A stretch of DNA of 64,000 nt, taken from Alphaproteobacteria bacterium. GTDB taxonomy: Bacteria > Pseudomonadota > Alphaproteobacteria > MPNO01 > UBA830. A program made the translations under genes and the position numbers. Below the pieces are notes generated by a model. That model did not search any database. It was given only the letters and a program-made list of their open reading frames with translations, and was not told the DNA's origin. The stretch is taken from contig OZ219791.1 in NCBI GenBank assembly GCA_964291215.2, positions 1,920,001 through 1,984,000 of the forward strand, given 5' to 3'. Of this stretch, positions 1 to 64,000 are shown piece by piece; the first letter of the stretch is position 1, and each line of letters starts with the position of its first letter.

Positions 1-245
1 CGGTGACTTCGGCGCCGGCAGGACGATCTCCGGGCGCCCAGCGCCCTCAGGCAGCCGGCAAGCTGCAGACGGCCGCGCGCGTCGACAAAGGCAAACTCCT
101 CGCAGACGACCCAGAGCCGACCGGCTGTCGAACTGCTCACAGGACAGCAGCGACGCAATCCGCGCAACTGCTGCCTCGTCCCGCAATGTGCGGCTGATCT
201 GTGACATGGGACACTTATGCCACGCTGAAACACCGTTGTCCAGCT
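1..245 (-). mobile_element. 5' part of a second copy of the DUF4338-IS4 element, cut by the window edge and by IS66 copy 1
   Basis: Near-identical to about 9732-9984; the match ends at GTTGTCCAGCT, where the IS66 end GTATCTACTCACCCC begins. Confidence 0.85.
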
Positions 246-1846
246 GTATCTACTCACCCCTTGTTGGGTTCTGATTCATAGTGCTCGTTGATGATGTCTG
301 CGGCTTTTCCGTCGAGGGCGATCTGGGTGGCGACGAGTGGGTTGTAGCCGAGTGCGGCCATGGAGGTGAGGTAGCTTGAGCCCCGGCACCATGCTTTTGC
401 GTGGAGCATGGTGCGGAAGCAACCGGACACCTTGACCTTTGCCATCCTGATCTTCTGTTCTCCGGCATTGTTGGTGAAGCTGACGTTGGGGTCGTCTGTG
501 AAGCGCAGGTTTTCGTGTTTCACGAGACGTTCGTGCAGGTTGTGCGCGTCGGACTTGCGTCCACGTTTTCCTTTCGTCGGGATGTCGGGCAGTTCCCTGG
601 CGCCCTGATGGTGCGGTAGCGCTTGCGCACGGCCCGGCGTCGTTCAGGGTCTTGGATGCGCTCTTGTTGACCTTGTGGCAGACCTCGCGGAGCAGGCTCT
701 TCATCAGTCGCGCTCAGCGGTAGCTTCGACGACAAAGGTCAGTTCGCGCAGCAGGTAGCTACCGCACAGCTGGTGGCTACACTGGCCCATGTACGAGGCC
801 CAGGACGCCCTTGTAGCACGGGCCGATCTCTTGCCTCCCGGCCGCGTTTGCGGTGCGGGAACTTGCACGTCAGGGTTCCACGACATGGAGCCACTTGCTG
901 TTGATCCGAAATCGTCGACATCGGGCGTTGCAGGAGGTGCGCCACGGCGGCCTCCTCCCATGACGCATCGTGAAAGCATAGCCGAGGCCTCGAAGAGCTT
1001 GATGCCGGAGATTGCCTGCACGAGCGCGACGGCGCAGGGACAGCATCTGGGCAACCAGCAGGTTGATGACGAGGGCCTGGATGCCGATGCCGTACTGCAC
1101 GGGATGTTTTCGGGGAACCGGCCCCGGGCCTTGCACTTCGGGCATTCCTCGGCGTTGACGCGGCGCTCGACGACCTCGAACACGATGTCGTGCGGCGCTC
1201 CCGATCGACGGGGCCGTCGATGTCGGCGCCGCAGGCGTCGCAGGCCGCGACCGTCTCCTCGACGATGATCTTGCGCAGGTTGTCGCCCATCTGCCGGTTC
1301 GGCTTCGGGCCGTTGCTCCCGGCACGCTCTCGTCCTTGTCCGTCTGTGACGGCGGCAGACCGGAGTTCCGGCTCGTGCGTGGTCTTCTCCAGAAGGACGA
1401 CGATGAGGATGACGAGCAGGATGACGAGGACGCGGATCACGGCATCTTCCGCCACCTTGCCGGCAGCGCCGCGGTCTTGGCCGCTTCGAACTCCTCGCGC
1501 GCCGCGTTGACCGTCGCCATCACCCGGCCTCGACGGTCATGATCGTTGCGAGCATCGCCTGGCGCTCGCTCGGCGGCATCTTCCGGTACTCCGCCGCCCG
1601 GCCTCGCGCTTCATCAGCGCGCCGCTTCCGAGATGCGTTTCCACATACAGATCATGCGGGGGCTGGAGCCCCGGAAGCAGCTGGCACAGCCCGCTCGTCG
1701 CCTTCGATCCAAAGTAGCCCACTGGCGGTCCCCGTCGTTCTCGATAACCACCACTAAACGAATCGGCCTGCAGTGTCAAATCTCCATGAAAACCCGTTCG
1801 TTACTCTACCCCGACATCAAGCCGGAACCAGGGGGTGAGCAGTTAC
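246..1846 (-). mobile_element. IS66-family element (single-transposase, ISBst12-like) copy 1, degenerate, with methyltransferase remnant
   Basis: Terminal inverted repeats GTATCTACTCACCCC / GTAACTGCTCACCCC. Frameshifted transposase fragments FTNNAGEQKIRMAKVKVSGCFRT, LCGSYLLREL, ACDACG, ECPKC. Flanks differ (GTCCAGCT vs CATGGAGG). Confidence 0.9.
1520..1722 (-). pseudogene. Internally deleted Dam-like DNA adenine methyltransferase passenger gene (also 3139-3341, 5398-5550, 18007-18135)
   Basis: N-terminus (M)GYFGSKATSGLCQ..QPPHDLYVETHLGSGALMKR resembles Dam/D12-class motifs X-I. It is joined directly to a C-terminal YRKMPP.ERQAMLATIMTVEAG*; no DPPY core remains. Its stop overlaps the transposase ATG. 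Confidence 0.7.
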
Positions 1847-1854
1847 CATGGAGG

Positions 1855-3465
1855 GTATCTACTCACCCCTTGTTGGGTTCTGATTGGCCATAGTGCTCGT
1901 TGATGATGTCTGCGGCTTTTCCGTCGAGGGCCATCTGGGTGGCGACGAGTGGGTTGTAGCCGAGTGCGGCCATGGAGGTGAGGTAGCTTGAGCCCCGGCA
2001 CCATGCTTTTGCGTGGAGCATGGTGCGGAAGCATCCGGACACCTTGACCTTTGCCATCCTGATTTTCTGTTCTCCGGCATTGTTGGTGAAGCTGACGTTG
2101 GGGTCGTCTGTGAAGCGCAGGACTGACTTTTCGTGTTTCACGAGACGTTCGTGCAGGTTGTGCGCGTCGGACTTGCGTCCACGTTTTCCTTTCGGCGTCG
2201 GGATATCGGGCAGTTCCCTGGCACCCTGATGGTGCGGTAGCGCTTGCGCACGGCCCGGCGTCGTTCAGGGTCTTGGATGCGCTCTTGTTGACCTTGTGGC
2301 AGACCTCGCGGAGCAGGCTCTTCATCAGTCGCGCGGTAGCCTCGACGACAAAGGTCAGTTCGCGCAGCAGGTGGCTGCCGCACAGCTGGTGGCTACACTG
2401 GCCCATGTACGAGGCTCAGGACGCCCTTGTAGCACGGGCCGATCTCTTGCCTCCCGGCCGCGCTTGCGGTGCGGGAACTTGCACGTCAGGGTCCCACGAC
2501 ATGGAGCCACTTACTGTTGATCCGAAATCGTCGACATCGGGCGTTGCAGGAGGTGCGCCACGGCAGCCTCCTCCCATGACGCATCGTGAAAGCATAGCCG
2601 AGGCCTCGGAGAGCTTGATGCCGGAGATCGCCTGCACGAACGCGACGGCACGGCGCAGGGACAGCATCTGGCGACCAGCAGGTTGATGACGAGGGCCTGG
2701 ATGCCGATGCCGTACTGCACGGGATGTTGTCGGGGAACCGGCCCCGGGCCTTGCACTTCGGGCATTCCTTGATCTCGGCGCGGCGCTCGACGACCTCGAA
2801 CACGATGTCGTGCGGCGCTCCCGATCGACGGGGCCGTCGATGTCGGTGCCGCAGGCGTCGCAGGCCGCGACCGTTTCCTCGACGATGGTCTTGCGCAGGT
2901 TGTCGCCCATCTGCCGGTTCGGCTTCGGGCCGTTGCTCCCGGCACGCTCTTGTCCGTCTGTGACGGCGGCAGACCGGAGTTCCGGCTCGTTTTGCGCGTG
3001 GTCTTCTCCAGAAGGACGACGATGAGGATGTCGAGCAGGATGACGAGGACGCGGATGACGGCCTCTTCCGCCACCTTGCCGGCAGCGCCGCGGTCTTGGC
3101 CGCTTCGAACTCCTCGCGCGCCGCGTTGACCGTCGCCATCACCCGGCCTCGACGGTCATGATCGTTGCGAGCATCGCCTAGCGCTCGCTCGGCGGCCTCT
3201 TCCGGTACTCCGCCGCCCGGCCTTGCGCTTCATCAGCGCGCCGCCTCCCGGATGCGTTTCCACATACAGATCATGCGGAGGCTGGAGCCCCGGAAGCAGC
3301 TGGCACAGCCCGCTCGTCGCCTTCGATCCAAAGTAGCCCACTGGCGGTCCTCGTCGTTCTCGATTACCACCACTAAATGAATCGGCCTGCAATGTCAAAT
3401 TTCCACGTAAACCCGTTCGTTACTCTACCCCGACATCAAGCCGGAACCAAGGGGTGAGCAGTTAC
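1855..3465 (-). mobile_element. IS66-family element copy 2, degenerate
   Basis: Same terminal repeats; perfect 8-bp duplication CATGGAGG at 1847-1854 and 3466-3473. Confidence 0.92.
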
Positions 3466-4603
3466 CATGGAGGAAGCGAATGGAGCTGCGACACACTACG
3501 ACGATTGAGGCCGTTTTGGAACATCTGATCGCAAACGGAGCAACGGATCTGGGACGGGTCTTTGGCCAGCTCTTCGAGCTTGCGATGCAAATCGAGCGCG
3601 AACAGTACTTGAAAGCGGGCCACCGGAGCGACAGGGCTATGCCAACGGCTACAAGCGGATCGACACCCCCACTGTTGCCGTTCAGGTGCCAAAGACGGCC
3701 GGTCACGGGGACGATCCGTTCTATCCCCAGTCGCTTGAACGCGGCCAGCGATCTTCTCGCGCCGTCATGCTGGCCGTAGCCGAGATGTACATCAAGGGTG
3801 TTTCCACGCGGCAGGATGTAATGCGCGAGTTCGGGAGCCTGTCCTCTTCTCAGGTCAGCCGGGCTACTAGGTTGCTCGACGAAGAACTCGCCGCGCAACC
3901 GGCCCCTTGGGCTGATGAAATACCTGATCCTGGATGCGCACTACGAAAAAGCCCGCCATGACGGCGTTGTGCGCGATGTCGCAGTGCTCTCGGCCATCGG
4001 AATAGGGGCTGCAGGCACGTTCTGGGGCTCTCTGTGGCGCTCTCCGAGGCCGAGGTCCATTGGAGAGCCTTCCTGGAAAGCTTGCTAGCCCTGCATGGTA
4101 CGACCTTCATCGTCTCGGATGCCGGGCTGAAAGCGGCACGACGCGCGGTGCTGGGCGCGGCGATGTGGCAGCGCTGCCAGTTCCACTTGGCACAAAACGC
4201 CGTGCAGCACGCACCGAACAACGACATCAGGAAACGTATTGGAAAACAGCTCGGAGCCATGCGTCCTCACTCCAAACCGCCGAGGCTGAACTGGGCGCCC
4301 TCGTGGCCAGCTATCGCGACAAGCATCCAGGCTTCCTGGCTGGAAAACAATGCGGGGCTCGCTGTCTTCACCTTGCCCGATGCTCACCGCAAGCGCATGC
4401 GAACCTCGAACGGCATCGAGCGACCGATCCAGCAAGAGCTCAAGCGGCGCACCTCCAAAGTCAGGGTCTTTCCGAACCTCGCCTCGTTGGAGCGCCTCTC
4501 AACCGTGGTCCTCATCGACGAAAAATGGGAAACCGAAACCAAGATCAAATGGGAACAGCTCGATCAGCTTCACGACAATTTCCAGACATCAGGTTGCGTA
4601 ATC
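3466..4603 (+). mobile_element. IS256-family element copy A, degenerate, left end missing
   Basis: Fragments EMYIKGVSTR, WQRCQFHL and RMRTSNGIERPIQQELKRRT in shifting frames; right end ...TTTCCAGACATCAGGTTGCGTAATC. Confidence 0.9.
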
Positions 4604-5273
4604 GGCGGCCATGAAGCCAAACCGCCAGGTTACGGCTCACCAGTCCGGGGCGTGCTTGAGATACGACCGAGACGAAGGCTCATTCCGGCCAGTCTCGAGA
4701 GCTCGTGCATGAGGCCGAAGAACATCCCGATCAGGACGCTGACATCAGGTAGGGAAAAACTGCGGGATCGAGTAATTCTTCGAAACCGTGTCCCCGACGG
4801 TGAAGATATCGACCATCGCGGGATCGCAGATCCCTTTCCGCTGCTATCCAGGGACAAGCGGCCCTGTGGCGGCAGCGAGGCTGCAGCAGTGCCCGGATGT
4901 CTCTTGGCCCCCGGATCGGTGTGCAATGACTGCGCGGGATGTGATCGGAGGAGTGCGTGACGGGATCACCCGTCTTATCGACATCAAAGTCGGGATCAGG
5001 ATCGCGCTCGCCGGCCGGCGTAAAGACGCGACCCCGCAGCGCGTCGTTCCCGCGCTCCCGTCACGCCTCCGCAATCACCCGCCAGATCGGCTGCGCCCGT
5101 CCCATATCTCGAGTTTGCGTCGGCTCGCGGCCGCCCAAAGGATCATTTTGTTGCGGTCAGGGCTGTGGGTCCCGGAAGCGGCCTTTTCGAGGCGTTTCGA
5201 GCTCGTCAAGATTACGCAACCTGATGTCTGGAAATTGTCGTGAAGCTCTCAGTCATTGAGCTGTTCCCATTTG

Positions 5274-6882
5274 GTAACTGCTCACCCCCTGGTTCCGGCT
5301 TGATGTCGGGGTAGAGCAACGAACGGGTTTTCGTGGAGATTTGACACTGCAGGCCGATTCGTTTAGTGGTGGTTATCGAGAACGACGGGGACCGGCAGTG
5401 AGCTACTTTGGATCGAAGGCGACGAGCGGGCTGTGCCATCGGAGGCGGCGCGCTGATGAAGCGCAAGGTCGGGCAGCGGAGTACCGGAAGATGCCGCCGG
5501 GCGAGCGCCAGGCGATGCTCGCGACGATCATGACCGTCGAGGCCGGGTGATGGCGACGGTCAACGCGGCGCGCGAGGAGTTCGAAGCGGCCAAGACCGCG
5601 GCGCTGCGTGCGGCCGGCAAGGTGCCGAAAGAGGCCGTGATCCGCGTCTTCGTCATCCTGCTCGACATCCTCATCGTCGTCCTTCTGGAGAAGACCACGC
5701 GCAAAACGAGCCGGAACTCCGGTCTGCCGCCGTCACAGACGGACAAGGACGAGAGCGTGCCGGGAGCAACGGCAAGGGCCCGAAGCCGAACCGGCAGATG
5801 GGCGACAACCTGCGTAAGACCATCGTCGAAGAGACGGTCGCGGTCGATGCCTGCGACGCCTGCGGCGCCGACATCGACGGCCCCGTCGATCGGGAGCGCC
5901 GCACGACATCGTGTTCGAGGTCGTCGAGCGCCGCGCCGAGATCAAGGAATGCCCGAAGTGCAAGGCCCGGTTCCCCGACAACATCCCGTGCAGTACGGCA
6001 TCGGCATCCAAGCCCTCGTCTCCCCCCAACCTGCTGGTCGCCCAGATGCTGTCCCTGCGCCGTGCCGTCGCGTTCGTGCAGGCGATCTCCGGCATCAAGC
6101 TCTCCGAGGCCTCGGCTATGCTTTCACGATGCGTCATGGGAGGAGGCCGCCGTGGCGCACCTCCTGCAACGCCCAACCCTGCATGTCGACGAGACCGGAT
6201 TTCGGATCAACGGCAAGTGGCTTCATGTCGTGGGACCCTGACGTGCAAGTTCCCGCACCGCAAGCGCGGCCGGGAGGCAAGAGATCGGCATCATCCCGTG
6301 CTACAAGGGCGTCCTGACTGCTGGGCCTCGTACATGGGCTATGACCAGTGTAGCCACCAGCTGTGCGGTAGCCACCTACTGCGCGAACTGACCTTTGTCG
6401 TCGAGGCTACCGCGCGACTGATGAAGAGCCTGCTCCCTGCCACAAGATCAACAAGAGCGCATCCAAAACCCTGAACGGGGCCGACCGCCGGGCCGTGCAC
6501 AAGCGCTACCGCACCATCCTCACTCAGGGTGCCAGGGAACTGCCCGACATCCCGACGAAAGGAAAACGTGGACGCATAGCAAACGCGCACAACCTGCACG
6601 AACGTCTCGTGAAACACGAAAACCTGCGCTTCATAGACGACCCCGATGTCAGCTTCACCAACAATGCCGGAGAACAGAAGATCAGGATGGCAAAGGTCAA
6701 GGTGTCCGGATGCTTCCGCTCCACGCAAAAGCATGGTGCCGGGGCTCAAGCTACCTCACCTCCATGGCCGCACTCGGCTACAATCATCACGTCGCCACCC
6801 AGATCGCCCTCGACGGAAAAGCCGCAGACATCATCAACGAGCACCACGACCAATCAGAACCCAACTAGGGGTGAGTAGATAC
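5274..6882 (+). mobile_element. IS66-family element copy 3, degenerate
   Basis: Both terminal repeats present; perfect 8-bp duplication CCCATTTG at 5266-5273 and 6883-6890. Retains LHVDETGFRING and KTSRNSGLPPSQ. Confidence 0.92.
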
Positions 6883-8010
6883 CCCATTTGATGTATGCCT
6901 TGGTTTCGGTTTCCCATTTTTCGTCGATGAGGACCGCGGTTGAGAGGCGCTCCAACGAGGCGAGGTTTGGAAAGACCCTGACTTTGGAGGTGCGCCGCTT
7001 GAGCTCTTGCTGGATCGGTCGCTCGATACCGTTCGAGGTTCGCATGCGCTTGCGGTGAGCATCGGGCAAGGTGAAGACAGCGAGCCCCGCATTGTTTTCC
7101 AGCCAGGAAGCCTGGATGCTTGTCGCGATAGCTGGCCACGAGGGCGCCCAGTTCAGCCTCGGCGGTTTGGAGTGAGGACGCATGGCTCCGAGCTGTTTTC
7201 CAATACGTTTCCTGATGTCATTGTTCGGTGCACGGCGTTTTGTGCCAAGTGGAACTGGCAGTGCTGCCACATCGCCGCGCCCAGCACCGTGCCGCTTTCA
7301 GCCCGGCATCCGAGACGATGAAGGTCGTACCATGCAGGGCTAGCAAGCTTTCCAGGAAGGCTCTCCAATGGACCTCGGCCTCGGAGAGCGCCACAGAGAG
7401 CCCCAGAACGTGCCTGCAGCCCCTATTCCGATGGCCGAGAGCACTGCAACATCGCGCACAACGCCGTCATGGCGGGCTTTTTCGTAGCGCGCATCCAGGA
7501 TCAGGTATTTCATCAGGGGCCGGTTGCGCGGCGAGTTCTTCATCGAGCAACCTGGTGGCCCGGCTGACCTGAGAAGAGGACAGGCTCCCGAACTCGCGCA
7601 TTACATCCTGCCGCGTGGAAACACCCTTGATGTACATCTCGGCTACGGCGCGAGAAGATCGCTGGCCGCGTTCAAGCGACTGGGGATAGAACGGATCGTC
7701 CCCGTGACCGGCCGTCTTTGGCACCTGAACGGTAACAGTGGGGGTGTCGATCCGCTTGTAGCCGTTGGCATAGCCCTGTCGTTCCGGTGTCCGGTGGCCC
7801 GCTTTCAAGTGCTGCTCGCGCTCGATTTGCATCGCAAGCTCGAAGAGCTGACCAAAGATCCGCCCCAGATCCGTTGCTCCGTTTGCGATCAGATGTTCCA
7901 AAACGGCCTCAATCGTCGTAGTGTGTCGCAGGTCCATTCGCTTCCTCCATGAATGTTTTACAACTCCATGGGATAGCACGATGGCGCTGCGTTTCACTGG
8001 GGGGCTAGCC

Positions 8011-10005
8011 CTGCCGTGTCATGACAAATCTGGTTGACAATGGTTTACGTGTTCACGCGTGTCTTTGTCCATCCCGGAACCCGATTTCCCGGCCGATTTG
8101 GTGACCCAGTGCGGCGCTGGTGTGTCTGGCCACATGATCTGGTGACCCGGGCGTGCTGCGGTAGCCGCCGAGATGGGCGACCAGGTGCACCGCATCGGCG
8201 AGACGCTCCGGTTCCTTCAGGGCGTACTTGTGTGCGTAGTCGCGCAGGAAGGCGAGTTCGCTGTCGGTGAACATCAGCTGCGGCTCGCACCTGGCGGCCG
8301 AGCAGGGTCATGACCATGATGCGCGATGACGGCGTTGATCGCCCGCTGCAGGCGGTGCGGAACAGCAGGTGTTCCACCCTGCATCCGGATTTGAGCACGT
8401 AATCCTCGATTCGCCAGCGCTGAAGGTAGAAGCCGACGATGTCGGCCGCCTCCTTCGCCAACCCGCACGGTGGTCAGCAGGCACCGGGATCCTCACCCTC
8501 GGGCGCTCCCTGACCCCGTGCAGGGACACCGGCTTCGCGCTGGGGGCGGTGCCCGTCACGGGCAGCGTGACGGACCGCAACTCGCCAGGCGCTTCTGTCG
8601 CGCGAGCCTTCTTCCGGCTGGCTTGCTCCGTCAGTCCCTCGATCTCAATCAGGCCGCCGGCCATGACGGCGAACAGCCTTCCCTCCTTCAGCACCCTGTC
8701 ATGCTTGGCGCGCAGATCGACGCGGGGCAAGCGCGTGTCGAACAGCTCGAAGATGTCGGCTTCCCGACGGAGATGACGCGCGTCTTGCCGCCGGGGTGGC
8801 AGCGCCTTGAACCCCTCGAGCTGCGGCGTGTCTCCTGCGACCGGGGCTTCACCGGACCCAGCACCCCGAGTGGCAGGTCAGTCACCGCCAGGGTCGCGTG
8901 CAGGCTTGAGGCCCCGGTCTGGTTCTCACCTGCAGGCCGTCGCAGCCGGGAGAAGTTCAGGTCCGTGCCGCAAGAACCGTCTTCTGGCCACGGATGCGCC
9001 GGATGCTGCCGGTGCGGCGCAAGAATGTTCGCCGGCGTGATCTCCGATTCGACGGGCGACCATCCGGTAAAACGCATTGATCGCGGTGTTGTCGGCGCTG
9101 GGAGACGCATTGATCTTCTGACCGGCCGCCAGAAGGCCGGCGCTCCAGGCGCGCAGAAAGTCGCTTGTCACCCCCCTCCAAACTCGTTCTGCGCCCAGTC
9201 GTTCAGACCTTCGCCCGGCGAGGGCGCATGATCGACCTCCCCAGCTTCCTGCGCGCTCCAGTTCGGCCACGAAGACCGTCTTCACCGTCTCCCAGTCCTG
9301 CCGGCCTTCGGTCCTGCACAGGAAGTTGGCCGCGCGCAGGCAGGGTAACCTTCATCGGCAAAACTGAGCCATGGTCGAAACGGTCCTCGAAGTCACGCGG
9401 CGCAGGATGCGCACATGGCTGGCTAGATGCGGGCAGAGCACCTGATCAAGAAACGGCTCAGACAGACGATCCGCTGCAGGTGGTTCCGGCGCTGCCCGTC
9501 GTTCCATCCAGCGGTCCCGCGCCGCGCAGCGGCGGCAAACCCCGCCACCCGTGCGCCGAGCCCACGAGATATTGGCAGCCGGCGAAGGTCGTCGCGGGTG
9601 TTCACGCGCAATCAGCGTGACCGCTCGGTCAATACGATCCCCGACCACGATGATCTCGAGATCCCGAATGCGCGCGCCGGAACCTCTGCAGCGATATCAT
9701 CCACCAACAGGCGAGGCCGGCGGTCGATTGTCGGTGACTTCGGCACCGGCAGGACGATCTCCGGGCGCCCTCAGCGCCTTCATGCAGCCGGCAAGCTGCA
9801 GACGGCCGCGCGCGTCGACAAAGGCAAACTCCTCGCAGACGACCCAGAGCCGACCGGCTGTCGAACTGCTCACAGGACAGCAGCGACGCGATCCGCGCAA
9901 CTGCTGCCTCGTCCCGCAATGTGCGGCTGATCTGAGACTGTGACATGGGACACTTATGCCACGCCGAAACACCGTTGTCCAGCTAAAATTTCCGTGACAT
10001 GCGAG
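8011..10005 (-). mobile_element. IS4-family (IS50/Tn5-like) element with N-terminal DUF4338-like region, degenerate
   Basis: YLQRWRIEDY-VLKSGCRVE matches the IS4 YREK motif. GWNDGQRRNHLQRIVCLSRFLIR is DUF4338-like. Ends CTGCCGTGTCATG / CTCGCATGTCACG; direct repeat (G)GGCTAGCC(C) on both sides. Confidence 0.82.
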
Positions 10006-10231
10006 GGCTAGCCCCCCCCCCCCAGTGAAACGCCTCAAAGCGCAAACCTCAGACAAATTTCCAGACATCAAGTTACAGTACCCTCGTCGTCCCAATGGCG
10101 CTTTCGGATCCTGCCGGCACGGGCGAGACCGTTTTTCCGGCTCGCCGGACAACAAAAAGAATCCTGTGTCCACTCGACAATTGAAAGGACTTGGCCGATT
10201 ATCGGCACACCATCTGGCTCAGGAGGCTTAC

Positions 10232-10885
10232 ATGGCTACAACCCTGCGCGAACGCTACGTTCCCAAGAGTGTGAACCCGATGCGGATGGATCGGCCCGGC
10301 ACCGTCACGTCGATGCCGTCGCCGAACCGGATGCACCACCTGCACATCTTTTCCGATGAGAACTACGACGCGATGGTCACGTTCTACCAGCGGCTGTTCA
10401 ACGCCGAGATCGTCGCCGTCAACGAGGAGATGGGGCCGCCGCTGACCTTTCTAACCTATGATGATCACGACCACCGGGTCGTCATCATCAAGAAGCCGGG
10501 CTGGGGCGCCAAGCCCGAAAACAAGGTTGGCGTTTCTCATCTCGCGTTCTGCTATGCGAGCTTGGGCGAGTTGATCTACGTCTACAAGCGGATGAAGGAG
10601 TGGGGCTACCCGCCGCCCCATTGGACCGTGAACCACGGCAATTCGACCTCGTTCTATTACACGGATCCCGACGGCAACGAGGTTGAGACCATGCTCGACA
10701 ACTACTCCACCCTCGATACCCAGACCTACAAGCGCTACTACCAGTTCACCGAGGAGTTCGGGCCCATGAGGGAAGGGAATTTCGACCCCGACAAGATGGT
10801 CGAACTTTACGAGTCGGGCGTACCGGAATCCATTCTTCTGGACCGCGAGGAAGTCCGCCGCATGGTCCGCGAAGGAACCCTCTGA
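10232..10885 (+). CDS. VOC/glyoxalase family protein (extradiol dioxygenase-like)
   Basis: AGGAGG RBS before ATG 10232; motifs MHHLH, DDHDHRV, VSHLAF, VNHGNSTSFYYTDPDGNEVE. Confidence 0.85.
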   Translation: MATTLRERYVPKSVNPMRMDRPGTVTSMPSPNRMHHLHIFSDENYDAMVTFYQRLFNAEIVAVNEEMGPPLTFLTYDDHDHRVVIIKKPGWGAKPENKVGVSHLAFCYASLGELIYVYKRMKEWGYPPPHWTVNHGNSTSFYYTDPDGNEVETMLDNYSTLDTQTYKRYYQFTEEFGPMREGNFDPDKMVELYESGVPESILLDREEVRRMVREGTL

Positions 10886-10886
10886 C

Positions 10887-11681
10887 TCAGGTAATCGAGC
10901 GGGAGGCGTCGGCTTCCGCCGCCAGCGCCTCCTCGCGGACGAGTTGCCAGATACCATCGACTCGATCGAGGAATCCTGTGTCCTTCGACAGTGTATCAAG
11001 ATTGGAGCGGTTGAAGCGGGTCTCGACAATTTGCTTGATCCGACCGGGGCGGGCGGTCATGACCGCGACCCGGTCGGCGAGCAGCACCGCCTCGCGCACA
11101 TCGTGGGTGACGAACACGACGGTCTTGGGCGAACGCCGCCAAATCGACAGCAGCTCCTCCTGCATGATGTGACGGGTCTGCGCGTCGAGCGCACCGAACG
11201 GTTCATCCATCAACAGGACGTCTGGGTCGATCGCGAGCGTGCGCGCGATGGCGACCCGTTGCTTCATGCCGCCCGAAAGCTGAGAGGGAAAGGCGTCCTC
11301 GAAGCCGGTGAGATGCACCAGGTCGATATATTCCTGCGCGATCCGCAGGCGTTCGTCCTTGGCCAAGCGTTGCTTTTCCAGCCCGTAGAGGACGTTGTCG
11401 AGGACCGATTTCCAGGGAAAAAGCGCGAAGTGCTGAAAGACGATGCCCCGGTCTGCCCCGGGCCCGGTGACATCGTTGCCGTTCACCGAGATTCCCCCGT
11501 CCTGCAGCGGCAGGAAGCCGCCCAGCAGGTAGAGCAGGGTGCTCTTGCCGCAGCCGCTCGGGCCGAGAAGCGCCAGGAACTCCCGGTCCCCGATGTCGAG
11601 CGAGATACGATCCAGCGCCAGAACCGGGCGGCCGCGTGCGGGCCGGTACTGGTGGACCACCGAGTCGATAGCTATGCCCAT
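10887..11681 (-). CDS. ABC transporter ATP-binding protein (nitrate/sulfonate/taurine type)
   Basis: Walker A GPSGCGKST, signature LSGGMKQR, LLMDEPFGALD, FVTHD. Confidence 0.95.
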   Translation of the reverse strand: MGIAIDSVVHQYRPARGRPVLALDRISLDIGDREFLALLGPSGCGKSTLLYLLGGFLPLQDGGISVNGNDVTGPGADRGIVFQHFALFPWKSVLDNVLYGLEKQRLAKDERLRIAQEYIDLVHLTGFEDAFPSQLSGGMKQRVAIARTLAIDPDVLLMDEPFGALDAQTRHIMQEELLSIWRRSPKTVVFVTHDVREAVLLADRVAVMTARPGRIKQIVETRFNRSNLDTLSKDTGFLDRVDGIWQLVREEALAAEADASRSIT

Positions 11682-11688
11682 GGCCGGC

Positions 11689-12990
11689 CTACAACTCGAT
11701 CAGGTCCATCGCGTCGGGGGTCAGGATGCGCGGCCCCTCCTCCTCGACGACCACCTGCGGGCCGAATTCGACATAGATCCTGTCGTCCTTGGCTGCCTTC
11801 ACCTCGACCGCAACCGCCATGCCCGCCTGCACCGCGAGTTCGCCGGGCGGCTTGCGGTCGACGGCGAACGCGGCGAACTCTTCCAGGTCGGACACCGACC
11901 GGTTGGTCATCGGCCTCCGCCACGGCGCATCCTGTGGCACGTCGCCGCGCACCAGCGCGGTTGCCGGGCCCTCGATGCCGTCGATCCCGACGCAGTGGAG
12001 TTGCGGGATCTCGTGGTAGTAGCCCCGGGAGACGATCGGCCTGTCGACCTCGGCGTCGAGCTCCGACCACGGCGTGCCGGGCTTGAGCAGCGCCATCGCG
12101 CGGTCGGTTGCCTCGCGCACGGCCTCGCGCATCGGCTTGTACTCGTCTTCCAGCGGGCCCAGAGAAATCGCGATATGCGGATGGCTCCAGTAGCCGCCGA
12201 AGCGCGTGTAGTGGCCAACATGCACGACATCGCCGGTGCGCATGATCCGGTCCGTCATCCGCCGGTTGACTGGATAGCCTTCGTTTCCTGAGCACAGGAT
12301 GGTGAAGTGGTCGCGTCCGACCTCGTTGCCGGCCTTGAGCGAAGCGTACATGACCTCCGCGATCAGCTCCGACTCCCGGATGCCGGGCCTCGCATGCGCC
12401 ATGACCGCGTCGATCTCGACATTGGCGATCTCGGACGCCTTCTCGATGAAGGCGATCTCCTCGGAACTCTTGATCATGCGCAGCCGCATGATCAGATCCG
12501 AGGCATCCTTGAACGTCGCATCGGGGAGAAACGACTCGAGCGCCCGGTAGCTCATATACGGAATAGAGCCCTCCGGGTTGAGGCCTCCGCCGACTAGGCC
12601 GACGACGCCGATGATTCCGCTGCCATAGCCGAGTTCGGCGATCGTCTCGGCCGCCACCGGCGTCGTGTTGCCATGGGTTGCACGGAACTCGACACCCTCC
12701 CAGCCGTTCTCCAAGTACCACTTGCCCCAGTTGTCGAGCAGCCACAACAGGACCGGGTTGCCCTTGCGCGGAAAGATCAGGTGACGCTCGATATGGTCGT
12801 TGTTGTCGAGCCAGCGGCAATTGCCGACCTCGTTCCACCCCTTGCCGACGACGAACAGGCAGTCGATGCCGCACTCTTCCATCGCTTGGCGGGCGGCCTT
12901 CCAGCGGCGGTCGCGCTCGGCCAGGGTGAACGCGTTGTGCGGGTTGGCGGTGCGGCCTTCGCGGGGGATGAATCGCGGATCGGCTACCAT
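11689..12990 (-). CDS. M24 family (Xaa-Pro peptidase/creatinase-like) hydrolase
   Basis: Creatinase-like N-terminus; LRMIKSSEEI, GDVVH..GGYWS, LHCVGID, VAVEV. Confidence 0.85.
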   Translation of the reverse strand: MVADPRFIPREGRTANPHNAFTLAERDRRWKAARQAMEECGIDCLFVVGKGWNEVGNCRWLDNNDHIERHLIFPRKGNPVLLWLLDNWGKWYLENGWEGVEFRATHGNTTPVAAETIAELGYGSGIIGVVGLVGGGLNPEGSIPYMSYRALESFLPDATFKDASDLIMRLRMIKSSEEIAFIEKASEIANVEIDAVMAHARPGIRESELIAEVMYASLKAGNEVGRDHFTILCSGNEGYPVNRRMTDRIMRTGDVVHVGHYTRFGGYWSHPHIAISLGPLEDEYKPMREAVREATDRAMALLKPGTPWSELDAEVDRPIVSRGYYHEIPQLHCVGIDGIEGPATALVRGDVPQDAPWRRPMTNRSVSDLEEFAAFAVDRKPPGELAVQAGMAVAVEVKAAKDDRIYVEFGPQVVVEEEGPRILTPDAMDLIEL

Positions 12991-13985
12991 TGCCAGCCGC
13001 CTTTCTTTGGTAATTCCTGAACGACGCGGTTGCGCATGACGCCGACCCCCTCGACCTCGGACTCGATCACGTCGCCGTCTTCGAGGAACCAGGACGGCTC
13101 GTCCTTGCGCCCCATGGCAACTCCCTCAGGGGTTCCGGTGGTGATCAGGTCGCCCGGCTCCAGCGTCATCTGCGACAGGAACGCGATTAGTTTCGGGATC
13201 GGCCAGATCATCCGCTCGGTGCGGCTGTCCTGGCGGGTCTCGCCGTTGATCCGGGTGCGGATCGCAAGATCCATCGGATCGGCGATCTCGTCGCGGGTGA
13301 CGATCCAGGGCCCGGACGGCGCGAAGCAGTCGAACATCTTGCCCAGCATCTGGTTGCCTTCCGCCCGTTCGCGCCGGACCACATCGCGGGCGGAGATGTC
13401 GTTGACAACCGTGTAGCCGGCGATCACGTCATAGGCGCGGTCCTCCGGAACGTCGCGGCAGCGCTTGCCGATCACCAAGGTGAGCTCGGTCTCGTAGTCG
13501 AGCTCGTTGACGACGATCGGCTTGACCACATCGTCGAACGGTCCGATCAGCGACGAGGTCGCCTTTATCCAGGACGACGGGATCGACATGGGCAGACTGG
13601 TTCCGGCCTCGTTGAGATGGGCGAGATAATTGCGCCCGACCGCGATAATCTTCTTCGGCACGGCCGGTGCGCCGAGACGGATCTCGGCCAGCGGCACGAA
13701 GAGCGGTTCTCCGTCGGGGCCGCGGGCGTCCCGCTCCGCTCCGGACAGCCAGTCGGAAGCCGCGGCCAGCGCGTCGCGCCCCGCCTCTCCGATCGCGAGA
13801 TGCTTGGCCCAGTTGCTGGGAAAGCGCAGGGCCGCGATCTCGCGGCCCTGCGGGTCGCCCTGTCGTTCAATCAGGAAGGCGGCGTATGCCGCCCGCACAT
13901 CGCCGACCAGATCGTCCACCACAAGGAGACCGGGCCGTCCGGCATCGGGGGATGCGCCTTCGCGCGCATAGGACACCAGCTTCAT
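12984..13985 (-). CDS. Fumarylacetoacetate hydrolase family protein
   Basis: KIIAVGRNY, LDYETEL, NDISARD, GKMFD, PGDLITTGTPEGV; AGGAGG RBS. Confidence 0.93.
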   Translation of the reverse strand: MKLVSYAREGASPDAGRPGLLVVDDLVGDVRAAYAAFLIERQGDPQGREIAALRFPSNWAKHLAIGEAGRDALAAASDWLSGAERDARGPDGEPLFVPLAEIRLGAPAVPKKIIAVGRNYLAHLNEAGTSLPMSIPSSWIKATSSLIGPFDDVVKPIVVNELDYETELTLVIGKRCRDVPEDRAYDVIAGYTVVNDISARDVVRRERAEGNQMLGKMFDCFAPSGPWIVTRDEIADPMDLAIRTRINGETRQDSRTERMIWPIPKLIAFLSQMTLEPGDLITTGTPEGVAMGRKDEPSWFLEDGDVIESEVEGVGVMRNRVVQELPKKGGWQW

Positions 13986-14261
13986 GAACAATCCTCCTTG
14001 ATTTCCTCGCCCGCAATGTGATCATGACGGGCAGCGCAACGCAACGCCGCCCCTTGGTCAGGACTTTCCTGCGCTGCATTCGATCTTGCCGACTGCTGAT
14101 GGAGGGAGGTTGCACAGGCCCAACCCTGCCGGGTTTTCTGGCCTCGGGGCCGTCCACGGGTCGCCACAGCCGGAAAACCCGGCAAGAATACAGAAATTTG
14201 TGCCCCGTTCAGCGGTCATTCAAGACATCAAACACAGCGGGGGAAAGTCTTGGCCCCCTAG

Positions 14262-15466
<1,205 letters not shown>

Positions 15467-15491
<25 letters not shown>

Positions 15492-16321
15492 CTCTCCTCC
15501 TGTCGCGACGCGGTCGGAGCGAGTTGACCAACCGGGCCGGCGTAAGTTAACCGTGGGCGGGTACCACAATCGCTCCTTCCCGAGAGGCGTTTCCCCGGTT
15601 CCGAAGTTCCATTCCGATGGGCTGCGTGGATGGCTGGAACGAGTCCGGGGGCCGGTCGGGACGAGAAAGCACGCAATATTCTGAAACTGCTCTGGCCGCT
15701 CGCAACCCCGGCGAGGTAGCTTCCGCCGCCGCCGCGCGAAACCAAGTCGGCATTCTTTTGGCCCATATCGAATATATTGGCCTCGTGGGGCTTGAGCGCC
15801 CGATCGCAAATGCAATCGGTGACGCAAACGGTGCGGAAGTTGCAACTCATGGAATTGGCTACCGAAGCCCGTACACGACCCGACGTGGTGCATCCCGTCA
15901 CGAGCAAAGCCCCCACCTGCCGGCTCACCAACCATGCGGCGAAGTTGGTGCCGAGGAGGGCCGAAGGCTTGGTCTTGCGGAGAACGTATTCACCACCCGC
16001 GGGCGCCAGCGCATTCACCACTTGACCGGGTTCCGAATGCTCGGTCAGGTTCTTCAGTCCGGGTGCCTTGTCGCAGAACACGCCAGCATCTGAACCGTCA
16101 TCGGCATAAACAACGCGGGTGAACGCGATCGGGATTTTCGCCTTGCGCGCTGACGCCAACAAGGCCGCGGTTGCGGTAATTGGCCCGCCGAGAATCCCGC
16201 CGCCAAACTGATTCGGATCGGCAAAACCGTTGACAAAATCAACGATCAAAAGAGCCAGCCTGTCGCCGAAGCCGCTCGAATTCCCAGAATTTTGTTTCTG
16301 ACAGATGTCCAGTTTCTTCAC
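15467..16321 (-). pseudogene. Isochorismatase-family amidase (maleamate amidohydrolase/N-carbamoylsarcosine amidase-like), probably inactive
   Basis: ALLIVDFVNGF and LRKTKPS are present, but the GxTTSGCVR motif reads GCTTSGRVR. A run-on C-terminus overlaps the thrC start. Confidence 0.7.
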
Positions 16322-16345
16322 CCGGCTTCCAGGGCGCTCCGTGCG

Positions 16346-17269
16346 CTATTCCCAATACCCGGCAAACCGGGTCGCCACACACTGTTCGTAGGAGAACTTG
16401 CCCTTGATCAGCCCCGCGTTTCGCTGGAACTCGGTCATTCCCTCGACGAACTCCGGTGATATGGCGGCTATGTAGTACGGCAAATCACGCTCGACCACCT
16501 GGGCAATCAGATTGGCCTCTTCCTCGGGAAAAAGAACTTTGCCCACATCGGTCGCCAGCCCGACATCGTTCTTGAGGGCCTTGTGAGTCTTGGTCAACGC
16601 ACGCACCGCGGCGGCGCATGCATCCGGGTCGTCGTCGATCATCTTTTGGGACGTAATGAGGGCAGGCATCGTGTAGTTGAAAGCCTTGGGGGGACCATCC
16701 CCCCGCCGGGCATCAATCACCATGGTGCCAACGCCGCGGGTCACCGCTACCTCCGCGCCCATTCCGTTGGCCCAGAAACCATCGATCTTGCCGTCTTCCA
16801 GCGCCTTCGCCGCGGTTACGCCGAAGTTCAGGTTGTTGCCGGTGAATGCGCCGGGGACCGGCGCGATGTTGATCTCGTCACGGACTTCATCGAGTCCGGA
16901 TTCGACGATCAGCTGCTTCAGCCCGAGATCGACCAGAGGCGCGGCACCGATATTCAGCCCCTTGATTGCGTTGATATCGCCTTGCTGCGCGTTCAGGTCG
17001 GTGCGAAGGATTAAGAACCAGTACATGCCTTGTGCCAGAGAAGCGAGCAGCTTGCCTCCTTCCCATTCCGGAAATGCATGCGGCGTCGAGTGCGCGGATC
17101 CGCCGACAAATTGAACTTCGCCGTCACGCAGTACCTCAAGCGTCTTATCCACTGGGAAGATAAGGTCGAGGGACATATCCAGACCTTCTTCCTTGAAAAA
17201 GCCCAACTCTACCGCGGCAGCGGCCGGGAAGTAGGAGTTGGAAATGAGATCGGGAATGGCAATTTTCAT
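16346..17269 (-). CDS. ABC transporter substrate-binding protein (NMT1/SsuA-like)
   Basis: AAVELGFFKEEGLD, ALEDGKIDGFW; no signal peptide visible. Confidence 0.8.
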   Translation of the reverse strand: MKIAIPDLISNSYFPAAAAVELGFFKEEGLDMSLDLIFPVDKTLEVLRDGEVQFVGGSAHSTPHAFPEWEGGKLLASLAQGMYWFLILRTDLNAQQGDINAIKGLNIGAAPLVDLGLKQLIVESGLDEVRDEINIAPVPGAFTGNNLNFGVTAAKALEDGKIDGFWANGMGAEVAVTRGVGTMVIDARRGDGPPKAFNYTMPALITSQKMIDDDPDACAAAVRALTKTHKALKNDVGLATDVGKVLFPEEEANLIAQVVERDLPYYIAAISPEFVEGMTEFQRNAGLIKGKFSYEQCVATRFAGYWE

Positions 17270-17412
17270 TACAGGGCCTCGACTGTGTGGGGACTCTAAT
17301 GTTTACTACGGGAACGAGCCGCCTGACGCAAACATCAGTCGGATAAACACTCAGAGCTTGACCGAAAAGTGAGTGGTCTGCCCAAGTGTGGTCTTCCGGG
17401 TCCAGTTTTGAC

Positions 17413-17645
17413 CTAGAATCTGGAGGTTGCAAATGTCTTGGGCGGAGACCGCTCAGGCGCAGCATATGTGCTCATTCGGCGTTGCGCACACCGAATATGA
17501 GACCGGTATGACGGACGCGGAGTGGGCGCTTGTGGAGAGTTTTCTGCCACCGCCATCGAAAATGGGTCGTCCTCGGAAAACTGATCTTCGTGCGGTGTTC
17601 CACGCGATTCAGTTTCTGCTTGGCACGGGCGCTTGCGGGTCGTGA
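17413..17645 (+). mobile_element. IS5-family transposase 5' remnant
   Basis: YETGMTDAEWALVESFLPPPSKMGRPRKTDLRAVFHAIQFLLGTG; CTAG at 17413. Confidence 0.8.
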
Positions 17646-17882
17646 TGAGGAGCCGGCGGCGGCGGCGTCCACCGGGCCGCGGGCTGGATCCGCGTCGGAA
17701 CAACCAGGGGGTGCGGCCGCTACCACCGACATAACCGGGCCGACAAGCCGAAGAAGGACATCTGGCCCGCTCCGCAAGGGCAGGAAGCGGACCCTCAATC
17801 GCTGAACCCTGCAACCAGCACAGGATGGCGCTTGGCTCCTCCTCCGCAGTGCCGGGACAAAACCGCAACCAATGCGGAAAAC

Positions 17883-20663
17883 GTAACTGCTCACCCCCTG
17901 GTTCCAGCTTGATGTCGGGGTAGAGCAACGAACGGGTTTTCGTGGAGATTTGACACTGCAGGCCGATTCGTTTAGTGGTGGTAATCGAGAACGACGGGGA
18001 CCGCCAGTGGGCTACTTTGGATCGAAGGCGACGAGCGGGCTGTGCCAGCTGCTTTCGGGGCTCCAGCCCCCGCATGATCTGTATGTGGAAACGCATCTCG
18101 GAAGCGGCGCGCTGATGAAGCGCAAGGCCGGGTGATGGCGACGGGCGGCGCGCGAGGAGTTCGAAGCGGCCAAGACCGCGGCGCTGCCGGCAAAGTGGCG
18201 GAAGAGGCCGTCATCCGCGTCCTCGTCATCCTGCTCGACATCATCATCGTCGTCCTTCTGGAGAAGACCACGCACGAGCCGGAACTCCGGTCTGCCGCCG
18301 TCACAGACGGACAAGAGCGTGCCGGGAGCAAGGGCCCGAAGCCGAACCGGCAGATGGGCGACAACCTGCGCAAGATCATCGTCGAGGAGACGGTCGCGGC
18401 CTGCGACGCCTGCGGCGCCGACAATCATCGACGGCCCCATCGATCGGGAGCGCCGCACGACATCGTGTTCGAGGTCGTCGAGCGCCGCGCCGAGATCAAG
18501 GAATGCCCGAAGTGCAAGGCCCGGTTCCCCGACAACATCCCGTGCAGTACGGCATCGGCATCCAGGCCCTCGTTATCAACCTGCTGGTCGCCCAGATGCT
18601 GTCCCTGCGCCGTGCCGTCGCGCTCGTGCAGGCGATCTCCGGCATCAAGCTCTCCGAGGCAACCTGCCTCAGCTATGCTTTCACGATGCGCTCGCGTCAT
18701 GGGAGGAGGCCGCCGTGGCGCACCTCCTGCAACGCCCGATGTCGACGATTTCGGATCAACAGTAAGTGGCTTCATGTCGTGGGACCCTGACGTGCAAGTT
18801 CCCGCACCGCAAGCGCGGGCAAGAGATCGGCCCGTGCTACAAGGGCGTCCTGGGCCTCGTACATGAGCCAGTGTAGCCATCAGTTGTGCGGCAGCCACCT
18901 GCTGCGCGAACTGACCTTTGTCGTCGAGGCTACCGCGCGACTGATGAAGAGCCTGCTCCCTGCCACAAGGTCAACAAGAGCGCATCCAAAACCCTGAACG
19001 AGGCCGGGCGCTACCGCACCATCAGGGCGCCAGGGAACTGCCCGACATCCCGCCGCCGACGAAAGGAAAACATGGACGCATAGCAAACGCGCACAACCTG
19101 CACGAACGTCTCGTGAAACACGAAAACCTGCGCTTCATAGACAACCCCGACGTCAGCTTCACCAACAATGCCGGAGAACAGAAGATCAGGATGGCAAAGG
19201 TCAAGGTGTCCGGATGCTTCCGCTCCACGCAAAAGCATGGTGCCGGGGCTCAAGCTACCTCACCTCCATGGCCGCACTCGGCTACAATCATCACGTCGCA
19301 ACCCAGATCACCCTCGACGGAAAAGCCGCAGACATCATCAACGAGCACTACGACCAATCAGAACCCAACTAGTAGTATGACATTATTGTATTGATGGGCA
19401 TAGTGACTTCAGTTTCGTCCGGGCATCCTTCGTCGTGAAACGCCAGTCGACAGTGACATCGGCCGCATTGCGGCGCTCGACCCACGCCACGGTCTCCCGC
19501 AGCATGGTGTCGCGGTCGGGAATGCGTCGCCGAAGACACTGCCGCGACAGCGCACCGATCTCGATCTCGGCCATGTTGAGCCAGCTCCCGTGCTTGGGCG
19601 TGTAGCGAAACTCGAACCGCTTTCGCACCCGCCTCGCCTCCTCGGGCTCGAAGGCTTCATACAGCGACTGTGCGTGTTCAGATTGTCCAGCACGATCTTC
19701 CTGTCGGGGAAATGGTCGTCGGCAAGCTCCCGGATGAAGTGCGCCCAGTCCCGCGGCGGTCGGTGACTTTCACCGTACGCCAGTTCTCGTTGGGCGCAAA
19801 GGCCATAAAGAGGTTGGCCGTGCCGTTGCGCTCATATTCATAGTCGACCACCTCCGGCTGACCGGAGGACGGGGGATGCGGGTTTCCTTCGTCTGCTGCC
19901 GGCTGGTCTCAGCACCTCGTCCCCGGCAAAGTCCCGCTGATAAGTGTCAAGCACATCCGCCGCCACGAACTGTGCGCTCCGGTGCGGTGGAATGCACCAG
20001 TACTGCTTCAGCCACGGCTTGATCTCTTTTTTTTTAGAGTCTTCCTGACCGTCTCTTCTGAAATGCTCTCGACGATTTCCATCTCCACCAGACGGCCGGC
20101 AAGCAGCTTCAGCGTCCACAGCCCTCGGGCGGGGACGAACAGGCCAGAGCGATCAGCTTCGCCTCCATCGCCCCGTCCAGCCGTTTCGGCCGGCGGTTCA
20201 CCTGCTCCTTGCGGCTGAGGGCGGCCTCCAACCCCTCCAGAACGCAGCGCTTGCGCAAACGCTCGACTGTCGCCGTGCCGATGCCCAGCCCTTGCGCAAT
20301 GTCGGCATCGACAAGCCGAGCGCCCCCTCGTCGGCCAGCATCAGGACCTGTGCCCGGCGCCGACGCCAGGCGGCCCCGGTGCCGTCGACGATCGCCTTCA
20401 GATCCTGGCGCTCCTGCGTTGAAAGGGTAACCCGGTAGAGCTTCCTGCCCCGAGAGTTGGCCATATGCGCCGCTCCTGTCATTGCGCCGAAGACCTGCGG
20501 GTATGCCCGTTGTCCGGACCTGCGCATGGGGCTGCCTGCCTGTTCGGCATCTGCCCGTGTGGATATCGGCACTGTCCAGATTCCAACGAACGCCGACACG
20601 GAAATACTACCCACAAAAAACCATCAATACAATGCCGGTGGACTACTAGGGGTGAGTAGATAC
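17883..20663 (+). mobile_element. IS66-family element copy 4, degenerate, with nested IS630
   Basis: Both terminal repeats present; perfect 8-bp duplication CGGAAAAC at 17875-17882 and 20664-20671. Confidence 0.92.
19372..20646 (-). mobile_element. IS630-family element, degenerate
   Basis: TA duplication (19370-19371, 20647-20648). Terminal repeats GTAGT(N8)ATTGTATTGATGG. Motifs YTPKHGSWLNMAEIEI, VLDNLNTH, KPWLKQYWCIPP; A9 slippery run at 20027-20035. Confidence 0.92.
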
Positions 20664-20907
20664 CGGAAAACATGGCATGGCGCCAGTGCCCGCCAACCTC
20701 ACCGCGCATCCCGGCGCACGAAACCGCTCCGGGTGACGCTGGAACTCCCTGACAAAAGCCCGTCAAACGGATCGAAATAACAACACCTCACCGCACGAAC
20801 GAGTGCTTGCAATAAAGATATCCGAGAGCTCAGAATATCAACCCGTTGTAATACAGAGATTAATTTTCATAACTTGTGTAACTCTGACATTGTCGGGAGA
20901 ATTCGTG

Positions 20908-21791
20908 ATGGCATCGGTCGGGCTGATCGGAATCGGCACTCTCGGACTGGCGGTAGCGCGCAACCTGATTGCTCGCGGGCACCGCGTGACTGGCTACCGC
21001 CGCTCTCCGATGGATGCGTTCGCGGCGGAGGGCGGTATTGCGGCAGCAAGTCCGGCCGCCGTCGCCGACGCCGCCGAGGTGGTACTCACTTGTCTGCCGG
21101 ACGGCACGGCCTTGGAGGCGGTGGTCGACGGCCCCGGAGGGCTGCTCGCGGGCGGTATGGCTGGCAAGACGGTTTTCGAGCTGGGCTCGTTTTCGATGCC
21201 GGCGCGCGAGGCCGCCCGAACAGCGCTTGCGGAGATTGGGACGCCTTTCCTAGAATGCGCGGTGAGCGGCAACCCCGACTATGTGCGTGCACGAACAGCG
21301 GCCGTCTTCGTCAGCGGCGATGATGACGCCTTCGATGCGCACCGGGGAGTCCTGCGCGACATCACCGACAAAGTCTCCCATGTCGGCACGTTCGGTGCGG
21401 CGACGGCGCTGAAGGCGATCGTGACCGCCCTGATCCCGGTTCACACATTGGCGCCGCCGAGGCATTCGCGCTCGCCACGCGGGCCGGGCTGGACCGCCAG
21501 ACGGTATTCGACGCAATTGCCGGCACGCCGGCCAGTTCCGGCATGTTCGAGACCCGCGGAAAGGCCATGATCGACGGCGGCCACTCTCGTGCGGCGAGCA
21601 TCGAGGGTTATCTGAAGAACATCGGCATCGCGACCGAACTGGCCGAATCCGTGGGCGGCGACTACCCGCTCTTCGCCACGATGAAGGACATGTTCCAGCG
21701 GACGATCGCGGCCGGGCTGACGGGCGTCGACCAGTCGGTGGTGTTCGACTACCTGATGCGCGGTGACGACGCAGACGATCCCGAGGGTTGA
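20908..21791 (+). pseudogene. NAD(P)-dependent oxidoreductase (3-hydroxyisobutyrate dehydrogenase family), frameshifted near 21452
   Basis: GLIGIGTLG, FLECAVSG, ALKAI; the reading continues AAEAFALATRAGLD...SSGMFETRG in another frame. Confidence 0.8.
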
Positions 21792-22034
21792 AGCGTATTC
21801 GTGTTCGGAAGGAAGCATCGCGGCGTGGTCTCCCGGACGCGGCCCTTCGGTTCGGGCGCCTCGGGATGAGGGAGGATCCCCGGGGCCTGCAACCCTGCCT
21901 TCGTTTCGGGCAGCGGGCTCGCGAACCACGGATCATGCGGTCCGTCGTCGGCAGCAGGGCCCGGCAACGAAAACCGGGACGGAACGCTTGTCTGCCCGGA
22001 TCCGCGCCCGACGCCAGATACTCCTTGTTGAAGG

Positions 22035-22880
22035 CTAGACTGATGTCTCCTCGCGGGCGGTTTCCTGGTGCCAAGACAGGAGACACCGACGGACGATTTC
22101 CATCGTCTTGATCACCGCGAAGCCGAGCAGGCCGATCTCGATGATGCCGGCGAAGACGCCCGGCGAGTCGGCGAAGCGGGCGCTGCGAAGCATGGCCGAA
22201 CCCAGGCCTTCGCCACCCATCACCATCTCGGTGACCAGGACCACGATCAGGCAGATCGGCATCGCGATCTGAAGCCCGGTCAGGATCTGCGGCAGTGCGG
22301 CGGGCAAGATGACCTGCCAGAGGATCTGGCGGTCGCTCGCCCCCAGGCTGCGCGCCGACCATATGAGTTCGCGCTCGACACTTCGGGTTGCAGCCCATGC
22401 GGTCGCAATGATCTGGAACGACGCCGAGAAGGTGACCATCATGATCTTGGCGAGGTCGAAGAGACCGAACCAGAGCATGAATACCGGCAGGAGCGCAATT
22501 TTCGGAGCCGGCAACCCAATCGACACGATGGGATCGAAGAACCACCCGACCGAAACCACGCGCGCCATCAGGATCCCGAGCAGCACGCCGACAGAGGCCG
22601 CAAGCCCGAAGGCGACCAGCGCCCGATAGAGGGTGAGGGCGGCGTTCAACAGCAGTTTTCCAGTAATCAGGTCGTCAAAGATGCGCATGACGACCGTGGA
22701 GAATGCCGGCAGCAGGAAGGGATCGATCGCCTTCTGCAGGGCGGTCACCTCCCAGGCAATGATGGTGGCTCCGATCAGCGCGAAGGGGCCGAGCGTTTCG
22801 AACAGCCACACCGCCTTGTCCCGGACGGTCTCCGGGAACACGGGCTCTGTGCCGCCGGCGGCCTGGCCGATTCGCATCAT
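22035..22880 (-). CDS. ABC transporter permease (SsuC/TauC-like)
   Basis: Hydrophobic; SARSLGAS..ILWQVILPAALPQILTGL EAA-loop region. Confidence 0.9.
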   Translation of the reverse strand: MMRIGQAAGGTEPVFPETVRDKAVWLFETLGPFALIGATIIAWEVTALQKAIDPFLLPAFSTVVMRIFDDLITGKLLLNAALTLYRALVAFGLAASVGVLLGILMARVVSVGWFFDPIVSIGLPAPKIALLPVFMLWFGLFDLAKIMMVTFSASFQIIATAWAATRSVERELIWSARSLGASDRQILWQVILPAALPQILTGLQIAMPICLIVVLVTEMVMGGEGLGSAMLRSARFADSPGVFAGIIEIGLLGFAVIKTMEIVRRCLLSWHQETAREETSV

Positions 22881-22885
22881 CGTTC

Positions 22886-23626
22886 CTACTCCCGCCAGGC
22901 CAGAAGGCGGTTCGTGACCGCGAGGTAGAGCCGGTCGGCCATGAAGCCAATCATGGCGATGGTGATCGCGCCCGCAAACATGCCGCGGAAATCGCCGGCC
23001 TCGCCGAGGAAGCCGATCAGGAAGCCGATGCCGTCATTGGCGATGATCAGCTCGGAGCTCACCATCAGGATGAACGACAGCGCCAGCGCGACCCGGATCC
23101 CGTGCAGGATCTCGGGCAACGAAGCCGGGACCACGATTTCGCGGAGCACTTCGAACTCGTTGGCCCCCATGCCGCGCGCCGACCAGATCAGGACCTGATC
23201 GACCCCGCGGGCGGCGTTGAACGAGGAGACTACGATCGGCAGCAGGCAGCCGATGAAGATCAGGGTGATCTTCGAACTGTCGCCGAGGCCGATCCAGATG
23301 ATGACGAGCGGGATCAGCGCCGATTTGGGCATCGGGTAGAAGCACTGGATCACCGGCTTCACCAGGATGCGGACCGGCTTGTGCCACGCCATCAGGATGC
23401 CGGCGGCCATGCCGAACACGATGGCGCAGGCGAGCGCTGACATGCCGCGCATGATCGACCTGCCAGTCTGGTACAGGAGATCCTGCAGCAGCAGGTTCCA
23501 GAACGCCACGATGATGTTGCTCAGCGCCGGCAGGGTAAGCTCGGCGATGAGCCCCGCCCGGGTGACCACCTCCCAGACAACGGCGATCAGCAGCAATGGC
23601 GCGTAGCGCCTGAGTGTTGCAGCCAT
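22886..23626 (-). CDS. ABC transporter permease (SsuC/TauC-like)
   Basis: Start MAATLRRYAPLL; SARGMGAN..IVVPASLPEILHG. Confidence 0.9.
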   Translation of the reverse strand: MAATLRRYAPLLLIAVVWEVVTRAGLIAELTLPALSNIIVAFWNLLLQDLLYQTGRSIMRGMSALACAIVFGMAAGILMAWHKPVRILVKPVIQCFYPMPKSALIPLVIIWIGLGDSSKITLIFIGCLLPIVVSSFNAARGVDQVLIWSARGMGANEFEVLREIVVPASLPEILHGIRVALALSFILMVSSELIIANDGIGFLIGFLGEAGDFRGMFAGAITIAMIGFMADRLYLAVTNRLLAWRE

Positions 23627-23627
23627 C

Positions 23628-24573
23628 TCAGTTCCCCATTTCGAACAGGCGCCGCGCATTGCTGCCGAGAACGATCCCGGTTTCGGCTGCCGTGAGCCCG
23701 GCCTCGCGTACATCCGCGACGCTCGCCGCGCGGTCGCGCGGCACCGGCGGGTAATCGGTCCCGAGCAGCACCTGTTCGGCGCCCATCGTGGCGACGGTGC
23801 AGGCGATGGCCGGTGGATGGAAAGTCTGTGTGTCGACGTGGATGCTGCGCAGCTGATCGAGGAACGACCCCTCGATATTGTCCAGCTCCCAGGCGGGTAC
23901 GCCCGGGCCCGGCTTGCGCGAGTGGCGCACCTCCCAGCCCTGCTGGATCCGGCCGGCATAGAGCGTGATCGCCCCGCCGAGGCGGCCGAGCAGGAGCTTG
24001 AGTTCCGGAAGGCTCTCCATGAAGCCACTGAAGGCGAGCCGGGCGGCGAGGATCGTCATGTCGTTCGGCCTGCCGATGAGCTCGACCAGGCGGAAATCCG
24101 GCATGTGTTTGGCGGCGAGGCAGCTGTCGCTGCTGTGGACGAACACGACCGCGCCGAGCTCATGGCAGAGTTCGAAGAACGGTTTCGCGACCGCGGAATC
24201 GAGAAACTCTCCTCCTGCCGTCGGCGAGACGATGATTCCTTTGAGGCCGAACTCGCGGACGGCGCACTCCATGGTGCATTGCATCGCCGCCCGCCGGATC
24301 GGCGAGGCCAAGCGCGACGAAGCTGTCCGGGTGGTGCTGCACCAGCCCGGCGGCGAACTCGTTGTAGCGAAGCGCGATGTCGGCGGTGTCGATGTCGGGC
24401 TTCCCGACCGCCACGTCCATCATTCGCGGACCGAAGATAACGCTTCGGTCGATGCCGGACCGCTCCTGCTTCTCGACCAGGGCCTCGGGGTCGAGCATGT
24501 TGGGCGGAAGCCCGACGCCGACGCGCTCGCACAGTGCTCGGTCGTTGAGGTGGCTGTGCACGTCGACGATCAT
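23628..24573 (-). pseudogene. Amidohydrolase_2 family protein (ACMSD-like decarboxylase/hydratase), frameshifted near 24280
   Basis: MIVDVHSH in one frame; AVREFGLKG, VFVHS and LLGTDYP in another. Confidence 0.8.
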
Positions 24574-24643
24574 CGCGCCAGACCCCTCCATTGCCGGCTT
24601 CGTCCGGCGACGGGCATCGCCTGCCGCCGGACCCCGAAGGCAG

Positions 24644-25645
24644 TTACATGCCGGCCTGCTTCTTGGCGTCGGCGACCAGCGACGTGTCGGCGTATTTCGG
24701 CACGTCGAACCTGCCCGGAGTAACTCCGAGCCTGTGCAGGTCGTCGACGTTCTTCTGCAGCCGCTCGGGGCTGAAGCTCGCGTCGCGGGTGCGGCCGTAA
24801 TCGCGGTCGGTGAACACCCAGGAGGCGTAGTTCTTCGCCGGCCGGCGCATGATCTTGCCGAGAATCTCGGCCGCTGCCTGACGGTTTGCGGGATCGTAGG
24901 CCCATTGCCGCATGCGGATGTGATCGGCGAGGAAGTCGACCAGCGCTGCGCGGTTCTTAGCGACGTAGTCGCGCTTGGCAATCCACATCACGGTTTCCTG
25001 CTCGCCCATGGAATCACGCATCGTGAACAGCTGCTTGTAGTTGCCGTCACGTTCGGCCATGAAATTGAACGGCAGCACTAGGAAACCCATGTCGATGCGC
25101 TTGGTCTGCAGCGAAGACAGCATCGCGCCAAACCGGACTTCGACGAACTGGTAGTTCTTGCCCGGCTGCAGGCCGTGGTCGAGGAGCATCTTCTTGGCCG
25201 AGGCGTGGACGCCACTGCCCAGCGCGTTGACCGCGATTCGCTTGCCCTCGAGATCCTTGACGCCGTTGATGCCGGAATCCTTGCGCACCCAGAACCCATT
25301 AGACGGATCCATGCCGGCGTCGCGCAGCAGCGAAGCGATGGCAACGATGTCCTGCTTGCCGTTGATGATGCCGAGCGCATAGGCTTGGTTGTTGACCGCG
25401 CCGATGTCGACCTCACCGGCCGCGAGCGCCGTGAGCGCGGGACCGCTGCCGCGCATGCGGATGGTCTTCACGGTGTAGGTCTTGCCGTAATTCTTGTAGA
25501 TCGACTTGGGCACTTCGTTGATCATCGGCGTGATGTGCGCCGGTGCCACCGACCAGTTGATGCGAATCTTGGTCGGTTCGGCGAACGCCGCGGACGCAAG
25601 ACCCGCCACCATCGCCAAGCCCAGGAGTGCACGCGTTACGACCAT
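24644..25645 (-). CDS. ABC transporter substrate-binding protein (NMT1/SsuA-like)
   Basis: Signal peptide ending AAFA; ALAAGEVDIG, DLEGKRIAVNALGS. Confidence 0.9.
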   Translation of the reverse strand: MVVTRALLGLAMVAGLASAAFAEPTKIRINWSVAPAHITPMINEVPKSIYKNYGKTYTVKTIRMRGSGPALTALAAGEVDIGAVNNQAYALGIINGKQDIVAIASLLRDAGMDPSNGFWVRKDSGINGVKDLEGKRIAVNALGSGVHASAKKMLLDHGLQPGKNYQFVEVRFGAMLSSLQTKRIDMGFLVLPFNFMAERDGNYKQLFTMRDSMGEQETVMWIAKRDYVAKNRAALVDFLADHIRMRQWAYDPANRQAAAEILGKIMRRPAKNYASWVFTDRDYGRTRDASFSPERLQKNVDDLHRLGVTPGRFDVPKYADTSLVADAKKQAGM

Positions 25646-25727
25646 CTGATTCTCCCCTTTGGCTGAATTCCCGGTAGTCCCACCATAAGGACGATATCAC
25701 CGTTCGAACCGAGCTGGCAAACAACGC

Positions 25728-25910
25728 CAGGACCATTCTGTTGTCGCGATCGGCAGCGGACAACCGTGTCAGAGTGGCCGTTCTTGAAGTTGGTGGCACC
25801 GTCTCAAGGTCGGAACCGACATATCGACAACGAAATCCGCTCCCGAATGGACCTCCTGATCTGCCTACAACGCCCCTCGTCGGACGAAACCGGACAAAAG
25901 AAGAGCCCTG
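25728..25910. mobile_element. 183-bp MITE copy 1
   Basis: Ends CAGGACCATT...AGAGCCCTG; perfect 10-bp duplication CAAACAACGC (25718-25727, 25911-25920); inverted copy at 30226-30409. Confidence 0.88.
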
Positions 25911-26183
25911 CAAACAACGCGCCGGGCAGGGACTGGCCCGATCCGTCGGCCGGGTTTTCCCCGTCGGCGCTCTCCGCCACGTCATGGCCGACCCGTTTCG
26001 ACCAGCCGCGGAGCCCGCGGTCCGGTGGCGACCGGTGAAGCAAGATGCCCGCAACACATCCGGACTCGTTCCGGGTTGGTCGTGGGACGTGATGCGGCAC
26101 GGCATCGCAATGCAACGAACTCGGGAAACCGGGCGGGCTGTTGGTATCGACAGGGAACTCCTGCGCACCCGCCCGGAATCGGG

Positions 26184-28499
26184 TTACCTGCCGTCCTTCT
26201 CCGCTAGGGCGGCAAGTACGCGCTCGGGCGTGAGCGGCAGTTCGGTGATCCGTACGCCGACGGCATCGTGGATCGCGTTGGCGATTGCGCTGGCGACCGG
26301 CAGCATGCCGCCTTCGCCCATGCCCTTGGCGCCGAACGGGCCGGGTCCATGGCCCTGTTCCTGGGTGACCGAGCGGAAATCCTCCGGAAGATCGTCGGCG
26401 AGCGGCACCCGGTAGGTCAGCGCGTCGCCGTTCACCAGACGCGAGCCGTCATAGATCATGCGCTCGAACAGAGCCTGGGACAGTCCCATCAGGGCCGCGC
26501 CCTCGTCCTGGCCGCGGCAGACCAGCGGATGGATCGCGCGGCCGGCATCCCCGGTGACGAACAGTTTCTCGACTGTGACCTGGCCGGTCTCGGTATCGAC
26601 CGCGACCTGGGCGCCGCCCCAGCCGATCTCCCAGAACACGCAGGGCGCCTCAAGCGGCGCGGCGTGGCTGTTCTCGGCCTTGTGGAAGCCCTCGCCGACG
26701 AATTCCCAGCCGGTGCCGCCGAAACGGCCCATGATCATCGGCGCCAGCGGATGGGCCTCGTTGCCCCGGCGGATTTCCCAGTCCGTCAGCTTGAGCTCCT
26801 CGGCCGGACAGTCCAGCGCATCCGCGGAAAATTCAAGGATTTGCCGGCGCGCCGCCAAGGCCGCCCGGTCTACCGCCTGGCCCATCACGGAGATGGCCGA
26901 GCTGGCGTTGGTGCCCTGATCGAAGGGCGAGTGATCCGTATCGACCGGCATGTAGCGCACCCGCGAGCGGTCCGTGCCGAGCCGCTCGGCGACCACGGCG
27001 GCAAGCGCCGTGTGCGCGCCCTGGCCGATCTCGACGGTGCCGCATTGCAGGAAGATGTCGCCCCCGGTCGAGACCTTGACCCGGGCGAGCGCCGGCTTGT
27101 TGACCCCGCCGCCGTCCTTGAAGCCGATGGAAAGGCCCATGCCGCGCCTGACTGGACCTTCATTCTCCGGCTGGTTTCGGTCGCGGTAGCCGAGTTCGTG
27201 CACCACCAGGTCGAGGCCCTCGCGCAGGTCGCTGTCGATCCCGCTTTCGCCGGGCACGAAGGGCTCGCCCAGGCCGATCAGGTTGCGGCGGCGCATCTCG
27301 CAGGGGTCGATGCCGAGCCGGTGTGCGATCATGTCGATCTGGGACTCGCTTGCCCAGCTGGTCTGAGTGCCGCCGAAGCCGCGGAACGGCCCGGCTGGCG
27401 CCGTGTTGGTCATCACGCAATAGCAGTCGGTCTTGATCCGCTTGTACCGGTACGGTCCCGGAATGCGGTAGCCGGCCTTCTCGGCAACCAGCGGGCTGCC
27501 ATCGGAATAGGCCCCGGAATCGAGGAGGATCTCGCTTTCCCGCGCGACCAGCGTGCCATTCGCCATGACGCCGGTCTTCAACTTGAGGATCGCGGCGTGC
27601 TGGGTGTTGGTGAGAAAACCCTCTTCCAGGGTCAGGCAGAAGCGCACCGGTCGGCCGGCCAGCCGCGAGAGGGCGAGCGCGACCGGTTCGGTCTTGCAGC
27701 CGTTCTTGCTGCCGAAGCCGCCGCCGATATAGGGCACCCGCACCGCGATCTGGTTCTCGCCCAGGCCGAAGATGCGGGCGATTTCCTTGCGCAGGCCGAA
27801 CGGGTTCTGGCAGCTTGTCCATAGCTCGATCCGGTTCTCGCGCGACCAGTCGGCGACGGAGACGAACGGCTCCAGGTGGAAATGATGCATCCGCGAGAAA
27901 CGGAACACATCCTCGAAGACATGGTCGCAATCCGCGAAGGCGTCGGCCGGGCCGGTCTCGTAGGAGAAGCGGTAGCAGACGTTCCGGCGCGGGCGCAGCT
28001 CACCCGAAGCGCCCTCGCCGTATTTGGGCACGATGCCGACCGGCGCTTCCTCGAAAAGTTCCGGTGCGTCCGGATCCGAAGCGCGTTCGAGATCGCCGAC
28101 AACGGGCAGCGGCTCGTAGTCGACGCGAATCGCGGCAAGCGCCCGGTTGGCCGTACCCTCGTCCTTGGCGGCGATGGCGGCGACGATATCGCCCTCGTAG
28201 CGCACCTTGTCGGTTGCGACGATCGGTTGGTCCTTGATGAAATAGCCGTAGGCCGGCATCCGGATTGCAGCGGTCTCGTCCCGGGTCAGCACCGCATGGA
28301 CCCCCGGCATGGCGTGCGCTGCCGAGGCGTCGATCGACCGGATCCGGGCATGGCCGTGCGGGCTGCGCAGCACCTTGGCGTGCAGCATGTCCGGGAGGTC
28401 TATATCGACCGTATAAACCGCGCGGCCCCCGACCTTCTCGGCGGCGTCGATGCGCCTGTCCGACCGGCCGATGGTGCGCAGCGGCGCCAGATCGGTCAT
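26184..28499 (-). CDS. Xanthine dehydrogenase family molybdopterin-binding subunit
   Basis: VLRSPHGHARI, IGGGFGSK, PFRGFG, EIGQG, GAKGMGEGG. Confidence 0.93.
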   Translation of the reverse strand: MTDLAPLRTIGRSDRRIDAAEKVGGRAVYTVDIDLPDMLHAKVLRSPHGHARIRSIDASAAHAMPGVHAVLTRDETAAIRMPAYGYFIKDQPIVATDKVRYEGDIVAAIAAKDEGTANRALAAIRVDYEPLPVVGDLERASDPDAPELFEEAPVGIVPKYGEGASGELRPRRNVCYRFSYETGPADAFADCDHVFEDVFRFSRMHHFHLEPFVSVADWSRENRIELWTSCQNPFGLRKEIARIFGLGENQIAVRVPYIGGGFGSKNGCKTEPVALALSRLAGRPVRFCLTLEEGFLTNTQHAAILKLKTGVMANGTLVARESEILLDSGAYSDGSPLVAEKAGYRIPGPYRYKRIKTDCYCVMTNTAPAGPFRGFGGTQTSWASESQIDMIAHRLGIDPCEMRRRNLIGLGEPFVPGESGIDSDLREGLDLVVHELGYRDRNQPENEGPVRRGMGLSIGFKDGGGVNKPALARVKVSTGGDIFLQCGTVEIGQGAHTALAAVVAERLGTDRSRVRYMPVDTDHSPFDQGTNASSAISVMGQAVDRAALAARRQILEFSADALDCPAEELKLTDWEIRRGNEAHPLAPMIMGRFGGTGWEFVGEGFHKAENSHAAPLEAPCVFWEIGWGGAQVAVDTETGQVTVEKLFVTGDAGRAIHPLVCRGQDEGAALMGLSQALFERMIYDGSRLVNGDALTYRVPLADDLPEDFRSVTQEQGHGPGPFGAKGMGEGGMLPVASAIANAIHDAVGVRITELPLTPERVLAALAEKDGR

Positions 28500-28993
28500 T
28501 CCGCGGCCTCCCGCTTGCGCCGGGCGGCGTCGCGCACCGCCTCCAGGATCAGGGCGTAACCGGTGCAGCGACAGATGTTGGAGCTGATCCAGTCGCGGAT
28601 CATCGCGTCGTCCGGATTCGGGTTGCGGGCGAGTAGGCCCTCGGTCAGGAGGATCATGCCGGCGGTGCAGAAACCGCACTGAAAGGCCGAATTGTCGGCG
28701 AAGGCGGCCTGGACCGAGCTCGGCCCTCCGCCGGTCCCCAGCCCCTCGACCGTGCGCACGTCGCTGTCCGCGACCTCGAAGGCGAAGACCGAACAACTCG
28801 CGCGCGGCACATCGTCGATCAGCACGGTGCAGGCGCCGCATACGGCGCGCTCGCAAGCTAGCTTGGTGCCGCGGCCGTCGCGCCGTTTGCGCAGCAGATC
28901 GGCCAGGGTCGTCGCCGTGGTCGTCGCCATGCCGACCGGCGTGCCGTTCAGCGTGAAGGTGAGATCGAAGCGGGGATCGAGGCGTTCAGCCAC
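28496..28993 (-). CDS. Xanthine dehydrogenase family (2Fe-2S) subunit
   Basis: [27 protein letters not shown]. Confidence 0.95.
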
Positions 28994-29831
28994 GGGTCGC
29001 GTCCTGACGCACCAGCTGCCGGGCGAGGACCGCCGCCCCGGCCTGGCGGAGCCACCCGTTGCCGCTTACCGGGTCGGCGAATTCGCCCGGCAGCGCTTCG
29101 AACGCCGCCGCCGCGATGGCCCTAGCATCGGTTCCGCGAAGGTCGAGGCGCAGAGAGGCGGGGCAAAGATACTCGGTGGCGATCGCGGCGCGGCCCTGCG
29201 CCTTTCCGCCATTGTCCGTCCACAGGGCGAGCGCCAGGGTCATGAGCGGCCTGAGCGAGCGGTCGTAATCGAGCCGCAGATCGGTCGCGAGCGGTATCGA
29301 CAGGCGGGTCAGCAGTGCGCGCGCCGGCTCTGCGCGATCCCATATTTCTGCGGGGGTCAGCTCGGTTTCGCTGGCAGCCGAGGCGAATCGGGCCGTACCG
29401 CCGAGCGCGGTAAGCAGGATCGACATCTCGTAGCGGGTGTGGCGCGCCATCAGATTGCCGCCAGCCGTGCCACTGAGGCGGATGCGCATCTTCCCCAGTT
29501 TGGACCAAGCCTCGGCCAGTCCGGGTATCGCCGCCGCCGCGTCCGATGCCGCGCCCTCAGCGTGAGTGGTCAGCGCGCCGACGGAAAGCGCGCCGCCATC
29601 GATCCGCGTCCCTCGCAGTTCCTCAAGCCGCTTCAGCCAGACCAGCGTACCGATCGGCTTGCCTTCGCGCACCGCGCCGCACAGATCGGTTCCGCCGGCA
29701 TAGGGTACCGGCGCCTCGGCGTCGGCCATCGTCGCGACCGCCTCTTCGACGGTTGTCGGCACGATCACCGGAAAGGGAGGAATATCCCGGTAGGAGGCGG
29801 CGATCAGCCCGGCTTGGGCGACTTCATACAT
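28986..29831 (-). CDS. Xanthine dehydrogenase family FAD-binding subunit
   Basis: PYAGGTDL, VGALTTH, GTAGGNL; coupled to the Fe-S subunit gene. Confidence 0.88.
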   Translation of the reverse strand: MYEVAQAGLIAASYRDIPPFPVIVPTTVEEAVATMADAEAPVPYAGGTDLCGAVREGKPIGTLVWLKRLEELRGTRIDGGALSVGALTTHAEGAASDAAAAIPGLAEAWSKLGKMRIRLSGTAGGNLMARHTRYEMSILLTALGGTARFASAASETELTPAEIWDRAEPARALLTRLSIPLATDLRLDYDRSLRPLMTLALALWTDNGGKAQGRAAIATEYLCPASLRLDLRGTDARAIAAAAFEALPGEFADPVSGNGWLRQAGAAVLARQLVRQDATRG

Positions 29832-30225
29832 GCGCGTGGCGATCCTTGGGAATTCAGGACTCCGGGTAGCGTCGGCGATGCTATCCGCTTATCCGCGGCC
29901 TGTCACCCGGGACATGGACCGACGACCGCTTCTGATGGTCTCACTCGCGCTGCTCGCGCCGCGTCCGCTGCCGGCGCTGAACATGGATAGGCCTGCGCGG
30001 CCCCTTCAGATACTGTTGGGCGCGCTCCCTACCAGAGTAATCCCACGCCTCTCCCCTTCCTGCGATTGCTGTGCTCGCTGAGTTGTGTCAGATACTCTCT
30101 GCAAATCCGGTCGTGACATGGGGATCCGATGTTGCGGTTGTCGTTCCGTCGAGCCCGGCGGATCGCAGTTCCATGATTGCCCGTGAGAAGGGTGACCGCA
30201 GCGGAACGCGGATGGCTGTCGGGGA

Positions 30226-30409
30226 CAGGGCTCTCCTTTTGTCCGGTTTCGTCCGACGAGGGGGCGTTGTAGGCAGATCTGGAGGTCCATTCGGGAGCGG
30301 ATTTCGTTGTCGATATGCCGGTTCCGACCTTGAGACGGTGCCACCAACTTCAAGAACGGCCACTCTGACACGGTTGTCCGCCGCCGATCGCGACAACAGA
30401 ATGGTCCTG
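30226..30409. mobile_element. 184-bp MITE copy 2 (inverted relative to copy 1)
   Basis: Reverse complement of 25728-25910 with a few changes; own 10-bp duplication CTGTCGGGGA (30216-30225, 30410-30419). Confidence 0.88.
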
Positions 30410-30506
30410 CTGTCGGGGACGGCTTGACCCCGGGACTCGATAAGCTACAGTAATTGCAAATCGGTAGGTTTCCGCCCGATTGGCGGAAATGCGGCCGCGC
30501 AGAAGA

Positions 30507-30693
30507 ACCCTGCGGGAGAGGCGGACCAGACACCGCCGCCGACGGAGCAACCGCCCCGGAAACTCTCAGGCAAACGGACCGCAGGGGGATGCGACTCTGG
30601 AGAGCAGTTACCGGCGATGCCGGCGGCTCACCGAAGGAGTAAGCCTGGCCGTGGCCGGGTGAATCTCTCAGGTTTCCCGACAGAGGGGGCGCA
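30507..30693 (+). ncRNA. Tandem glycine riboswitch
   Basis: Two aptamers: GGGAGAG..CCGACGGAGCAA..AAACTCTCAGGCAAA and CTCTGGAGAG..CACCGAAGGAGTAA..AATCTCTCAGG..GACAGAG, directly upstream of gcvT. Confidence 0.95.
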
Positions 30694-30751
30694 CGGGTCT
30701 TGTCGGTCCTGAAAACCGGCAGACCGTCCACTTGTGGAGGACGTGCGTGCC

Positions 30752-31867
30752 ATGACCGAAGACCTGCAGGACAATCCGAAACGAACGAGTCTGTACGACC
30801 TGCATGCCGCATGCGGCGCGCAGATCGTGACCTTTGCCGGATACGAGATGCCGGTGCGCTATCCGGCGGGCGTCCTCGCGGAACACCTCCATACACGGGC
30901 GAAAGCGTCCCTGTTCGACGTCTCCCACATGGGCCAGGTCGCACTCCGTGGCGCCGACGCCGCGGCCGCGCTGGAGACGCTGGTGCCGGCCGACATCCGC
31001 GGACTCGAACCCGGACGCATGAGATATTCGACCCTGACCAACGAGGCTGGCGGCATCGTCGATGACCTGATGATCACCAATGTTGGCGACTACCTGTTCC
31101 TCGTCGTCAACGCGTCGCGCAAGCAGGAGGACATCGCGCTCCTGCGTTCGGCGCTGCCGGACGCGATCGCTGTTGACGAGCTCGCCGACCGGTCCCTTGT
31201 CGCCTTGCAGGGTCCCTCGGCATCCGCGGTCATGGCCCGCTTCGCGCCAGGCGCCGAGACAATGCCGTTCATGACCGCACGACCGTTCGATATCGACGGC
31301 AGCCGACTCGCCGTTATGAGATCCGGATATACCGGAGAAGACGGCTACGAGATCTCGATCCCGTCGGCTGATGTCGTCCGCACCGCCGAGCTCCTTCTCG
31401 CCGAGGACGCAGTCGAGCCCGCCGGTCTCGGTGCCCGGGATTCCCTGCGCCTTGAAGCCGGCCTCTGCCTTTACGGACACGACATCGACGAGACGACCAC
31501 ACCTGTCGAAGCCGCCCTGTCCTGGACGATACCGCTGCGTCGGCGCGAACAGGGTGGCTTTCCCGGCGCCGATGTCATTCTCCGCCAAATTGAGGAGGGC
31601 GCGCCGCGTCGCCGCGTCGGTCTCGTTCCTGACGGCAGGGCGCCGGCCCGGAAGGATACGGAAATCGTTGACGACGACGGACGGCCCCTCGGCATCGTCA
31701 CGTCGGGCGGCTTCGGTCCTTCCGTCGGCGGCCCGATCGCGATGGGCTATGTCGAGAGGCCCTTCGCGAAAAAGGACACGCCAGTCCGGCTTCTGGTGCG
31801 CGGCACGCCGCACGCTGCTCGGGTACGGTCCATGCCGTTCGTGCCGCAAAATTATTTTCGGGTTTAG
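30752..31867 (+). CDS. gcvT: Glycine cleavage system aminomethyltransferase T
   Basis: LFDVSHMGQ, RSGYTGEDGYEI, GLGARDSLRLEAGLCLYG. Confidence 0.97.
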   Translation: MTEDLQDNPKRTSLYDLHAACGAQIVTFAGYEMPVRYPAGVLAEHLHTRAKASLFDVSHMGQVALRGADAAAALETLVPADIRGLEPGRMRYSTLTNEAGGIVDDLMITNVGDYLFLVVNASRKQEDIALLRSALPDAIAVDELADRSLVALQGPSASAVMARFAPGAETMPFMTARPFDIDGSRLAVMRSGYTGEDGYEISIPSADVVRTAELLLAEDAVEPAGLGARDSLRLEAGLCLYGHDIDETTTPVEAALSWTIPLRRREQGGFPGADVILRQIEEGAPRRRVGLVPDGRAPARKDTEIVDDDGRPLGIVTSGGFGPSVGGPIAMGYVERPFAKKDTPVRLLVRGTPHAARVRSMPFVPQNYFRV

Positions 31868-31879
31868 GAGGACAGCGAG

Positions 31880-32257
31880 ATGAGCGATCTCAGATATTCC
31901 AGGGAACATGAGTGGGTCCGGCTTGAGGACGACATCGCCACGGTCGGAATCAGCGACTACGCCCAGGAGCAGCTTGGCGATGTCGTGTTTGTCGAGCTCC
32001 CTGAAATCGGCACCGAGGTGGCGCAGGGCGATGAAGCGGCCGTCGTCGAATCGGTCAAGGCGGCAAGCGAGATCTATGCGCCGGTGTCGGGTGAGGTCAT
32101 GGAAATCAACGATGTTCTCGAGAACAGTCCGGAGACGGTCAACGAGTCCCCGACGATCGACGGGTGGTTCGTCAGAATCCGCGTGGCCGACCCGTCGGAA
32201 TTGGAGGAGTTCATGGACCAGGCGTCGTATGATGCCTATGTCGGAAGCATCAGCTGA
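31880..32257 (+). CDS. gcvH: Glycine cleavage system H protein
   Basis: [32 protein letters not shown] (lipoyl lysine). Confidence 0.97.
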
Positions 32258-33600
32258 TGCGCTACCTGCCCCTTACCGAAGCCGATCGCCAAGACATGCT
32301 GGCGGTCACGGGCGCGGCCTCGATCGACGACCTGTTCAGCGACGTGCCCGAAGAAGTGCGCCTTGACGGCATTTCCGGTCTGCCGCCGCATCAGGGAGAA
32401 ATCGAGGTCGAGCGCGACCTCACGGCAATGGCCGGCGAGAATCTCAGCGCTGGCGAGGCGCCGTTCTTCCTCGGCGCCGGCGCCTACCGGCATCACGTGC
32501 CCGCCGCTGTCGACCACCTGATCCAGCGCGGCGAGTTCCTAACGTCCTACACCTCTTACCAGCCGGAGATCGCCCAAGGCACCCTGCAGCATCTGTTCGA
32601 GTTCCAGACCCAGGTGGCGCTGGTCACGGGAATGGATGTCGCGAATGCCTCGATGTATGACGGCGCAACGGCCTGCGCCGAGGCTGCCGTAATGGCGAGG
32701 CGGCTTACCCGGCGGTCGAGGGTTGTTCTCTCCGGCGGCCTGCATCCGCACTATGCGGAGACCACCGAGACCCTGCTGCGTTTCATGGACGGCGAAACCG
32801 ACAGGATGGCCCCCGATGTGGCCGGAACGGAAGATGCCGCGGCCGCCCTCGATGACCAGACCGCGTGCGTCATCGTGCAATATCCCGATCTCTTCGGGCG
32901 CGTACGCGATCTCGAGCCCTTGGCCGCAGCCTGCCATGCCCGCGGCGCGCTGCTTGTGGCCGTGGTCACCGAGTTCCTTTCGCTTGGCGCGCTCCGGTCG
33001 CCTGGGAGCATGGGAGCGGACATCGTGGCCGCGGAAGGAAGTTCCCTGGGCAACGCGCTGAATTTCGGAGGGCCTTATCTCGGCCTGTTTGCAACGCGCA
33101 CGAAGTTCGTGCGCCAGATGCCCGGAAGGCTGGTCGGTGAGACCGTCGACGCCGACGGCCGCCGGGGCTGGGTACTAACTCTGTCGACGCGAGAGCAGCA
33201 TATCCGGCGCGAGAAGGCGACGAGCAATATCTGCACCAATTCCGGCCTGTGTGCGCTGGCCTTCACCATCCACCTGTCGCTGCTCGGAGAAAGGGGGTTC
33301 CGCGACTTGGCGCTCCTCAATCACGCCAGGACCGTGCGGCTGGCAGAACTGCTCGCCGACGTGCCGGGAGTGGAACTGCTCGGCGAGACATTTTTCAATG
33401 AGCTGTGCGTGCGGCTGCCGGGCAATGCTGCGGACATTGTCGGCCGCCTGGCCGGGCGCGGCATCCTCGGGGGTGTTCCGCTGTCGCGCCTCCTTCCCGG
33501 TTTCGCCGGTGGTAAGGATCTGCTGCTGGTTGCGGTCACCGAAACCGCGACCGACGACGACATGGCGCGCCTCTGCCAAGGCCTGAGGGAGGTCCAGTGA
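32257..33600 (+). CDS. gcvPA: Glycine dehydrogenase subunit 1
   Basis: [31 protein letters not shown]. Confidence 0.97.
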
Positions 33601-35141
33601 TGGACTGTTCACAGGGACGGAGAACGCGTGACCGCGCCGCCGCCGCGCCGCCGCATGCGGCCGCTGCAGATAACCGGGCACTCGACATCGAGGAGTCCCT
33701 GATCTTCGAACAGGGCGCCGAAGACCGCTGCGGCGTCGACCTGCCGCCGCCGCCCGATGTCACGCCGCGGCTTGGCGGACTCGCGCGCAGCGAGCCCATC
33801 GGGCTTCCAGGCCTTTCCGAGCCTCAGGTGGTGCGCCATTACACGCGCCTGAGCCAGAAGAACTATGCCATCGATCTCGGCCTCTACCCGCTGGGATCCT
33901 GCACCATGAAGCACAATCCGAGGCTCAACGAGAAGCTCGCGCGGCTGCCCGGTTTCGCCGACATCCATCCGCTGCAGCCCGAGGCGACGGTCCAGGGCGC
34001 GCTGCGCCTGATCGATCTGCTGGCGCACTGGCTCAAGGTCCTTACCGGTATGCCCATGGTGGCAATGTCTCCGGCGGCCGGCGCGCACGGCGAGTTGTGC
34101 GGCCTGATGACCGTCCGCGCGGCGCTCGAAGGGCGAGGCGATCCCCGCAAGCGGGTGCTCGTCCCGGATTCCGCGCACGGAACCAATCCGGCGACGGCTG
34201 CGATCTGCGGATACGATGTCGAGGCGGTTTCGCTCAACAACCGCGGACGGGTCGACCTTGCTGCGCTCCGTTCCGGCCTCGACGGGGATGTCGCGGCCTT
34301 CATGCTGACCAATCCGAACACCTGCGGCCTGTTCGAGGACGAGATCCTCGAACAGGCCGCGGCGGTGCACGAGGCCGGCGCGTACTTCTATTGCGACGGC
34401 GCGAATTTCAACGCGATTCTCGGACGCGTGCGCCCTGGAGACCTCGGCGTCGACTGCATGCACATCAACCTCCACAAGACCTTCTCGACGCCGCATGGCG
34501 GCGGCGGCCCCGGGAGCGGGCCGGTCGTGCTCTCGGAAGCGCTCGCACCCTATGCGCCGCGTCCGTGGGTGGTCTACGGCGAGGACGGTTTCTGCCTCGT
34601 GGAACATGACGATGACACGGCTCCGGATGAAAACCCCTACGGGCGCATGAGGGCGTTTCATGGCCAGATGGGAATGTTCGTCAGGGCCCTGTCCTACATG
34701 ATGAGCCATGGCGCCGACGGCCTGCGGCAGGTTGCGGACGATGCCGTGCTGAATGCGAACTACTTGCTGGCGCGGCTTTCCGGACCACTGAGTCTGGCCT
34801 TCGAGGGGCCCTGCATGCATGAGGTACTGTTCGATGACAGTTTTCTCGACGGAACCGGGGTCACGACGCTGGATTTCGCGAAGGCGATGATCGACCGGGG
34901 TTTCCATCCCATGACGATGTATTTTCCGCTGGTCGTCCACGGCGCGCTCCTGATCGAGCCGACCGAAACCGAGAGCCGGGACAGTCTCGATCAATTCGTC
35001 GACGTGGTCACCGACCTTGCCGGCAAGGCGCGGGCCGGGGACGCTCCGGCCTTCCATGACGCGCCGATCCATGCGCCCAGGCGCAGGCTGGACGAGACGG
35101 TCGCCGCCCGGAAACCGGTCCTCCGCTGGACCGCCGGGTGA
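33597..35141 (+). CDS. gcvPB: Glycine dehydrogenase subunit 2
   Basis: [29 protein letters not shown]. Confidence 0.97.
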
Positions 35142-35356
35142 TCCGGTCGCGCACTCAATTCGGCGGTGCGGGAATCACGTCGAAACGAGACCGGGCAAGG
35201 GGCAGAACTGCAGCTGCTCGAGCATGATGACGGCACGGTTACAAACGAAACCGACGCGCTTTGGCGACCCTTCGTATTGGTCACTGCGGATCGCGTGATT
35301 GAGTGTTTGCGGGAACTGAACCGCGCCGGCCAGACGCCGAATCCCAAGTTGGCACT

Positions 35357-37512
35357 GTAAGCGTTCGTTCGTGCGGTGATGACGATCTGCGCCGAGGTTT
35401 GTTTTGGTGATTCGGAGAAGGGGGCCGATAATTTTTTTGGCGGTGCCATCAGGTCGTGCATGGTCATGTGCATCGAGGATTTCGTGTCATCATCGGGTGC
35501 GGACGCCGCTGGCGACGTGCCGCGGTCGTCGTGTCGTGATTCGGCCACCTGGAAATCCCTGTACGATCGCGAGCGTATTCGAGCCGAGGCGGCGGAGGGT
35601 CTCTGTGAGGAGCTGCGCTTGCAGGAGGTGGAGGAGCGCAGCCGCACGAATTCCCTGAAGGCGATTTTCGAGAGCAATCGTGAGAAGCTGTCAGCTGCCC
35701 GTGCGGAGGTCAGGGAAGTTCGGCGGACGGCGAAGCAGTCTCTTGCGCTGAAGCAGGAGGTTGCGCGTCCGGGCCAGCTTCTTGCCGAGGCCGGCGCGCG
35801 GAAGCGGTCGACGGTGGTGTCGCTGCGCATGGAGAATGCCAGCCTGAAGACCGCGATGAAGGTTCTGGAGGGTCGGGGCGCTCGAGGCGGAGAACGACAA
35901 GCTTCGTTCGAACAGGTCGTACGGGCGCAAGAGCGAGAAGAGGCAGCGGGCGTCATCGAAGCGCGGCCAGCAGTGCGGCACTCCTGGCCGCGGCCGGCGC
36001 TCGAGGAGGTGGAGGAGCGGCTGGAGGTGGCAGAGGACGCCTGCTCGTGCTGCGTTGCCAACGGTTCGCACCAGGATCATCGTGATCAAAAGCGGCGGAT
36101 TGTCCGCCGGGGCTGTGACTGCCCCGGTTCACCGAGCGAGGTGGCGGCCGGCACCGCATTCGGGTGTGGACGCATGTGCTGCACGAGCGCGTGCATGCGG
36201 CCCTTGCGCCGCGTCCAGGGGCTTTCGCCGGGAACGCTGGCCAGCGAGCCGGATGCTGCCCCTGTTCGAGCCGCTTCGGGACGGGACCCCCGCGCACCGG
36301 GGTCTGCGCCATGCCGATGCATCCGGGCCCCGAGGGAGGTCCGGAAGTCGTGCCTGGCTCCGGACATCGGTCAGCCGTGACGCGGTCCTCTTCCACCCCT
36401 CGCGCAGCGCCGAGGTCGCGGCGAAGCTGTTCGCGGACGCCCCCATGTCTGCGACCGCTACGGCGCCTGCAAGAAGCTGGCGCGCCTGTGGTCCTTCATC
36501 ATCCTGTGCTGTTGCCGGGTGCATTGTCGGCGCGACTTTCCGGGCTGCGCTGGCCGCAGCTGGAGGGGTGGGAATGGATCGATCGCGGAGATCTGCCGCC
36601 TGAACACGGCTCGACTGTCTTGATTCCGGCGGCGTTCGAGGCCGCGCAGGCGGCGCTGGAGACTGCGGTCGCTGTTTGCGGAAGCGCCGAGGCTTCCGAA
36701 AGCGGCGCCGGAAGGCAGGCCGCTGCGCTCAACCATCGCGTGTTCGTCGACCATGGACAACAATTTCGGGGAAAGGGCTGTCAGGGGCCCGGGCGGAAGC
36801 CCGGCTTCGGTTCCGACAGCATGGACGGCTGTCATGTACACGGCACGGTCGCGAGGGGCGGCCTCGACATTCTGCGCTGGCGCCTGCGCGGAGAACGGCG
36901 GCCCGGCGATCTGTCGCCCTGGTTGCTGTGAGCCCGGAGAGGCGGCGGAGATTCGCAGCGCCGCCGTGAGGTCGAGGGCGCGACTTCATGGTCGCGCAGT
37001 GCTGCGACGATCACGGAGCGGATCCCATCGCCCGCGCCTTCTGCCGCCGCCAGCCCCGAAGCTGATCACGTCGGACACCGAGCCGCCGCTCCGAAGACCC
37101 TCGACGAGCTCCGCCCGCTGACACTACCTCGGATACACGCGCCTGGTCGGCGCGCAGATGCGCTACCATGCGGCGAGCCGCTGCTTCTCGACCGCCGCAT
37201 GGACCGCGCGCTATAACACCACGCCCGTGCCCGCTACGACCGACATGACAGAAGCCGAAGAAGGACATCTGGCCCGCTCCGCAAGGACTGGAAGCGGACC
37301 CTTTGAACCCTGCAACCGGCACAGGATGGCGCTCAGCTCCTCCTCCGCAGCGCCGAGACAAAACCGCAACCAATGCGGAAAACACGGCATGGCGCCAGTG
37401 CCCCTCACCGCGCATCCCGGTGCACGAAACCGCTCCGGGTGACGCTGGAACTCCCTGACAAAAGCCCGTCAAACGGACGAAAACAACAACACCTCACCGC
37501 ACGAACGCTTAC
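35357..37512 (+). mobile_element. IS66-family element (second type) with coiled-coil transposase and downstream DUF4338 remnant, heavily degenerate
   Basis: Terminal repeats GTAAGCGTTCGTTCGTGCGGTGA / GTAAGCGTTCGTGCGGTGA. Fragments FHPSRSAEVA, MDNNFGERAVRGP, HYLGYTRLVGAQMRY, KPKKDIW. No matching target duplication. Confidence 0.85.
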
Positions 37513-37582
37513 GTTCAGCTTCATAACCGAACTGAATCACAAACCCTTGAAACCGGTCAACTCTTTTTGGGTCAGGCTCTAA
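37513..37582 (+). mobile_element. Possible IS5-family right-end remnant
   Basis: Ends TTTTTGGGTCAGGCTCTAA, resembling IS5-group termini (recognition from memory only). Confidence 0.4.
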
Positions 37583-37751
37583 GGTCGACAGCCGGTTTCA
37601 GCCGAGGCGGTTCATTGCGGACGGCACGGCGAACATTCACCGGTTCATTGTAGTGGCAGCGTATTTCAAGGGATCAGGGGATTTGACTGTGGGCCGGAGC
37701 TGGGGATTGAGTCCGGGTTTGATGACGGGAGGCGCGCTGGAGACCCTCGGT

Positions 37752-38705
37752 CTACCTGAGCCGTTCGACAAAAAGGCTCCAGAAGTATTCGGCGGCACCC
37801 TCCATGGTGAGAGGGCTGTCGCCGGCTCGTCCGAAATGCGCCATCCCCAGAGGCTGGAGAAGCAGCGTGTAGCCGTCGTCGGACACGGACATCGACTCAT
37901 TGTAACTGTTCCCGCTGCCCAGACCGCCTGACGAGTAGTAGACCCCGTCGGTGCCCAAAGGGCCGCCCAACCAGATGCCGCAAACTGCCCGTTCCTCGCC
38001 CCCGACGAAGGCTCTCGCCTCGAAGCGGTTGGCGTCGACCTGTCGAAAGCTGGTTTCCACCCTGTCGTTTCGTGCTTGGAGTTCATTCAAGGAGTTCTCG
38101 AAATAACGGGCGACATACTCGAACGATGCACCAAGAAAGGCGTGGCGATCGCGGTCGGTGAACTCGGTCCTGATCCTGAGATTGCTCGAACGCGGACCTG
38201 ACGCTGCCGCGTCGGCGCGGGCGGCGGCAGATTCCGTAGGTTCCGCTACAGAAGACCGGGTGTGTGCCGTGTGTGCTGTGTCCGCCACCTGGCGAATGGC
38301 TTGGGCGACTTCCAGAAAGCCGTCGTCCAGGATTGCATGCTTGGTGACGGGCTTACCGTCCTCGGGGACTGCCATCAGGCGGCCGAATGGCGCTCCTTTC
38401 CAATCGCAGGGGCGGAGGATGACGGGGATGACGCGAGCTTCGCCGCGACCGTGACGCTCCAGCGCGCGCGTTATCTCGACATCGTAGCAATAGTCGGAGG
38501 CGATGAAGTCGGCGCTGACCAGCAACAGGATGATGTCGGCCGTGTCGAGTTGCTCGCTGATCTGGTCGTGGAGTCCGTCGCCCGGAACGATGCGGCGGTC
38601 GTGCCAGGTGGTGATCGCACCCTGGCGTTTCAGGCCCGCAAGGTACTTCTCGAGCTCGTTTCTGAGATCTTCGTCCGTGTGCGAATAGGACATGAAGACA
38701 TGCAT
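37752..38705 (-). CDS. TIR domain-containing protein with unassigned C-terminal domain
   Basis: VFMSYSHTD, WHDRRI, ADIILLLVSADFIASDYCYDVE, VIPVILRPCDW; intact ORF. Confidence 0.9.
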   Translation of the reverse strand: MHVFMSYSHTDEDLRNELEKYLAGLKRQGAITTWHDRRIVPGDGLHDQISEQLDTADIILLLVSADFIASDYCYDVEITRALERHGRGEARVIPVILRPCDWKGAPFGRLMAVPEDGKPVTKHAILDDGFLEVAQAIRQVADTAHTAHTRSSVAEPTESAAARADAAASGPRSSNLRIRTEFTDRDRHAFLGASFEYVARYFENSLNELQARNDRVETSFRQVDANRFEARAFVGGEERAVCGIWLGGPLGTDGVYYSSGGLGSGNSYNESMSVSDDGYTLLLQPLGMAHFGRAGDSPLTMEGAAEYFWSLFVERLR

Positions 38706-38910
38706 GGCTGCTGGAACTCCCTGGTGGCTCCGTGACAATTCGGCCTTGAGGGCCGGAGGCGTGCTGGATCGTCCGCAGCGCGGCCCGGCCGAAAATAGTG
38801 GTTTATGCCGTTACTGCCTCGAAATGGGAACGATGTCGCTGAAGCTCAATGCGCAACGGCGAACACGAGGGGTTTCTCTTGCGCGCAAGGCTACAAGCTC
38901 TTTGCGCCAT

Positions 38911-39240
38911 TCAGGAGCGATAGACCAGTTCGGGGAGCACGATGCTCCAACGGTCCCGGCGGAGCCGGGATCGGAAGTCCTCGCCGGAATCCGATTGAAA
39001 GCGCGTTGCGATCGCATAAGCGCTGCCGTCCACGAAGGTAGAACCTTCTGGCGGCGCGAACTTCCTGGCCAGGCGCCCGATCGCAACGCTATCCCGGTCG
39101 ACGCTCAACCGACGGTCGCCGTCCTGTTTGAGGTCGACAGCATCGCCCGTCGCAATTCTGTCGAGGGACCGCAGCGCCCGATGTCCATGGGCCAGTCGCC
39201 CCGTGAATTCCAAATCGACCTCCGAGGGATTGAGCGTCCG
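38911..39240 (-). pseudogene. 3' remnant of a large RecQ/UvrD-type helicase gene, truncated by IS1634
   Basis: LNPSEVDLEFTGR..GDAV..IGRLARKF.PP..WSIVLPELVY* resembles the C-terminus of large RecQ-family fusion helicases; the frame is open up to the IS end at 39241. Confidence 0.55.
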
Positions 39241-41041
39241 CTAGACCGAAGTTCCGTATGATTTCAGCGGGAGAATCACACCAAGTGATTATTGGTAAAA
39301 TTGCATGATGGCGACATGGATATATTCCCATGTAACGGTGAATTTTACTCTTTACAAAATACGATGCAATGCCTGTATGCGTTGCCATGTGCGTCGACAT
39401 CGTCCCCAACCGCAATTCGCCCCCCGCCGTCCTCCTGAGCGAAGGATGGCGCGAGAACGGAAAGGTCAGGAAACGCACCATCGCCAATCTTTCCTCCTGG
39501 CCCATGGAGAAGGTGGAGACCCTGCGGCGTCTCTTGAAGAACGAACCCCTGGTTAGCCGTGCCGATGCCTTCGACATCGTCCGCTCCCTTCCTCATGGCC
39601 ATGTGGCCGCGGTGCTGGGAACCCTGAAGAAGCTGGACCGGCGGATCGACCCGAAGCCCTCTCCCAGGCGGGACCGGGTGCTGGCCCTGATCGTGGCGAG
39701 GCACCCGCTTCGAAGCTGGCCACGGGGCTGGCCGAGGCCACCGCGGCGAGTACCCTGGGCGAGATCCTCGAGGCGGAAGGGGACGACCTCTACGACGCCT
39801 GGCTCCTGGAGCGCCAGGAGAGGATCGAGCGGTCTCTGGCGGCACCTCGAAGAGGGCTGTCTGGTGCTCCTGACCTCGGTGTGGATGGAGGGACGAAAGT
39901 GTCCCTTGGCCCGACGCGGGCACTCCCGGGATGGCAAGAAGGGCAAGCTGCAGTCGGCCTTCTGTGTGATCGGGACGGGTGTCGGTGCGGGTGTTCCCCG
40001 GCAACACGGCGGATCCGGCCACGGTGTCCTCACAGATCGCCACGCTGCGGGAGCGGTTCTCCCTCGCGAAGGTGGTGGGGGACCGGGGGACCAAGGCGCG
40101 CGAGGAGGTCAAGCCTGCGGGCCAGCGCCTTGAGGGGCATCCGCGCCCTTGTGGAGGCCGGCGACGTCGAGATGTCGCTCTTCGACGAGAGAGACCTGGT
40201 GGAGATCACCAGCAATGCGTATCCCGGCGAACGCCTCATGGTGTGCCGCAACCCGCTGCTGGCCGAAGATCGGGCTCGCAAGCGCCAGGAACTGCTCAAG
40301 GCCACCGAGGCTTGAACCGATTGCCGCAGCGACACGGCGAGACAAGCGCCGCCTCGAGGGGGCCTTGAAGATCGGGGAGCGGGTCGGCAAGGTCATCGGC
40401 AGGTACAAGGTGGCGAAGCACTTCACGTGGTCCATCGACGATGACGGTGTCTTCACCTATGGGCGCGATGAGGCTGCCGCCGAGGCCAGGCTCCTCTACG
40501 TGATCCGCCTGCCGCAGAGCGCACTCGACGGTCCCGGCACGGTGCGCGCCTACAAGCGGTTGAGTTCGGTGGAACAGGCCTTCCGCAGCCTGAAGACCGT
40601 GGACCTGAAGGTGCGTCCCGTCTACCACCGCACCGGGCCCATGTCTTCCTGTGCATGCTCGCCTACTACATCGAATGGCACATGCGACTGAAGCCCATGC
40701 TGTTCGACGACGAGGATGCCGAAGGCGGCCGTCCGTCGTGGCGCCGGCAGAAGTCTCGGCGAGCACCCGGGCCAAGGCGGCAACGAAGAGGACGCCCGGG
40801 GGTGGCACAGCTTCCGTACCCTCATCGATGATCTCGCGACCATCACCCGCAACACCGTGGCGCCCCGCCTTGCGGGCGCCGAACCCTTCCAGGTCACCAC
40901 GCGGCCCACGCCGCTCCAGAGAAGGGCATTCAAACTCCTGGGCGTGCGCCTGTAGCGTTCTCGGTAGCGACACACCTGATTATTTCAAACGTCAATACAT
41001 TCATGATGATACGTCTGATCGGCGCTGGAAATTCGGGCTAG
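39241..41041 (+). mobile_element. IS1634-family element, degenerate
   Basis: Terminal repeats CTAGACCGAAGTTCC / CTAGCCCGAATTTCC; DIVPNRNSPPAVLL, RRGHSRDGKKG, YKRLSSVEQAFRSLKTVDLKVRPVYHR. Confidence 0.9.
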
Positions 41042-41157
41042 ATCTTTCTGCAATCGGCAACGTCCAGACTATTTCCGTCCAAGGCGCGATGCGCCACCGC
41101 CGGTCCGTCCTGTCGTGATCTGCAGGGACTAGGACCACGACGATCCCATGCTAATTC

Positions 41158-42803
41158 GTGCCCGCGCGGAAATGACCGTTTTGGCTGACCCTCCGGCGAA
41201 ATTTCTGGTTTGATCGCCCTTCCGGGTCCCGCCCCGTTTTCGGAGGGATTCCTGCTGATTCGCAGTGGTATCAGGGCTCTTTCAGCCGAGAAGCCGGACA
41301 AGCGGCTCCGTTCCTGCTCTCGGCGGGTGGGTGGGGTGGAGGGACGCCGCCGTCAGGCGGCGCGTTTTCGTCGTCGTCGGGCCTGTCTGTGCAACAGCAG
41401 GCGGTGGACATTGAAGGCCGCCATGGACAGCGCCACCATCCGCGCAAAGCCGTCCGCCCCACAGGACTCGGTCCATGCCGCGTTGCTCAAGATTATTGAT
41501 CGCCGACTCCACGGCCGGATGCTGTCGGCGCATCTCCCGGAACGTCGTCTCAGCTTCCCGTTCCCGGTCCGCCCGACCAAGCTTTCCCTTCTTCGGCAGC
41601 TCGTCCAGCAGCTCGTCCAGTGCAATCCGGGGACTGTGGAACCCGCGATCGAAACTGCACAGGTCGGGGAAGCGAGCCTGTGCTTCCCGGATCATGGGCA
41701 CCGCATGGTCCACGTCACTGCCCTCCCACAGGATTCGGTGGTGCAGGAGGAAGCCGTGCTGATCCTCCAGCACGGCCACCGGCACGCCGAGTTCCACCGG
41801 CACTTGCCCTTCACGCACCAGCGCTCCTCGAAGATCGAAAACACCTTCTCTTCCTGCGGGATCTTCTCGCCTTAGGCGGCGGTCTACTTGGTCGATCTGC
41901 CGGCGGGCATGGTACGACTGGATCTTGAGAATCCTCAAGGCTCCGACGCCCTTCTCCACAAGTGCCGGAACCGTCTTCTGCGCTCCAACTCCCGGCTGTC
42001 GTCGAGGTACCATCCTCCGAAGAGGCCCGCCGGGTCTGTCGAACCTTCTGAAAGCGCCTCTTCAGCCCGCGGCTCCGATGCTGCCACTGCCGCCACCCCC
42101 GCGAGCACGGCTGCGCGGCCGCGCACCAGACAACGCATCGCATCCCACAGCAGGTTGACGTCCGTCGGGTAATGCACTCCACCACAAACGAATCGCAGCG
42201 GCCCCGCAAGGGACCTTGCCGCTCTTGTACTTGCCGCTCTTGCGGACCATCGCATGGCCGCTCTCCGCCACCAGTTGCGATACCTTCTCCAGCACTTCCG
42301 GCGTCAGATGGCTCACGTTCTCCAGTACCGTCCGATACCTGTACCTCGTGTTGTCCCGGATATCGCCGTGGTCCAGGAACTTGCGAACCGTCTCGTTCAC
42401 CAGCTCGTGCAGATGATCAAGGTCATACCCCAAGCCCTGCTTCAGGACACCAGGATCTTCCACAGCGCCGGGACGCCCTTTCCTGTGGGACACTCTCGGA
42501 AGAATCCCCTCCTCCAGGATCTTGAACAGCCGGGTCGGCATACACGTGCTGAATCCCGCGCAGCATCGGTGGGATGTCATCCCGCGAGTCTTCGCTGAGA
42601 TCGATCTTCTCGATCGCAACCTGGCCCAATTCCAGCTGCGGGCGGATAACGTTTCGCATGGCAATTCTCGCGAAGTTTTCCGAAAATCCGGCGGATTCCC
42701 GGTCTGATCGGCCAATTCCCGCCCCAAAGCGAGATTCTTCGTCCCTTCTATATCAGGATTCCACAAGAAAAATCAAGCAATTTTATATTTTTTTCGCAGG
42801 CAC
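41158..42803 (-). mobile_element. ISNCY (ISDol1-like)/IS5-related element, degenerate
   Basis: Terminal repeats GTGCCCGCGCGGAAAT / GTGCCTGCGAAAAAAAT; 6-bp duplication TAATTC; SRDDIP, HYPTDVNLLWDA, SFDRGFHS, RRQHPAVESAINNLE. Confidence 0.85.
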
Positions 42804-43054
42804 TAATTCGGAGACGCGAAATCCGAATGCGTTGGGGCTCAGCTTATCACAGATCGCCTCCTTGATTGCAATTTTCGTGCCGAGAAGGTCCCATCGAGCC
42901 TTGGCGGCACGATTGCAGCGCGACGCAAACTGAAAAAATCTCGCCAGTCGTCGCCGGATTAGCAGCGTGTGATCACCGTGGACCAGGACAGGCTGGCATT
43001 GACGCTTCCTGCATTAGACCCTACATTGTTGGGACAGAGAGGAAGGGTGGCGCA

Positions 43055-43366
43055 GTGTTGAAGTTCAGCGATGTCGAAGCGCCGTCGAATGAGAGGGCGA
43101 CCGATCATATAGAGATGCGGGTGAGGCCGAGCGACAAGGAGCGCATTTCCTAGGCCGCCGAGCTGTCGGGCGTCAAGCTTGCAACGTTTGTCAGGGCGTC
43201 GGCTGCAAGGGAGGCCGAGCGCATCCTGCGCGAGCATCAGACCACGGCGCTTTCGGAGCGCGACAGGCAGATGCTGCTGGAGGCGCTTGACAATCCGCCG
43301 CCGCCTACACCAGCAGCCCGGGACGCGGTGCGCAGCTACCGCGCCCGGATTGCTAATGCAGGGTGA
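43055..43366 (+). pseudogene. DUF1778 (TacA/AtaR-like) antitoxin with in-frame TAG at 43151-43153
   Basis: IEMRVRPSDKERIS*AAELSGVKLATFVRASAAREAERIL..LSERDRQMLLEALDNPPPPT; overlaps the GNAT start. Confidence 0.85.
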
Positions 43367-43913
43367 TCGCGCGGCGGCTCCTGGAATCGTCATCGAACCG
43401 TTCGATCCCGGCCGACATGACCGGTCGGGCTTTACCTGCGGCACGGACCGTCTCGACAATTTTCTGCGGTTCAGCGCCAGAAAGCAGCAGAAGGACGACT
43501 TTACGAGAATATTCGTTGCAGTTGTCGAAGGATTGCCCAAGGTGCTCGGCTACTATGCGCTGAATGCTCACGCCGTCGCGACGGACGACTTCGGACAGGC
43601 CCGGCCCCGGCGGGCTCCCAATACCGGCAGCGTTCCGGCGCTTTATCTCTCCATGATTGCTGTGGATCGAAGCTGGCAAGGCCGGGGACTCGGCTCCGAC
43701 CTTGCGGTTGATACGCTCGGCCGCGCCCTGAGTGTGGCTGGTGAAATCGGTCTCAAGTTGGTTGTCTTGGACGTGATCGACGATGGTGGGAACGAGGCCT
43801 TCGCGCGCCGTATGACATTCTACCAGCGTCTGGGTTTCCAGAGCTTCCAGGACCGTCCGGAACGGATGTTCATCGCTATCGAAACGATCCGGGCCATGTT
43901 CAGTGAAAGATAG
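43356..43913 (+). CDS. GNAT acetyltransferase toxin (TacT/AtaT-like)
   Basis: HDRSGFTCG..LDNFL, LGYYAL, IAVDRSWQGRGLG, FYQRLGF; downstream of DUF1778. Confidence 0.9.
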   Translation: MQGDRAAAPGIVIEPFDPGRHDRSGFTCGTDRLDNFLRFSARKQQKDDFTRIFVAVVEGLPKVLGYYALNAHAVATDDFGQARPRRAPNTGSVPALYLSMIAVDRSWQGRGLGSDLAVDTLGRALSVAGEIGLKLVVLDVIDDGGNEAFARRMTFYQRLGFQSFQDRPERMFIAIETIRAMFSER

Positions 43914-43949
43914 TCGGGACAGTTTGACGCACAAAGTACCCGGTCGAAG

Positions 43950-44190
43950 GGAAGCAGCGCTCACACGCGAGCAACTTGCGCGTCTCGGGGCCGAACGGGA
44001 GACGTCTTGCCGAAATCGTAGCCCGACGGGCGGATTCAGAGGACGCGCGACGACCTCCGGCGCTGATCACCAGGCTTTCGCTGACGCTCGACAAGGTCGC
44101 GTTGTTCAGGTCCCTGTTTCGCAGCCGCGAGGATGTCTATCCGAAGCGCCAGGAAAACACCGGTACCGGCAACGCAGGCTATACGCCGGG
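43950..44190 (+). pseudogene. 5' remnant of a primase-like/DEAD-box helicase gene (TOTE conflict primase-type N-terminus)
   Basis: DKVALFRSLFRSREDVYPKRQENTGTGNAGYTP resembles the family motif LFRSLFRGREDVYP.RWEN..TGK.GY.P; nothing recognisable follows. Confidence 0.6.
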
Positions 44191-44828
44191 CCCGAGACTT
44201 CGCCCGGCGCGCGGATACCCGCGCGTCGCGACCGGCGCCCAAGCCGGAAACGGTCCTGTCGCGACGGCCACATGCGCCCGGGCTCGCTGCCTGTGGACCG
44301 GGAGGGCGCGCTCCAGCCCGGACGATCTCCGACCTGTTCCTAGCGGATATTTTGGGCGTCGCCAGGGGCGCCAACCGCAATGGTGCGACCTACTTCCAAT
44401 ACTGGTCCGGCGACCGGAGCACCTACCGCTACTGGATGACGCACAGCGTGTTCGGTGTGGCCGAAGAACCCGGGCGGCCGATGGCGCGCTTCGGGTTTGC
44501 AGGCGGAGACCTGACAGGGTCGCGGCTGCCAGCCAGCGCAACATGGATCGGGCGCATGGTGGGGCCGGCAGTCGAGGGAGCCGCAGCCGGAACTCGCGTG
44601 ATCAGCGAATTCGCCCGAACCCGCGAGCATCGCGTCGAAAAAGACGGATGCAGCACTTGTGACGAAACTGCGAACGGTACCGCCATACGAAGAGCCCGCA
44701 AATAAACGAGTCGCTTCGCATCCGAGCCCAGGGCCTTTAGCCAATCCTGGCGCGGGACAGCCGTGCGCTTTCCGCGGGTTCGAGATTTGGGCGGAGAGGA
44801 ACAGCCGATCGGGCCGCAGAAGAGACGG

Positions 44829-45353
44829 CTATCGCTTTCGACGCCGATTGCGGTTGTATTCGACCTCGTCGGGAGAGAGCTGAAAACCGAGAAAGATCTG
44901 CGTGGCGGGGCCGTCGGCGGGTGTCTTCAGCGGAATGAAGAGTTCAACGTCGTCGCGGTACGACATGCGTTTCTTGTCGGCGACGAGTTTCCCTTGAACG
45001 GGGAATATCTGCTTGTGTCCGGCCTGGTTCGCACGATCCGGCAATGCAACGAAATAGCTGAAGCTGATCGCGCCATCCGTTCCGGCAGGCCCGCGTTCAA
45101 CCTCAATTTCCGTGGCGAGCCGGACTTCCACACCCTGCTCCGAATATTCGCACAATCCCTGGTAACCGGTAAATCTGGCTTCGTAGGCCATGTCGCCGGC
45201 CGTGCGGCCGGAATCCTTTGCGAATCTGACGAGGTTGCTCGCATCGCCGACCAGCAAGGCCTGCGGACAGCGCGGCGACGCTTTGTCGACCGGATTGCTG
45301 CAGGCCGCAAGCACCACGCTCGCGGCCAGCGCCGCTGCAATGCTGTACTTCAT
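44829..45353 (-). CDS. Conserved alphaproteobacterial lipoprotein
   Basis: Signal peptide with lipobox LAAC; CP motif; C-terminal FLGFQLSPDEVEYNR. Confidence 0.8.
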   Translation of the reverse strand: MKYSIAAALAASVVLAACSNPVDKASPRCPQALLVGDASNLVRFAKDSGRTAGDMAYEARFTGYQGLCEYSEQGVEVRLATEIEVERGPAGTDGAISFSYFVALPDRANQAGHKQIFPVQGKLVADKKRMSYRDDVELFIPLKTPADGPATQIFLGFQLSPDEVEYNRNRRRKR

Positions 45354-45372
45354 GCGGCAGGGTATCCCGGTT

Positions 45373-45612
45373 TTAGACGTTCTTGTGCGAGCCGTCACAC
45401 ACCGGGATGTCGTTCGTGTGCTTGCATCCGCAGAACCAGATCGTGTCCGATTTTCCAGCTGCATACTGCACAGGGCTGAAGCCCGTCCCCTTGTGCGAGC
45501 CGTCGCAGAAGGGCTGTTCTTGGCTTCGGCCGCAGGCGCACCACCAGTATTCCTTGCCCTCCTCGACCTCCACGCCGAAAGGCGAACGTTGTGCCACCAC
45601 AGCTTCAGACAT
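45373..45612 (-). CDS. CDGSH iron-sulfur domain protein
   Basis: Two CDGSH motifs (WCACGRS..PFCDGSH; FCGCKHT..PVCDGSH). Confidence 0.95.
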   Translation of the reverse strand: MSEAVVAQRSPFGVEVEEGKEYWWCACGRSQEQPFCDGSHKGTGFSPVQYAAGKSDTIWFCGCKHTNDIPVCDGSHKNV

Positions 45613-45772
45613 TTGGCTTTCCTCCTGCGTCCGGCGCCACGCTTGCGGCGCGCTTGCCCTTGCCGACAGCCTAGCCGGCAAGGGCGGGAGTTTCAAGTTC
45701 CCGGTCCATGTACTACATTCCGGCGTTGCAAGGGCGGAAGAATGCTGTTCCGGCCTTCGTCGGAGGCGCACC

Positions 45773-46723
45773 ATGGAAAATCCCAAACCCGACCTGAAGA
45801 TCCTCCTTGCCGCGCCCCGCGGGTTCTGCGCCGGGGTCGATCGCGCGATCGATGTGGTTGAGCACGCCCTCGGGAAATACGGCGCTCCGGTCTACGTTCG
45901 TCACGAGATCGTTCACAACCGGCACGTCGTCGAATCGCTCAGGGAGAAAGGCGCGATATTCGTCGAGGAGCTGGACGAGGTTCCGCAGGACGTTCCCGTC
46001 GTGTTTTCCGCGCACGGCGTTCCGAAATCGGTCTTTTCCGAAGCCGAAAGCAGGAACATGTCCTATCTCGACGCGACCTGTCCGCTTGTTACCAAGGTGC
46101 ATGTCGATGTGCGGCGCCACCTCAAGGGGGGGAAGACCGTCATCATGATTGGCCATGCCGGCCATCCCGAAGTCATTGCGACCATGGGACAGTTCGAACC
46201 GGGACAGGTCATCCTCGTCGAGGATGCCGCGCAGGCGCATGATGTGGCGGTGCCGGATCCGGCCAGCATCGCCTATGTCACGCAGACGACGCTTTCCGTG
46301 GACGACACCGCCGAAGTCGTGTCGACCCTCCGGGACCGGTTCCCCGAAATCGCCGATCCTCCCAAGGACACGATCTGCTACGCGACGACCAACAGGCAGG
46401 CCGCGGTCAAGGACATGACTCCCGAATGCGATGCGATTGTCGTCCTCGGCGCGCCGAACTCGTCGAACTCCAACCGCTTGGTCGAAGTGGCGAAAAAGGC
46501 GGGATGCGCCAAGACCGTGCTGGTCGAGCATGCCGGGCAGGTCGAAGACGAATGGCTGGCCGGCGTCGCGACGCTCGGCATCACGGCCGGCGCCTCGGCG
46601 CCCGAGATTCTCGTCCAGGATCTCGTCGTGCGGTTGCAGTCAAACCGCTCGGTTATCACGGAGGAACGGAGGGTCGCGGAGGAGAACGTTACCTTCGGCA
46701 TGCCTTCGGCGCTTGCCTCCTGA
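45773..46723 (+). CDS. ispH: 4-hydroxy-3-methylbut-2-enyl diphosphate reductase
   Basis: PRGFCAGVDRA, DATCPLVTKVH, ICYATTNRQ, TAGASAPE. Confidence 0.97.
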   Translation: MENPKPDLKILLAAPRGFCAGVDRAIDVVEHALGKYGAPVYVRHEIVHNRHVVESLREKGAIFVEELDEVPQDVPVVFSAHGVPKSVFSEAESRNMSYLDATCPLVTKVHVDVRRHLKGGKTVIMIGHAGHPEVIATMGQFEPGQVILVEDAAQAHDVAVPDPASIAYVTQTTLSVDDTAEVVSTLRDRFPEIADPPKDTICYATTNRQAAVKDMTPECDAIVVLGAPNSSNSNRLVEVAKKAGCAKTVLVEHAGQVEDEWLAGVATLGITAGASAPEILVQDLVVRLQSNRSVITEERRVAEENVTFGMPSALAS

Positions 46724-46735
46724 CGAAACTGTCCC

Positions 46736-47698
46736 GTGGCGGTCTACACAGAGGTCGGGCGGGAAGACCTCGCTGCCTTCCTCGCCGGTTTTGAAGTCGG
46801 CCATGTTCGGTCCTTCACGGCGATCGCCGACGGTACGGAGAACAGCAACTACCGCCTCGCCACTACGCGGGGAAAATTCGTCCTGACCCTGTTCGAAAGC
46901 CGCACGCCGTCCCGCGACCTGCCGTTCGTCGTCGCCCTGATGGATCACCTGTCCCGCCGAAATGTCGTCTGCCCGGTGCCGGTCCCGGATCGTGGCGGGC
47001 GGCGCCTGCACATGCTGTGCGACCGGCCCGCCGTCCTGGTCACGTTCCTTGAGGGGCGCATGCCGCGCCGCATCACCCCCGCCCATTGCGGGGCGGTGGG
47101 CACGGCCCTGGCCGGGCTGCATCTCGCGTCGCGCGATTTCACGGAAAACCGGACCAACCGCCTGTCCGTTCGCGCCTGGCGGCGGATGTTCGAACCGCTG
47201 GCAGACCGGTCCGATACCCTGCGGCCCGGCCTGTCCGGCCTGATCGGCGACGAGATCGACGCCCTCGAGCGGGACTGGCCCGGGGACCTGCCCTCCGGGC
47301 TTATCCACGGCGACCTGTTTCCGGACAACGTGTTCTTTGCCGGCAACCGGCTCTCGGGATTGATCGATTTCTATTTCGCGTGCCGCGACCTGCTCGCTTA
47401 CGATCTCGCGGTCGCCCTGATTTCCTGGTGTTTCGACGCCCGCCAGACGTTCGATTCGGCGCGCGCCGACGCGCTGATCGCCGGCTACCGGAACGCGCGC
47501 GGGCTGGAACCGGAAGAGGTCCGGTCCCTGCCGCTGTTTGCGCGCGGCGCCGCGATGCGTTTTTTCCTGACCCGCCTCGAGGACTGGTTCGAGCGTCCTG
47601 AGGGCGTTCTCTCCCGGCGCAAGGATCCGCTCGAGATGGCCGCGATCATCGAGTTCCATCGCGGCCCGGCGGGCCGCGGCGCCTATGGCGCACGGTGA
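46736..47698 (+). CDS. thrB: Homoserine kinase type II
   Basis: [27 protein letters not shown]; between ispH and rnhA. Confidence 0.95.
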
Positions 47699-48203
47699 CC
47701 TGATGACCTCCGCTGAAGACCGCACCGTCCGCATCTACACCGACGGATCCTGCCGAGGCAATCCGGGACCGGGCGGCTGGGGCGTCCTCATGATCTGGCG
47801 AGGCCGGGAGCACGAACTGAAGGGCAGCGAGGCCTGGACCACCAACAACCGCATGGAACTGATGGCCGCCATTCAGGGGCTTGAAGCGCTCAAGCGAGAA
47901 GCGGCGGTGGAACTCTTCACCGACAGCCGGTACGTCCAGCAGGGCATCACCAGTTGGATTCACGGCTGGAAAGTCAATGGCTGGCGAACCGCCGGCAAGA
48001 CGCCGGTCAAGAATGCGGATCTGTGGCAGCGCCTCGACCGGGCAATGGCGCCGCATCGGGTGACGTGGCAATGGATACGGGGTCATGCCGGGCATCCGCA
48101 AAACGAACGCGCCGATGCTCTGGCCCGCGATGGGATGGAGGCGGAAGCGGCCCGGCCCGCCTCCGGCTGCCGTCGCGGCAAGTCCGGCGCCGGCCCGGAC
48201 TAG
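47685..48203 (+). CDS. rnhA: Ribonuclease HI
   Basis: [41 protein letters not shown]. Confidence 0.97.
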
Positions 48204-48682
48204 AGCTGGTCGAGAATGGTGTCGGCGCCGCTGACCTCGAAGCCGCCGCCGTCTTCAATATTGGCCTGGGTCACGACGCCGTCGTCGACCACTAGCGAAT
48301 AGCGCAGCGAGCGCACGCCGAGGCCGCGTCCGGTCAGGTCAAGCACTGCATCGAGCGCCTTGGTCAGTTCGGCGCTGCCGTCGGCTAGCATCGCGACCTT
48401 GCCGCCTGCGTTCTGCGACTTGCCCCAAGCGTCCATCACGAACACGTCATTCACCGAGAGGCAGGCCACCGTGTCCACGCCCTTGCCCCTGATCTCGTCC
48501 GCCTTCTCGACGAAACCCGGAAGATGCTTGGCCGAACATGTCGGCGTGAAGGCGCCGGGAACGGCGAACATCACCACTTTCTTGCCGCCGAACAGATCGT
48601 CGGTAGAGACGGGTTCCGGCCCGTCCTTGCCCATCCGGGTAACGTTGACGGAAGGAATCCTGTCGCCAACACTGATTGTCAT
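48200..48682 (-). CDS. Peroxiredoxin (Prx5 type)
   Basis: [23 protein letters not shown]. Confidence 0.95.
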
Positions 48683-48955
48683 CTCTCTTGCTCCTGTCAC
48701 TGGGTTGCGGGCTTTCGCCCACCATAGCGTCGAAGTGATAGAGCAACGCTGCAACCTTGTCACCCTGCCGGCGCACGGCTGCCGGCCACCGGAGTCCCGC
48801 TGCCGCCGCCGGGCCGGGTTCCGGGATGTTGTTGCGCCCCGCCTGCGGTCCCGTGCCGGAGACATGGCGGCGCAGGGCGCGACACCTTGGCCGTGCGCCC
48901 AGCCGGATCGTCGACAGGCGGGCTGCAGCTTCTGCTGCTGGAGCGGAGAGGGCGT

Positions 48956-50370
48956 GTGACGGCCATCGCGAATAAGCCGGGACGTTTCCGGAACCTGCCG
49001 GGTCCGAAGGGATTGCCTGTCCTCGGCAATATCCTCCAGATGCCTCTGGACAGGTTCCATCTCGTGCTCAAGCAGTGAACAGTACGGCTCGATCTTCCGG
49101 GCACGAATCGGGCCTCATCCGCTGGCCGTGATCTCGGATCGGGAAGCCGTCCAGAAGGTGCTCGTACAGTGCTCCAACGGGTTCCGGCGCATCCGGGCGC
49201 TGGAGGCTGCAGCCGCCGAGCTGTGTCTGAACGGAGTCTTCGCGGTCGAGGGCGATGACTGGCGGCGCCAGCGCCGGGTGGTCGTCGCAGCCCTGAAGCT
49301 CGCCCGTCTCAGGCCCTTCTTTCCGAAGCTCGCGGTGACGGTCGTACGTTTGCAGCGGCGCTGGGAGCGCGCGGCCGATTTCGGCGAGCCGGTGGACCCG
49401 TGCCGCGACCTGATGCGCCTGACCGTCGACGTCACCATGCAGTTCGCCTTCGGCGTGGACCCCAACACCCTCGAAATGTCCGGCCCGGTGATCCAGCGGC
49501 ATCTGGACAAAGTACTCCCGGTGCTGCACCGACGCGTGAACGCGGCGCTTTCCTACTGGCGCTACTTTCGGCTGCCGTCGGACCGTGCGCTCGACCGCGT
49601 GCTGGCCAGTCTCGGGGATGAGGCCGGTGAAGTGATTCGCGCCACGAAAGAGCGTCTCGCTGCCGACCCCGGGCTGCGCGCCTCACCTACCAATTTTCTC
49701 GAGGCGATCCTGGTTGCACTCAAGGCCGAGGATTCCGGCTTATCCGATGCCGAGATCTTCGCCCACGGCGGCACGCTCCTGCTGGCGGGCGAGGACACGA
49801 CGGCAAACACCATGGCCTGAATGATCCACTACTTCATGAACTACCCGGAGCATTTCGAACGCATCCGCCGGGAGGTCGACGAAGTGATCGCGCCGGCTTC
49901 GGCCGTCGAGACGATCGATCAGCTGGAGCGCCTTCCCTTTCTCGACGCCTTCCGGGACGAAGCCATGCGCCTCAAGCCGGTCCCCCCGGCGGCCTTGCTC
50001 GAGCCGCTCGAGGGTGTCGTGATCCTCGACCACATGATCCCGAAGGGCACGCAGATGATCATGCTGCTTCGCCATGTGGCGGCGAGCGACAGGCATTTCG
50101 GCAACGCCCGCCGTTTCGATCTGGAGCGCTGGCTCCGGAACTGCCGGCTGCCCGCACGACACCCCGGGCCTTCGATCCGTTCGGGGGCCGGCCGCGGCTC
50201 GGCCCGGGGCGCAATCTCGCTCTGCCTCAGATCCGCGCCGTGATCGCCATGCTGTGCCGCAACTTCGATCTCGAACCCGCCCGTTCGCCCGGGCGGTCAC
50301 CGAACGTCTGGCCTTCACGGTGTTGTCGGAGAACCTGTCCGTGCGCCTGCGGCGCAGGCCGCATATCTGA
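48956..50370 (+). pseudogene. Cytochrome P450 pseudogene
   Basis: PGPKGLPVLGN, LLAGEDTTANT, EAMRL. In-frame TGA at 49076-49078 and 49818-49820, frameshift near 50160; the heme motif reads PFGGRPRLGPG (Cys lost). Confidence 0.9.
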
Positions 50371-50387
50371 TCCGCGCGCGGGCCCGA

Positions 50388-52535
50388 TCAGCGACGTGCG
50401 GCCAGCGCCTTCCCCGCCGCTGCCTCGACAGCGTCAAGGACATTGGTTTCGGTCAGTAGTTCCGGCAATGCTATTCCCCGGGGCGCGGCCGTGCCGTAGA
50501 CCGCATTGAAGGGGATGCCGAAGCGGCCGAAACCCCGGAGGTAGTCGGCGATGCGCGCGTCGGGCATGGTCCAGTCCGCCCGCATCGCGACGATCGCGCC
50601 GGACTGGATGAGCGTGGTGACCTTGCCGCGGTCGAGCACCAGCGACTTGTTGAACTGGCAGGTGAGGCACCAGTCGGCGGTGACGTCGACCAGTACCGTC
50701 CGTCCCGCCGCGACTTCCGCGGCGATTCGGCTCTCGTCGAAGGCGACCCACGGGCCGGCATCCCTGACGGTTTCTGGTCCGCCATCGCGGTGGCCGAAGC
50801 TGCCCGCGCTGACCATGGAAATCGCCGTCAGGGCCGCGACAAGCCCCCAGGTCGCAAGCCGCGCCGCGCCCGACAGCCGGGCGGCCTGCCACACGGCATA
50901 GGCGATGATGGCCATCAGCAGCAGGATCATGCCGCCGGCATGGGCTCCGATCTGCGGCCACAGGATGCTCAGGAGCCAGGCTCCTGTTCCGACGAGGGCC
51001 AGCGACAGGATGCGCTTGACGGTGATCATCCAGTGCCCGGGCTTCGGCAACTTGTTGATCAGCGCCGGAAAGGCGGCAACGACAAGCCAGGGAAGGGCGA
51101 GGCCGGCGCCGAGCGCAAGGAAGACGGCGTAGATCTCGAGCGGTCCGCGCATCAGCGCGAAGCCGACCGCGGTGCCCAGGAACGGCGCGGTGCAGGGCGT
51201 CGCGAGAAGGGTTGCGAAGGCGCCGCCGAGGAAGTGTTCGGCGATGGCTCCGCGCGCGGTCCCGCTTGATCCCGCGGCGGCATCGGCGAGGCGTCCCGGC
51301 AGGCGGATCTCGAAGAAACCCCACATGTTGCAGACGAAGAGCGTGATCACGGCGAGCATGAAGGCGAGGAATGCCGGTTGCTGGAACTGGATGCCCCATC
51401 CGGCTGCGAGGTTGGCGGTGCTCAGCGCCGCAACGACAGTGGCGAGCAGCAGGAAGCAGGCGACGATGCCCGCGGCCGAGGCAAGAAAGCCGGCGCGTAT
51501 GCGGCCCGGCACCTCGCCTCCGTGGCTGACGATCACGAGGAGCTTGAGCGACAGCACCGGCAGCACGCAGGGCATCAGATTGAGGATCAGGCCGCCGATG
51601 AGGGCAAGTCCGAGGATCGCCAGCAGGCCGAGCCCGGTGGCCGCCGCCGGCTGCAGGCCGGCTCTGCCAGGCGCCGCCGCGGCGCGCGCGGCGACGGCGC
51701 GATGTTCGAGCGCACGGTCGCCGTCGACAAGGGTGAGGGTGACGGCCTTTCCGTCAAGCGTGGACGGAGGCTTGCTGGGGGGGTGCACGGCGACCCGCAT
51801 CAACGCGCCCCGTCCGTCGGTCTCGATCTGCACGGCCGGCCGGCCGAAGCCAAACCCGTCCGGGCCCTCGACGAAGAGGTCCGGGTTCGCGAACGCCGCC
51901 TCCCCGGCGGCATGGACGGTCAGCGCTTGGTCCTTGCCGCTGCCGGCGATTTCCACCCGCCCTATCGAGAGTGGAGCCTCGCCGCCGGTCGCCGGTACCC
52001 GGGCGCGCCAGCGGCCGATAGCGGCCGCCTCCGGCGCCGTCGCGCCCGGGCCGGGCGGCAGTGTCAGGGACAGGCTGGTTTCGTAGGGAACGCAGATGTC
52101 GGAGCAGGTCAGGAACCGGAGGCGGGCCCTGATCGCCAGTTCCCTTCCCGGTTCGAGAAGCGATGCGGAAACCGGAAACAGGACTTCGTCGCGATAGCCG
52201 ATGGTCTCCAGCCCCAGCACGGAGAATCGCTCCGGCGCCGGCCAAGAGAGGCTTGCCGACGCCAGGTTCGCGGAGCCCGACCAGTCGAGCAGGGGCGGAA
52301 AGCCGGCGTCGCCGGGCGAGCGCCAGTAGACCTTCCATCCCGCCAGCATTCGGAACTGGAGTCCGAGATCGACCGCGCGCCCGGTGCCCGAGTCGGCGGT
52401 GGCGGAGACCAGCCGGACCGCGCCATGTTCATAGGTGAACCATCCGGACGATGCTGCCGATGCGGTTCCGGCAAGCGCCGACAGCAGCAGGACGGCTGTG
52501 CCGGCAGCGCGGGAAAGTCTATTGACGAATGTCAT
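50388..52535 (-). CDS. dsbD: DsbD family protein-disulfide reductase
   Basis: GWKVYWRSPGDAG, CSDIC, LNLMPCVLPV, ATPCTAP, TADWCLTC. Confidence 0.92.
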   Translation of the reverse strand: MTFVNRLSRAAGTAVLLLSALAGTASAASSGWFTYEHGAVRLVSATADSGTGRAVDLGLQFRMLAGWKVYWRSPGDAGFPPLLDWSGSANLASASLSWPAPERFSVLGLETIGYRDEVLFPVSASLLEPGRELAIRARLRFLTCSDICVPYETSLSLTLPPGPGATAPEAAAIGRWRARVPATGGEAPLSIGRVEIAGSGKDQALTVHAAGEAAFANPDLFVEGPDGFGFGRPAVQIETDGRGALMRVAVHPPSKPPSTLDGKAVTLTLVDGDRALEHRAVAARAAAAPGRAGLQPAAATGLGLLAILGLALIGGLILNLMPCVLPVLSLKLLVIVSHGGEVPGRIRAGFLASAAGIVACFLLLATVVAALSTANLAAGWGIQFQQPAFLAFMLAVITLFVCNMWGFFEIRLPGRLADAAAGSSGTARGAIAEHFLGGAFATLLATPCTAPFLGTAVGFALMRGPLEIYAVFLALGAGLALPWLVVAAFPALINKLPKPGHWMITVKRILSLALVGTGAWLLSILWPQIGAHAGGMILLLMAIIAYAVWQAARLSGAARLATWGLVAALTAISMVSAGSFGHRDGGPETVRDAGPWVAFDESRIAAEVAAGRTVLVDVTADWCLTCQFNKSLVLDRGKVTTLIQSGAIVAMRADWTMPDARIADYLRGFGRFGIPFNAVYGTAAPRGIALPELLTETNVLDAVEAAAGKALAARR

Positions 52536-52716
52536 CGATTCACTGATCCTTGCGTCCGCTAATATACAACGGCGGTGCGCCGCGGGTAGGGGGAACAGGC
52601 GGTTACCTGCGGCGCTCTCGTCGCCGCCTCGGGAGCCCGCAGCGCCCGAAGACGTTTGATTTCGCGTGAATTGACTGTCATCGTTCAAGGCCACGCTTCT
52701 GGATAGGGGAGGCACA

Positions 52717-53301
52717 ATGACTGATCATCAAACTCCACGGACTTCCGACGGATATTTGACCGGTCAGCTGCTTGTGGCGATGCCGCAGATGCAGGATCCA
52801 CGGTTCGCGAGAACGGTCATCTACATGTGCGCCCACAACGAGGACGGTGCCATGGGGCTTGTCGTCAACAAGCTGATGGAGAGCGTCGAATTCCCCGAGC
52901 TCCTCGAACAGCTCGACCTCGAGCCGGCGGTCTCGGGCCGCGATATCAGGGTCCATTTCGGCGGACCGGTCGAGAGCGGACGGGGTTTCGTGCTTCACTC
53001 GGCGGATTACGTTCAGGACGCGACGATGGTTGTCGACGACAACATCGCGCTCACCGCAACCACCGACATTCTCAAGGACATTGCCTCGGGCAATGGGCCG
53101 CGCGCCTGCGTGCTCGTGCTCGGCTATGCCGGCTGGGGGCCGGGTCAGCTCGACGGTGAGATCCAGAAAAACGGCTGGCTGTCGGTGGCGGCCGACGACC
53201 GCCTGGTCTTCGGCGACGATCCTGATACGGTCTGGGGCGCGGCCTTGGCGAAGATCGGCATTGATGCCTCCCAGCTTTCGGGTGATGCCGGGCACGCCTG
53301 A
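52717..53301 (+). CDS. yqgE: YqgE/AlgH family protein
   Basis: LLVAMP..DPRF, FGGPVE..RGFVLHS, LGYAGWGPGQL. Confidence 0.95.
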   Translation: MTDHQTPRTSDGYLTGQLLVAMPQMQDPRFARTVIYMCAHNEDGAMGLVVNKLMESVEFPELLEQLDLEPAVSGRDIRVHFGGPVESGRGFVLHSADYVQDATMVVDDNIALTATTDILKDIASGNGPRACVLVLGYAGWGPGQLDGEIQKNGWLSVAADDRLVFGDDPDTVWGAALAKIGIDASQLSGDAGHA

Positions 53302-53382
53302 GCCGGTTCAGGCCGGATCCCACGGACTCGGTGCGCGGCAAGTGCGCCGGGCCGTTTGCCGCGCTTTCCGGAACAAGCGGAA

Positions 53383-55311
53383 ATGCCGGTGAAGAACCGT
53401 ATCGTCGCATCGAGCCGGTTCATGGCTGACGTCCTGGCGCTCGGCTTGGCGGCGTTGGCGATCTACATCGCCGGTTTCGGCGTGTTCGACGAGGTTTGGG
53501 TGCGCGCCGGCACGACCGGGCTACCGCTCCTGATCTCGCTGTTCTGCTTCTCCACCGAGAACATGGATGTCCGGCGCGATCGGGTGTCCTGGGGTTCGAT
53601 GGCGCTCAACGCCGGCATGGTGGCGGCGCTGGCGGTGATCTACTACTACTGGATCACCCTGATGAACGAGCAGCTCGACTTCTTCGTCGATTTCACCGTC
53701 ACGCACTACCTCATCGGGTTCGTCGGTATCGCGGTCGTCTTCTACCTGACGCTCTGTCATTTCGGCCTGCCGCTGTTCCTCGTCTGCCTTCTGTCGCTCC
53801 TGATCCTGTTCTTCGGCAACCTCATTCCGGGCACCCTCAACATCCCCGAGGTCAAGTGGTTCCTGGTTTCCGAGAAGCTCTGGTACAGCACCGACGGCGT
53901 CTTCGGACGCCCCGTCGCGGTGGTCGGCCAGATTGTCCTCGTCTTCATTCTCTTCGGCGCTGTCCTCGAGGCGTCGGGCGCCGGCGCCACCCTCCTCAAG
54001 TTCGCCTTCGCCGTGACCGGGCCGCTGCGTGGCGGCCCCGCCCATGCAGCCATCATCGGCAGCGCCAGCTTCGGCACGATGAACGGCGCCGCGGTCGCCA
54101 ACGTGGTGACGACGGGTGTGTTCACCATTCCGCTCATCAAGCGGACCGGTTTTCCGGCGAAATTCGCCGGCGCCGTCGAGGCGACGGCGTCGACCGGCGG
54201 CCAGATCATGCCTCCGGTGATGGGCGCGGTTGCCTTCCTGATGGCCGACATCACCGGCATTCCGTATCTCACCATCATCATCGCCGCTGCCATCCCGGCG
54301 CTGATGTACTATGTCAGCCTGTTCACCGTCGTCTGGCTCGAGGCGCGCAAGCAGGGCCTCAAGCCGACGCCGCGCGCCGATCGGGTCAAGCTGACGATCG
54401 GGGACTGGGGGCGCTCGATCTCGTTCTTCGTGCCGCTTGGCGTCATCGTCTATGTCCTGATGACCGGGCGAACGGCCCAGAATGCCGGTTTCTACGGCCT
54501 GATCACGGCGTTCGTCTTGTCCCTGGTCCTCTACCCCGAATTCCGCTCGCTGAAGAAGATCGTGGGGGCGTTGATCCGCGGCGGACGCACCTGTGCGACG
54601 ATCATGGTCGTCGTCGCCGCTATCGGGTTCGTGGTCGGCATGGTCAACATGTCTGGTCTGGGTATCAAGTTCGCGGCTACCATTCTTGCGATTGCCGGCG
54701 ACAGCCTCTTCCTTTCGCTCGTCGTCATGGCCATCGGGTGCCTCCTGCTCGGCATGGGCGTGCCTGTCGGCGCCGCCTATCTGATCGTCGTCCTCATCAT
54801 CGGCCCCGCGCTCGGCAAGCTCGGGTTGTCGCTGCTCCTGACGCATCTGTTCGTGATCTACTACGCGGTGCTCTCGGCGATCACCCCGCCCGTGGCGATC
54901 GCCGCCTTCGCGGCTGCGCCCATCGCGGGCTCGCGGCCGATGGAGACCGGGCTTGTCGCCGTTCGCCTCGCTATCGCGGGTTTTCTAATCCCCTTCGTCT
55001 TCGTCTACCACTCGAGCATCGTCCTCGTGGAGCCGGGCTTTACCCATCTCGGCCTCGTCTGGGGGGTTGCCGCCTTCGTGATCTCGACCATCGCCCTGGC
55101 CACGTCGCTGGGCAGGCATTCCATCGGACGCATCGGGCCGGTACATTGCGCCGTGCGTTTTGTGGCCGGCATCGCGGTGCTTGTGCCCGAGCCGCTGTAT
55201 CTCGGTCTGGGAGCGGCGGCCGTCGCGGCGTCGTTCGCGGCTGAATACATGGCACGGGTTCCGGAACGGCGCCCTGAAAACCAACCTGGAAAGGGAGTTC
55301 CCCAATGCTGA
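53383..55311 (+). CDS. TRAP transporter fused 4TM/12TM permease (TAXI type)
   Basis: RGGPAHAA, ASTGGQIMPPVMGA, LGMGVP, ITPPVA. Confidence 0.93.
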   Translation: MPVKNRIVASSRFMADVLALGLAALAIYIAGFGVFDEVWVRAGTTGLPLLISLFCFSTENMDVRRDRVSWGSMALNAGMVAALAVIYYYWITLMNEQLDFFVDFTVTHYLIGFVGIAVVFYLTLCHFGLPLFLVCLLSLLILFFGNLIPGTLNIPEVKWFLVSEKLWYSTDGVFGRPVAVVGQIVLVFILFGAVLEASGAGATLLKFAFAVTGPLRGGPAHAAIIGSASFGTMNGAAVANVVTTGVFTIPLIKRTGFPAKFAGAVEATASTGGQIMPPVMGAVAFLMADITGIPYLTIIIAAAIPALMYYVSLFTVVWLEARKQGLKPTPRADRVKLTIGDWGRSISFFVPLGVIVYVLMTGRTAQNAGFYGLITAFVLSLVLYPEFRSLKKIVGALIRGGRTCATIMVVVAAIGFVVGMVNMSGLGIKFAATILAIAGDSLFLSLVVMAIGCLLLGMGVPVGAAYLIVVLIIGPALGKLGLSLLLTHLFVIYYAVLSAITPPVAIAAFAAAPIAGSRPMETGLVAVRLAIAGFLIPFVFVYHSSIVLVEPGFTHLGLVWGVAAFVISTIALATSLGRHSIGRIGPVHCAVRFVAGIAVLVPEPLYLGLGAAAVAASFAAEYMARVPERRPENQPGKGVPQC

Positions 55312-56309
55312 AACGTCCAAGTCTCATTCTTGCCGCAGCGCTGTTCGCGACCGCCGTCGCGGTCCCGGCTGAAGCGCAGAAGAAGCAGATCAAGATGTCG
55401 ACGATCGCTCCGGGCTCGTCGATGTATCTGGTCATGACGACCTTCGCCAACCTGGTCAATCAGGGCCAGGACAAGTTCGAGATCACCGTCGACGCCACCG
55501 GCACCGCGACCAAGCACATGGTCGATGTCGCCAGAGGATCGATCGACATGTCGATGACCGCGCCGGTGCCGATCGCGTGGATGAAGAACGGTACCCGCGT
55601 CTACAAGAAGCTCAAGGGCGTCAAGGAACTGGCCAAGAACCTGCGGATGGTCTTCTGGTTCCCGCTCGGCGGTTACCATTACACGACCTATGCCGATTCG
55701 GGGATCAAGACGCTCGCCGACTTGAAGGGAAAGAGGGTGTTCGTCGGCCCGCCGTCGGGCGGCCAGCTCGTCACCGGGCTCGCTTTCATCAAGTCGCAGA
55801 CCGGCCTCACGCCGAAGGAGTTCAAGAGCGTCAACCTGAATTTCGCATCGGCCCTGCAGGCGTTCCAGGATCGCCAGATCGATGTCTACACGATCGGCTG
55901 CCTCGACCCGTGCGCGCAGCTGCAGCAGGTGGCGGCAACCTCGAAGATCCGCTTCCTTGGCGTGCCGACCAAGGCGGATCTCGACAAGACGCCGGCGCAG
56001 AAGGCGTTCTTCAAGCCGCTCGGGCGGACCAAGGGCGTGATCAAGAAGGGCGTCTACGGCGCCAATCAGGTCAATGAAGGCGATGTCTGGATCAATAACG
56101 CGATTCTGGGCGTGACCGTGCGCAAGGGTATCGACGACGAGACCATGTACTCAATGGTCAAGGTGTTCTGGTCCAATCTTGACGGAATCCGCAAGAGCGC
56201 GCCCTACATGGACCGGGTGACGATCGAATATGCCACCCAGAAGGGGAACATGGAGTTCCACCCCGGCGCCGTGAAGTTCTACAAGGAAGCAGGAGTCTGG
56301 AAGCGCTGA
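55305..56309 (+). CDS. TAXI family TRAP solute-binding protein
   Basis: Signal peptide; IKTLADLKGKRVFVGPPSGG, FHPGAVKFYKE. Confidence 0.93.
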   Translation: MLKRPSLILAAALFATAVAVPAEAQKKQIKMSTIAPGSSMYLVMTTFANLVNQGQDKFEITVDATGTATKHMVDVARGSIDMSMTAPVPIAWMKNGTRVYKKLKGVKELAKNLRMVFWFPLGGYHYTTYADSGIKTLADLKGKRVFVGPPSGGQLVTGLAFIKSQTGLTPKEFKSVNLNFASALQAFQDRQIDVYTIGCLDPCAQLQQVAATSKIRFLGVPTKADLDKTPAQKAFFKPLGRTKGVIKKGVYGANQVNEGDVWINNAILGVTVRKGIDDETMYSMVKVFWSNLDGIRKSAPYMDRVTIEYATQKGNMEFHPGAVKFYKEAGVWKR

Positions 56310-56315
56310 CGCTTC

Positions 56316-56350
56316 CGGCGCCCCGGGGCCGGTCGGGTCCCGGGGCGCCG
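56316..56350. terminator. GC-rich hairpin between convergent genes
   Basis: CGGCGCCCCGGG...CCCGGGGCGCCG immediately after the stop; no U-tract. Confidence 0.55.
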
Positions 56351-56384
56351 CCTGGCGCTGGCAGGGCGCAGCGCCCTGTGTCGG

Positions 56385-57395
56385 CTATTCCCAGCGAATG
56401 GGCGCGAACTTGAAGACGGGGAACGGTCCGAGACTCAACTGGCGTTCCTGCAACGAGATCGGCAGTCGGGCCCCGCCGGCGCCGAGCGTGAGCGCTGCCT
56501 TGAGGGCAAGCGCCTGCAGGTCGCGTATTGCCCCCGCGCTCGTCAGCGATTCGATGACCTCGTCGATGCCGGCGACCTCGACGGTCATCGCGCCTTCCGG
56601 CTGCAGGCGGCGATCGAGGGCGAAGGTGCCGTTGCCCGTGACCCTCGACGACCCCCGGTCGAGGGCGACCGACCGAAATTCGATCACGCCGCCGGCCTCG
56701 CGCCAGGCTTCGAGCCAGCCCTGAAGGGTGCCTTCGACCGCGGGCAGATTGCGCACCGAGCCCTCCGCCGATACCCGATCGCTGGCGCCGCCGGGGGACA
56801 GGCGCAGGCTGTCCGGAAGTTCCGGCGCCTCGATGACGATCGCGAACCGGTAGCCGGCCCGGGCGGAACCCGGCCTTGCGCCGTCATCCGGCGTCAGGGC
56901 GGCCATGCGGCCCCGGATCGCCCGCGCCGAGGCGATCCGCCCTCTCGGACCCGTGAAGGCCGGCGCCGACAGCGTCCATTCGGCAGCGTCAACCCCGTCC
57001 CGTCCCCATGTGAGAACAGCCTCGGCGCTCGCCGGCTCGGCAACGAAACGCCTGTTGTGGAACGCCATTCGGTGAACGCCCGGGACGTTGACCATGATTC
57101 GGTCCAGATCCCAGATGCGTGCCGTTGCCGTCATGCCGGGCGCGTCCCATTGCCACCGCGACGCCGGCCCGGCAAGCCGGACCGCGCTGGCGCGGACCGT
57201 CAGGCTGAAGGGGAAGCCGCTGGTCGTCACTGCGCCGAGATTGACGGTCCAGCCGTCCGCCTTGCGCTCGGCGCTCCAGTCCCGGACGTCGTCGAGGATG
57301 TTCCCGGCAAGCGAATGCCAGAACACGGTGTAGGCCGCGGCGGCAAGCGCGATTACCGCAATGCCGGCAGCAAGTCTGAGGCTGATCCTTGTCAT
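56385..57395 (-). CDS. DUF2125 domain protein
   Basis: N-terminal TM with YTVFW, SGFPF, EAWREAGG, GTFALD..LQPEG. Confidence 0.85.
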   Translation of the reverse strand: MTRISLRLAAGIAVIALAAAAYTVFWHSLAGNILDDVRDWSAERKADGWTVNLGAVTTSGFPFSLTVRASAVRLAGPASRWQWDAPGMTATARIWDLDRIMVNVPGVHRMAFHNRRFVAEPASAEAVLTWGRDGVDAAEWTLSAPAFTGPRGRIASARAIRGRMAALTPDDGARPGSARAGYRFAIVIEAPELPDSLRLSPGGASDRVSAEGSVRNLPAVEGTLQGWLEAWREAGGVIEFRSVALDRGSSRVTGNGTFALDRRLQPEGAMTVEVAGIDEVIESLTSAGAIRDLQALALKAALTLGAGGARLPISLQERQLSLGPFPVFKFAPIRWE

Positions 57396-57477
57396 CGGCC
57401 CTCCGGGACGACGTCACCGGAAGAGGGCCGGCCGCAATGGCCCGTCCGGCGAAAACCGTCTATTCTTTGGTCTCGTC

Positions 57478-58374
57478 ATGCCGTCATCCGATTCGCAATC
57501 CGGTTCGTTGCCGCCGCTCCTGTTCGCTACCGTCGCGGCGGCATTCATCTTCCTGTGGGCCAGCGGCTTCATTGCCGCCAAGTACGGCCTTCCCTACGCG
57601 GAACCCTTTACGCTGATGGCTTGCCGCTTCGCGGTCGGGGCGGCCATATTCCTCCCGGCCTGCGTGCTGCTTCGCGCCGCCTGGCCGAAGGACGGGCGCG
57701 AGACGTTTCATATTCTTGCCGCGGGTTTCGGCATCCAGACTGTATATCTGATCGGCGTCTATTACGGAATCTGGTTCGGAATATCGACCGGCCTCACGGC
57801 GCTTGTGGTCGGGCTGCAGCCGCTTCTCACCGGCGTTCTCTCCGGCCATGTGCTCGGCGAGACGGTCACGCGCCGCAACTGGATTGGCCTCGTGCTCGGA
57901 TTCGCCGGGCTGGTCTTCGTGATCTGGGACAAGATTGCCTCTCCGGCGGAGGCCCTTTGGGGCCTTGCAATGCTCGTGCTCGGCCTTGCCGCGATAACGG
58001 CGGGCACCCTCTACCAGAAGCGCTTCTGCGGCGAGTTCGACGTGCGGACGGGCGTCGCGCTGCAGAACGTCATGTCCTGCATCGTCATGCTCGTTCTTGC
58101 CGCGACCTTCGAGACCATGGAAATCGACTGGACCGGCGCCTTCGTCTTCGCCGTCCTGTGGTCGGCCATCGGCCTGTCCGTCTTCGGGATCGCGCTCTAT
58201 TACTGGCTGGTGCAGCGTGGCGCCGCAGCGCGGGTCACGAGCCTCATCTATCTCAGTCCCCCGACGACGGCGCTCATGGGATGGGCCGCTTTCGGCGAGG
58301 TTCTCTCGTGGAAGATCCTGGTGGGCATGGTGCTGGCGATGACCGGCGTGGCGCTCGCCGTGCGGGCAAGATGA
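57478..58374 (+). CDS. DMT/EamA family transporter
   Basis: FLWASGFIAAKYGLPYAEPFT, LQPLLT, GTLYQKRF. Confidence 0.92.
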   Translation: MPSSDSQSGSLPPLLFATVAAAFIFLWASGFIAAKYGLPYAEPFTLMACRFAVGAAIFLPACVLLRAAWPKDGRETFHILAAGFGIQTVYLIGVYYGIWFGISTGLTALVVGLQPLLTGVLSGHVLGETVTRRNWIGLVLGFAGLVFVIWDKIASPAEALWGLAMLVLGLAAITAGTLYQKRFCGEFDVRTGVALQNVMSCIVMLVLAATFETMEIDWTGAFVFAVLWSAIGLSVFGIALYYWLVQRGAAARVTSLIYLSPPTTALMGWAAFGEVLSWKILVGMVLAMTGVALAVRAR

Positions 58375-58949
58375 CGGCCGGGCGGCGCCACCGGCTGGAA
58401 ATCGCGGAGCCCGGCGGTTTCTGGTTCTTCGCCTATGGCTCGCTCATGTGGGATCCGTCGTTTCGTCCCGCGGAGGCGCACGCGGCGAGGATATTCGGCT
58501 GGCATCGCGCCTTCTGCGTAAGCTCGGAGACCTACCGCGGCACCCCCGACCGGCCGGGCCTGACGCTCGGCCTCAGGCGCGGCGGGTCGTGCACCGGCCT
58601 CGCATTGCGGGTTGCGGCCGCCGACCGCGATGCTGCGATACGGGCGATCGAGGTCCGCGAGATGGACGACGATCCGATCTATCTCTGCCGGCGCGTGACG
58701 CTGCATGTGGAGAAGCGGCAGGTGCCCGGCTATACTCTTGTGACCAATCACGAGGATCGCATATTCGCCGGCGGGCTGACCTTCGAGGAGACCGCGGGGC
58801 GCATCGCGGCTTCGGTCGGCGAGCGGGGCACCAATATCGCCTATCTGGCGGAGACGGTTTCGCGGCTGGAAGAGTCGGGCATCGGGCCGCGCCGGCTGCG
58901 CGCCCTTCTCGGCCGGGCAAGGCAGCTGGCCGGCGATGTCGCAGGCTGA
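58371..58949 (+). CDS. chaC: Gamma-glutamylcyclotransferase (ChaC family)
   Basis: WFFAYGSLMWDP, YRGTPDRPGLTLGL, GTNIAYL. Confidence 0.9.
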   Translation: MTAGRRHRLEIAEPGGFWFFAYGSLMWDPSFRPAEAHAARIFGWHRAFCVSSETYRGTPDRPGLTLGLRRGGSCTGLALRVAAADRDAAIRAIEVREMDDDPIYLCRRVTLHVEKRQVPGYTLVTNHEDRIFAGGLTFEETAGRIAASVGERGTNIAYLAETVSRLEESGIGPRRLRALLGRARQLAGDVAG

Positions 58950-58970
58950 CGTGCCGGGGAGGGCGCGGAG

Positions 58971-59813
58971 ATGAGACTGATCAGCTACCGTCACGGCGGG
59001 CGCGAGGCGTTCGGTATCGTCAAGGGGGACGGCGTTGTCGATATGACCGCGCGGATCGAGCATCCGACGCTCAAGTCCGCGATATCGGGCCTCTCGATCG
59101 GCGAGATGGAACGGCTCGCGGCAGGCGCCGATCCCGACCTCGAGCTCGGCGAGCTGGAATACATGTTTCCGGTCACTGCGCCCGACAGCATCTTCTGCGT
59201 CGGGCGCAACTATCGCGCCTATCACGAGGTGCTTGATGACGGCGGGCCGGAATGGCCGAGCATCTTCGCGCGTTTTCCGGCGAGCTTCTCGGCCCACGGC
59301 CAGGAGATCTTCCGGCCGACCGTGTCCGAGCAGCTCGACTATGAGGGCGAGATCGGGGTGATCATCGGCAAGGCAGGGCGCCACGTGCCGGAATCCCGGG
59401 CACTCGACCATGTCGCGGGATACACCATCATCAATGAAGGCAGCGTGCGCGACTGGCAGAGCAAGGGCACGCAGAACTGTCCGGGCAAGAATTTCTACCG
59501 GTCCGGGGCCATCGGGCCGTGGATGGTGACCAGGGACGAGATCGACGATCTCGACGCACTCCGGATCAGGACCACCGTCGACGGCGAAGTGCGTCAGGAC
59601 GGCAGCAGCGAGATGATGATCTTCAAGATACCGTTCGTCATTGCGCACATATCGAAATTCACGTGGTTGTCGCCGGGCGACGTCATCGCCACCGGATCCC
59701 CCGGCGGCTCGGCCGTCGAGGGAACACCGCCGCGCTGGCTGGCGCCCGGGCAGACGGTCAGCGTCGAGATCGAACCGATCGGCGTCCTCAGCAACACGGT
59801 GGCGGCCGAGTAG
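58971..59813 (+). CDS. Fumarylacetoacetate hydrolase family protein
   Basis: CVGRNY, LDYEGE, NEGSVRDWQ, PGKNF, PGDVIATGSPGG. Confidence 0.93.
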   Translation: MRLISYRHGGREAFGIVKGDGVVDMTARIEHPTLKSAISGLSIGEMERLAAGADPDLELGELEYMFPVTAPDSIFCVGRNYRAYHEVLDDGGPEWPSIFARFPASFSAHGQEIFRPTVSEQLDYEGEIGVIIGKAGRHVPESRALDHVAGYTIINEGSVRDWQSKGTQNCPGKNFYRSGAIGPWMVTRDEIDDLDALRIRTTVDGEVRQDGSSEMMIFKIPFVIAHISKFTWLSPGDVIATGSPGGSAVEGTPPRWLAPGQTVSVEIEPIGVLSNTVAAE

Positions 59814-59841
59814 GCGATCGGCGGCGGGGCGGGAGGAGAGC

Positions 59842-60684
59842 ATGCGGCTTGCGAATTTCGTTCACGACGGGCGCGACTGCTTCGGCGCGGTGGTTGATGG
59901 CGGCGTCGTCGACCTGACGGAGCGGCTCGTCGGCGGCCTGGCGGACAATCTTCCGCCGGACCGGCTGGCGGCGGCGCGGGAGCTGGTTTCGGGCGCAGAG
60001 GCCGATGTCGGTCTTGACGAAATCGACTGGCGGCTGCCGGTGACGGCTTCCCGGAAGATCTTCTGCGTCGGCCAGAACTACGCCAGCCATATTGCGGAGA
60101 TGGGACTTTCGATGCCCGACGCTCCCAGCATCTTTTCCCGCTTTTCGCGTTCGTTCGTCCCGCATCGGGGACACATGGCGATGCCGTCGCATTCCGAGCA
60201 GTTCGATTACGAGGGCGAGCTGACCGCCGTGATCGGACGGCCCGCGCGTCGCGTCGGCGAAGAAGAGGCTCTTGGCCATGTCGCCGGCTACACGATCTGC
60301 AACGACGGCAGCGTGCGCGACTGGCAGCGGCGCGGCCCGCAGGTCGCTCCCGGCAAGAACTGGGAGGAGTCGGGCATGCTCGGCCCGTGGATCACCACGG
60401 CCGACGAAACCGGCGATCCTGCGGACATGACGGTGGTAACGCGCGTCAACGGCGAAGAGCGCCAGCACGGCCACACCGGCGATCTCGTGTTCCCGGTCGC
60501 CTATCTCGTCAGCTACATCTCGACCTTCATCACGCTCGAACCGGGCGACCTCATCACCACGGGATCCCCGCACGGCGTCGCCGCAGGCTTCGATCCGCCG
60601 AAATGGCTGAAACCCGGCGACGAGGTCGAGATCGAGATCTCGCGCGTCGGCACGCTCAGCGCCGATGTCGCGGCGGTGCGGTGA
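59842..60684 (+). CDS. Fumarylacetoacetate hydrolase family protein
   Basis: CVGQNY, FDYEGE, NDGSVRDWQ, PGKNW, PGDLITTGSPHGV. Confidence 0.93.
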   Translation: MRLANFVHDGRDCFGAVVDGGVVDLTERLVGGLADNLPPDRLAAARELVSGAEADVGLDEIDWRLPVTASRKIFCVGQNYASHIAEMGLSMPDAPSIFSRFSRSFVPHRGHMAMPSHSEQFDYEGELTAVIGRPARRVGEEEALGHVAGYTICNDGSVRDWQRRGPQVAPGKNWEESGMLGPWITTADETGDPADMTVVTRVNGEERQHGHTGDLVFPVAYLVSYISTFITLEPGDLITTGSPHGVAAGFDPPKWLKPGDEVEIEISRVGTLSADVAAVR

Positions 60685-60735
60685 CGAGATCGGGCTCTCG
60701 TCGGACCCGGTATCCTTGCGGTGTCGGGGCGGCCG

Positions 60736-61449
60736 TCACGCCGGGCAGGTGAGAAGGCGCCGGTTGCCGGCCCTGATTCGCTCGGCAAGCAGGGCATCGA
60801 ATCGTTTCCGGTCCAGGCCCGGTTCGATGCGGGGTCCGAACTCGATGATCATGGTCCCCGGCTTCTTGACGAAGGCCCGGCGGCTCCAGTAGAGGCCCGT
60901 GTTCAGCGAGACCGGAACCACCGGGACGCCGCAGTGGCGGTAGAGTGCGCCGACGCCGGTGCGTATCTCGAAATCGGCGCCCGGGGCGGACCGGGTCCCT
61001 CCCGGGAAGATCACGACCGGCCGGCCGGACGCCAGAACCGCCGCGGCGTCCTTCAGCATCCTGCGCGCCGAGGCGGCACTTCCCGACCGGTCGATGGCGA
61101 TCATGCCGAAGGCCCGCATGTAGTGCCGGAACAGGGGCAGGCGGGTCAGTTCCATCTTGAGCACATAGACCGGATTGTCGGCGATGGCGAAGAACCCGAT
61201 GGTCTCCCACGCCGACTGGTGCGCCGAGGCGATGATGAAGGCGCCGTCGGGAATGTTCCGGAGACCCCTGAATTCGAAGTCGAGGCCGAGAATTGTCCGC
61301 TGCAGGCGGAAGATGCGGTCGAACCACCATTCCACGCAGCGCCGCGTCACTGCGGATGGCAGGAGAAGCGTGGGCGCATAGGCGACGTACAGCACCCCCG
61401 TGACGCCGAATACCACGATGTTGAAGATCGCCGAACGCAGCAGGTTCAT
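60736..61449 (-). CDS. plsC: Lysophospholipid acyltransferase (PlsC family)
   Basis: HQSAWET, IAIDR, IFPGGTR, VPVSLNTG. Confidence 0.88.
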   Translation of the reverse strand: MNLLRSAIFNIVVFGVTGVLYVAYAPTLLLPSAVTRRCVEWWFDRIFRLQRTILGLDFEFRGLRNIPDGAFIIASAHQSAWETIGFFAIADNPVYVLKMELTRLPLFRHYMRAFGMIAIDRSGSAASARRMLKDAAAVLASGRPVVIFPGGTRSAPGADFEIRTGVGALYRHCGVPVVPVSLNTGLYWSRRAFVKKPGTMIIEFGPRIEPGLDRKRFDALLAERIRAGNRRLLTCPA

Positions 61450-62066
61450 CGCCAGCTGCCGGTGGCGCCATGGTTCAGCATCGCGGCGACGAACTTGTGA
61501 TACTCGGAGATCACGAGGCGGCCTGATCCGCGCCACGGCAGCCAGTCATTGGCGTGGAACCCTTCGGGGAATACGGGATGCGGCTCGATCTCTATGTCTG
61601 CGGGCAGGGTATTGCGGAACTCGAGCAGGCTCCGCGGCATGTGATAGCTCGCGGTCACCAGCCGAAGCGATCTGTACCCCTCCTTGCGCACCCATTTCGC
61701 GGTCTCGTGTGCGTTGCTGCGCGTACTGTGGGCGGCATGATCGATGACGATGCAGCATTCCAGATTGCCTGGGGCCTGGCGCGCGACGCGCAGCAGCGCC
61801 TGGGCGTCGACGCCGCCATGGACGCCGGAAATGAACAGCTTTCCGGCGAATCCGGCCTCAAGGAGCTGCAGCCCCTCGCGGACCCTTCCGGCGCCGCCGG
61901 TAAGGACCACGATGGCGTCGGTCACCTTTGGCGACGCCTGTCCGGGCTCCGGTATCAGTTCGGTGAAACGGTAGAAGCCGAAAAGCCACGCGAACACGAA
62001 CAGCGCAAGCACCAGGAGCCTGCGCAGCCGCCGCGGCCGGCGCCGCCGCCAGAGCCCCCGCTTCAC
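61446..62066 (-). CDS. YdcF/DUF218 family protein
   Basis: DAIVVLTGG..R, LFISGV, STRSNA.ET, LVTASYHMPRS, SEYHK. Confidence 0.9.
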   Translation of the reverse strand: MKRGLWRRRRPRRLRRLLVLALFVFAWLFGFYRFTELIPEPGQASPKVTDAIVVLTGGAGRVREGLQLLEAGFAGKLFISGVHGGVDAQALLRVARQAPGNLECCIVIDHAAHSTRSNAHETAKWVRKEGYRSLRLVTASYHMPRSLLEFRNTLPADIEIEPHPVFPEGFHANDWLPWRGSGRLVISEYHKFVAAMLNHGATGSWR

Positions 62067-62204
62067 CGGCTCCTCGCGGAGCGCGCGCCGGCCATCGTCA
62101 TCGCACGGGCCGGCGCGTGGATGTCGGACCGGCCGGTGCCGGCCGGGGGCTCGGGAAAGCGTCTCTTCGGACTTCGGCGCGGCTGACGCATATGCTGCGC
62201 GGTT

Positions 62205-64000
62205 CTATATCCTGCCAAGGGCTCGCAATATCTTCTGTGGCGTGAACGGCATGTCTGACAATGTCACGGAAAACGGCGAAAGCGCGTCGTTGAGGGCATT
62301 CATGACCGCGGCCGGCGCGCCGCATGTGCCGGCTTCCCCGGCTCCCTTTGCGCCAAGGTCCGAATCGGCCGTCGGGGAGACCGCGTGGCCGCATTCGATG
62401 TCGGGCAGTTCCGCCGCCATCGGGGTCAGGTAGTCCGCCATGTTGGCGTTCAGGATCTGTCCCGCGTCGTCATAGGCGCATTCTTCCCACAGCGCGCCGC
62501 CGATTCCCTGCACCACGCCGCCCCGGATCTGTTCGTCGACGAGCAGCGGGTTGATGACCGTGCCGCAATCCTCGATGCACCAGTGGTCGAGCAGCGTGAT
62601 AAATCCGGTCTCGACATCGACCTCCAGCCAGCACGCCTGGGCGCCGTTGGTGAAGGCGAACGGAAACTTGCGCGGCACGTAGTGCCGGGTTGCCACCAGT
62701 TCCGACTGGAAGCCGTCGGGCAGCGTGTCCGGGCGGTAGTAGCAGATGCGCCCGATCTCATCGAGGCCGATGCGTTCGGCGCCGGACTCGTCGTCGACGA
62801 CCACGCCGCCGCGAATGTCGAGCCGCGCCGCGTCTTCCTGCAGCATCGCTGCCGCCGCGTCCAGTATCTGGAGCCGCAGCGCCCGACCGGCCTGGGCAAC
62901 CGCCTCACCGCCGATTCCGGCAGCCCGCGACGCCCATGTTCCCCCGCCATAGGGCGTGTGCTCGGTGTCCCCGGTGACGATCTTCAGGCGTTCCGGCGGC
63001 ACGCCCACCGCGGTTGCGGCGACCTGCGAGATCACGGCCTCCATGCCTTGGCCCTGTTCCGTTGCGCCGGTGGCGACGAACACGTTGCCCTTGGCGTCAA
63101 GCCGCATCGTGGCGCCGTCCTGGGCCGAGATGCGGGCGCCGCCGACGCCATAGAACATGGCCGACGGGTTGGTCACCTCGATGAAGCTCGCAAAGCCGAT
63201 GCCACGATACACGCCCTCTTTGCGCAGGCGGTCGCGTTCCGCCCTGAGCGCATCGTAGCCCATGGCGTCGACGAGCTTGTTCATGCATTCGTGGTGGGAC
63301 AGGTCCTCGAACAGCATTCCCTGTGCGGACCGGCACGGATAGGAGTCGTCGGCGCGCAGGTTCCGGCGGCGGAACGCCACCGGATCCATGTCGAGGGTGC
63401 GGGCCGCGAGATCGACCAGCCCCTCGGTCACCGCGCACTTGATCGGATGTCCCACGGCGCGGTATTGGCACATCATGTTCTTGTTCTGGAACACGACCGT
63501 GGCCACGGCCCGGTAATTGTCGAAGGCGTAGGGGCCGCCGACCATGTTGACGATCTGGTTGGCCTCGATGCCGCTGGTGCGCGGATACATCGAATAGGGG
63601 CCGATGCCCGTCAGGTCGTCGATCTCGAAGCCGAGAATCTCGCCGTCTCCGGCCACGGCGATGCGCGCCTTGATCCGGTGGTCGCGGGCGTGAATGTCGG
63701 AGACGAAGCTCTCGTAGCGGTCGGCGACGAACTTGACCGGCCGTCTGAGCAGGATCGACAGACCCACGGTCGCTATCTCGTCGGCGTAGGTATGGACCTT
63801 GATGCCGAAGGATCCGCCGACATCCCGCGCGATCACGCGGACCCGGTGTTCGTCGAGGCGGTAGTGTGTTGCGAGGATGTTCTGGATCATGTGCGGGCAC
63901 TGGGTATTGTGCCAGACGGTCAACTGCTCCTCGGACGGGTCCCACTGGGCCAGTATGGCGCGGGGTTCGAGACAGACGCCGGTATGGCGCCCGAAGACGA
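62205..64000 (-). CDS. Xanthine dehydrogenase/CoxL-family molybdopterin subunit (5' truncated by the window edge)
   Basis: VGGSFGIK, QYRAVG, EQGQG, GGTWASR, GAKGAGEAG. Confidence 0.92.
   Translation of the reverse strand, partial: VFGRHTGVCLEPRAILAQWDPSEEQLTVWHNTQCPHMIQNILATHYRLDEHRVRVIARDVGGSFGIKVHTYADEIATVGLSILLRRPVKFVADRYESFVSDIHARDHRIKARIAVAGDGEILGFEIDDLTGIGPYSMYPRTSGIEANQIVNMVGGPYAFDNYRAVATVVFQNKNMMCQYRAVGHPIKCAVTEGLVDLAARTLDMDPVAFRRRNLRADDSYPCRSAQGMLFEDLSHHECMNKLVDAMGYDALRAERDRLRKEGVYRGIGFASFIEVTNPSAMFYGVGGARISAQDGATMRLDAKGNVFVATGATEQGQGMEAVISQVAATAVGVPPERLKIVTGDTEHTPYGGGTWASRAAGIGGEAVAQAGRALRLQILDAAAAMLQEDAARLDIRGGVVVDDESGAERIGLDEIGRICYYRPDTLPDGFQSELVATRHYVPRKFPFAFTNGAQACWLEVDVETGFITLLDHWCIEDCGTVINPLLVDEQIRGGVVQGIGGALWEECAYDDAGQILNANMADYLTPMAAELPDIECGHAVSPTADSDLGAKGAGEAGTCGAPAAVMNALNDALSPFSVTLSDMPFTPQKILRALGRI

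Follow-up and report, generated by a model that had tools for sequence, protein, structure and literature searches.

The question raised by this locus is why its insertion sequences (IS) are cut up by small deletions. An earlier note on the window, by which we mean the whole 64-kb stretch of DNA analyzed here, had contrasted these elements with single-copy pseudogenes, which indeed decay chiefly via substitutions and 1–2 nt indels. The contrast holds up and exceeds what was first reported: the deletion load amounts to 14 per kb in the family designated IS66-A versus 0.2 per kb in single-copy pseudogenes, i.e. it is approximately 70 times denser. The key feature, overlooked in the note, is a fixed deletion size. 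In this sponge-associated bacterium, most long transposon families with many copies carry shared deletions of 5–7 nt.

Table 1 Repeat elements, controls and single-copy deletions in the 64-kb window (positions within the window).
Feature	Position	Strand	Observation
IS66-A copy 1	246..1846	-	32 deletions (212 bp), 0 private
IS66-A copy 2	1846..3465	-	30 deletions (202 bp), 2 private
IS66-A copy 3	5274..6884	+	26 deletions (216 bp), 1 private
IS66-A copy 4	17883..19372	+	31 deletions (313 bp) including the 74-nt loss, 0 private
IS256-family copy A	3466..4603	+	~96 copy-equivalents in family; median 19 deletions per copy
IS256-family copy B	6883..8008	-	12-nt GCCGT collapse near 7645
Repeat family 12 (called IS4 in the earlier note, name unconfirmed)	7989..10033	-	5–7 nt gaps per substitution 0.67 at 0.7% divergence
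IS630-family copy	19369..20649	-	~69 copy-equivalents; median 18 deletions per copy
Second IS66-like element (families 15/23/10)	35448..37512		median 34 deletions per copy; end without one TTCG unit
Second IS66-like element, end pieces	17662-17882 and 20664-20802
IS1634-family copy (families 20/75)	39242..41036		median 29 deletions per copy
Repeat family 34/52 (called ISNCY in the earlier note, name unconfirmed)	41158..42742		28 pieces missing relative to intact G294 relative, 18/28 of 5–7 nt
Control MITE, 183 bp (46 copies)	25728..25910	+	second copy at 30226-30409; 5–7 nt gaps 0
Control MITE, 193 bp (110 copies)	42803..42980	+	5–7 nt gaps per substitution 0.02
Single-copy 5-nt deletion	24271..24281		disrupts amidohydrolase gene
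Single-copy redoxin and P450 genes	48200..50370		13, 7, 5, 8, 1 nt missing relative to G001; X18 identical, X19 ungapped
Three 6-nt deletions in single-copy DNA (57159, 60722, 61989)	57155..61995		low-rate genome-wide signature

All four IS66-A copies of the window are heavily deleted, as had been noticed (26–32 deletions each), and the statement that every transposase is shredded holds within the window. It does not extend to the genome, where 12 nearly identical IS66 copies elsewhere (family 22) keep their frames open. The names IS66, IS256 and IS630 were assigned by Pfam and IS1634 by annotated plasmid matches; the second IS66 type was named from a single weak tblastn match, and the elements first called IS4 and ISNCY had no match in Pfam or among plasmids, which leaves these names unconfirmed. 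Individual breakpoints had been described accurately: 12 nt between two GCCGT are missing from IS256 copy B (3761–3782 compared with 7636–7655), and one TTCG unit is absent from the element end at 37512. The large loss in IS66 copy 4 is likewise real, with 74 nt removed between 8-nt repeats, although it is not peculiar to this copy, being common to 88/121 copies.

Approximately 190 copies of IS66-A are present in the genome, and 121 full-length copies formed the analysis set. Its ancestor was rebuilt with outgroup guidance; the rebuilt frame is open over 520 codons, and an intact relative in G294 (86% identical) agrees with the long alleles, which sets the polarity of the events. For the other families the loads are lower bounds, because their references are outgroup-free. 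Each IS66-A copy carries a median of 32 deletions versus 23 substitutions. Weighted by copy, 3116/3886 deletions (80%) measure 5–7 nt and none measures 4 nt, and 153 distinct events make up a small pool common to the copies. Pooled over families, gaps of 4, 5, 6, 7 and 8 nt were counted 191, 1088, 1960, 1097 and 385 times, respectively, and the spectrum shows a peak at 5–7, a trough at 3–4 and no further peak at 9 nt. The deleted piece starts with an oriented purine-pyrimidine-C motif; IS66-A sites deleted in 120–121/121 copies have no strict motif. Microhomology, which the earlier note saw at many breakpoints, does not define these events: it is modest at the 5–7 nt deletions (mean 1.58 vs 0.80 at random, n = 708), 408/708 of which have only 0–1 nt. 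Instead of separate microhomology events in each copy, these data point to a shared pool of fixed-size events and a lineage-specific process.

The proposal that copy number sets the mode of decay stands in part. Among 50 families with a length of at least 600 bp, copy number correlates with the gap ratio (Spearman 0.64), and 5–7 nt gaps per substitution climb from 0.011 in families with fewer than 8 copies to 0.29 in those with more than 60. Two-copy repeats show a value of 0.03, and a group II intron family (family 6) bears the same deletion load as the IS. Copy number is not sufficient, however: MITEs with 46 and 110 copies have 0–0.02 such gaps per substitution, and repeats of similar divergence in G003 and G004 lack the 5–7 nt peak. 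G294 holds 29 copies of a related IS66 with zero gaps of this size, and the pattern therefore has a cause beyond copy number. The congener G002, in turn, carries the signature independently, with an oriented ATC start (A71 T78 C64), sharp size limits (4:20, 5:728, 6:917, 7:106, 8:6) and 0–1 nt of microhomology at 123/149 junctions. Six G002 copies have deletions in common, yet 240/314 of their substitutions are private; ATTGCG sites are deleted in 3/3 cases, and one anchor yields products of both 5 and 6 nt. Together, these observations indicate that recurrence contributes.

Deletions of this size class are also present throughout the genome, at a low rate. In a single-copy alignment of 743 kb, 5, 6 and 7 nt are missing 19, 82 and 21 times from the genome under study (G000) and 3, 8 and 2 times from its sister G001 (122 vs 13), and pseudogenes contain 10 deletions of 5–7 nt in 50.9 kb. 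Within the window, the frameshift reported for the single-copy gene at 23628 was confirmed as a 5-nt deletion at 24276. The P450 region, presented as roughly full length, does contain deletions: relative to G001, P450 and the adjoining gene miss the pieces listed in Table 1 (48856 to 50293). The isochorismatase, previously counted as a pseudogene, is one stop-free frame of 206 aa in a region that the G001 alignment does not cover. The start motif is not enriched in single-copy events (15/114 AT-compatible vs 17% expected), and their strand split of 4 vs 4 is too small to reveal a bias. Across the seven largest families, rare isolated deletions of 5–7 nt number 7 per 915 rare substitutions, a ratio of 0.008 compared with ~0.01 in pseudogenes (our own arithmetic from the pseudogene counts); in IS, rapid spread would mask new events.

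Frequencies above 50% are reached at 41/75 sites of isolated 5–7 nt deletions, but only at 1/19 sites of 1-nt deletions and 0/24 of duplications; in IS66-A, 26/106 deletions vs 15/218 derived substitutions reached high frequency. One deletion size only is seen at 139/151 common sites, as expected from one origin. The haplotypes are mosaic and not tree-like, as are those of G002: in IS66-A, approximately 80% of marker pairs separated by more than 30 bp do not pass the four-gamete test, r2 has dropped from 0.40 to 0.04 by 30 bp, and 1 of 7260 copy pairs lies within 0.5%. The longest stretches of identity (median 326 bp) are more compatible with blocks of 80–400 bp than with blocks of 20–40 bp. 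Local conversion was rejected, as neighbouring copies are scarcely more similar than others; some family structure persists (variance of load 26.5 vs 11.6 under independent sites). Linkage between deletions and substitutions at 5–10 bp is weak (r2 0.15 vs 0.36 among substitutions; background 0.07 and 0.10), which requires near-zero co-conversion or recurrence. The IS66-A load is 1.7 per kb in the outermost 50 bp and 15 per kb beyond 300 bp from the ends, while the substitution load at the ends is not lower; it is the number of distinct deletions that falls toward the ends (4.5 vs 43–47 per kb), not their mean frequency. A toy model without bias changed the load by a factor of 1, so unbiased exchange cannot raise the mean load. 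With a bias of 0.75 and 10 conversions per copy, the load increased 60-fold and 48% of alleles rose above one half.

The explanation we favour, and consider reasonably probable, is that rare lineage-specific deletions of 5–7 nt are amplified between copies by deletion-biased gene conversion. It starts from what was observed, namely a fixed size, an oriented motif, a low single-copy rate, sharing among copies, mosaics, high frequency of the 5–7 nt class only, and protected ends and MITEs; the conversion itself is likely, judging from sequence patterns among the copies of one genome. A putative nuclease or template-skipping step with a footprint of 5–7 nt would make the deletion, and pairing of ectopic copies, which would require 100–300 bp of flanking homology, would bring long and short alleles together in a single heteroduplex. 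MutS recognises mismatches and loops of 1–3 nt, not larger ones, according to the accessible text of PMC8918686, and could pass a 5–7 nt loop while rejecting point differences. If such a loop were cut away more often than copied, the shorter allele would be favoured, and the family would likely shrink in concert until no copy retains an intact frame.

A competing account, which seems possible but rather doubtful, assumes that the pairing of copies itself triggers a nuclease and that 5–7 nt are cut recurrently at preferred sites in different copies, which would make it a bacterial analogue of repeat-induced point mutation (RIP) in fungi. The weak deletion–substitution linkage suits this account, and so do the strong motif, the ATTGCG sites, the two-product anchor and the sharp size limits of G002. 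The thinning of distinct events over ~300 bp to the ends and the sparing of MITEs agree with it as well, but are also expected under conversion or end selection. It is harder to reconcile with one product size at common sites despite size variation across sites, with nearly fixed sites that lack a strict motif, with a rare-event ratio in IS equal to that of single-copy DNA, and with single-copy genes showing the same size class. An improbable scenario is that an intact transposase acting in trans multiplied elements that were already damaged, and that ordinary unbiased recombination then mixed them. Young target duplications, less deleted ends, overdispersed load and the presence of an intact IS66 family whose terminal bases are similar would be in line with this; however, parent-daughter pairs are nearly absent, group II intron family 6 has the same load, unbiased exchange is unable to raise the mean load, and 32 deletions versus 23 substitutions per copy would still demand a 100-fold higher deletion share.

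Slippage of the ordinary kind at microhomologies, in old DNA no longer under selection and with IS older than the pseudogenes, could account for microhomology at about twice the random level and for a few large events (12 and 74 nt) at repeats of 5–8 nt; in the accessible part of PMC6054270, 43% of small pseudogene deletions lie at microhomologies and multiples of three are favoured. We regard it as very unlikely, as it is already contradicted by the size spectrum with its peak, its trough and its lack of a peak at 9 nt, and by the matched controls G294, G003 and G004, whose repeats of similar divergence lack the peak. The caveat of the earlier note that the IS copies may simply be older fails, because an exact 8-bp target duplication is kept in 74/105 scorable copies, so that these copies are young. 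Least credible is an assembly or polishing artefact in repeats, akin to the read errors considered in that note. The genome is a metagenome assembly, and X18 may be its own source, in which case it is not independent. Nevertheless, separately assembled contigs of three read sets (X18, X19 and X20) show identical indel alleles at depths in the thousands, and a 201-base X18 contig matches IS66-A copy 4 ungapped; the X19 and X20 contigs end where repeats begin to break the assembly. Sponge metagenomes with small word shares were left out of the evidence. Over 18.7 kb of single-copy DNA, X18 is exact and X19 differs by 11 substitutions and no gap, and the single-contig genomes G294, G003 and G004 are without the pattern.

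Regarding the deletion step that biased conversion presupposes, the searches made found no candidate enzyme, and Ku, Argonaute, NucS, ATP-dependent ligase, topoisomerase IB and endonuclease V were not found in G000. Loss of repair genes was rejected, as all eight genes tested (recA, mutS, mutL, addA, recJ, xseA, polA and rnhB) have open frames in G000. CRISPR self-targeting was dismissed with 0/96 type I-G and 0/16 type II-C spacers matching the genome over their full length, a nuclease cutting outside its site with no fixed-distance flanking motif within 34 bp, and mini-hairpin skipping with pairing between the ends of deleted pieces not above controls. Events of 11–14 and 18 nt resemble two or three 5–7 nt events, but by a rough count they do so no more than chance predicts, which speaks against deletion extension at old junctions. 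Mismatch-triggered cutting is disfavoured by IS66-A variation that is barely raised inside deleted zones (0.039 vs 0.026), and UV or TC-deaminase damage by C-to-T changes merely 1.22-fold up at TC. For deletions sized by DnaG RNA primers, the purine start fits, but primers start with two purines and are longer than 5–7 nt, as stated in the accessible text of PMC2978363; phage-type primases lie outside this exclusion. One dnaG match was found per genome, except in G001.

Several known systems share parts of this behaviour. In fungal RIP, a methyltransferase-like protein introduces C-to-T changes anew in each copy, and short repeats are spared. As in RIP, decay is far more rapid in repeats that exceed a minimum length than in unique DNA, whereas here the changes are deletions, mostly with one product per site, and no enzyme was identified. 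In Wolbachia wBm, gene conversion reportedly acts among non-functional IS and, by the title of Cordaux 2009, maintains the elements. In both symbionts dead IS copies exchange sequence; in contrast to that title, conversion here appears to spread damage. Most wBm copies are degraded by substitutions and deletions, and the accessible text mentions no fixed deletion size (PMC3205602). The closest parallel is deletion-biased nonallelic gene conversion of approximately 3.4 to 1 in paralog pairs of Drosophila and primates (Assis and Kondrashov 2012, PMC3280953, as far as its accessible part describes it), where length differences likewise resolve to deletion and neutral paralogs shrink cooperatively. 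The present case differs in concerning a bacterium, families of 5–190 copies, a narrow size class, an oriented motif and no intact-frame copy. The small-deletion bias of bacterial pseudogenes resembles it in the excess of deletions over insertions, partial microhomology and absence of Ku/LigD; in the portion of that source available (PMC6054270), however, sizes follow a power-law curve with an excess of multiples of three, unlike the lineage-restricted 5–7 nt peak, ~70 times denser in IS. Finally, the IS-excision enhancer, a polymerase with microhomology end-joining, also acts on IS DNA and makes deletions (PMC9943667). It was rejected as a cause: G000 has just a remnant of ~95 codons and G002 none, and in G262, with a 927-aa match, the IS66 pieces (two small) have no 5–7 nt peak.

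Our literature search, whose scope was papers outside subscription, found no description of such a 5–7 nt signature in bacteria. A sharp, oriented and species-specific signature points to a putative DNA-processing enzyme. As a speculative extension, two congeneric species may carry an undescribed enzyme that would cut 5–7 nt at purine-pyrimidine-C from repeat-paired DNA, creating the deletion and forcing it on other copies, and that would act as a guide-RNA-free defence, sterilising whole families of IS and group II introns on the basis of homology only. Deletion-biased conversion would give a bacterium with the usual repair genes a route by which the hundreds of copies of a transposon family could be inactivated together, as one small deletion arising anywhere would spread to nearly all copies. 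This bears on how IS bursts end in young symbionts, which would be readable from the size spectrum, the frequency spectrum and the edge gradient.

The genome containing the window (G000; 6.15 Mb, two contigs, 64% GC) belongs to a sponge-associated alphaproteobacterium, since its addA scores above the cut-off of an alphaproteobacterial model and the runs containing window DNA are sponge or host-coded. Repeated DNA, seeded here as 90 families, makes up one third of the genome. One IS66 family, IS66-A, comprises about 190 copy-equivalents (four copies in the window) and was analyzed using 121 full-length copies. Its rebuilt reading frame is open over 520 codons, and the long alleles are ancestral, as judged by a relative in genome G294 that is intact and 86% identical. 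The median copy carries 32 deletions (~290 bp) versus 23 substitutions. As a control, we used 1.06 Mb of the 5.0-Mb sister-species genome G001, which is ~93% identical to G000; of 778 called genes, 539 were retained (aligned, single-copy, frame filter passed), and 37 of these with at least two lesions in G000 served as pseudogenes. In their 50.9 kb, we found 26 stops, 37 deletions of 1–2 nt and 10 of 5–7 nt. The latter amount to 0.2 per kb compared with a load of 14 per kb in IS66-A, and this ~70-fold difference bears out the claim of the earlier note that deletions are concentrated in IS rather than in single-copy pseudogenes; the junctions named there are also present. Its caveat that IS copies are merely older does not hold: 74/105 scorable copies retain an exact 8-bp target duplication and in the pseudogenes non-synonymous changes are in excess by 0.036 per codon, so the higher load is not due to age. 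Read errors are countered by the same indels in read-derived contigs of three runs (X18, possibly the source sample of G000, and X19 and X20, which differ from it by substitutions).

The 5–7 nt class accounts for 3116/3886 copy-weighted deletions in IS66-A, with none of 4 nt, and most deletions of 11–14 and 18 nt overlap a 5–7 nt event. Pooling 71 families gave the same peak. Junction microhomology, which the earlier note saw at many breakpoints, is weak, at 0–1 nt in 408/708 deletions of 5–7 nt; ordinary slippage fails on this count and on the size peak. The deleted pieces start with G-pyrimidine-C in G000 and A-T-C in the same-genus genome G002, the following base rarely being T (log-likelihood 304, null 54–61, and 266, null 35–46, respectively). 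The 121 copies draw on 153 distinct deletions, and only 0, 2, 1 and 0 are private to window copies 1–4. The copies are mosaics: roughly 80% of marker pairs more than 30 bp apart show all four gametes, and 1/7260 copy pairs lie within 0.5% of each other. CRISPR self-targeting was rejected, as both CRISPR loci lack self-targeting spacers.

Coordinates of features in the window and in G000 (contigs C1 and C2)
Feature	Location	Observation
Tandem glycine riboswitch	window 30503–30685	ahead of gcvT-H-PA-PB; one 5-nt repeat unit fewer at 30533 than G001
TIR-domain protein gene	window 37752–38738 (−)	between two IS copies
Segment with close variants	window 43100–44140	close variants at several-fold depth in X18–X20, which suggests a mobile piece common to other community members
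AEP-TOTE protein remnant	window 43912–44197	52–58% identical to a 927-aa protein of genome G262; possibly an IS-excision-enhancer relative
Apparent two-copy repeat	C2:13846–14839 with C1:95960	
Apparent two-copy repeat	C1:66894–67789 with C2:2559644	
IS66-A interruption	e.g. C2:2641969–2643753	in this copy, the insert is a decayed group II intron with GTGCG at its 5' end and parts of a reverse transcriptase
Type I-G CRISPR array	C1:574173–581180	97 repeats, cas genes
Compact Cas9 locus	C2:2063982–2069580	1046-aa Cas9, Cas1, 17 repeats

At a low rate, the process is genome-wide and one-sided toward G000. In 743 kb of single-copy G000/G001 alignment, pieces of 5/6/7 nt are missing from G000 19/82/21 times and from G001 3/8/2 times (an unpolarised comparison of the two genomes; 8/122 may be duplications in G001). 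Within intact genes, 32 in-frame losses of 6 nt stand against 9 of 3 nt. Other genomes show that the signature is patchy within the genus. Among 29 distinct G294 copies of a related IS66 (0.4–3.3% divergence; drawn from the full-length end of 71 mostly full-length matches), there was no 5–7 nt gap, and one 12-nt gap is common to four copies. G294 holds ~50 full-length IS66 copies, many with a single TAG stop in the catalytic region; decay there is by substitution, with deletion almost absent. G002 (core genes 72–76% identical to G000) yielded pairwise gaps of 4, 5, 6, 7 and 8 nt 20, 728, 917, 106 and 6 times in 20 regions picked mainly around partial matches, alongside 8 identical intact copies. 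G004 showed 5, 20 and 3 gaps of 5, 6 and 7 nt against 4302 substitutions (85 pairs), and 7 pairs from G003 contained none of 5–7 nt. The signature is thus strong in two species, differing in motif and slightly in size.

Over five bins of rising copy number, 5–7 nt gaps per substitution were 0.011, 0.11, 0.14, 0.26 and 0.29, so the proposed dependence of decay mode on copy number stands as a trend. It falls short as a rule, given the G294 copies free of 5–7 nt gaps and the exceptions of 180–190 bp MITEs, a young IS66 family in which 12 frames are open, and open-frame multi-copy genes. Two-copy repeats show a ratio of 0.03. Two apparent pairs have 14–18 gaps, mostly of 5–8 nt, versus just 17–31 substitutions, far above the others, and are perhaps members of unseeded families. 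By position (11 families), load rises from 1.7 per kb at element ends and reaches 15 per kb more than 300 bp inside them. Since a family of group II introns, seen as a 5' end and parts of a reverse transcriptase, carries 20 per kb, the load is not bound to DDE transposition. About 45 IS66-A copies are broken at one identical base, near position 1364 of 1620.

In the seven largest families, 7 rare isolated 5–7 nt deletions occur per 915 rare substitutions, the same order as in pseudogenes, and new events are therefore not necessarily commoner in IS. The difference from single-copy DNA lies in the fate of deletions, not necessarily in their origin rate: 41/75 isolated 5–7 nt deletions are found in over half of the copies, compared with 1/19 one-base deletions and 0/24 duplications, and 139/151 common sites have a single deletion size. 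Conversion between copies with a bias toward deletion is the more probable reading. In a toy model, unbiased exchange left the mean load unchanged; once each copy underwent ten conversions at a bias of 0.75, it rose 60-fold. According to PMC8918686, MutS recognises mismatches and 1–3 base indels, not large loops. As mutS, mutL and recA have open frames in G000, MutS would reject mismatches and small indels during conversion, and only loops of at least 5 nt would pass. This leaves the upper size limit and the start motif unaccounted for; both would require an enzyme with a fixed footprint, and searches of G000 covering Ku, Argonaute, NucS, ATP-dependent ligase, topoisomerase IB and endonuclease V found no candidate.

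Alternatively, pairing of copies may trigger deletion repeatedly, anew in different copies. This is favoured, and biased conversion opposed, by the weak linkage of deletions to nearby substitutions and by the number of distinct events, which falls toward element ends, unlike event frequency. Likewise, in G002 deletions are common to six copies, yet most substitutions are private; 3/3 ATTGCG sites are hit, and one anchor occurs in two sizes. Biased conversion and recurrent deletion could both use one enzyme.

Fungal repeat-induced point mutation (RIP) has a length threshold for repeats, and the G000 signature resembles it in this. New mutations under RIP are far more frequent in repeats than in unique DNA; in G000 the rare-event ratio in IS is of the same order as in pseudogenes, although fast spread would mask new events. 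Conversion among dead IS has reportedly been seen in Wolbachia. In exchange between copies and in deletion bias, the G000 families are like deletion-biased nonallelic gene conversion in flies and primates, as set out in PMC3280953. In the literature searched, we found no description of a fixed-size deletion signature in bacterial repeats. That it represents a new homology-based defence system seems rather unlikely. The feature itself is real and stronger than the earlier note stated, with a different core: a lineage-specific 5–7 nt deletion signature sweeping long repeat families.

Follow-up and report, generated by a model that had tools for sequence, protein, structure and literature searches.

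Repeated DNA in the genome analyzed here is riddled with deletions of 5 to 7 nt, which are probably made by an excision process that is restricted to repeats and anchored to a short sequence, and are then likely spread among the copies by gene conversion and transposition. The window, a stretch of 64,000 nt of the alphaproteobacterial genome G000, contains four copies of an IS66-family element, which represent 4 of at least 164 near-full copies in G000. Each of these copies carries 12 to 45 such deletions, and the same pattern is found in non-IS66 families. Repeats comprise ∼36% of the 6.15-Mb genome, which was compared with four congeners, G001 to G004. The signature was scored in G000, G002, and G004, the repeat sequence of G003 and G001 being too little for this purpose.

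Elements in the window

The hallmarks of IS66 elements are an 8-bp target duplication and inverted ends that start with GTAA. Both are present in this family, with perfect duplications in 102 of the 147 scored copies (17 copies were unscored). Copy 1 (positions 246..1846, minus strand) encodes a single transposase and a stub of a Dam-like methylase, identified from the intact relative L002 in G001; its flanks form no target duplication. Copy 2 (1855..3465, minus strand) lies between the duplicated 8-mers CATGGAGG at 1847-1854 and 3466-3473. Copy 3 (5274..6882, plus strand; target duplication CCCATTTG) is inserted into an IS256-family copy and contains a fragment with a weak match to PF03050 (E value of 3e-4). 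Copy 4 (17883..20663, plus strand; target duplication CGGAAAAC) consists of a body at 17883-19372 and a right end that extends to 20663. Copies 1 to 4 are deleted at 27, 26, 19, and 31 of the 65 scored sites, respectively.

Neighboring elements show the same damage. An IS630-type element (19369..20649, minus strand), located at a CTAG within copy 4 and recognizable by the DDE_3 and HTH domains of its sister copy, has eight 5-7-nt deletions of its own. The IS256-family copy at 3466..4603 (minus strand; PF00872) is riddled by deletions. A second one (5210..10082, plus strand) is split into three pieces (5210-5273, 6883-8010, and 10005-10082), the interruptions being IS66 copy 3 and a 2-kb member of the young family 43 (8002..10011, no strand assigned), which has 14 full copies and no Pfam match. 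This copy of family 43 differs by 3 SNPs versus 18 deletions of 5 to 9 nt; the end of another one occupies positions 1-245 of the window. A noncoding MITE-like element (17680..20802, plus strand), whose family bears 16.6 deletions per kb, is interrupted by copy 4 into segments 17680-17882 and 20664-20802.

Judging by homology, the short alleles are true deletions, because the segments retained in one copy or another restore the similarity to intact IS66 transposases (55% amino acid identity to protein P0010 and, family-wide, to PF03050 proteins over ∼480 amino acids). The same procedure applied to the IS256 family yielded a 424-codon frame. Segments could be polarized against a homologue, as the earlier note had proposed. 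For SNPs, this worked only in part, since 16 of 90 conserved-codon variants are fixed or nearly fixed and the 55%-identical outgroup is uninformative for them.

Deletion spectrum

In seven G000 families of at least 29 copies each, the load of 5-7-nt deletions reaches 15.7 per kb per copy, compared to 0.31 for 1-nt, 0.10 for 2-4-nt, and 0.42 for 8-20-nt deletions and 0.01 for 5-7-nt insertions (3 insertions versus 278 deletion sites). Of these 278 deletions, 168 are found in the majority of copies, whereas stop codons and deletions of 1-4 or 8-20 nt remain uncommon; 4 of the 20 deletions of 8-20 nt exceed 50% frequency, and 12 are singletons. The SNP load is 14 to 36 per kb. Deletion alleles thus far exceed point mutations and other indels in frequency among the copies, which is the bias that the earlier note had proposed to test for. 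Elements of unrelated chemistry (IS66, IS256, IS630, IS110-like, ISAs1-like, and noncoding ones) share this signature, and nearly every old copy has been killed by this one class of lesions, while the core genes are intact. The family-wide, RIP-like inactivation described in that note is real as an outcome.

Sequence anchor and its recurrence

An unanchored k-mer search returned weak motifs only; the signal emerged when the search was anchored at the deletion borders. The 3' edge of the deletion, on either strand, favors G-A-T/C. Among the sites that lack microhomology, AT precedes this edge in 106 of 168 cases in G002 (14.5 expected); in G000, A followed by C or T does so in 45 of 106 (17 expected), and the same dinucleotide preceded by G in 26 of 106 (7.3 expected). 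The anchor is weaker in G000, with the A-C/T step absent from 61 of these 106 sites, and microhomology of at least 3 nt is in excess there (122 of 446 sites versus ∼7% expected). A matrix trained on other families predicted the held-out sites with AUC values of 0.85 and 0.88, and the state of the anchor was associated with deletion at odds ratios of 2.7 and 6.2. Length and anchor vary between the congeners, from 5-6 nt with AT in G002 to 5-7 nt with GAT or GAC in G000 and, in a small sample, 7 nt with GAC in G004. No same-family elements of at least 72% identity were found to be shared between G000 and the G002 DNA examined.

The same sites were struck in subfamilies that have diverged by up to ∼20%; 41 of 73 and 25 of 66 sites were hit in at least two subfamilies. 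Some anchors carry deletions of several lengths, such as 6 nt (99 copies) and 8 nt (38 copies), or 5, 7, and 8 nt (8, 8, and 11 copies, respectively); of the 32 length pairs that differ on one side, no more than 13 have an anchored border in common. Independent recurrence of every shared deletion at slippage hotspots was named in the earlier note as a refutation of its interpretation. Independent recurrence is indeed indicated in part by SNP-free deletions in young copies, motif-anchored ends, and multilength anchors, but most of the hotspots are not slippage sites.

Restriction to repeated DNA

Deletions in repeats, at 10 to 20 per kb, are anchored, whereas those in single-copy intergenic DNA are unanchored (the anchor is seen in 3 of 21, with 3.9 expected) and amount to 0.5 per kb. 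Comparison of 62.6 kb of such DNA with the 94%-identical sister genome G001 revealed 33 gaps of 5 to 7 nt, outnumbered by 93 gaps of 1 nt, along with 6,118 SNPs. Deletion density rises with copy number (rho of 0.61 for 141 fragments). Relative to G001, elements with 2 to 5 copies mostly show 0 to 1.4 deletions per kb (6.0 in one case), and those with 9 to 11 copies show 13 to 16. The load per SNP did not scale with copy number among the 15 families of at least 12 copies (rho of 0.26, P = 0.35). Two young families are exceptions to the rule: a G000 IS66 family of 15 pieces with 0 to 9 SNPs, already mosaic, has no 5-7-nt deletions, and 8 identical copies in G002 are intact. The ends of elements, which include the portion of the IS66 family that is repeated most often, have the fewest deletions (0.7 to 3.7 per kb over the first 100 bp versus 18 to 19 inside), even though anchors are equally available in both.

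Gene conversion among the copies

The earlier note reported that three sites in the four window copies sort into all three possible pairings, which the four-copy alignment reproduced. Site A, where the deleted 7-mer ends in CAT, in the anchored pattern, is retained at 401..418 (minus strand); its long form lies at 401 and 2013 (minus strand), and its short form lies at 6714 and 19218. Site B (6 nt; retained allele at 5743..5757, plus strand) is long at 1325 and 5743 and short at 2945 and 18311. Site C (5 nt, with no microhomology; retained allele at 5694..5710, plus strand) is long at 2986 and 5694 and short at 1372 and 18267. The segments private to single copies were also verified (GTCAGT in copy 2, the codons for LHVDETG in copy 3, and GCAACCTGCC in copy 4). 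Genome-wide, the deleted allele is present in 148 of 164 copies at site A, 128 of 163 at site B, and 147 of 163 at site C, and all 8 combinations occur among 163 copies. The copies are nonclonal mosaics: the four-gamete rule is violated by 98% of SNP pairs (n = 528) and 97% of deletion pairs (n = 630), and r2 is mostly 0.01 to 0.07 beyond 25 bp. Gene conversion among the copies is real, and a deletion bias in it is possible.

Under the explanation offered in the earlier note, such a bias would suffice: background deletions would form heteroduplex loops, those of 5 to 7 nt would be excised, and each deletion would sweep its family. The motif would then have to reflect the preference of the loop-cutting step. 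Pervasive conversion supports this explanation, and so does the frequency spectrum, which fits strong directional drive with a log-likelihood gain of 189 over the neutral model; its J shape, with single events that are not polarizable, fits either drive or recurrence. Singletons in the old families comprise 15 deletions of 5-7 nt and 891 SNPs, so that new sites arise slowly there, and this ratio is near the single-copy one (∼33 per 3,000 lineage SNPs). In single-copy DNA, 5-7-nt segments are missing more often from G000 than from G001 (33 versus 7 intergenic segments and 16 versus 1 in-frame 6-mers). Flank identity predicts sharing between subfamilies independently of the motif (z = 5.4), copies with many deletions tend to deviate less from the SNP consensus (rho of −0.17), unanchored and anchored sites exceed 50% frequency in 62 and 73 of 107 cases, respectively (P = 0.16), and a eukaryotic precedent exists (PMC3280953).

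Nevertheless, conversion by itself falls short. Six copies of a young G002 family that differ by 0 or 1 SNP bear 0, 0, 1, 6, 14, and 14 deletions, whereas the background supplies ∼0.01 deletion per SNP. Six of the 14 sites have no carrier among the 16 to 22 older relatives examined (a check that covered 30 of 45 matches, so that donors could lie in the other 15), and at 4 of these 6 sites it is GAT that is missing in the two nearest old copies. At such a background rate, 14 deletions, including 6 for which no donor is known, could not have accumulated in a family with 0 to 1 SNP. Likewise, family 43 has 30 deletion sites versus 56 SNPs and no relatives within 16%, deletions common to relatives that are 14 to 21% diverged arrive without the neighboring SNPs, and single anchors carry several deletion lengths. 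Simple loop removal should also drive the 8-20-nt deletions, yet these are mostly rare. Conversion as the sole cause is accordingly unlikely, even though its role in spreading the deletions stands.

Other explanations

Alternatively, a defense nickase (of a restriction-modification or Ssp phosphorothioate system) could produce the deletions while acting on intermediates of transposition or retrohoming, or on fresh unmodified copies, and they would accumulate in trans with each round of copying. The nested loads of the G002 copies fit such stepwise gain along a copying lineage, the ends required in cis are spared, target duplications look young (one mismatch in 3 of 105), and genes for SspABD and for type I, IIG, and IV restriction systems are present. 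However, elements of unrelated chemistries share the signature, the anchor lacks the specificity of a restriction site, and three copies at one common insertion site differ by 10 to 14 deletions. Moreover, loads of neighboring elements from different families correlate (r = 0.35 at distances of up to 4 kb; n = 159), an indication that the deletions arise in situ. Both strands are struck, and the signature is present in G004, which has no reverse transcriptase; these observations disfavor a cDNA route as well. Taken together, these data leave the intermediates as a rather improbable source. Self-targeting by CRISPR was rejected: 0 of 111 spacers match repeats, and the 5 short spacer matches all fall in single-copy DNA.

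Ordinary decay, in which slippage at short repeats would be combined with selection in favor of inactive transposases and with clonal amplification of the copies that carry deletions, would account for the excess of microhomology in G000 (at least 2 nt at 40% of sites versus 19%) and for the surviving traces of subfamily structure. It is very unlikely in view of the size spectrum, the anchor, and the 55% of G002 sites without microhomology, which is the chance level. All seven in-frame stops are singletons, so that inactivation as such is not favored, and published deletions in bacterial pseudogenes show a power-law size distribution with a 3n bias and not a 5-7-nt peak (PMC6054270).

An assembly or polishing artifact in collapsed repeats is hardly credible given the 164 different haplotypes, the intact target duplications that accompany them, uninterrupted core genes, the signature in a second genome (a congener), where intact copies coexist with deleted ones, and deleted and intact alleles both at high depth in separately assembled Logan contigs (three runs of one study, possibly the source data, whose contigs cannot phase alleles to a locus).

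Possible mechanism

The repeat-restricted excision favored here is likely a host reaction of nicking, trimming, and rejoining that would create deletions de novo on a single strand when copies are paired during recombination. This pairing would be the trigger, to which the undeleted young copies and the spared element ends are exceptions. A putative enzyme would cut 3' of an A-T/C step, 5 to 7 nt upstream of the cut would be removed, and the ends would be ligated without a template; the resulting loop, too large for MutS, would be fixed at the next replication. Later spread of the deletions by conversion and transposition is likely. The differences in deletion length and anchor between the congeners suggest vertical inheritance of this enzyme. 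A bolder reading, which we hold tentatively, is that of a vertically inherited defense that senses multicopy DNA, punches 5-7-nt deletions at A-pyrimidine steps, and kills expanding transposon families, which would make it the first prokaryotic analogue of RIP, with a putative enzyme capable of precise template-free excision without Ku/LigD.

The repair genes mutS, mutL, recA, recJ, xseA, and uvrC are uninterrupted. Ku and ATP-dependent ligase were not found in G000 or the four congeners, nor were LigD, NucS/EndoMS, endonuclease V, the Y1 (IS200/IS605) transposase, or ComEC found in G000, where no D12 methylase scored over the cutoff. Endonuclease V cuts at the second bond 3' of an adenine, a site that the anchor resembles. 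Piwi (PF02171) had zero matches in 25 genomes. Among 195 proteins scanned of the 515 atypical genes, there was no short pAgo, and PADLOC indicated no convincing effector.

Relation to known systems

Fungal RIP introduces C-to-T changes at a preferred dinucleotide before meiosis, through a RID-type methyltransferase and recombination-independent pairing. Here, too, repeated DNA appears to be mutated in bursts with a local sequence preference, and whole transposon families are killed; the restriction to repeats matches apart from the young families. The lesion does not: it is a 5-7-nt deletion, made in a bacterium by a putative enzyme, and not a C-to-T change that depends on a methyltransferase homologue.

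Other described processes match in part. Deletion-biased nonallelic conversion in Drosophila and primates (a bias of ∼3.5-fold, stronger for long indels in primates) likewise leaves paralogues that share deletions, an excess of deletions over insertions, and cooperative shrinkage (PMC3280953). Conversion between paralogues was found here as well, whereas the bias for longer indels and the origin by ordinary mutation were not, the deletions being of a narrow 5-7-nt class, motif anchored, and arising far above background. In the Wolbachia strain wBm, dead IS copies share inactivating lesions by conversion (Cordaux 2009, as described in PMC3196728 and cited in PMC3205602), a homogenization described there without a size-specific or motif-anchored deletion process. 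Very short-patch exchange, as in the SPDIR microindels of Acinetobacter baylyi (10.1101/2024.07.02.601687) and the UvrC-dependent microimports that follow transformation in Helicobacter pylori (PMC9426483), might account for linkage being nearly absent at 25 to 50 bp. Donor DNA is copied in both cases, and neither process is reported there to make deletions restricted to repeats; transformation precedes the microimports, whereas ComEC is among the genes not found here. MutS handles loops of up to ∼4 nt, and large-loop repair handles those of up to hundreds of nucleotides, given a preexisting deletion (PMC2504288). Separate handling beyond the MutS limit matches the lower size edge, but neither the upper edge at 7 to 8 nt nor the anchor.

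No precedent for such deletions was found in the searched literature (mostly nonsubscription papers, without supplements). The end of bacterial IS explosions is usually attributed to drift, large deletions, and silencing. If a host process is responsible, both the mutational signature and the mode of transposon control would be new, and an old question, whether repetition itself is recognized by prokaryotes, would become testable. Under conversion alone, this genome would be an extreme bacterial case of deletion-biased conversion, of which the searched literature provided none. The signature, 5 to 7 nt with an anchored end, is sharp enough for screening of complete genomes and for phylogenetic profiling.

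One sponge metagenome run contains a relative that is ∼95% alike.

Deletions in the IS66 copies

All motif positions reported in the earlier note for the four IS66 copies of the window were found where it had placed them, and a four-copy alignment recovered the three pairings of copies and the copy-private segments described there. The genome (G000) comprises 6.15 Mb in two contigs, with ∼36% of its DNA repeated, and the best matches of the glycine-cleavage protein encoded in the window are alphaproteobacterial. It carries 164 near-full IS66 copies among 257 chains, each with 12 to 45 deletions (mean, 30.6) across 65 sites. All 164 deletion haplotypes are distinct, and all 8 combinations of sites A, B, and C, three short segments that are either kept or deleted, occur among 163 copies. 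The gaps are deletions, because putting back the segments that some copies keep recovers homology to intact IS66 transposases and, in the IS256 family, a 424-codon frame. Deleted and intact alleles are both present in separately assembled contigs of three runs from one study, albeit not phased to loci. In the IS66 family, each of the seven in-frame stops occurs in a single copy; what spreads is therefore not inactivation as such.

Approximately 34 IS66 copies contain, at one fixed site (query position 1371, window copy 3), an element encoding a reverse transcriptase (RT), likely a group II intron (loci L342, L345, L348, and L351; 19 RT matches, mostly broken). In this subgroup of IS66, a small gene for a Dam-like adenine methylase with a DPPY motif lies upstream of the transposase (L002:2611-3270 in the sister genome G001; L003:858-1568 in the congener G004); the G000 family, including the window copies, retains only a stub.

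Size class and spread across repeat families

In 171 repeat fragments, distinct gaps of 1, 2, 3, 4, 5, 6, 7, and 8 nt number 582, 255, 167, 135, 445, 862, 501, and 112, respectively, and 5- to 7-nt gaps per SNP increase with copy number (rho 0.61; 141 fragments of 1 to 12% divergence). Besides IS66, the affected elements include IS256, IS630-type, IS110-like, ISAs1-like, and non-coding ones. In seven families with at least 29 copies, 168 of the 278 deletions of 5 to 7 nt are found in more than half of the copies (15 are singletons), versus 2 of 42 for 1 nt, none of 10 for 2 to 4 nt, and 4 of 20 for 8 to 20 nt; the only three 5- to 7-nt insertions are singletons. These counts miss segments absent from every copy, and majority 1- to 2-nt deletions would look like rare insertions, with at most 10 non-singleton 1-nt insertions as possible disguised 1-nt cases. 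The load per kb per copy is 15.7 for 5- to 7-nt deletions versus 0.31 (1 nt), 0.10 (2 to 4 nt), and 0.42 (8 to 20 nt). Family 43 (window 8002-10011; 14 full copies), a young mobile element of 2 kb that has inverted ends and gave no Pfam match in scanned fragments, has 13 to 24 deletions per copy with 2 to 8 SNPs in 11 of the 14 copies.

Comparison with single-copy DNA was made against G001 (∼94% identical), over 73 aligned blocks totaling 404 kb (L161-L200). In 62.6 kb of intergenic DNA with 6,118 SNPs, G000 had 33 gaps of 5 to 7 nt and G001 had 7; one-base gaps numbered 93 and 69, respectively. The 5- to 7-nt rate here is ∼0.5 per kb, or 0.01 per lineage SNP, versus approximately one per SNP in the elements. 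Although intergenic DNA is under partial constraint, an internal control is available in the proportion of 1-nt to 5- to 7-nt gaps, 3:1 there versus 1:50 in the elements. A mild G000 excess exists in single-copy DNA (in-frame 6-mers missing, 16 versus 1 in G001). Outside repeats, too, 5- to 9-nt segments are missing in G000 more often than in G001, with the anchor motif described below absent. Elements shared with G001 have 0 to 1.4 deletions per kb (in one case, 6.0) when present in 2 to 5 G000 copies and 13 to 16 per kb when present in 9 to 11; their G001 copies have 0 to 0.3.

Anchored deletion ends and probable de novo bursts

At sites without microhomology, with the deleted piece read on one strand, a short motif (anchor) marks one border. 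In the congener G002 (∼71% identical to G000 at mutS), the deleted piece ends in AT at 106 of 168 sites, versus 14.5 expected; for G000 the endings are A[C/T] at 45 of 106 sites (17 expected) and GA[C/T] at 26 of 106 (7.3 expected). Single-copy deletions showed no anchor (3 of 21 versus 3.9 expected). Held-out sites were ranked by a matrix from other families with AUC of 0.85 and 0.88. In two G002 families, 41 of 73 and 25 of 66 sites are deleted in at least two subfamilies, and anchor state predicts deletion with odds ratios of 2.7 and 6.2; motif score (z 5.6) and flank identity (z 5.4) separately predict sharing. At several anchors, alleles of differing length are found in many copies: one GAC anchor has two allele lengths (6 nt in 99 copies, 8 nt in 38), and one IS256 anchor has 5-nt and 7-nt alleles in 8 copies each and an 8-nt allele in 11. 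Overall, the anchored border is the common one in 13 of 32 one-sided length pairs. Anchored deletions occur on both strands. CCA, which is not the anchor, is mildly enriched near deletions.

In 400 kb of G002 fetched around IS66 matches, gaps of 5, 6, and 7 nt number 216, 277, and 50, versus 93 of 1 nt. The six copies of a young G002 family differ by 0 to 1 SNP and carry 0, 0, 1, 6, 14, and 14 deletions (poly-C tract excluded). At 6 of the 14 sites, none of the 16 to 22 older relatives compared (30 of 45 matches fetched) carries the deletion, and at 4 of these 6 the two nearest old copies lack GAT; the deletions at the remaining 8 are common to relatives 14 to 21% diverged, with no SNP transferred. 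In G004 (a small sample, 16 kb aligned), five of six 7-nt gaps are bordered by GAC, probably representing only 3 to 4 independent sites. The pattern is solid in two genomes and hinted at in the third.

Conversion among copies

The earlier note had proposed deletion-biased conversion between IS66 copies. Conversion is real: of 528 common SNP pairs and 630 deletion pairs, 98% and 97%, respectively, show all four gametes, linkage is almost absent beyond 25 bp, and perfect 8-bp target duplications are retained in 102 of 147 scored copies; subfamily structure is partly preserved. As the sole account it is probably insufficient; the congener data, with their likely de novo bursts and anchored ends, shift the interpretation.

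Several observations stand against de novo excision. A young G000 IS66 family with mosaic SNPs has no 5- to 7-nt deletions, element ends are spared despite being repeated the most, and beyond 12 copies the load shows no scaling with copy number. In G000 the anchor is partial, with microhomology in excess; the anchor would be blurred by survivors that carry protective changes. Two observations favor some contribution from biased conversion: unanchored sites attain almost the same copy frequencies as anchored ones, and singleton 5- to 7-nt rates in old families equal the background.

Proposed mechanism and candidate enzymes

We infer cutting, upstream trimming, and template-free rejoining by a host activity, which would cut 3' of an A-pyrimidine step on the strand exposed during pairing of copies, followed by removal of the 5 to 7 nt upstream. 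The resulting loops would outlast MutS repair and survive to replication, because they exceed the MutS limit of ∼4 nt given in PMC2504288; conversion and copying in trans would then spread the deletions. Load variance among copies (40 versus 7.5 under independence) and correlated loads in neighboring elements that belong to different families (r 0.35 at distances up to 4 kb, declining by 10 kb) suggest local bursts; the neighbors' shared age could contribute to the correlation.

In G000, recA, mutS, mutL, recJ, xseA, and uvrC carry no interruption, and searches for Ku, ATP-dependent ligase, Piwi, NucS, EndoV, ComEC, and Y1 transposase gave no match. ComEC was also not found in any of the six family members searched, whereas three other families of the order have it. 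PADLOC, covering 195 of 515 atypical genes, gave Ssp phosphorothioation, several restriction systems, CBASS, Dsr2, and Sir2-HerA but no clear effector. The sspA, sspB, and sspD genes adjoin a DndB-like gene (L366, contig C1:871008-891007). Two CRISPR systems are encoded, one with Cas3, a Cas4-Cas1 fusion, and 96 repeats (L214, C1:574247-581108), the other with Cas9 and 17 repeats (L215, C2:2068487-2069477); none of the 111 spacers matches repeated DNA of the genome.

Comparison with known systems

The likeness to fungal repeat-induced point mutation (RIP), which the earlier note had invoked, lies in the mode of working; the G000 deletions lack its defining chemistry. The pattern overlaps with the deletion-biased nonallelic conversion described for animals (PMC3280953) and with conversion among IS copies in Wolbachia (PMC3196728, PMC3205602) but, as those papers describe these systems, goes beyond them in its narrow size class, its anchor, and its likely de novo bursts. 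In bacterial pseudogenes, ordinary deletions conform to a power law and show a 3n bias, according to PMC6054270. No earlier description was found in the open-access literature searched.

Other features of the window

A TIR-domain gene amid IS copies (window 37752-38738) matches ThsB (PADLOC E 6e-121); its raised depth in assembled contigs suggests extra copies. A tandem glycine riboswitch (window 30503-30685) lies upstream of the glycine cleavage genes.
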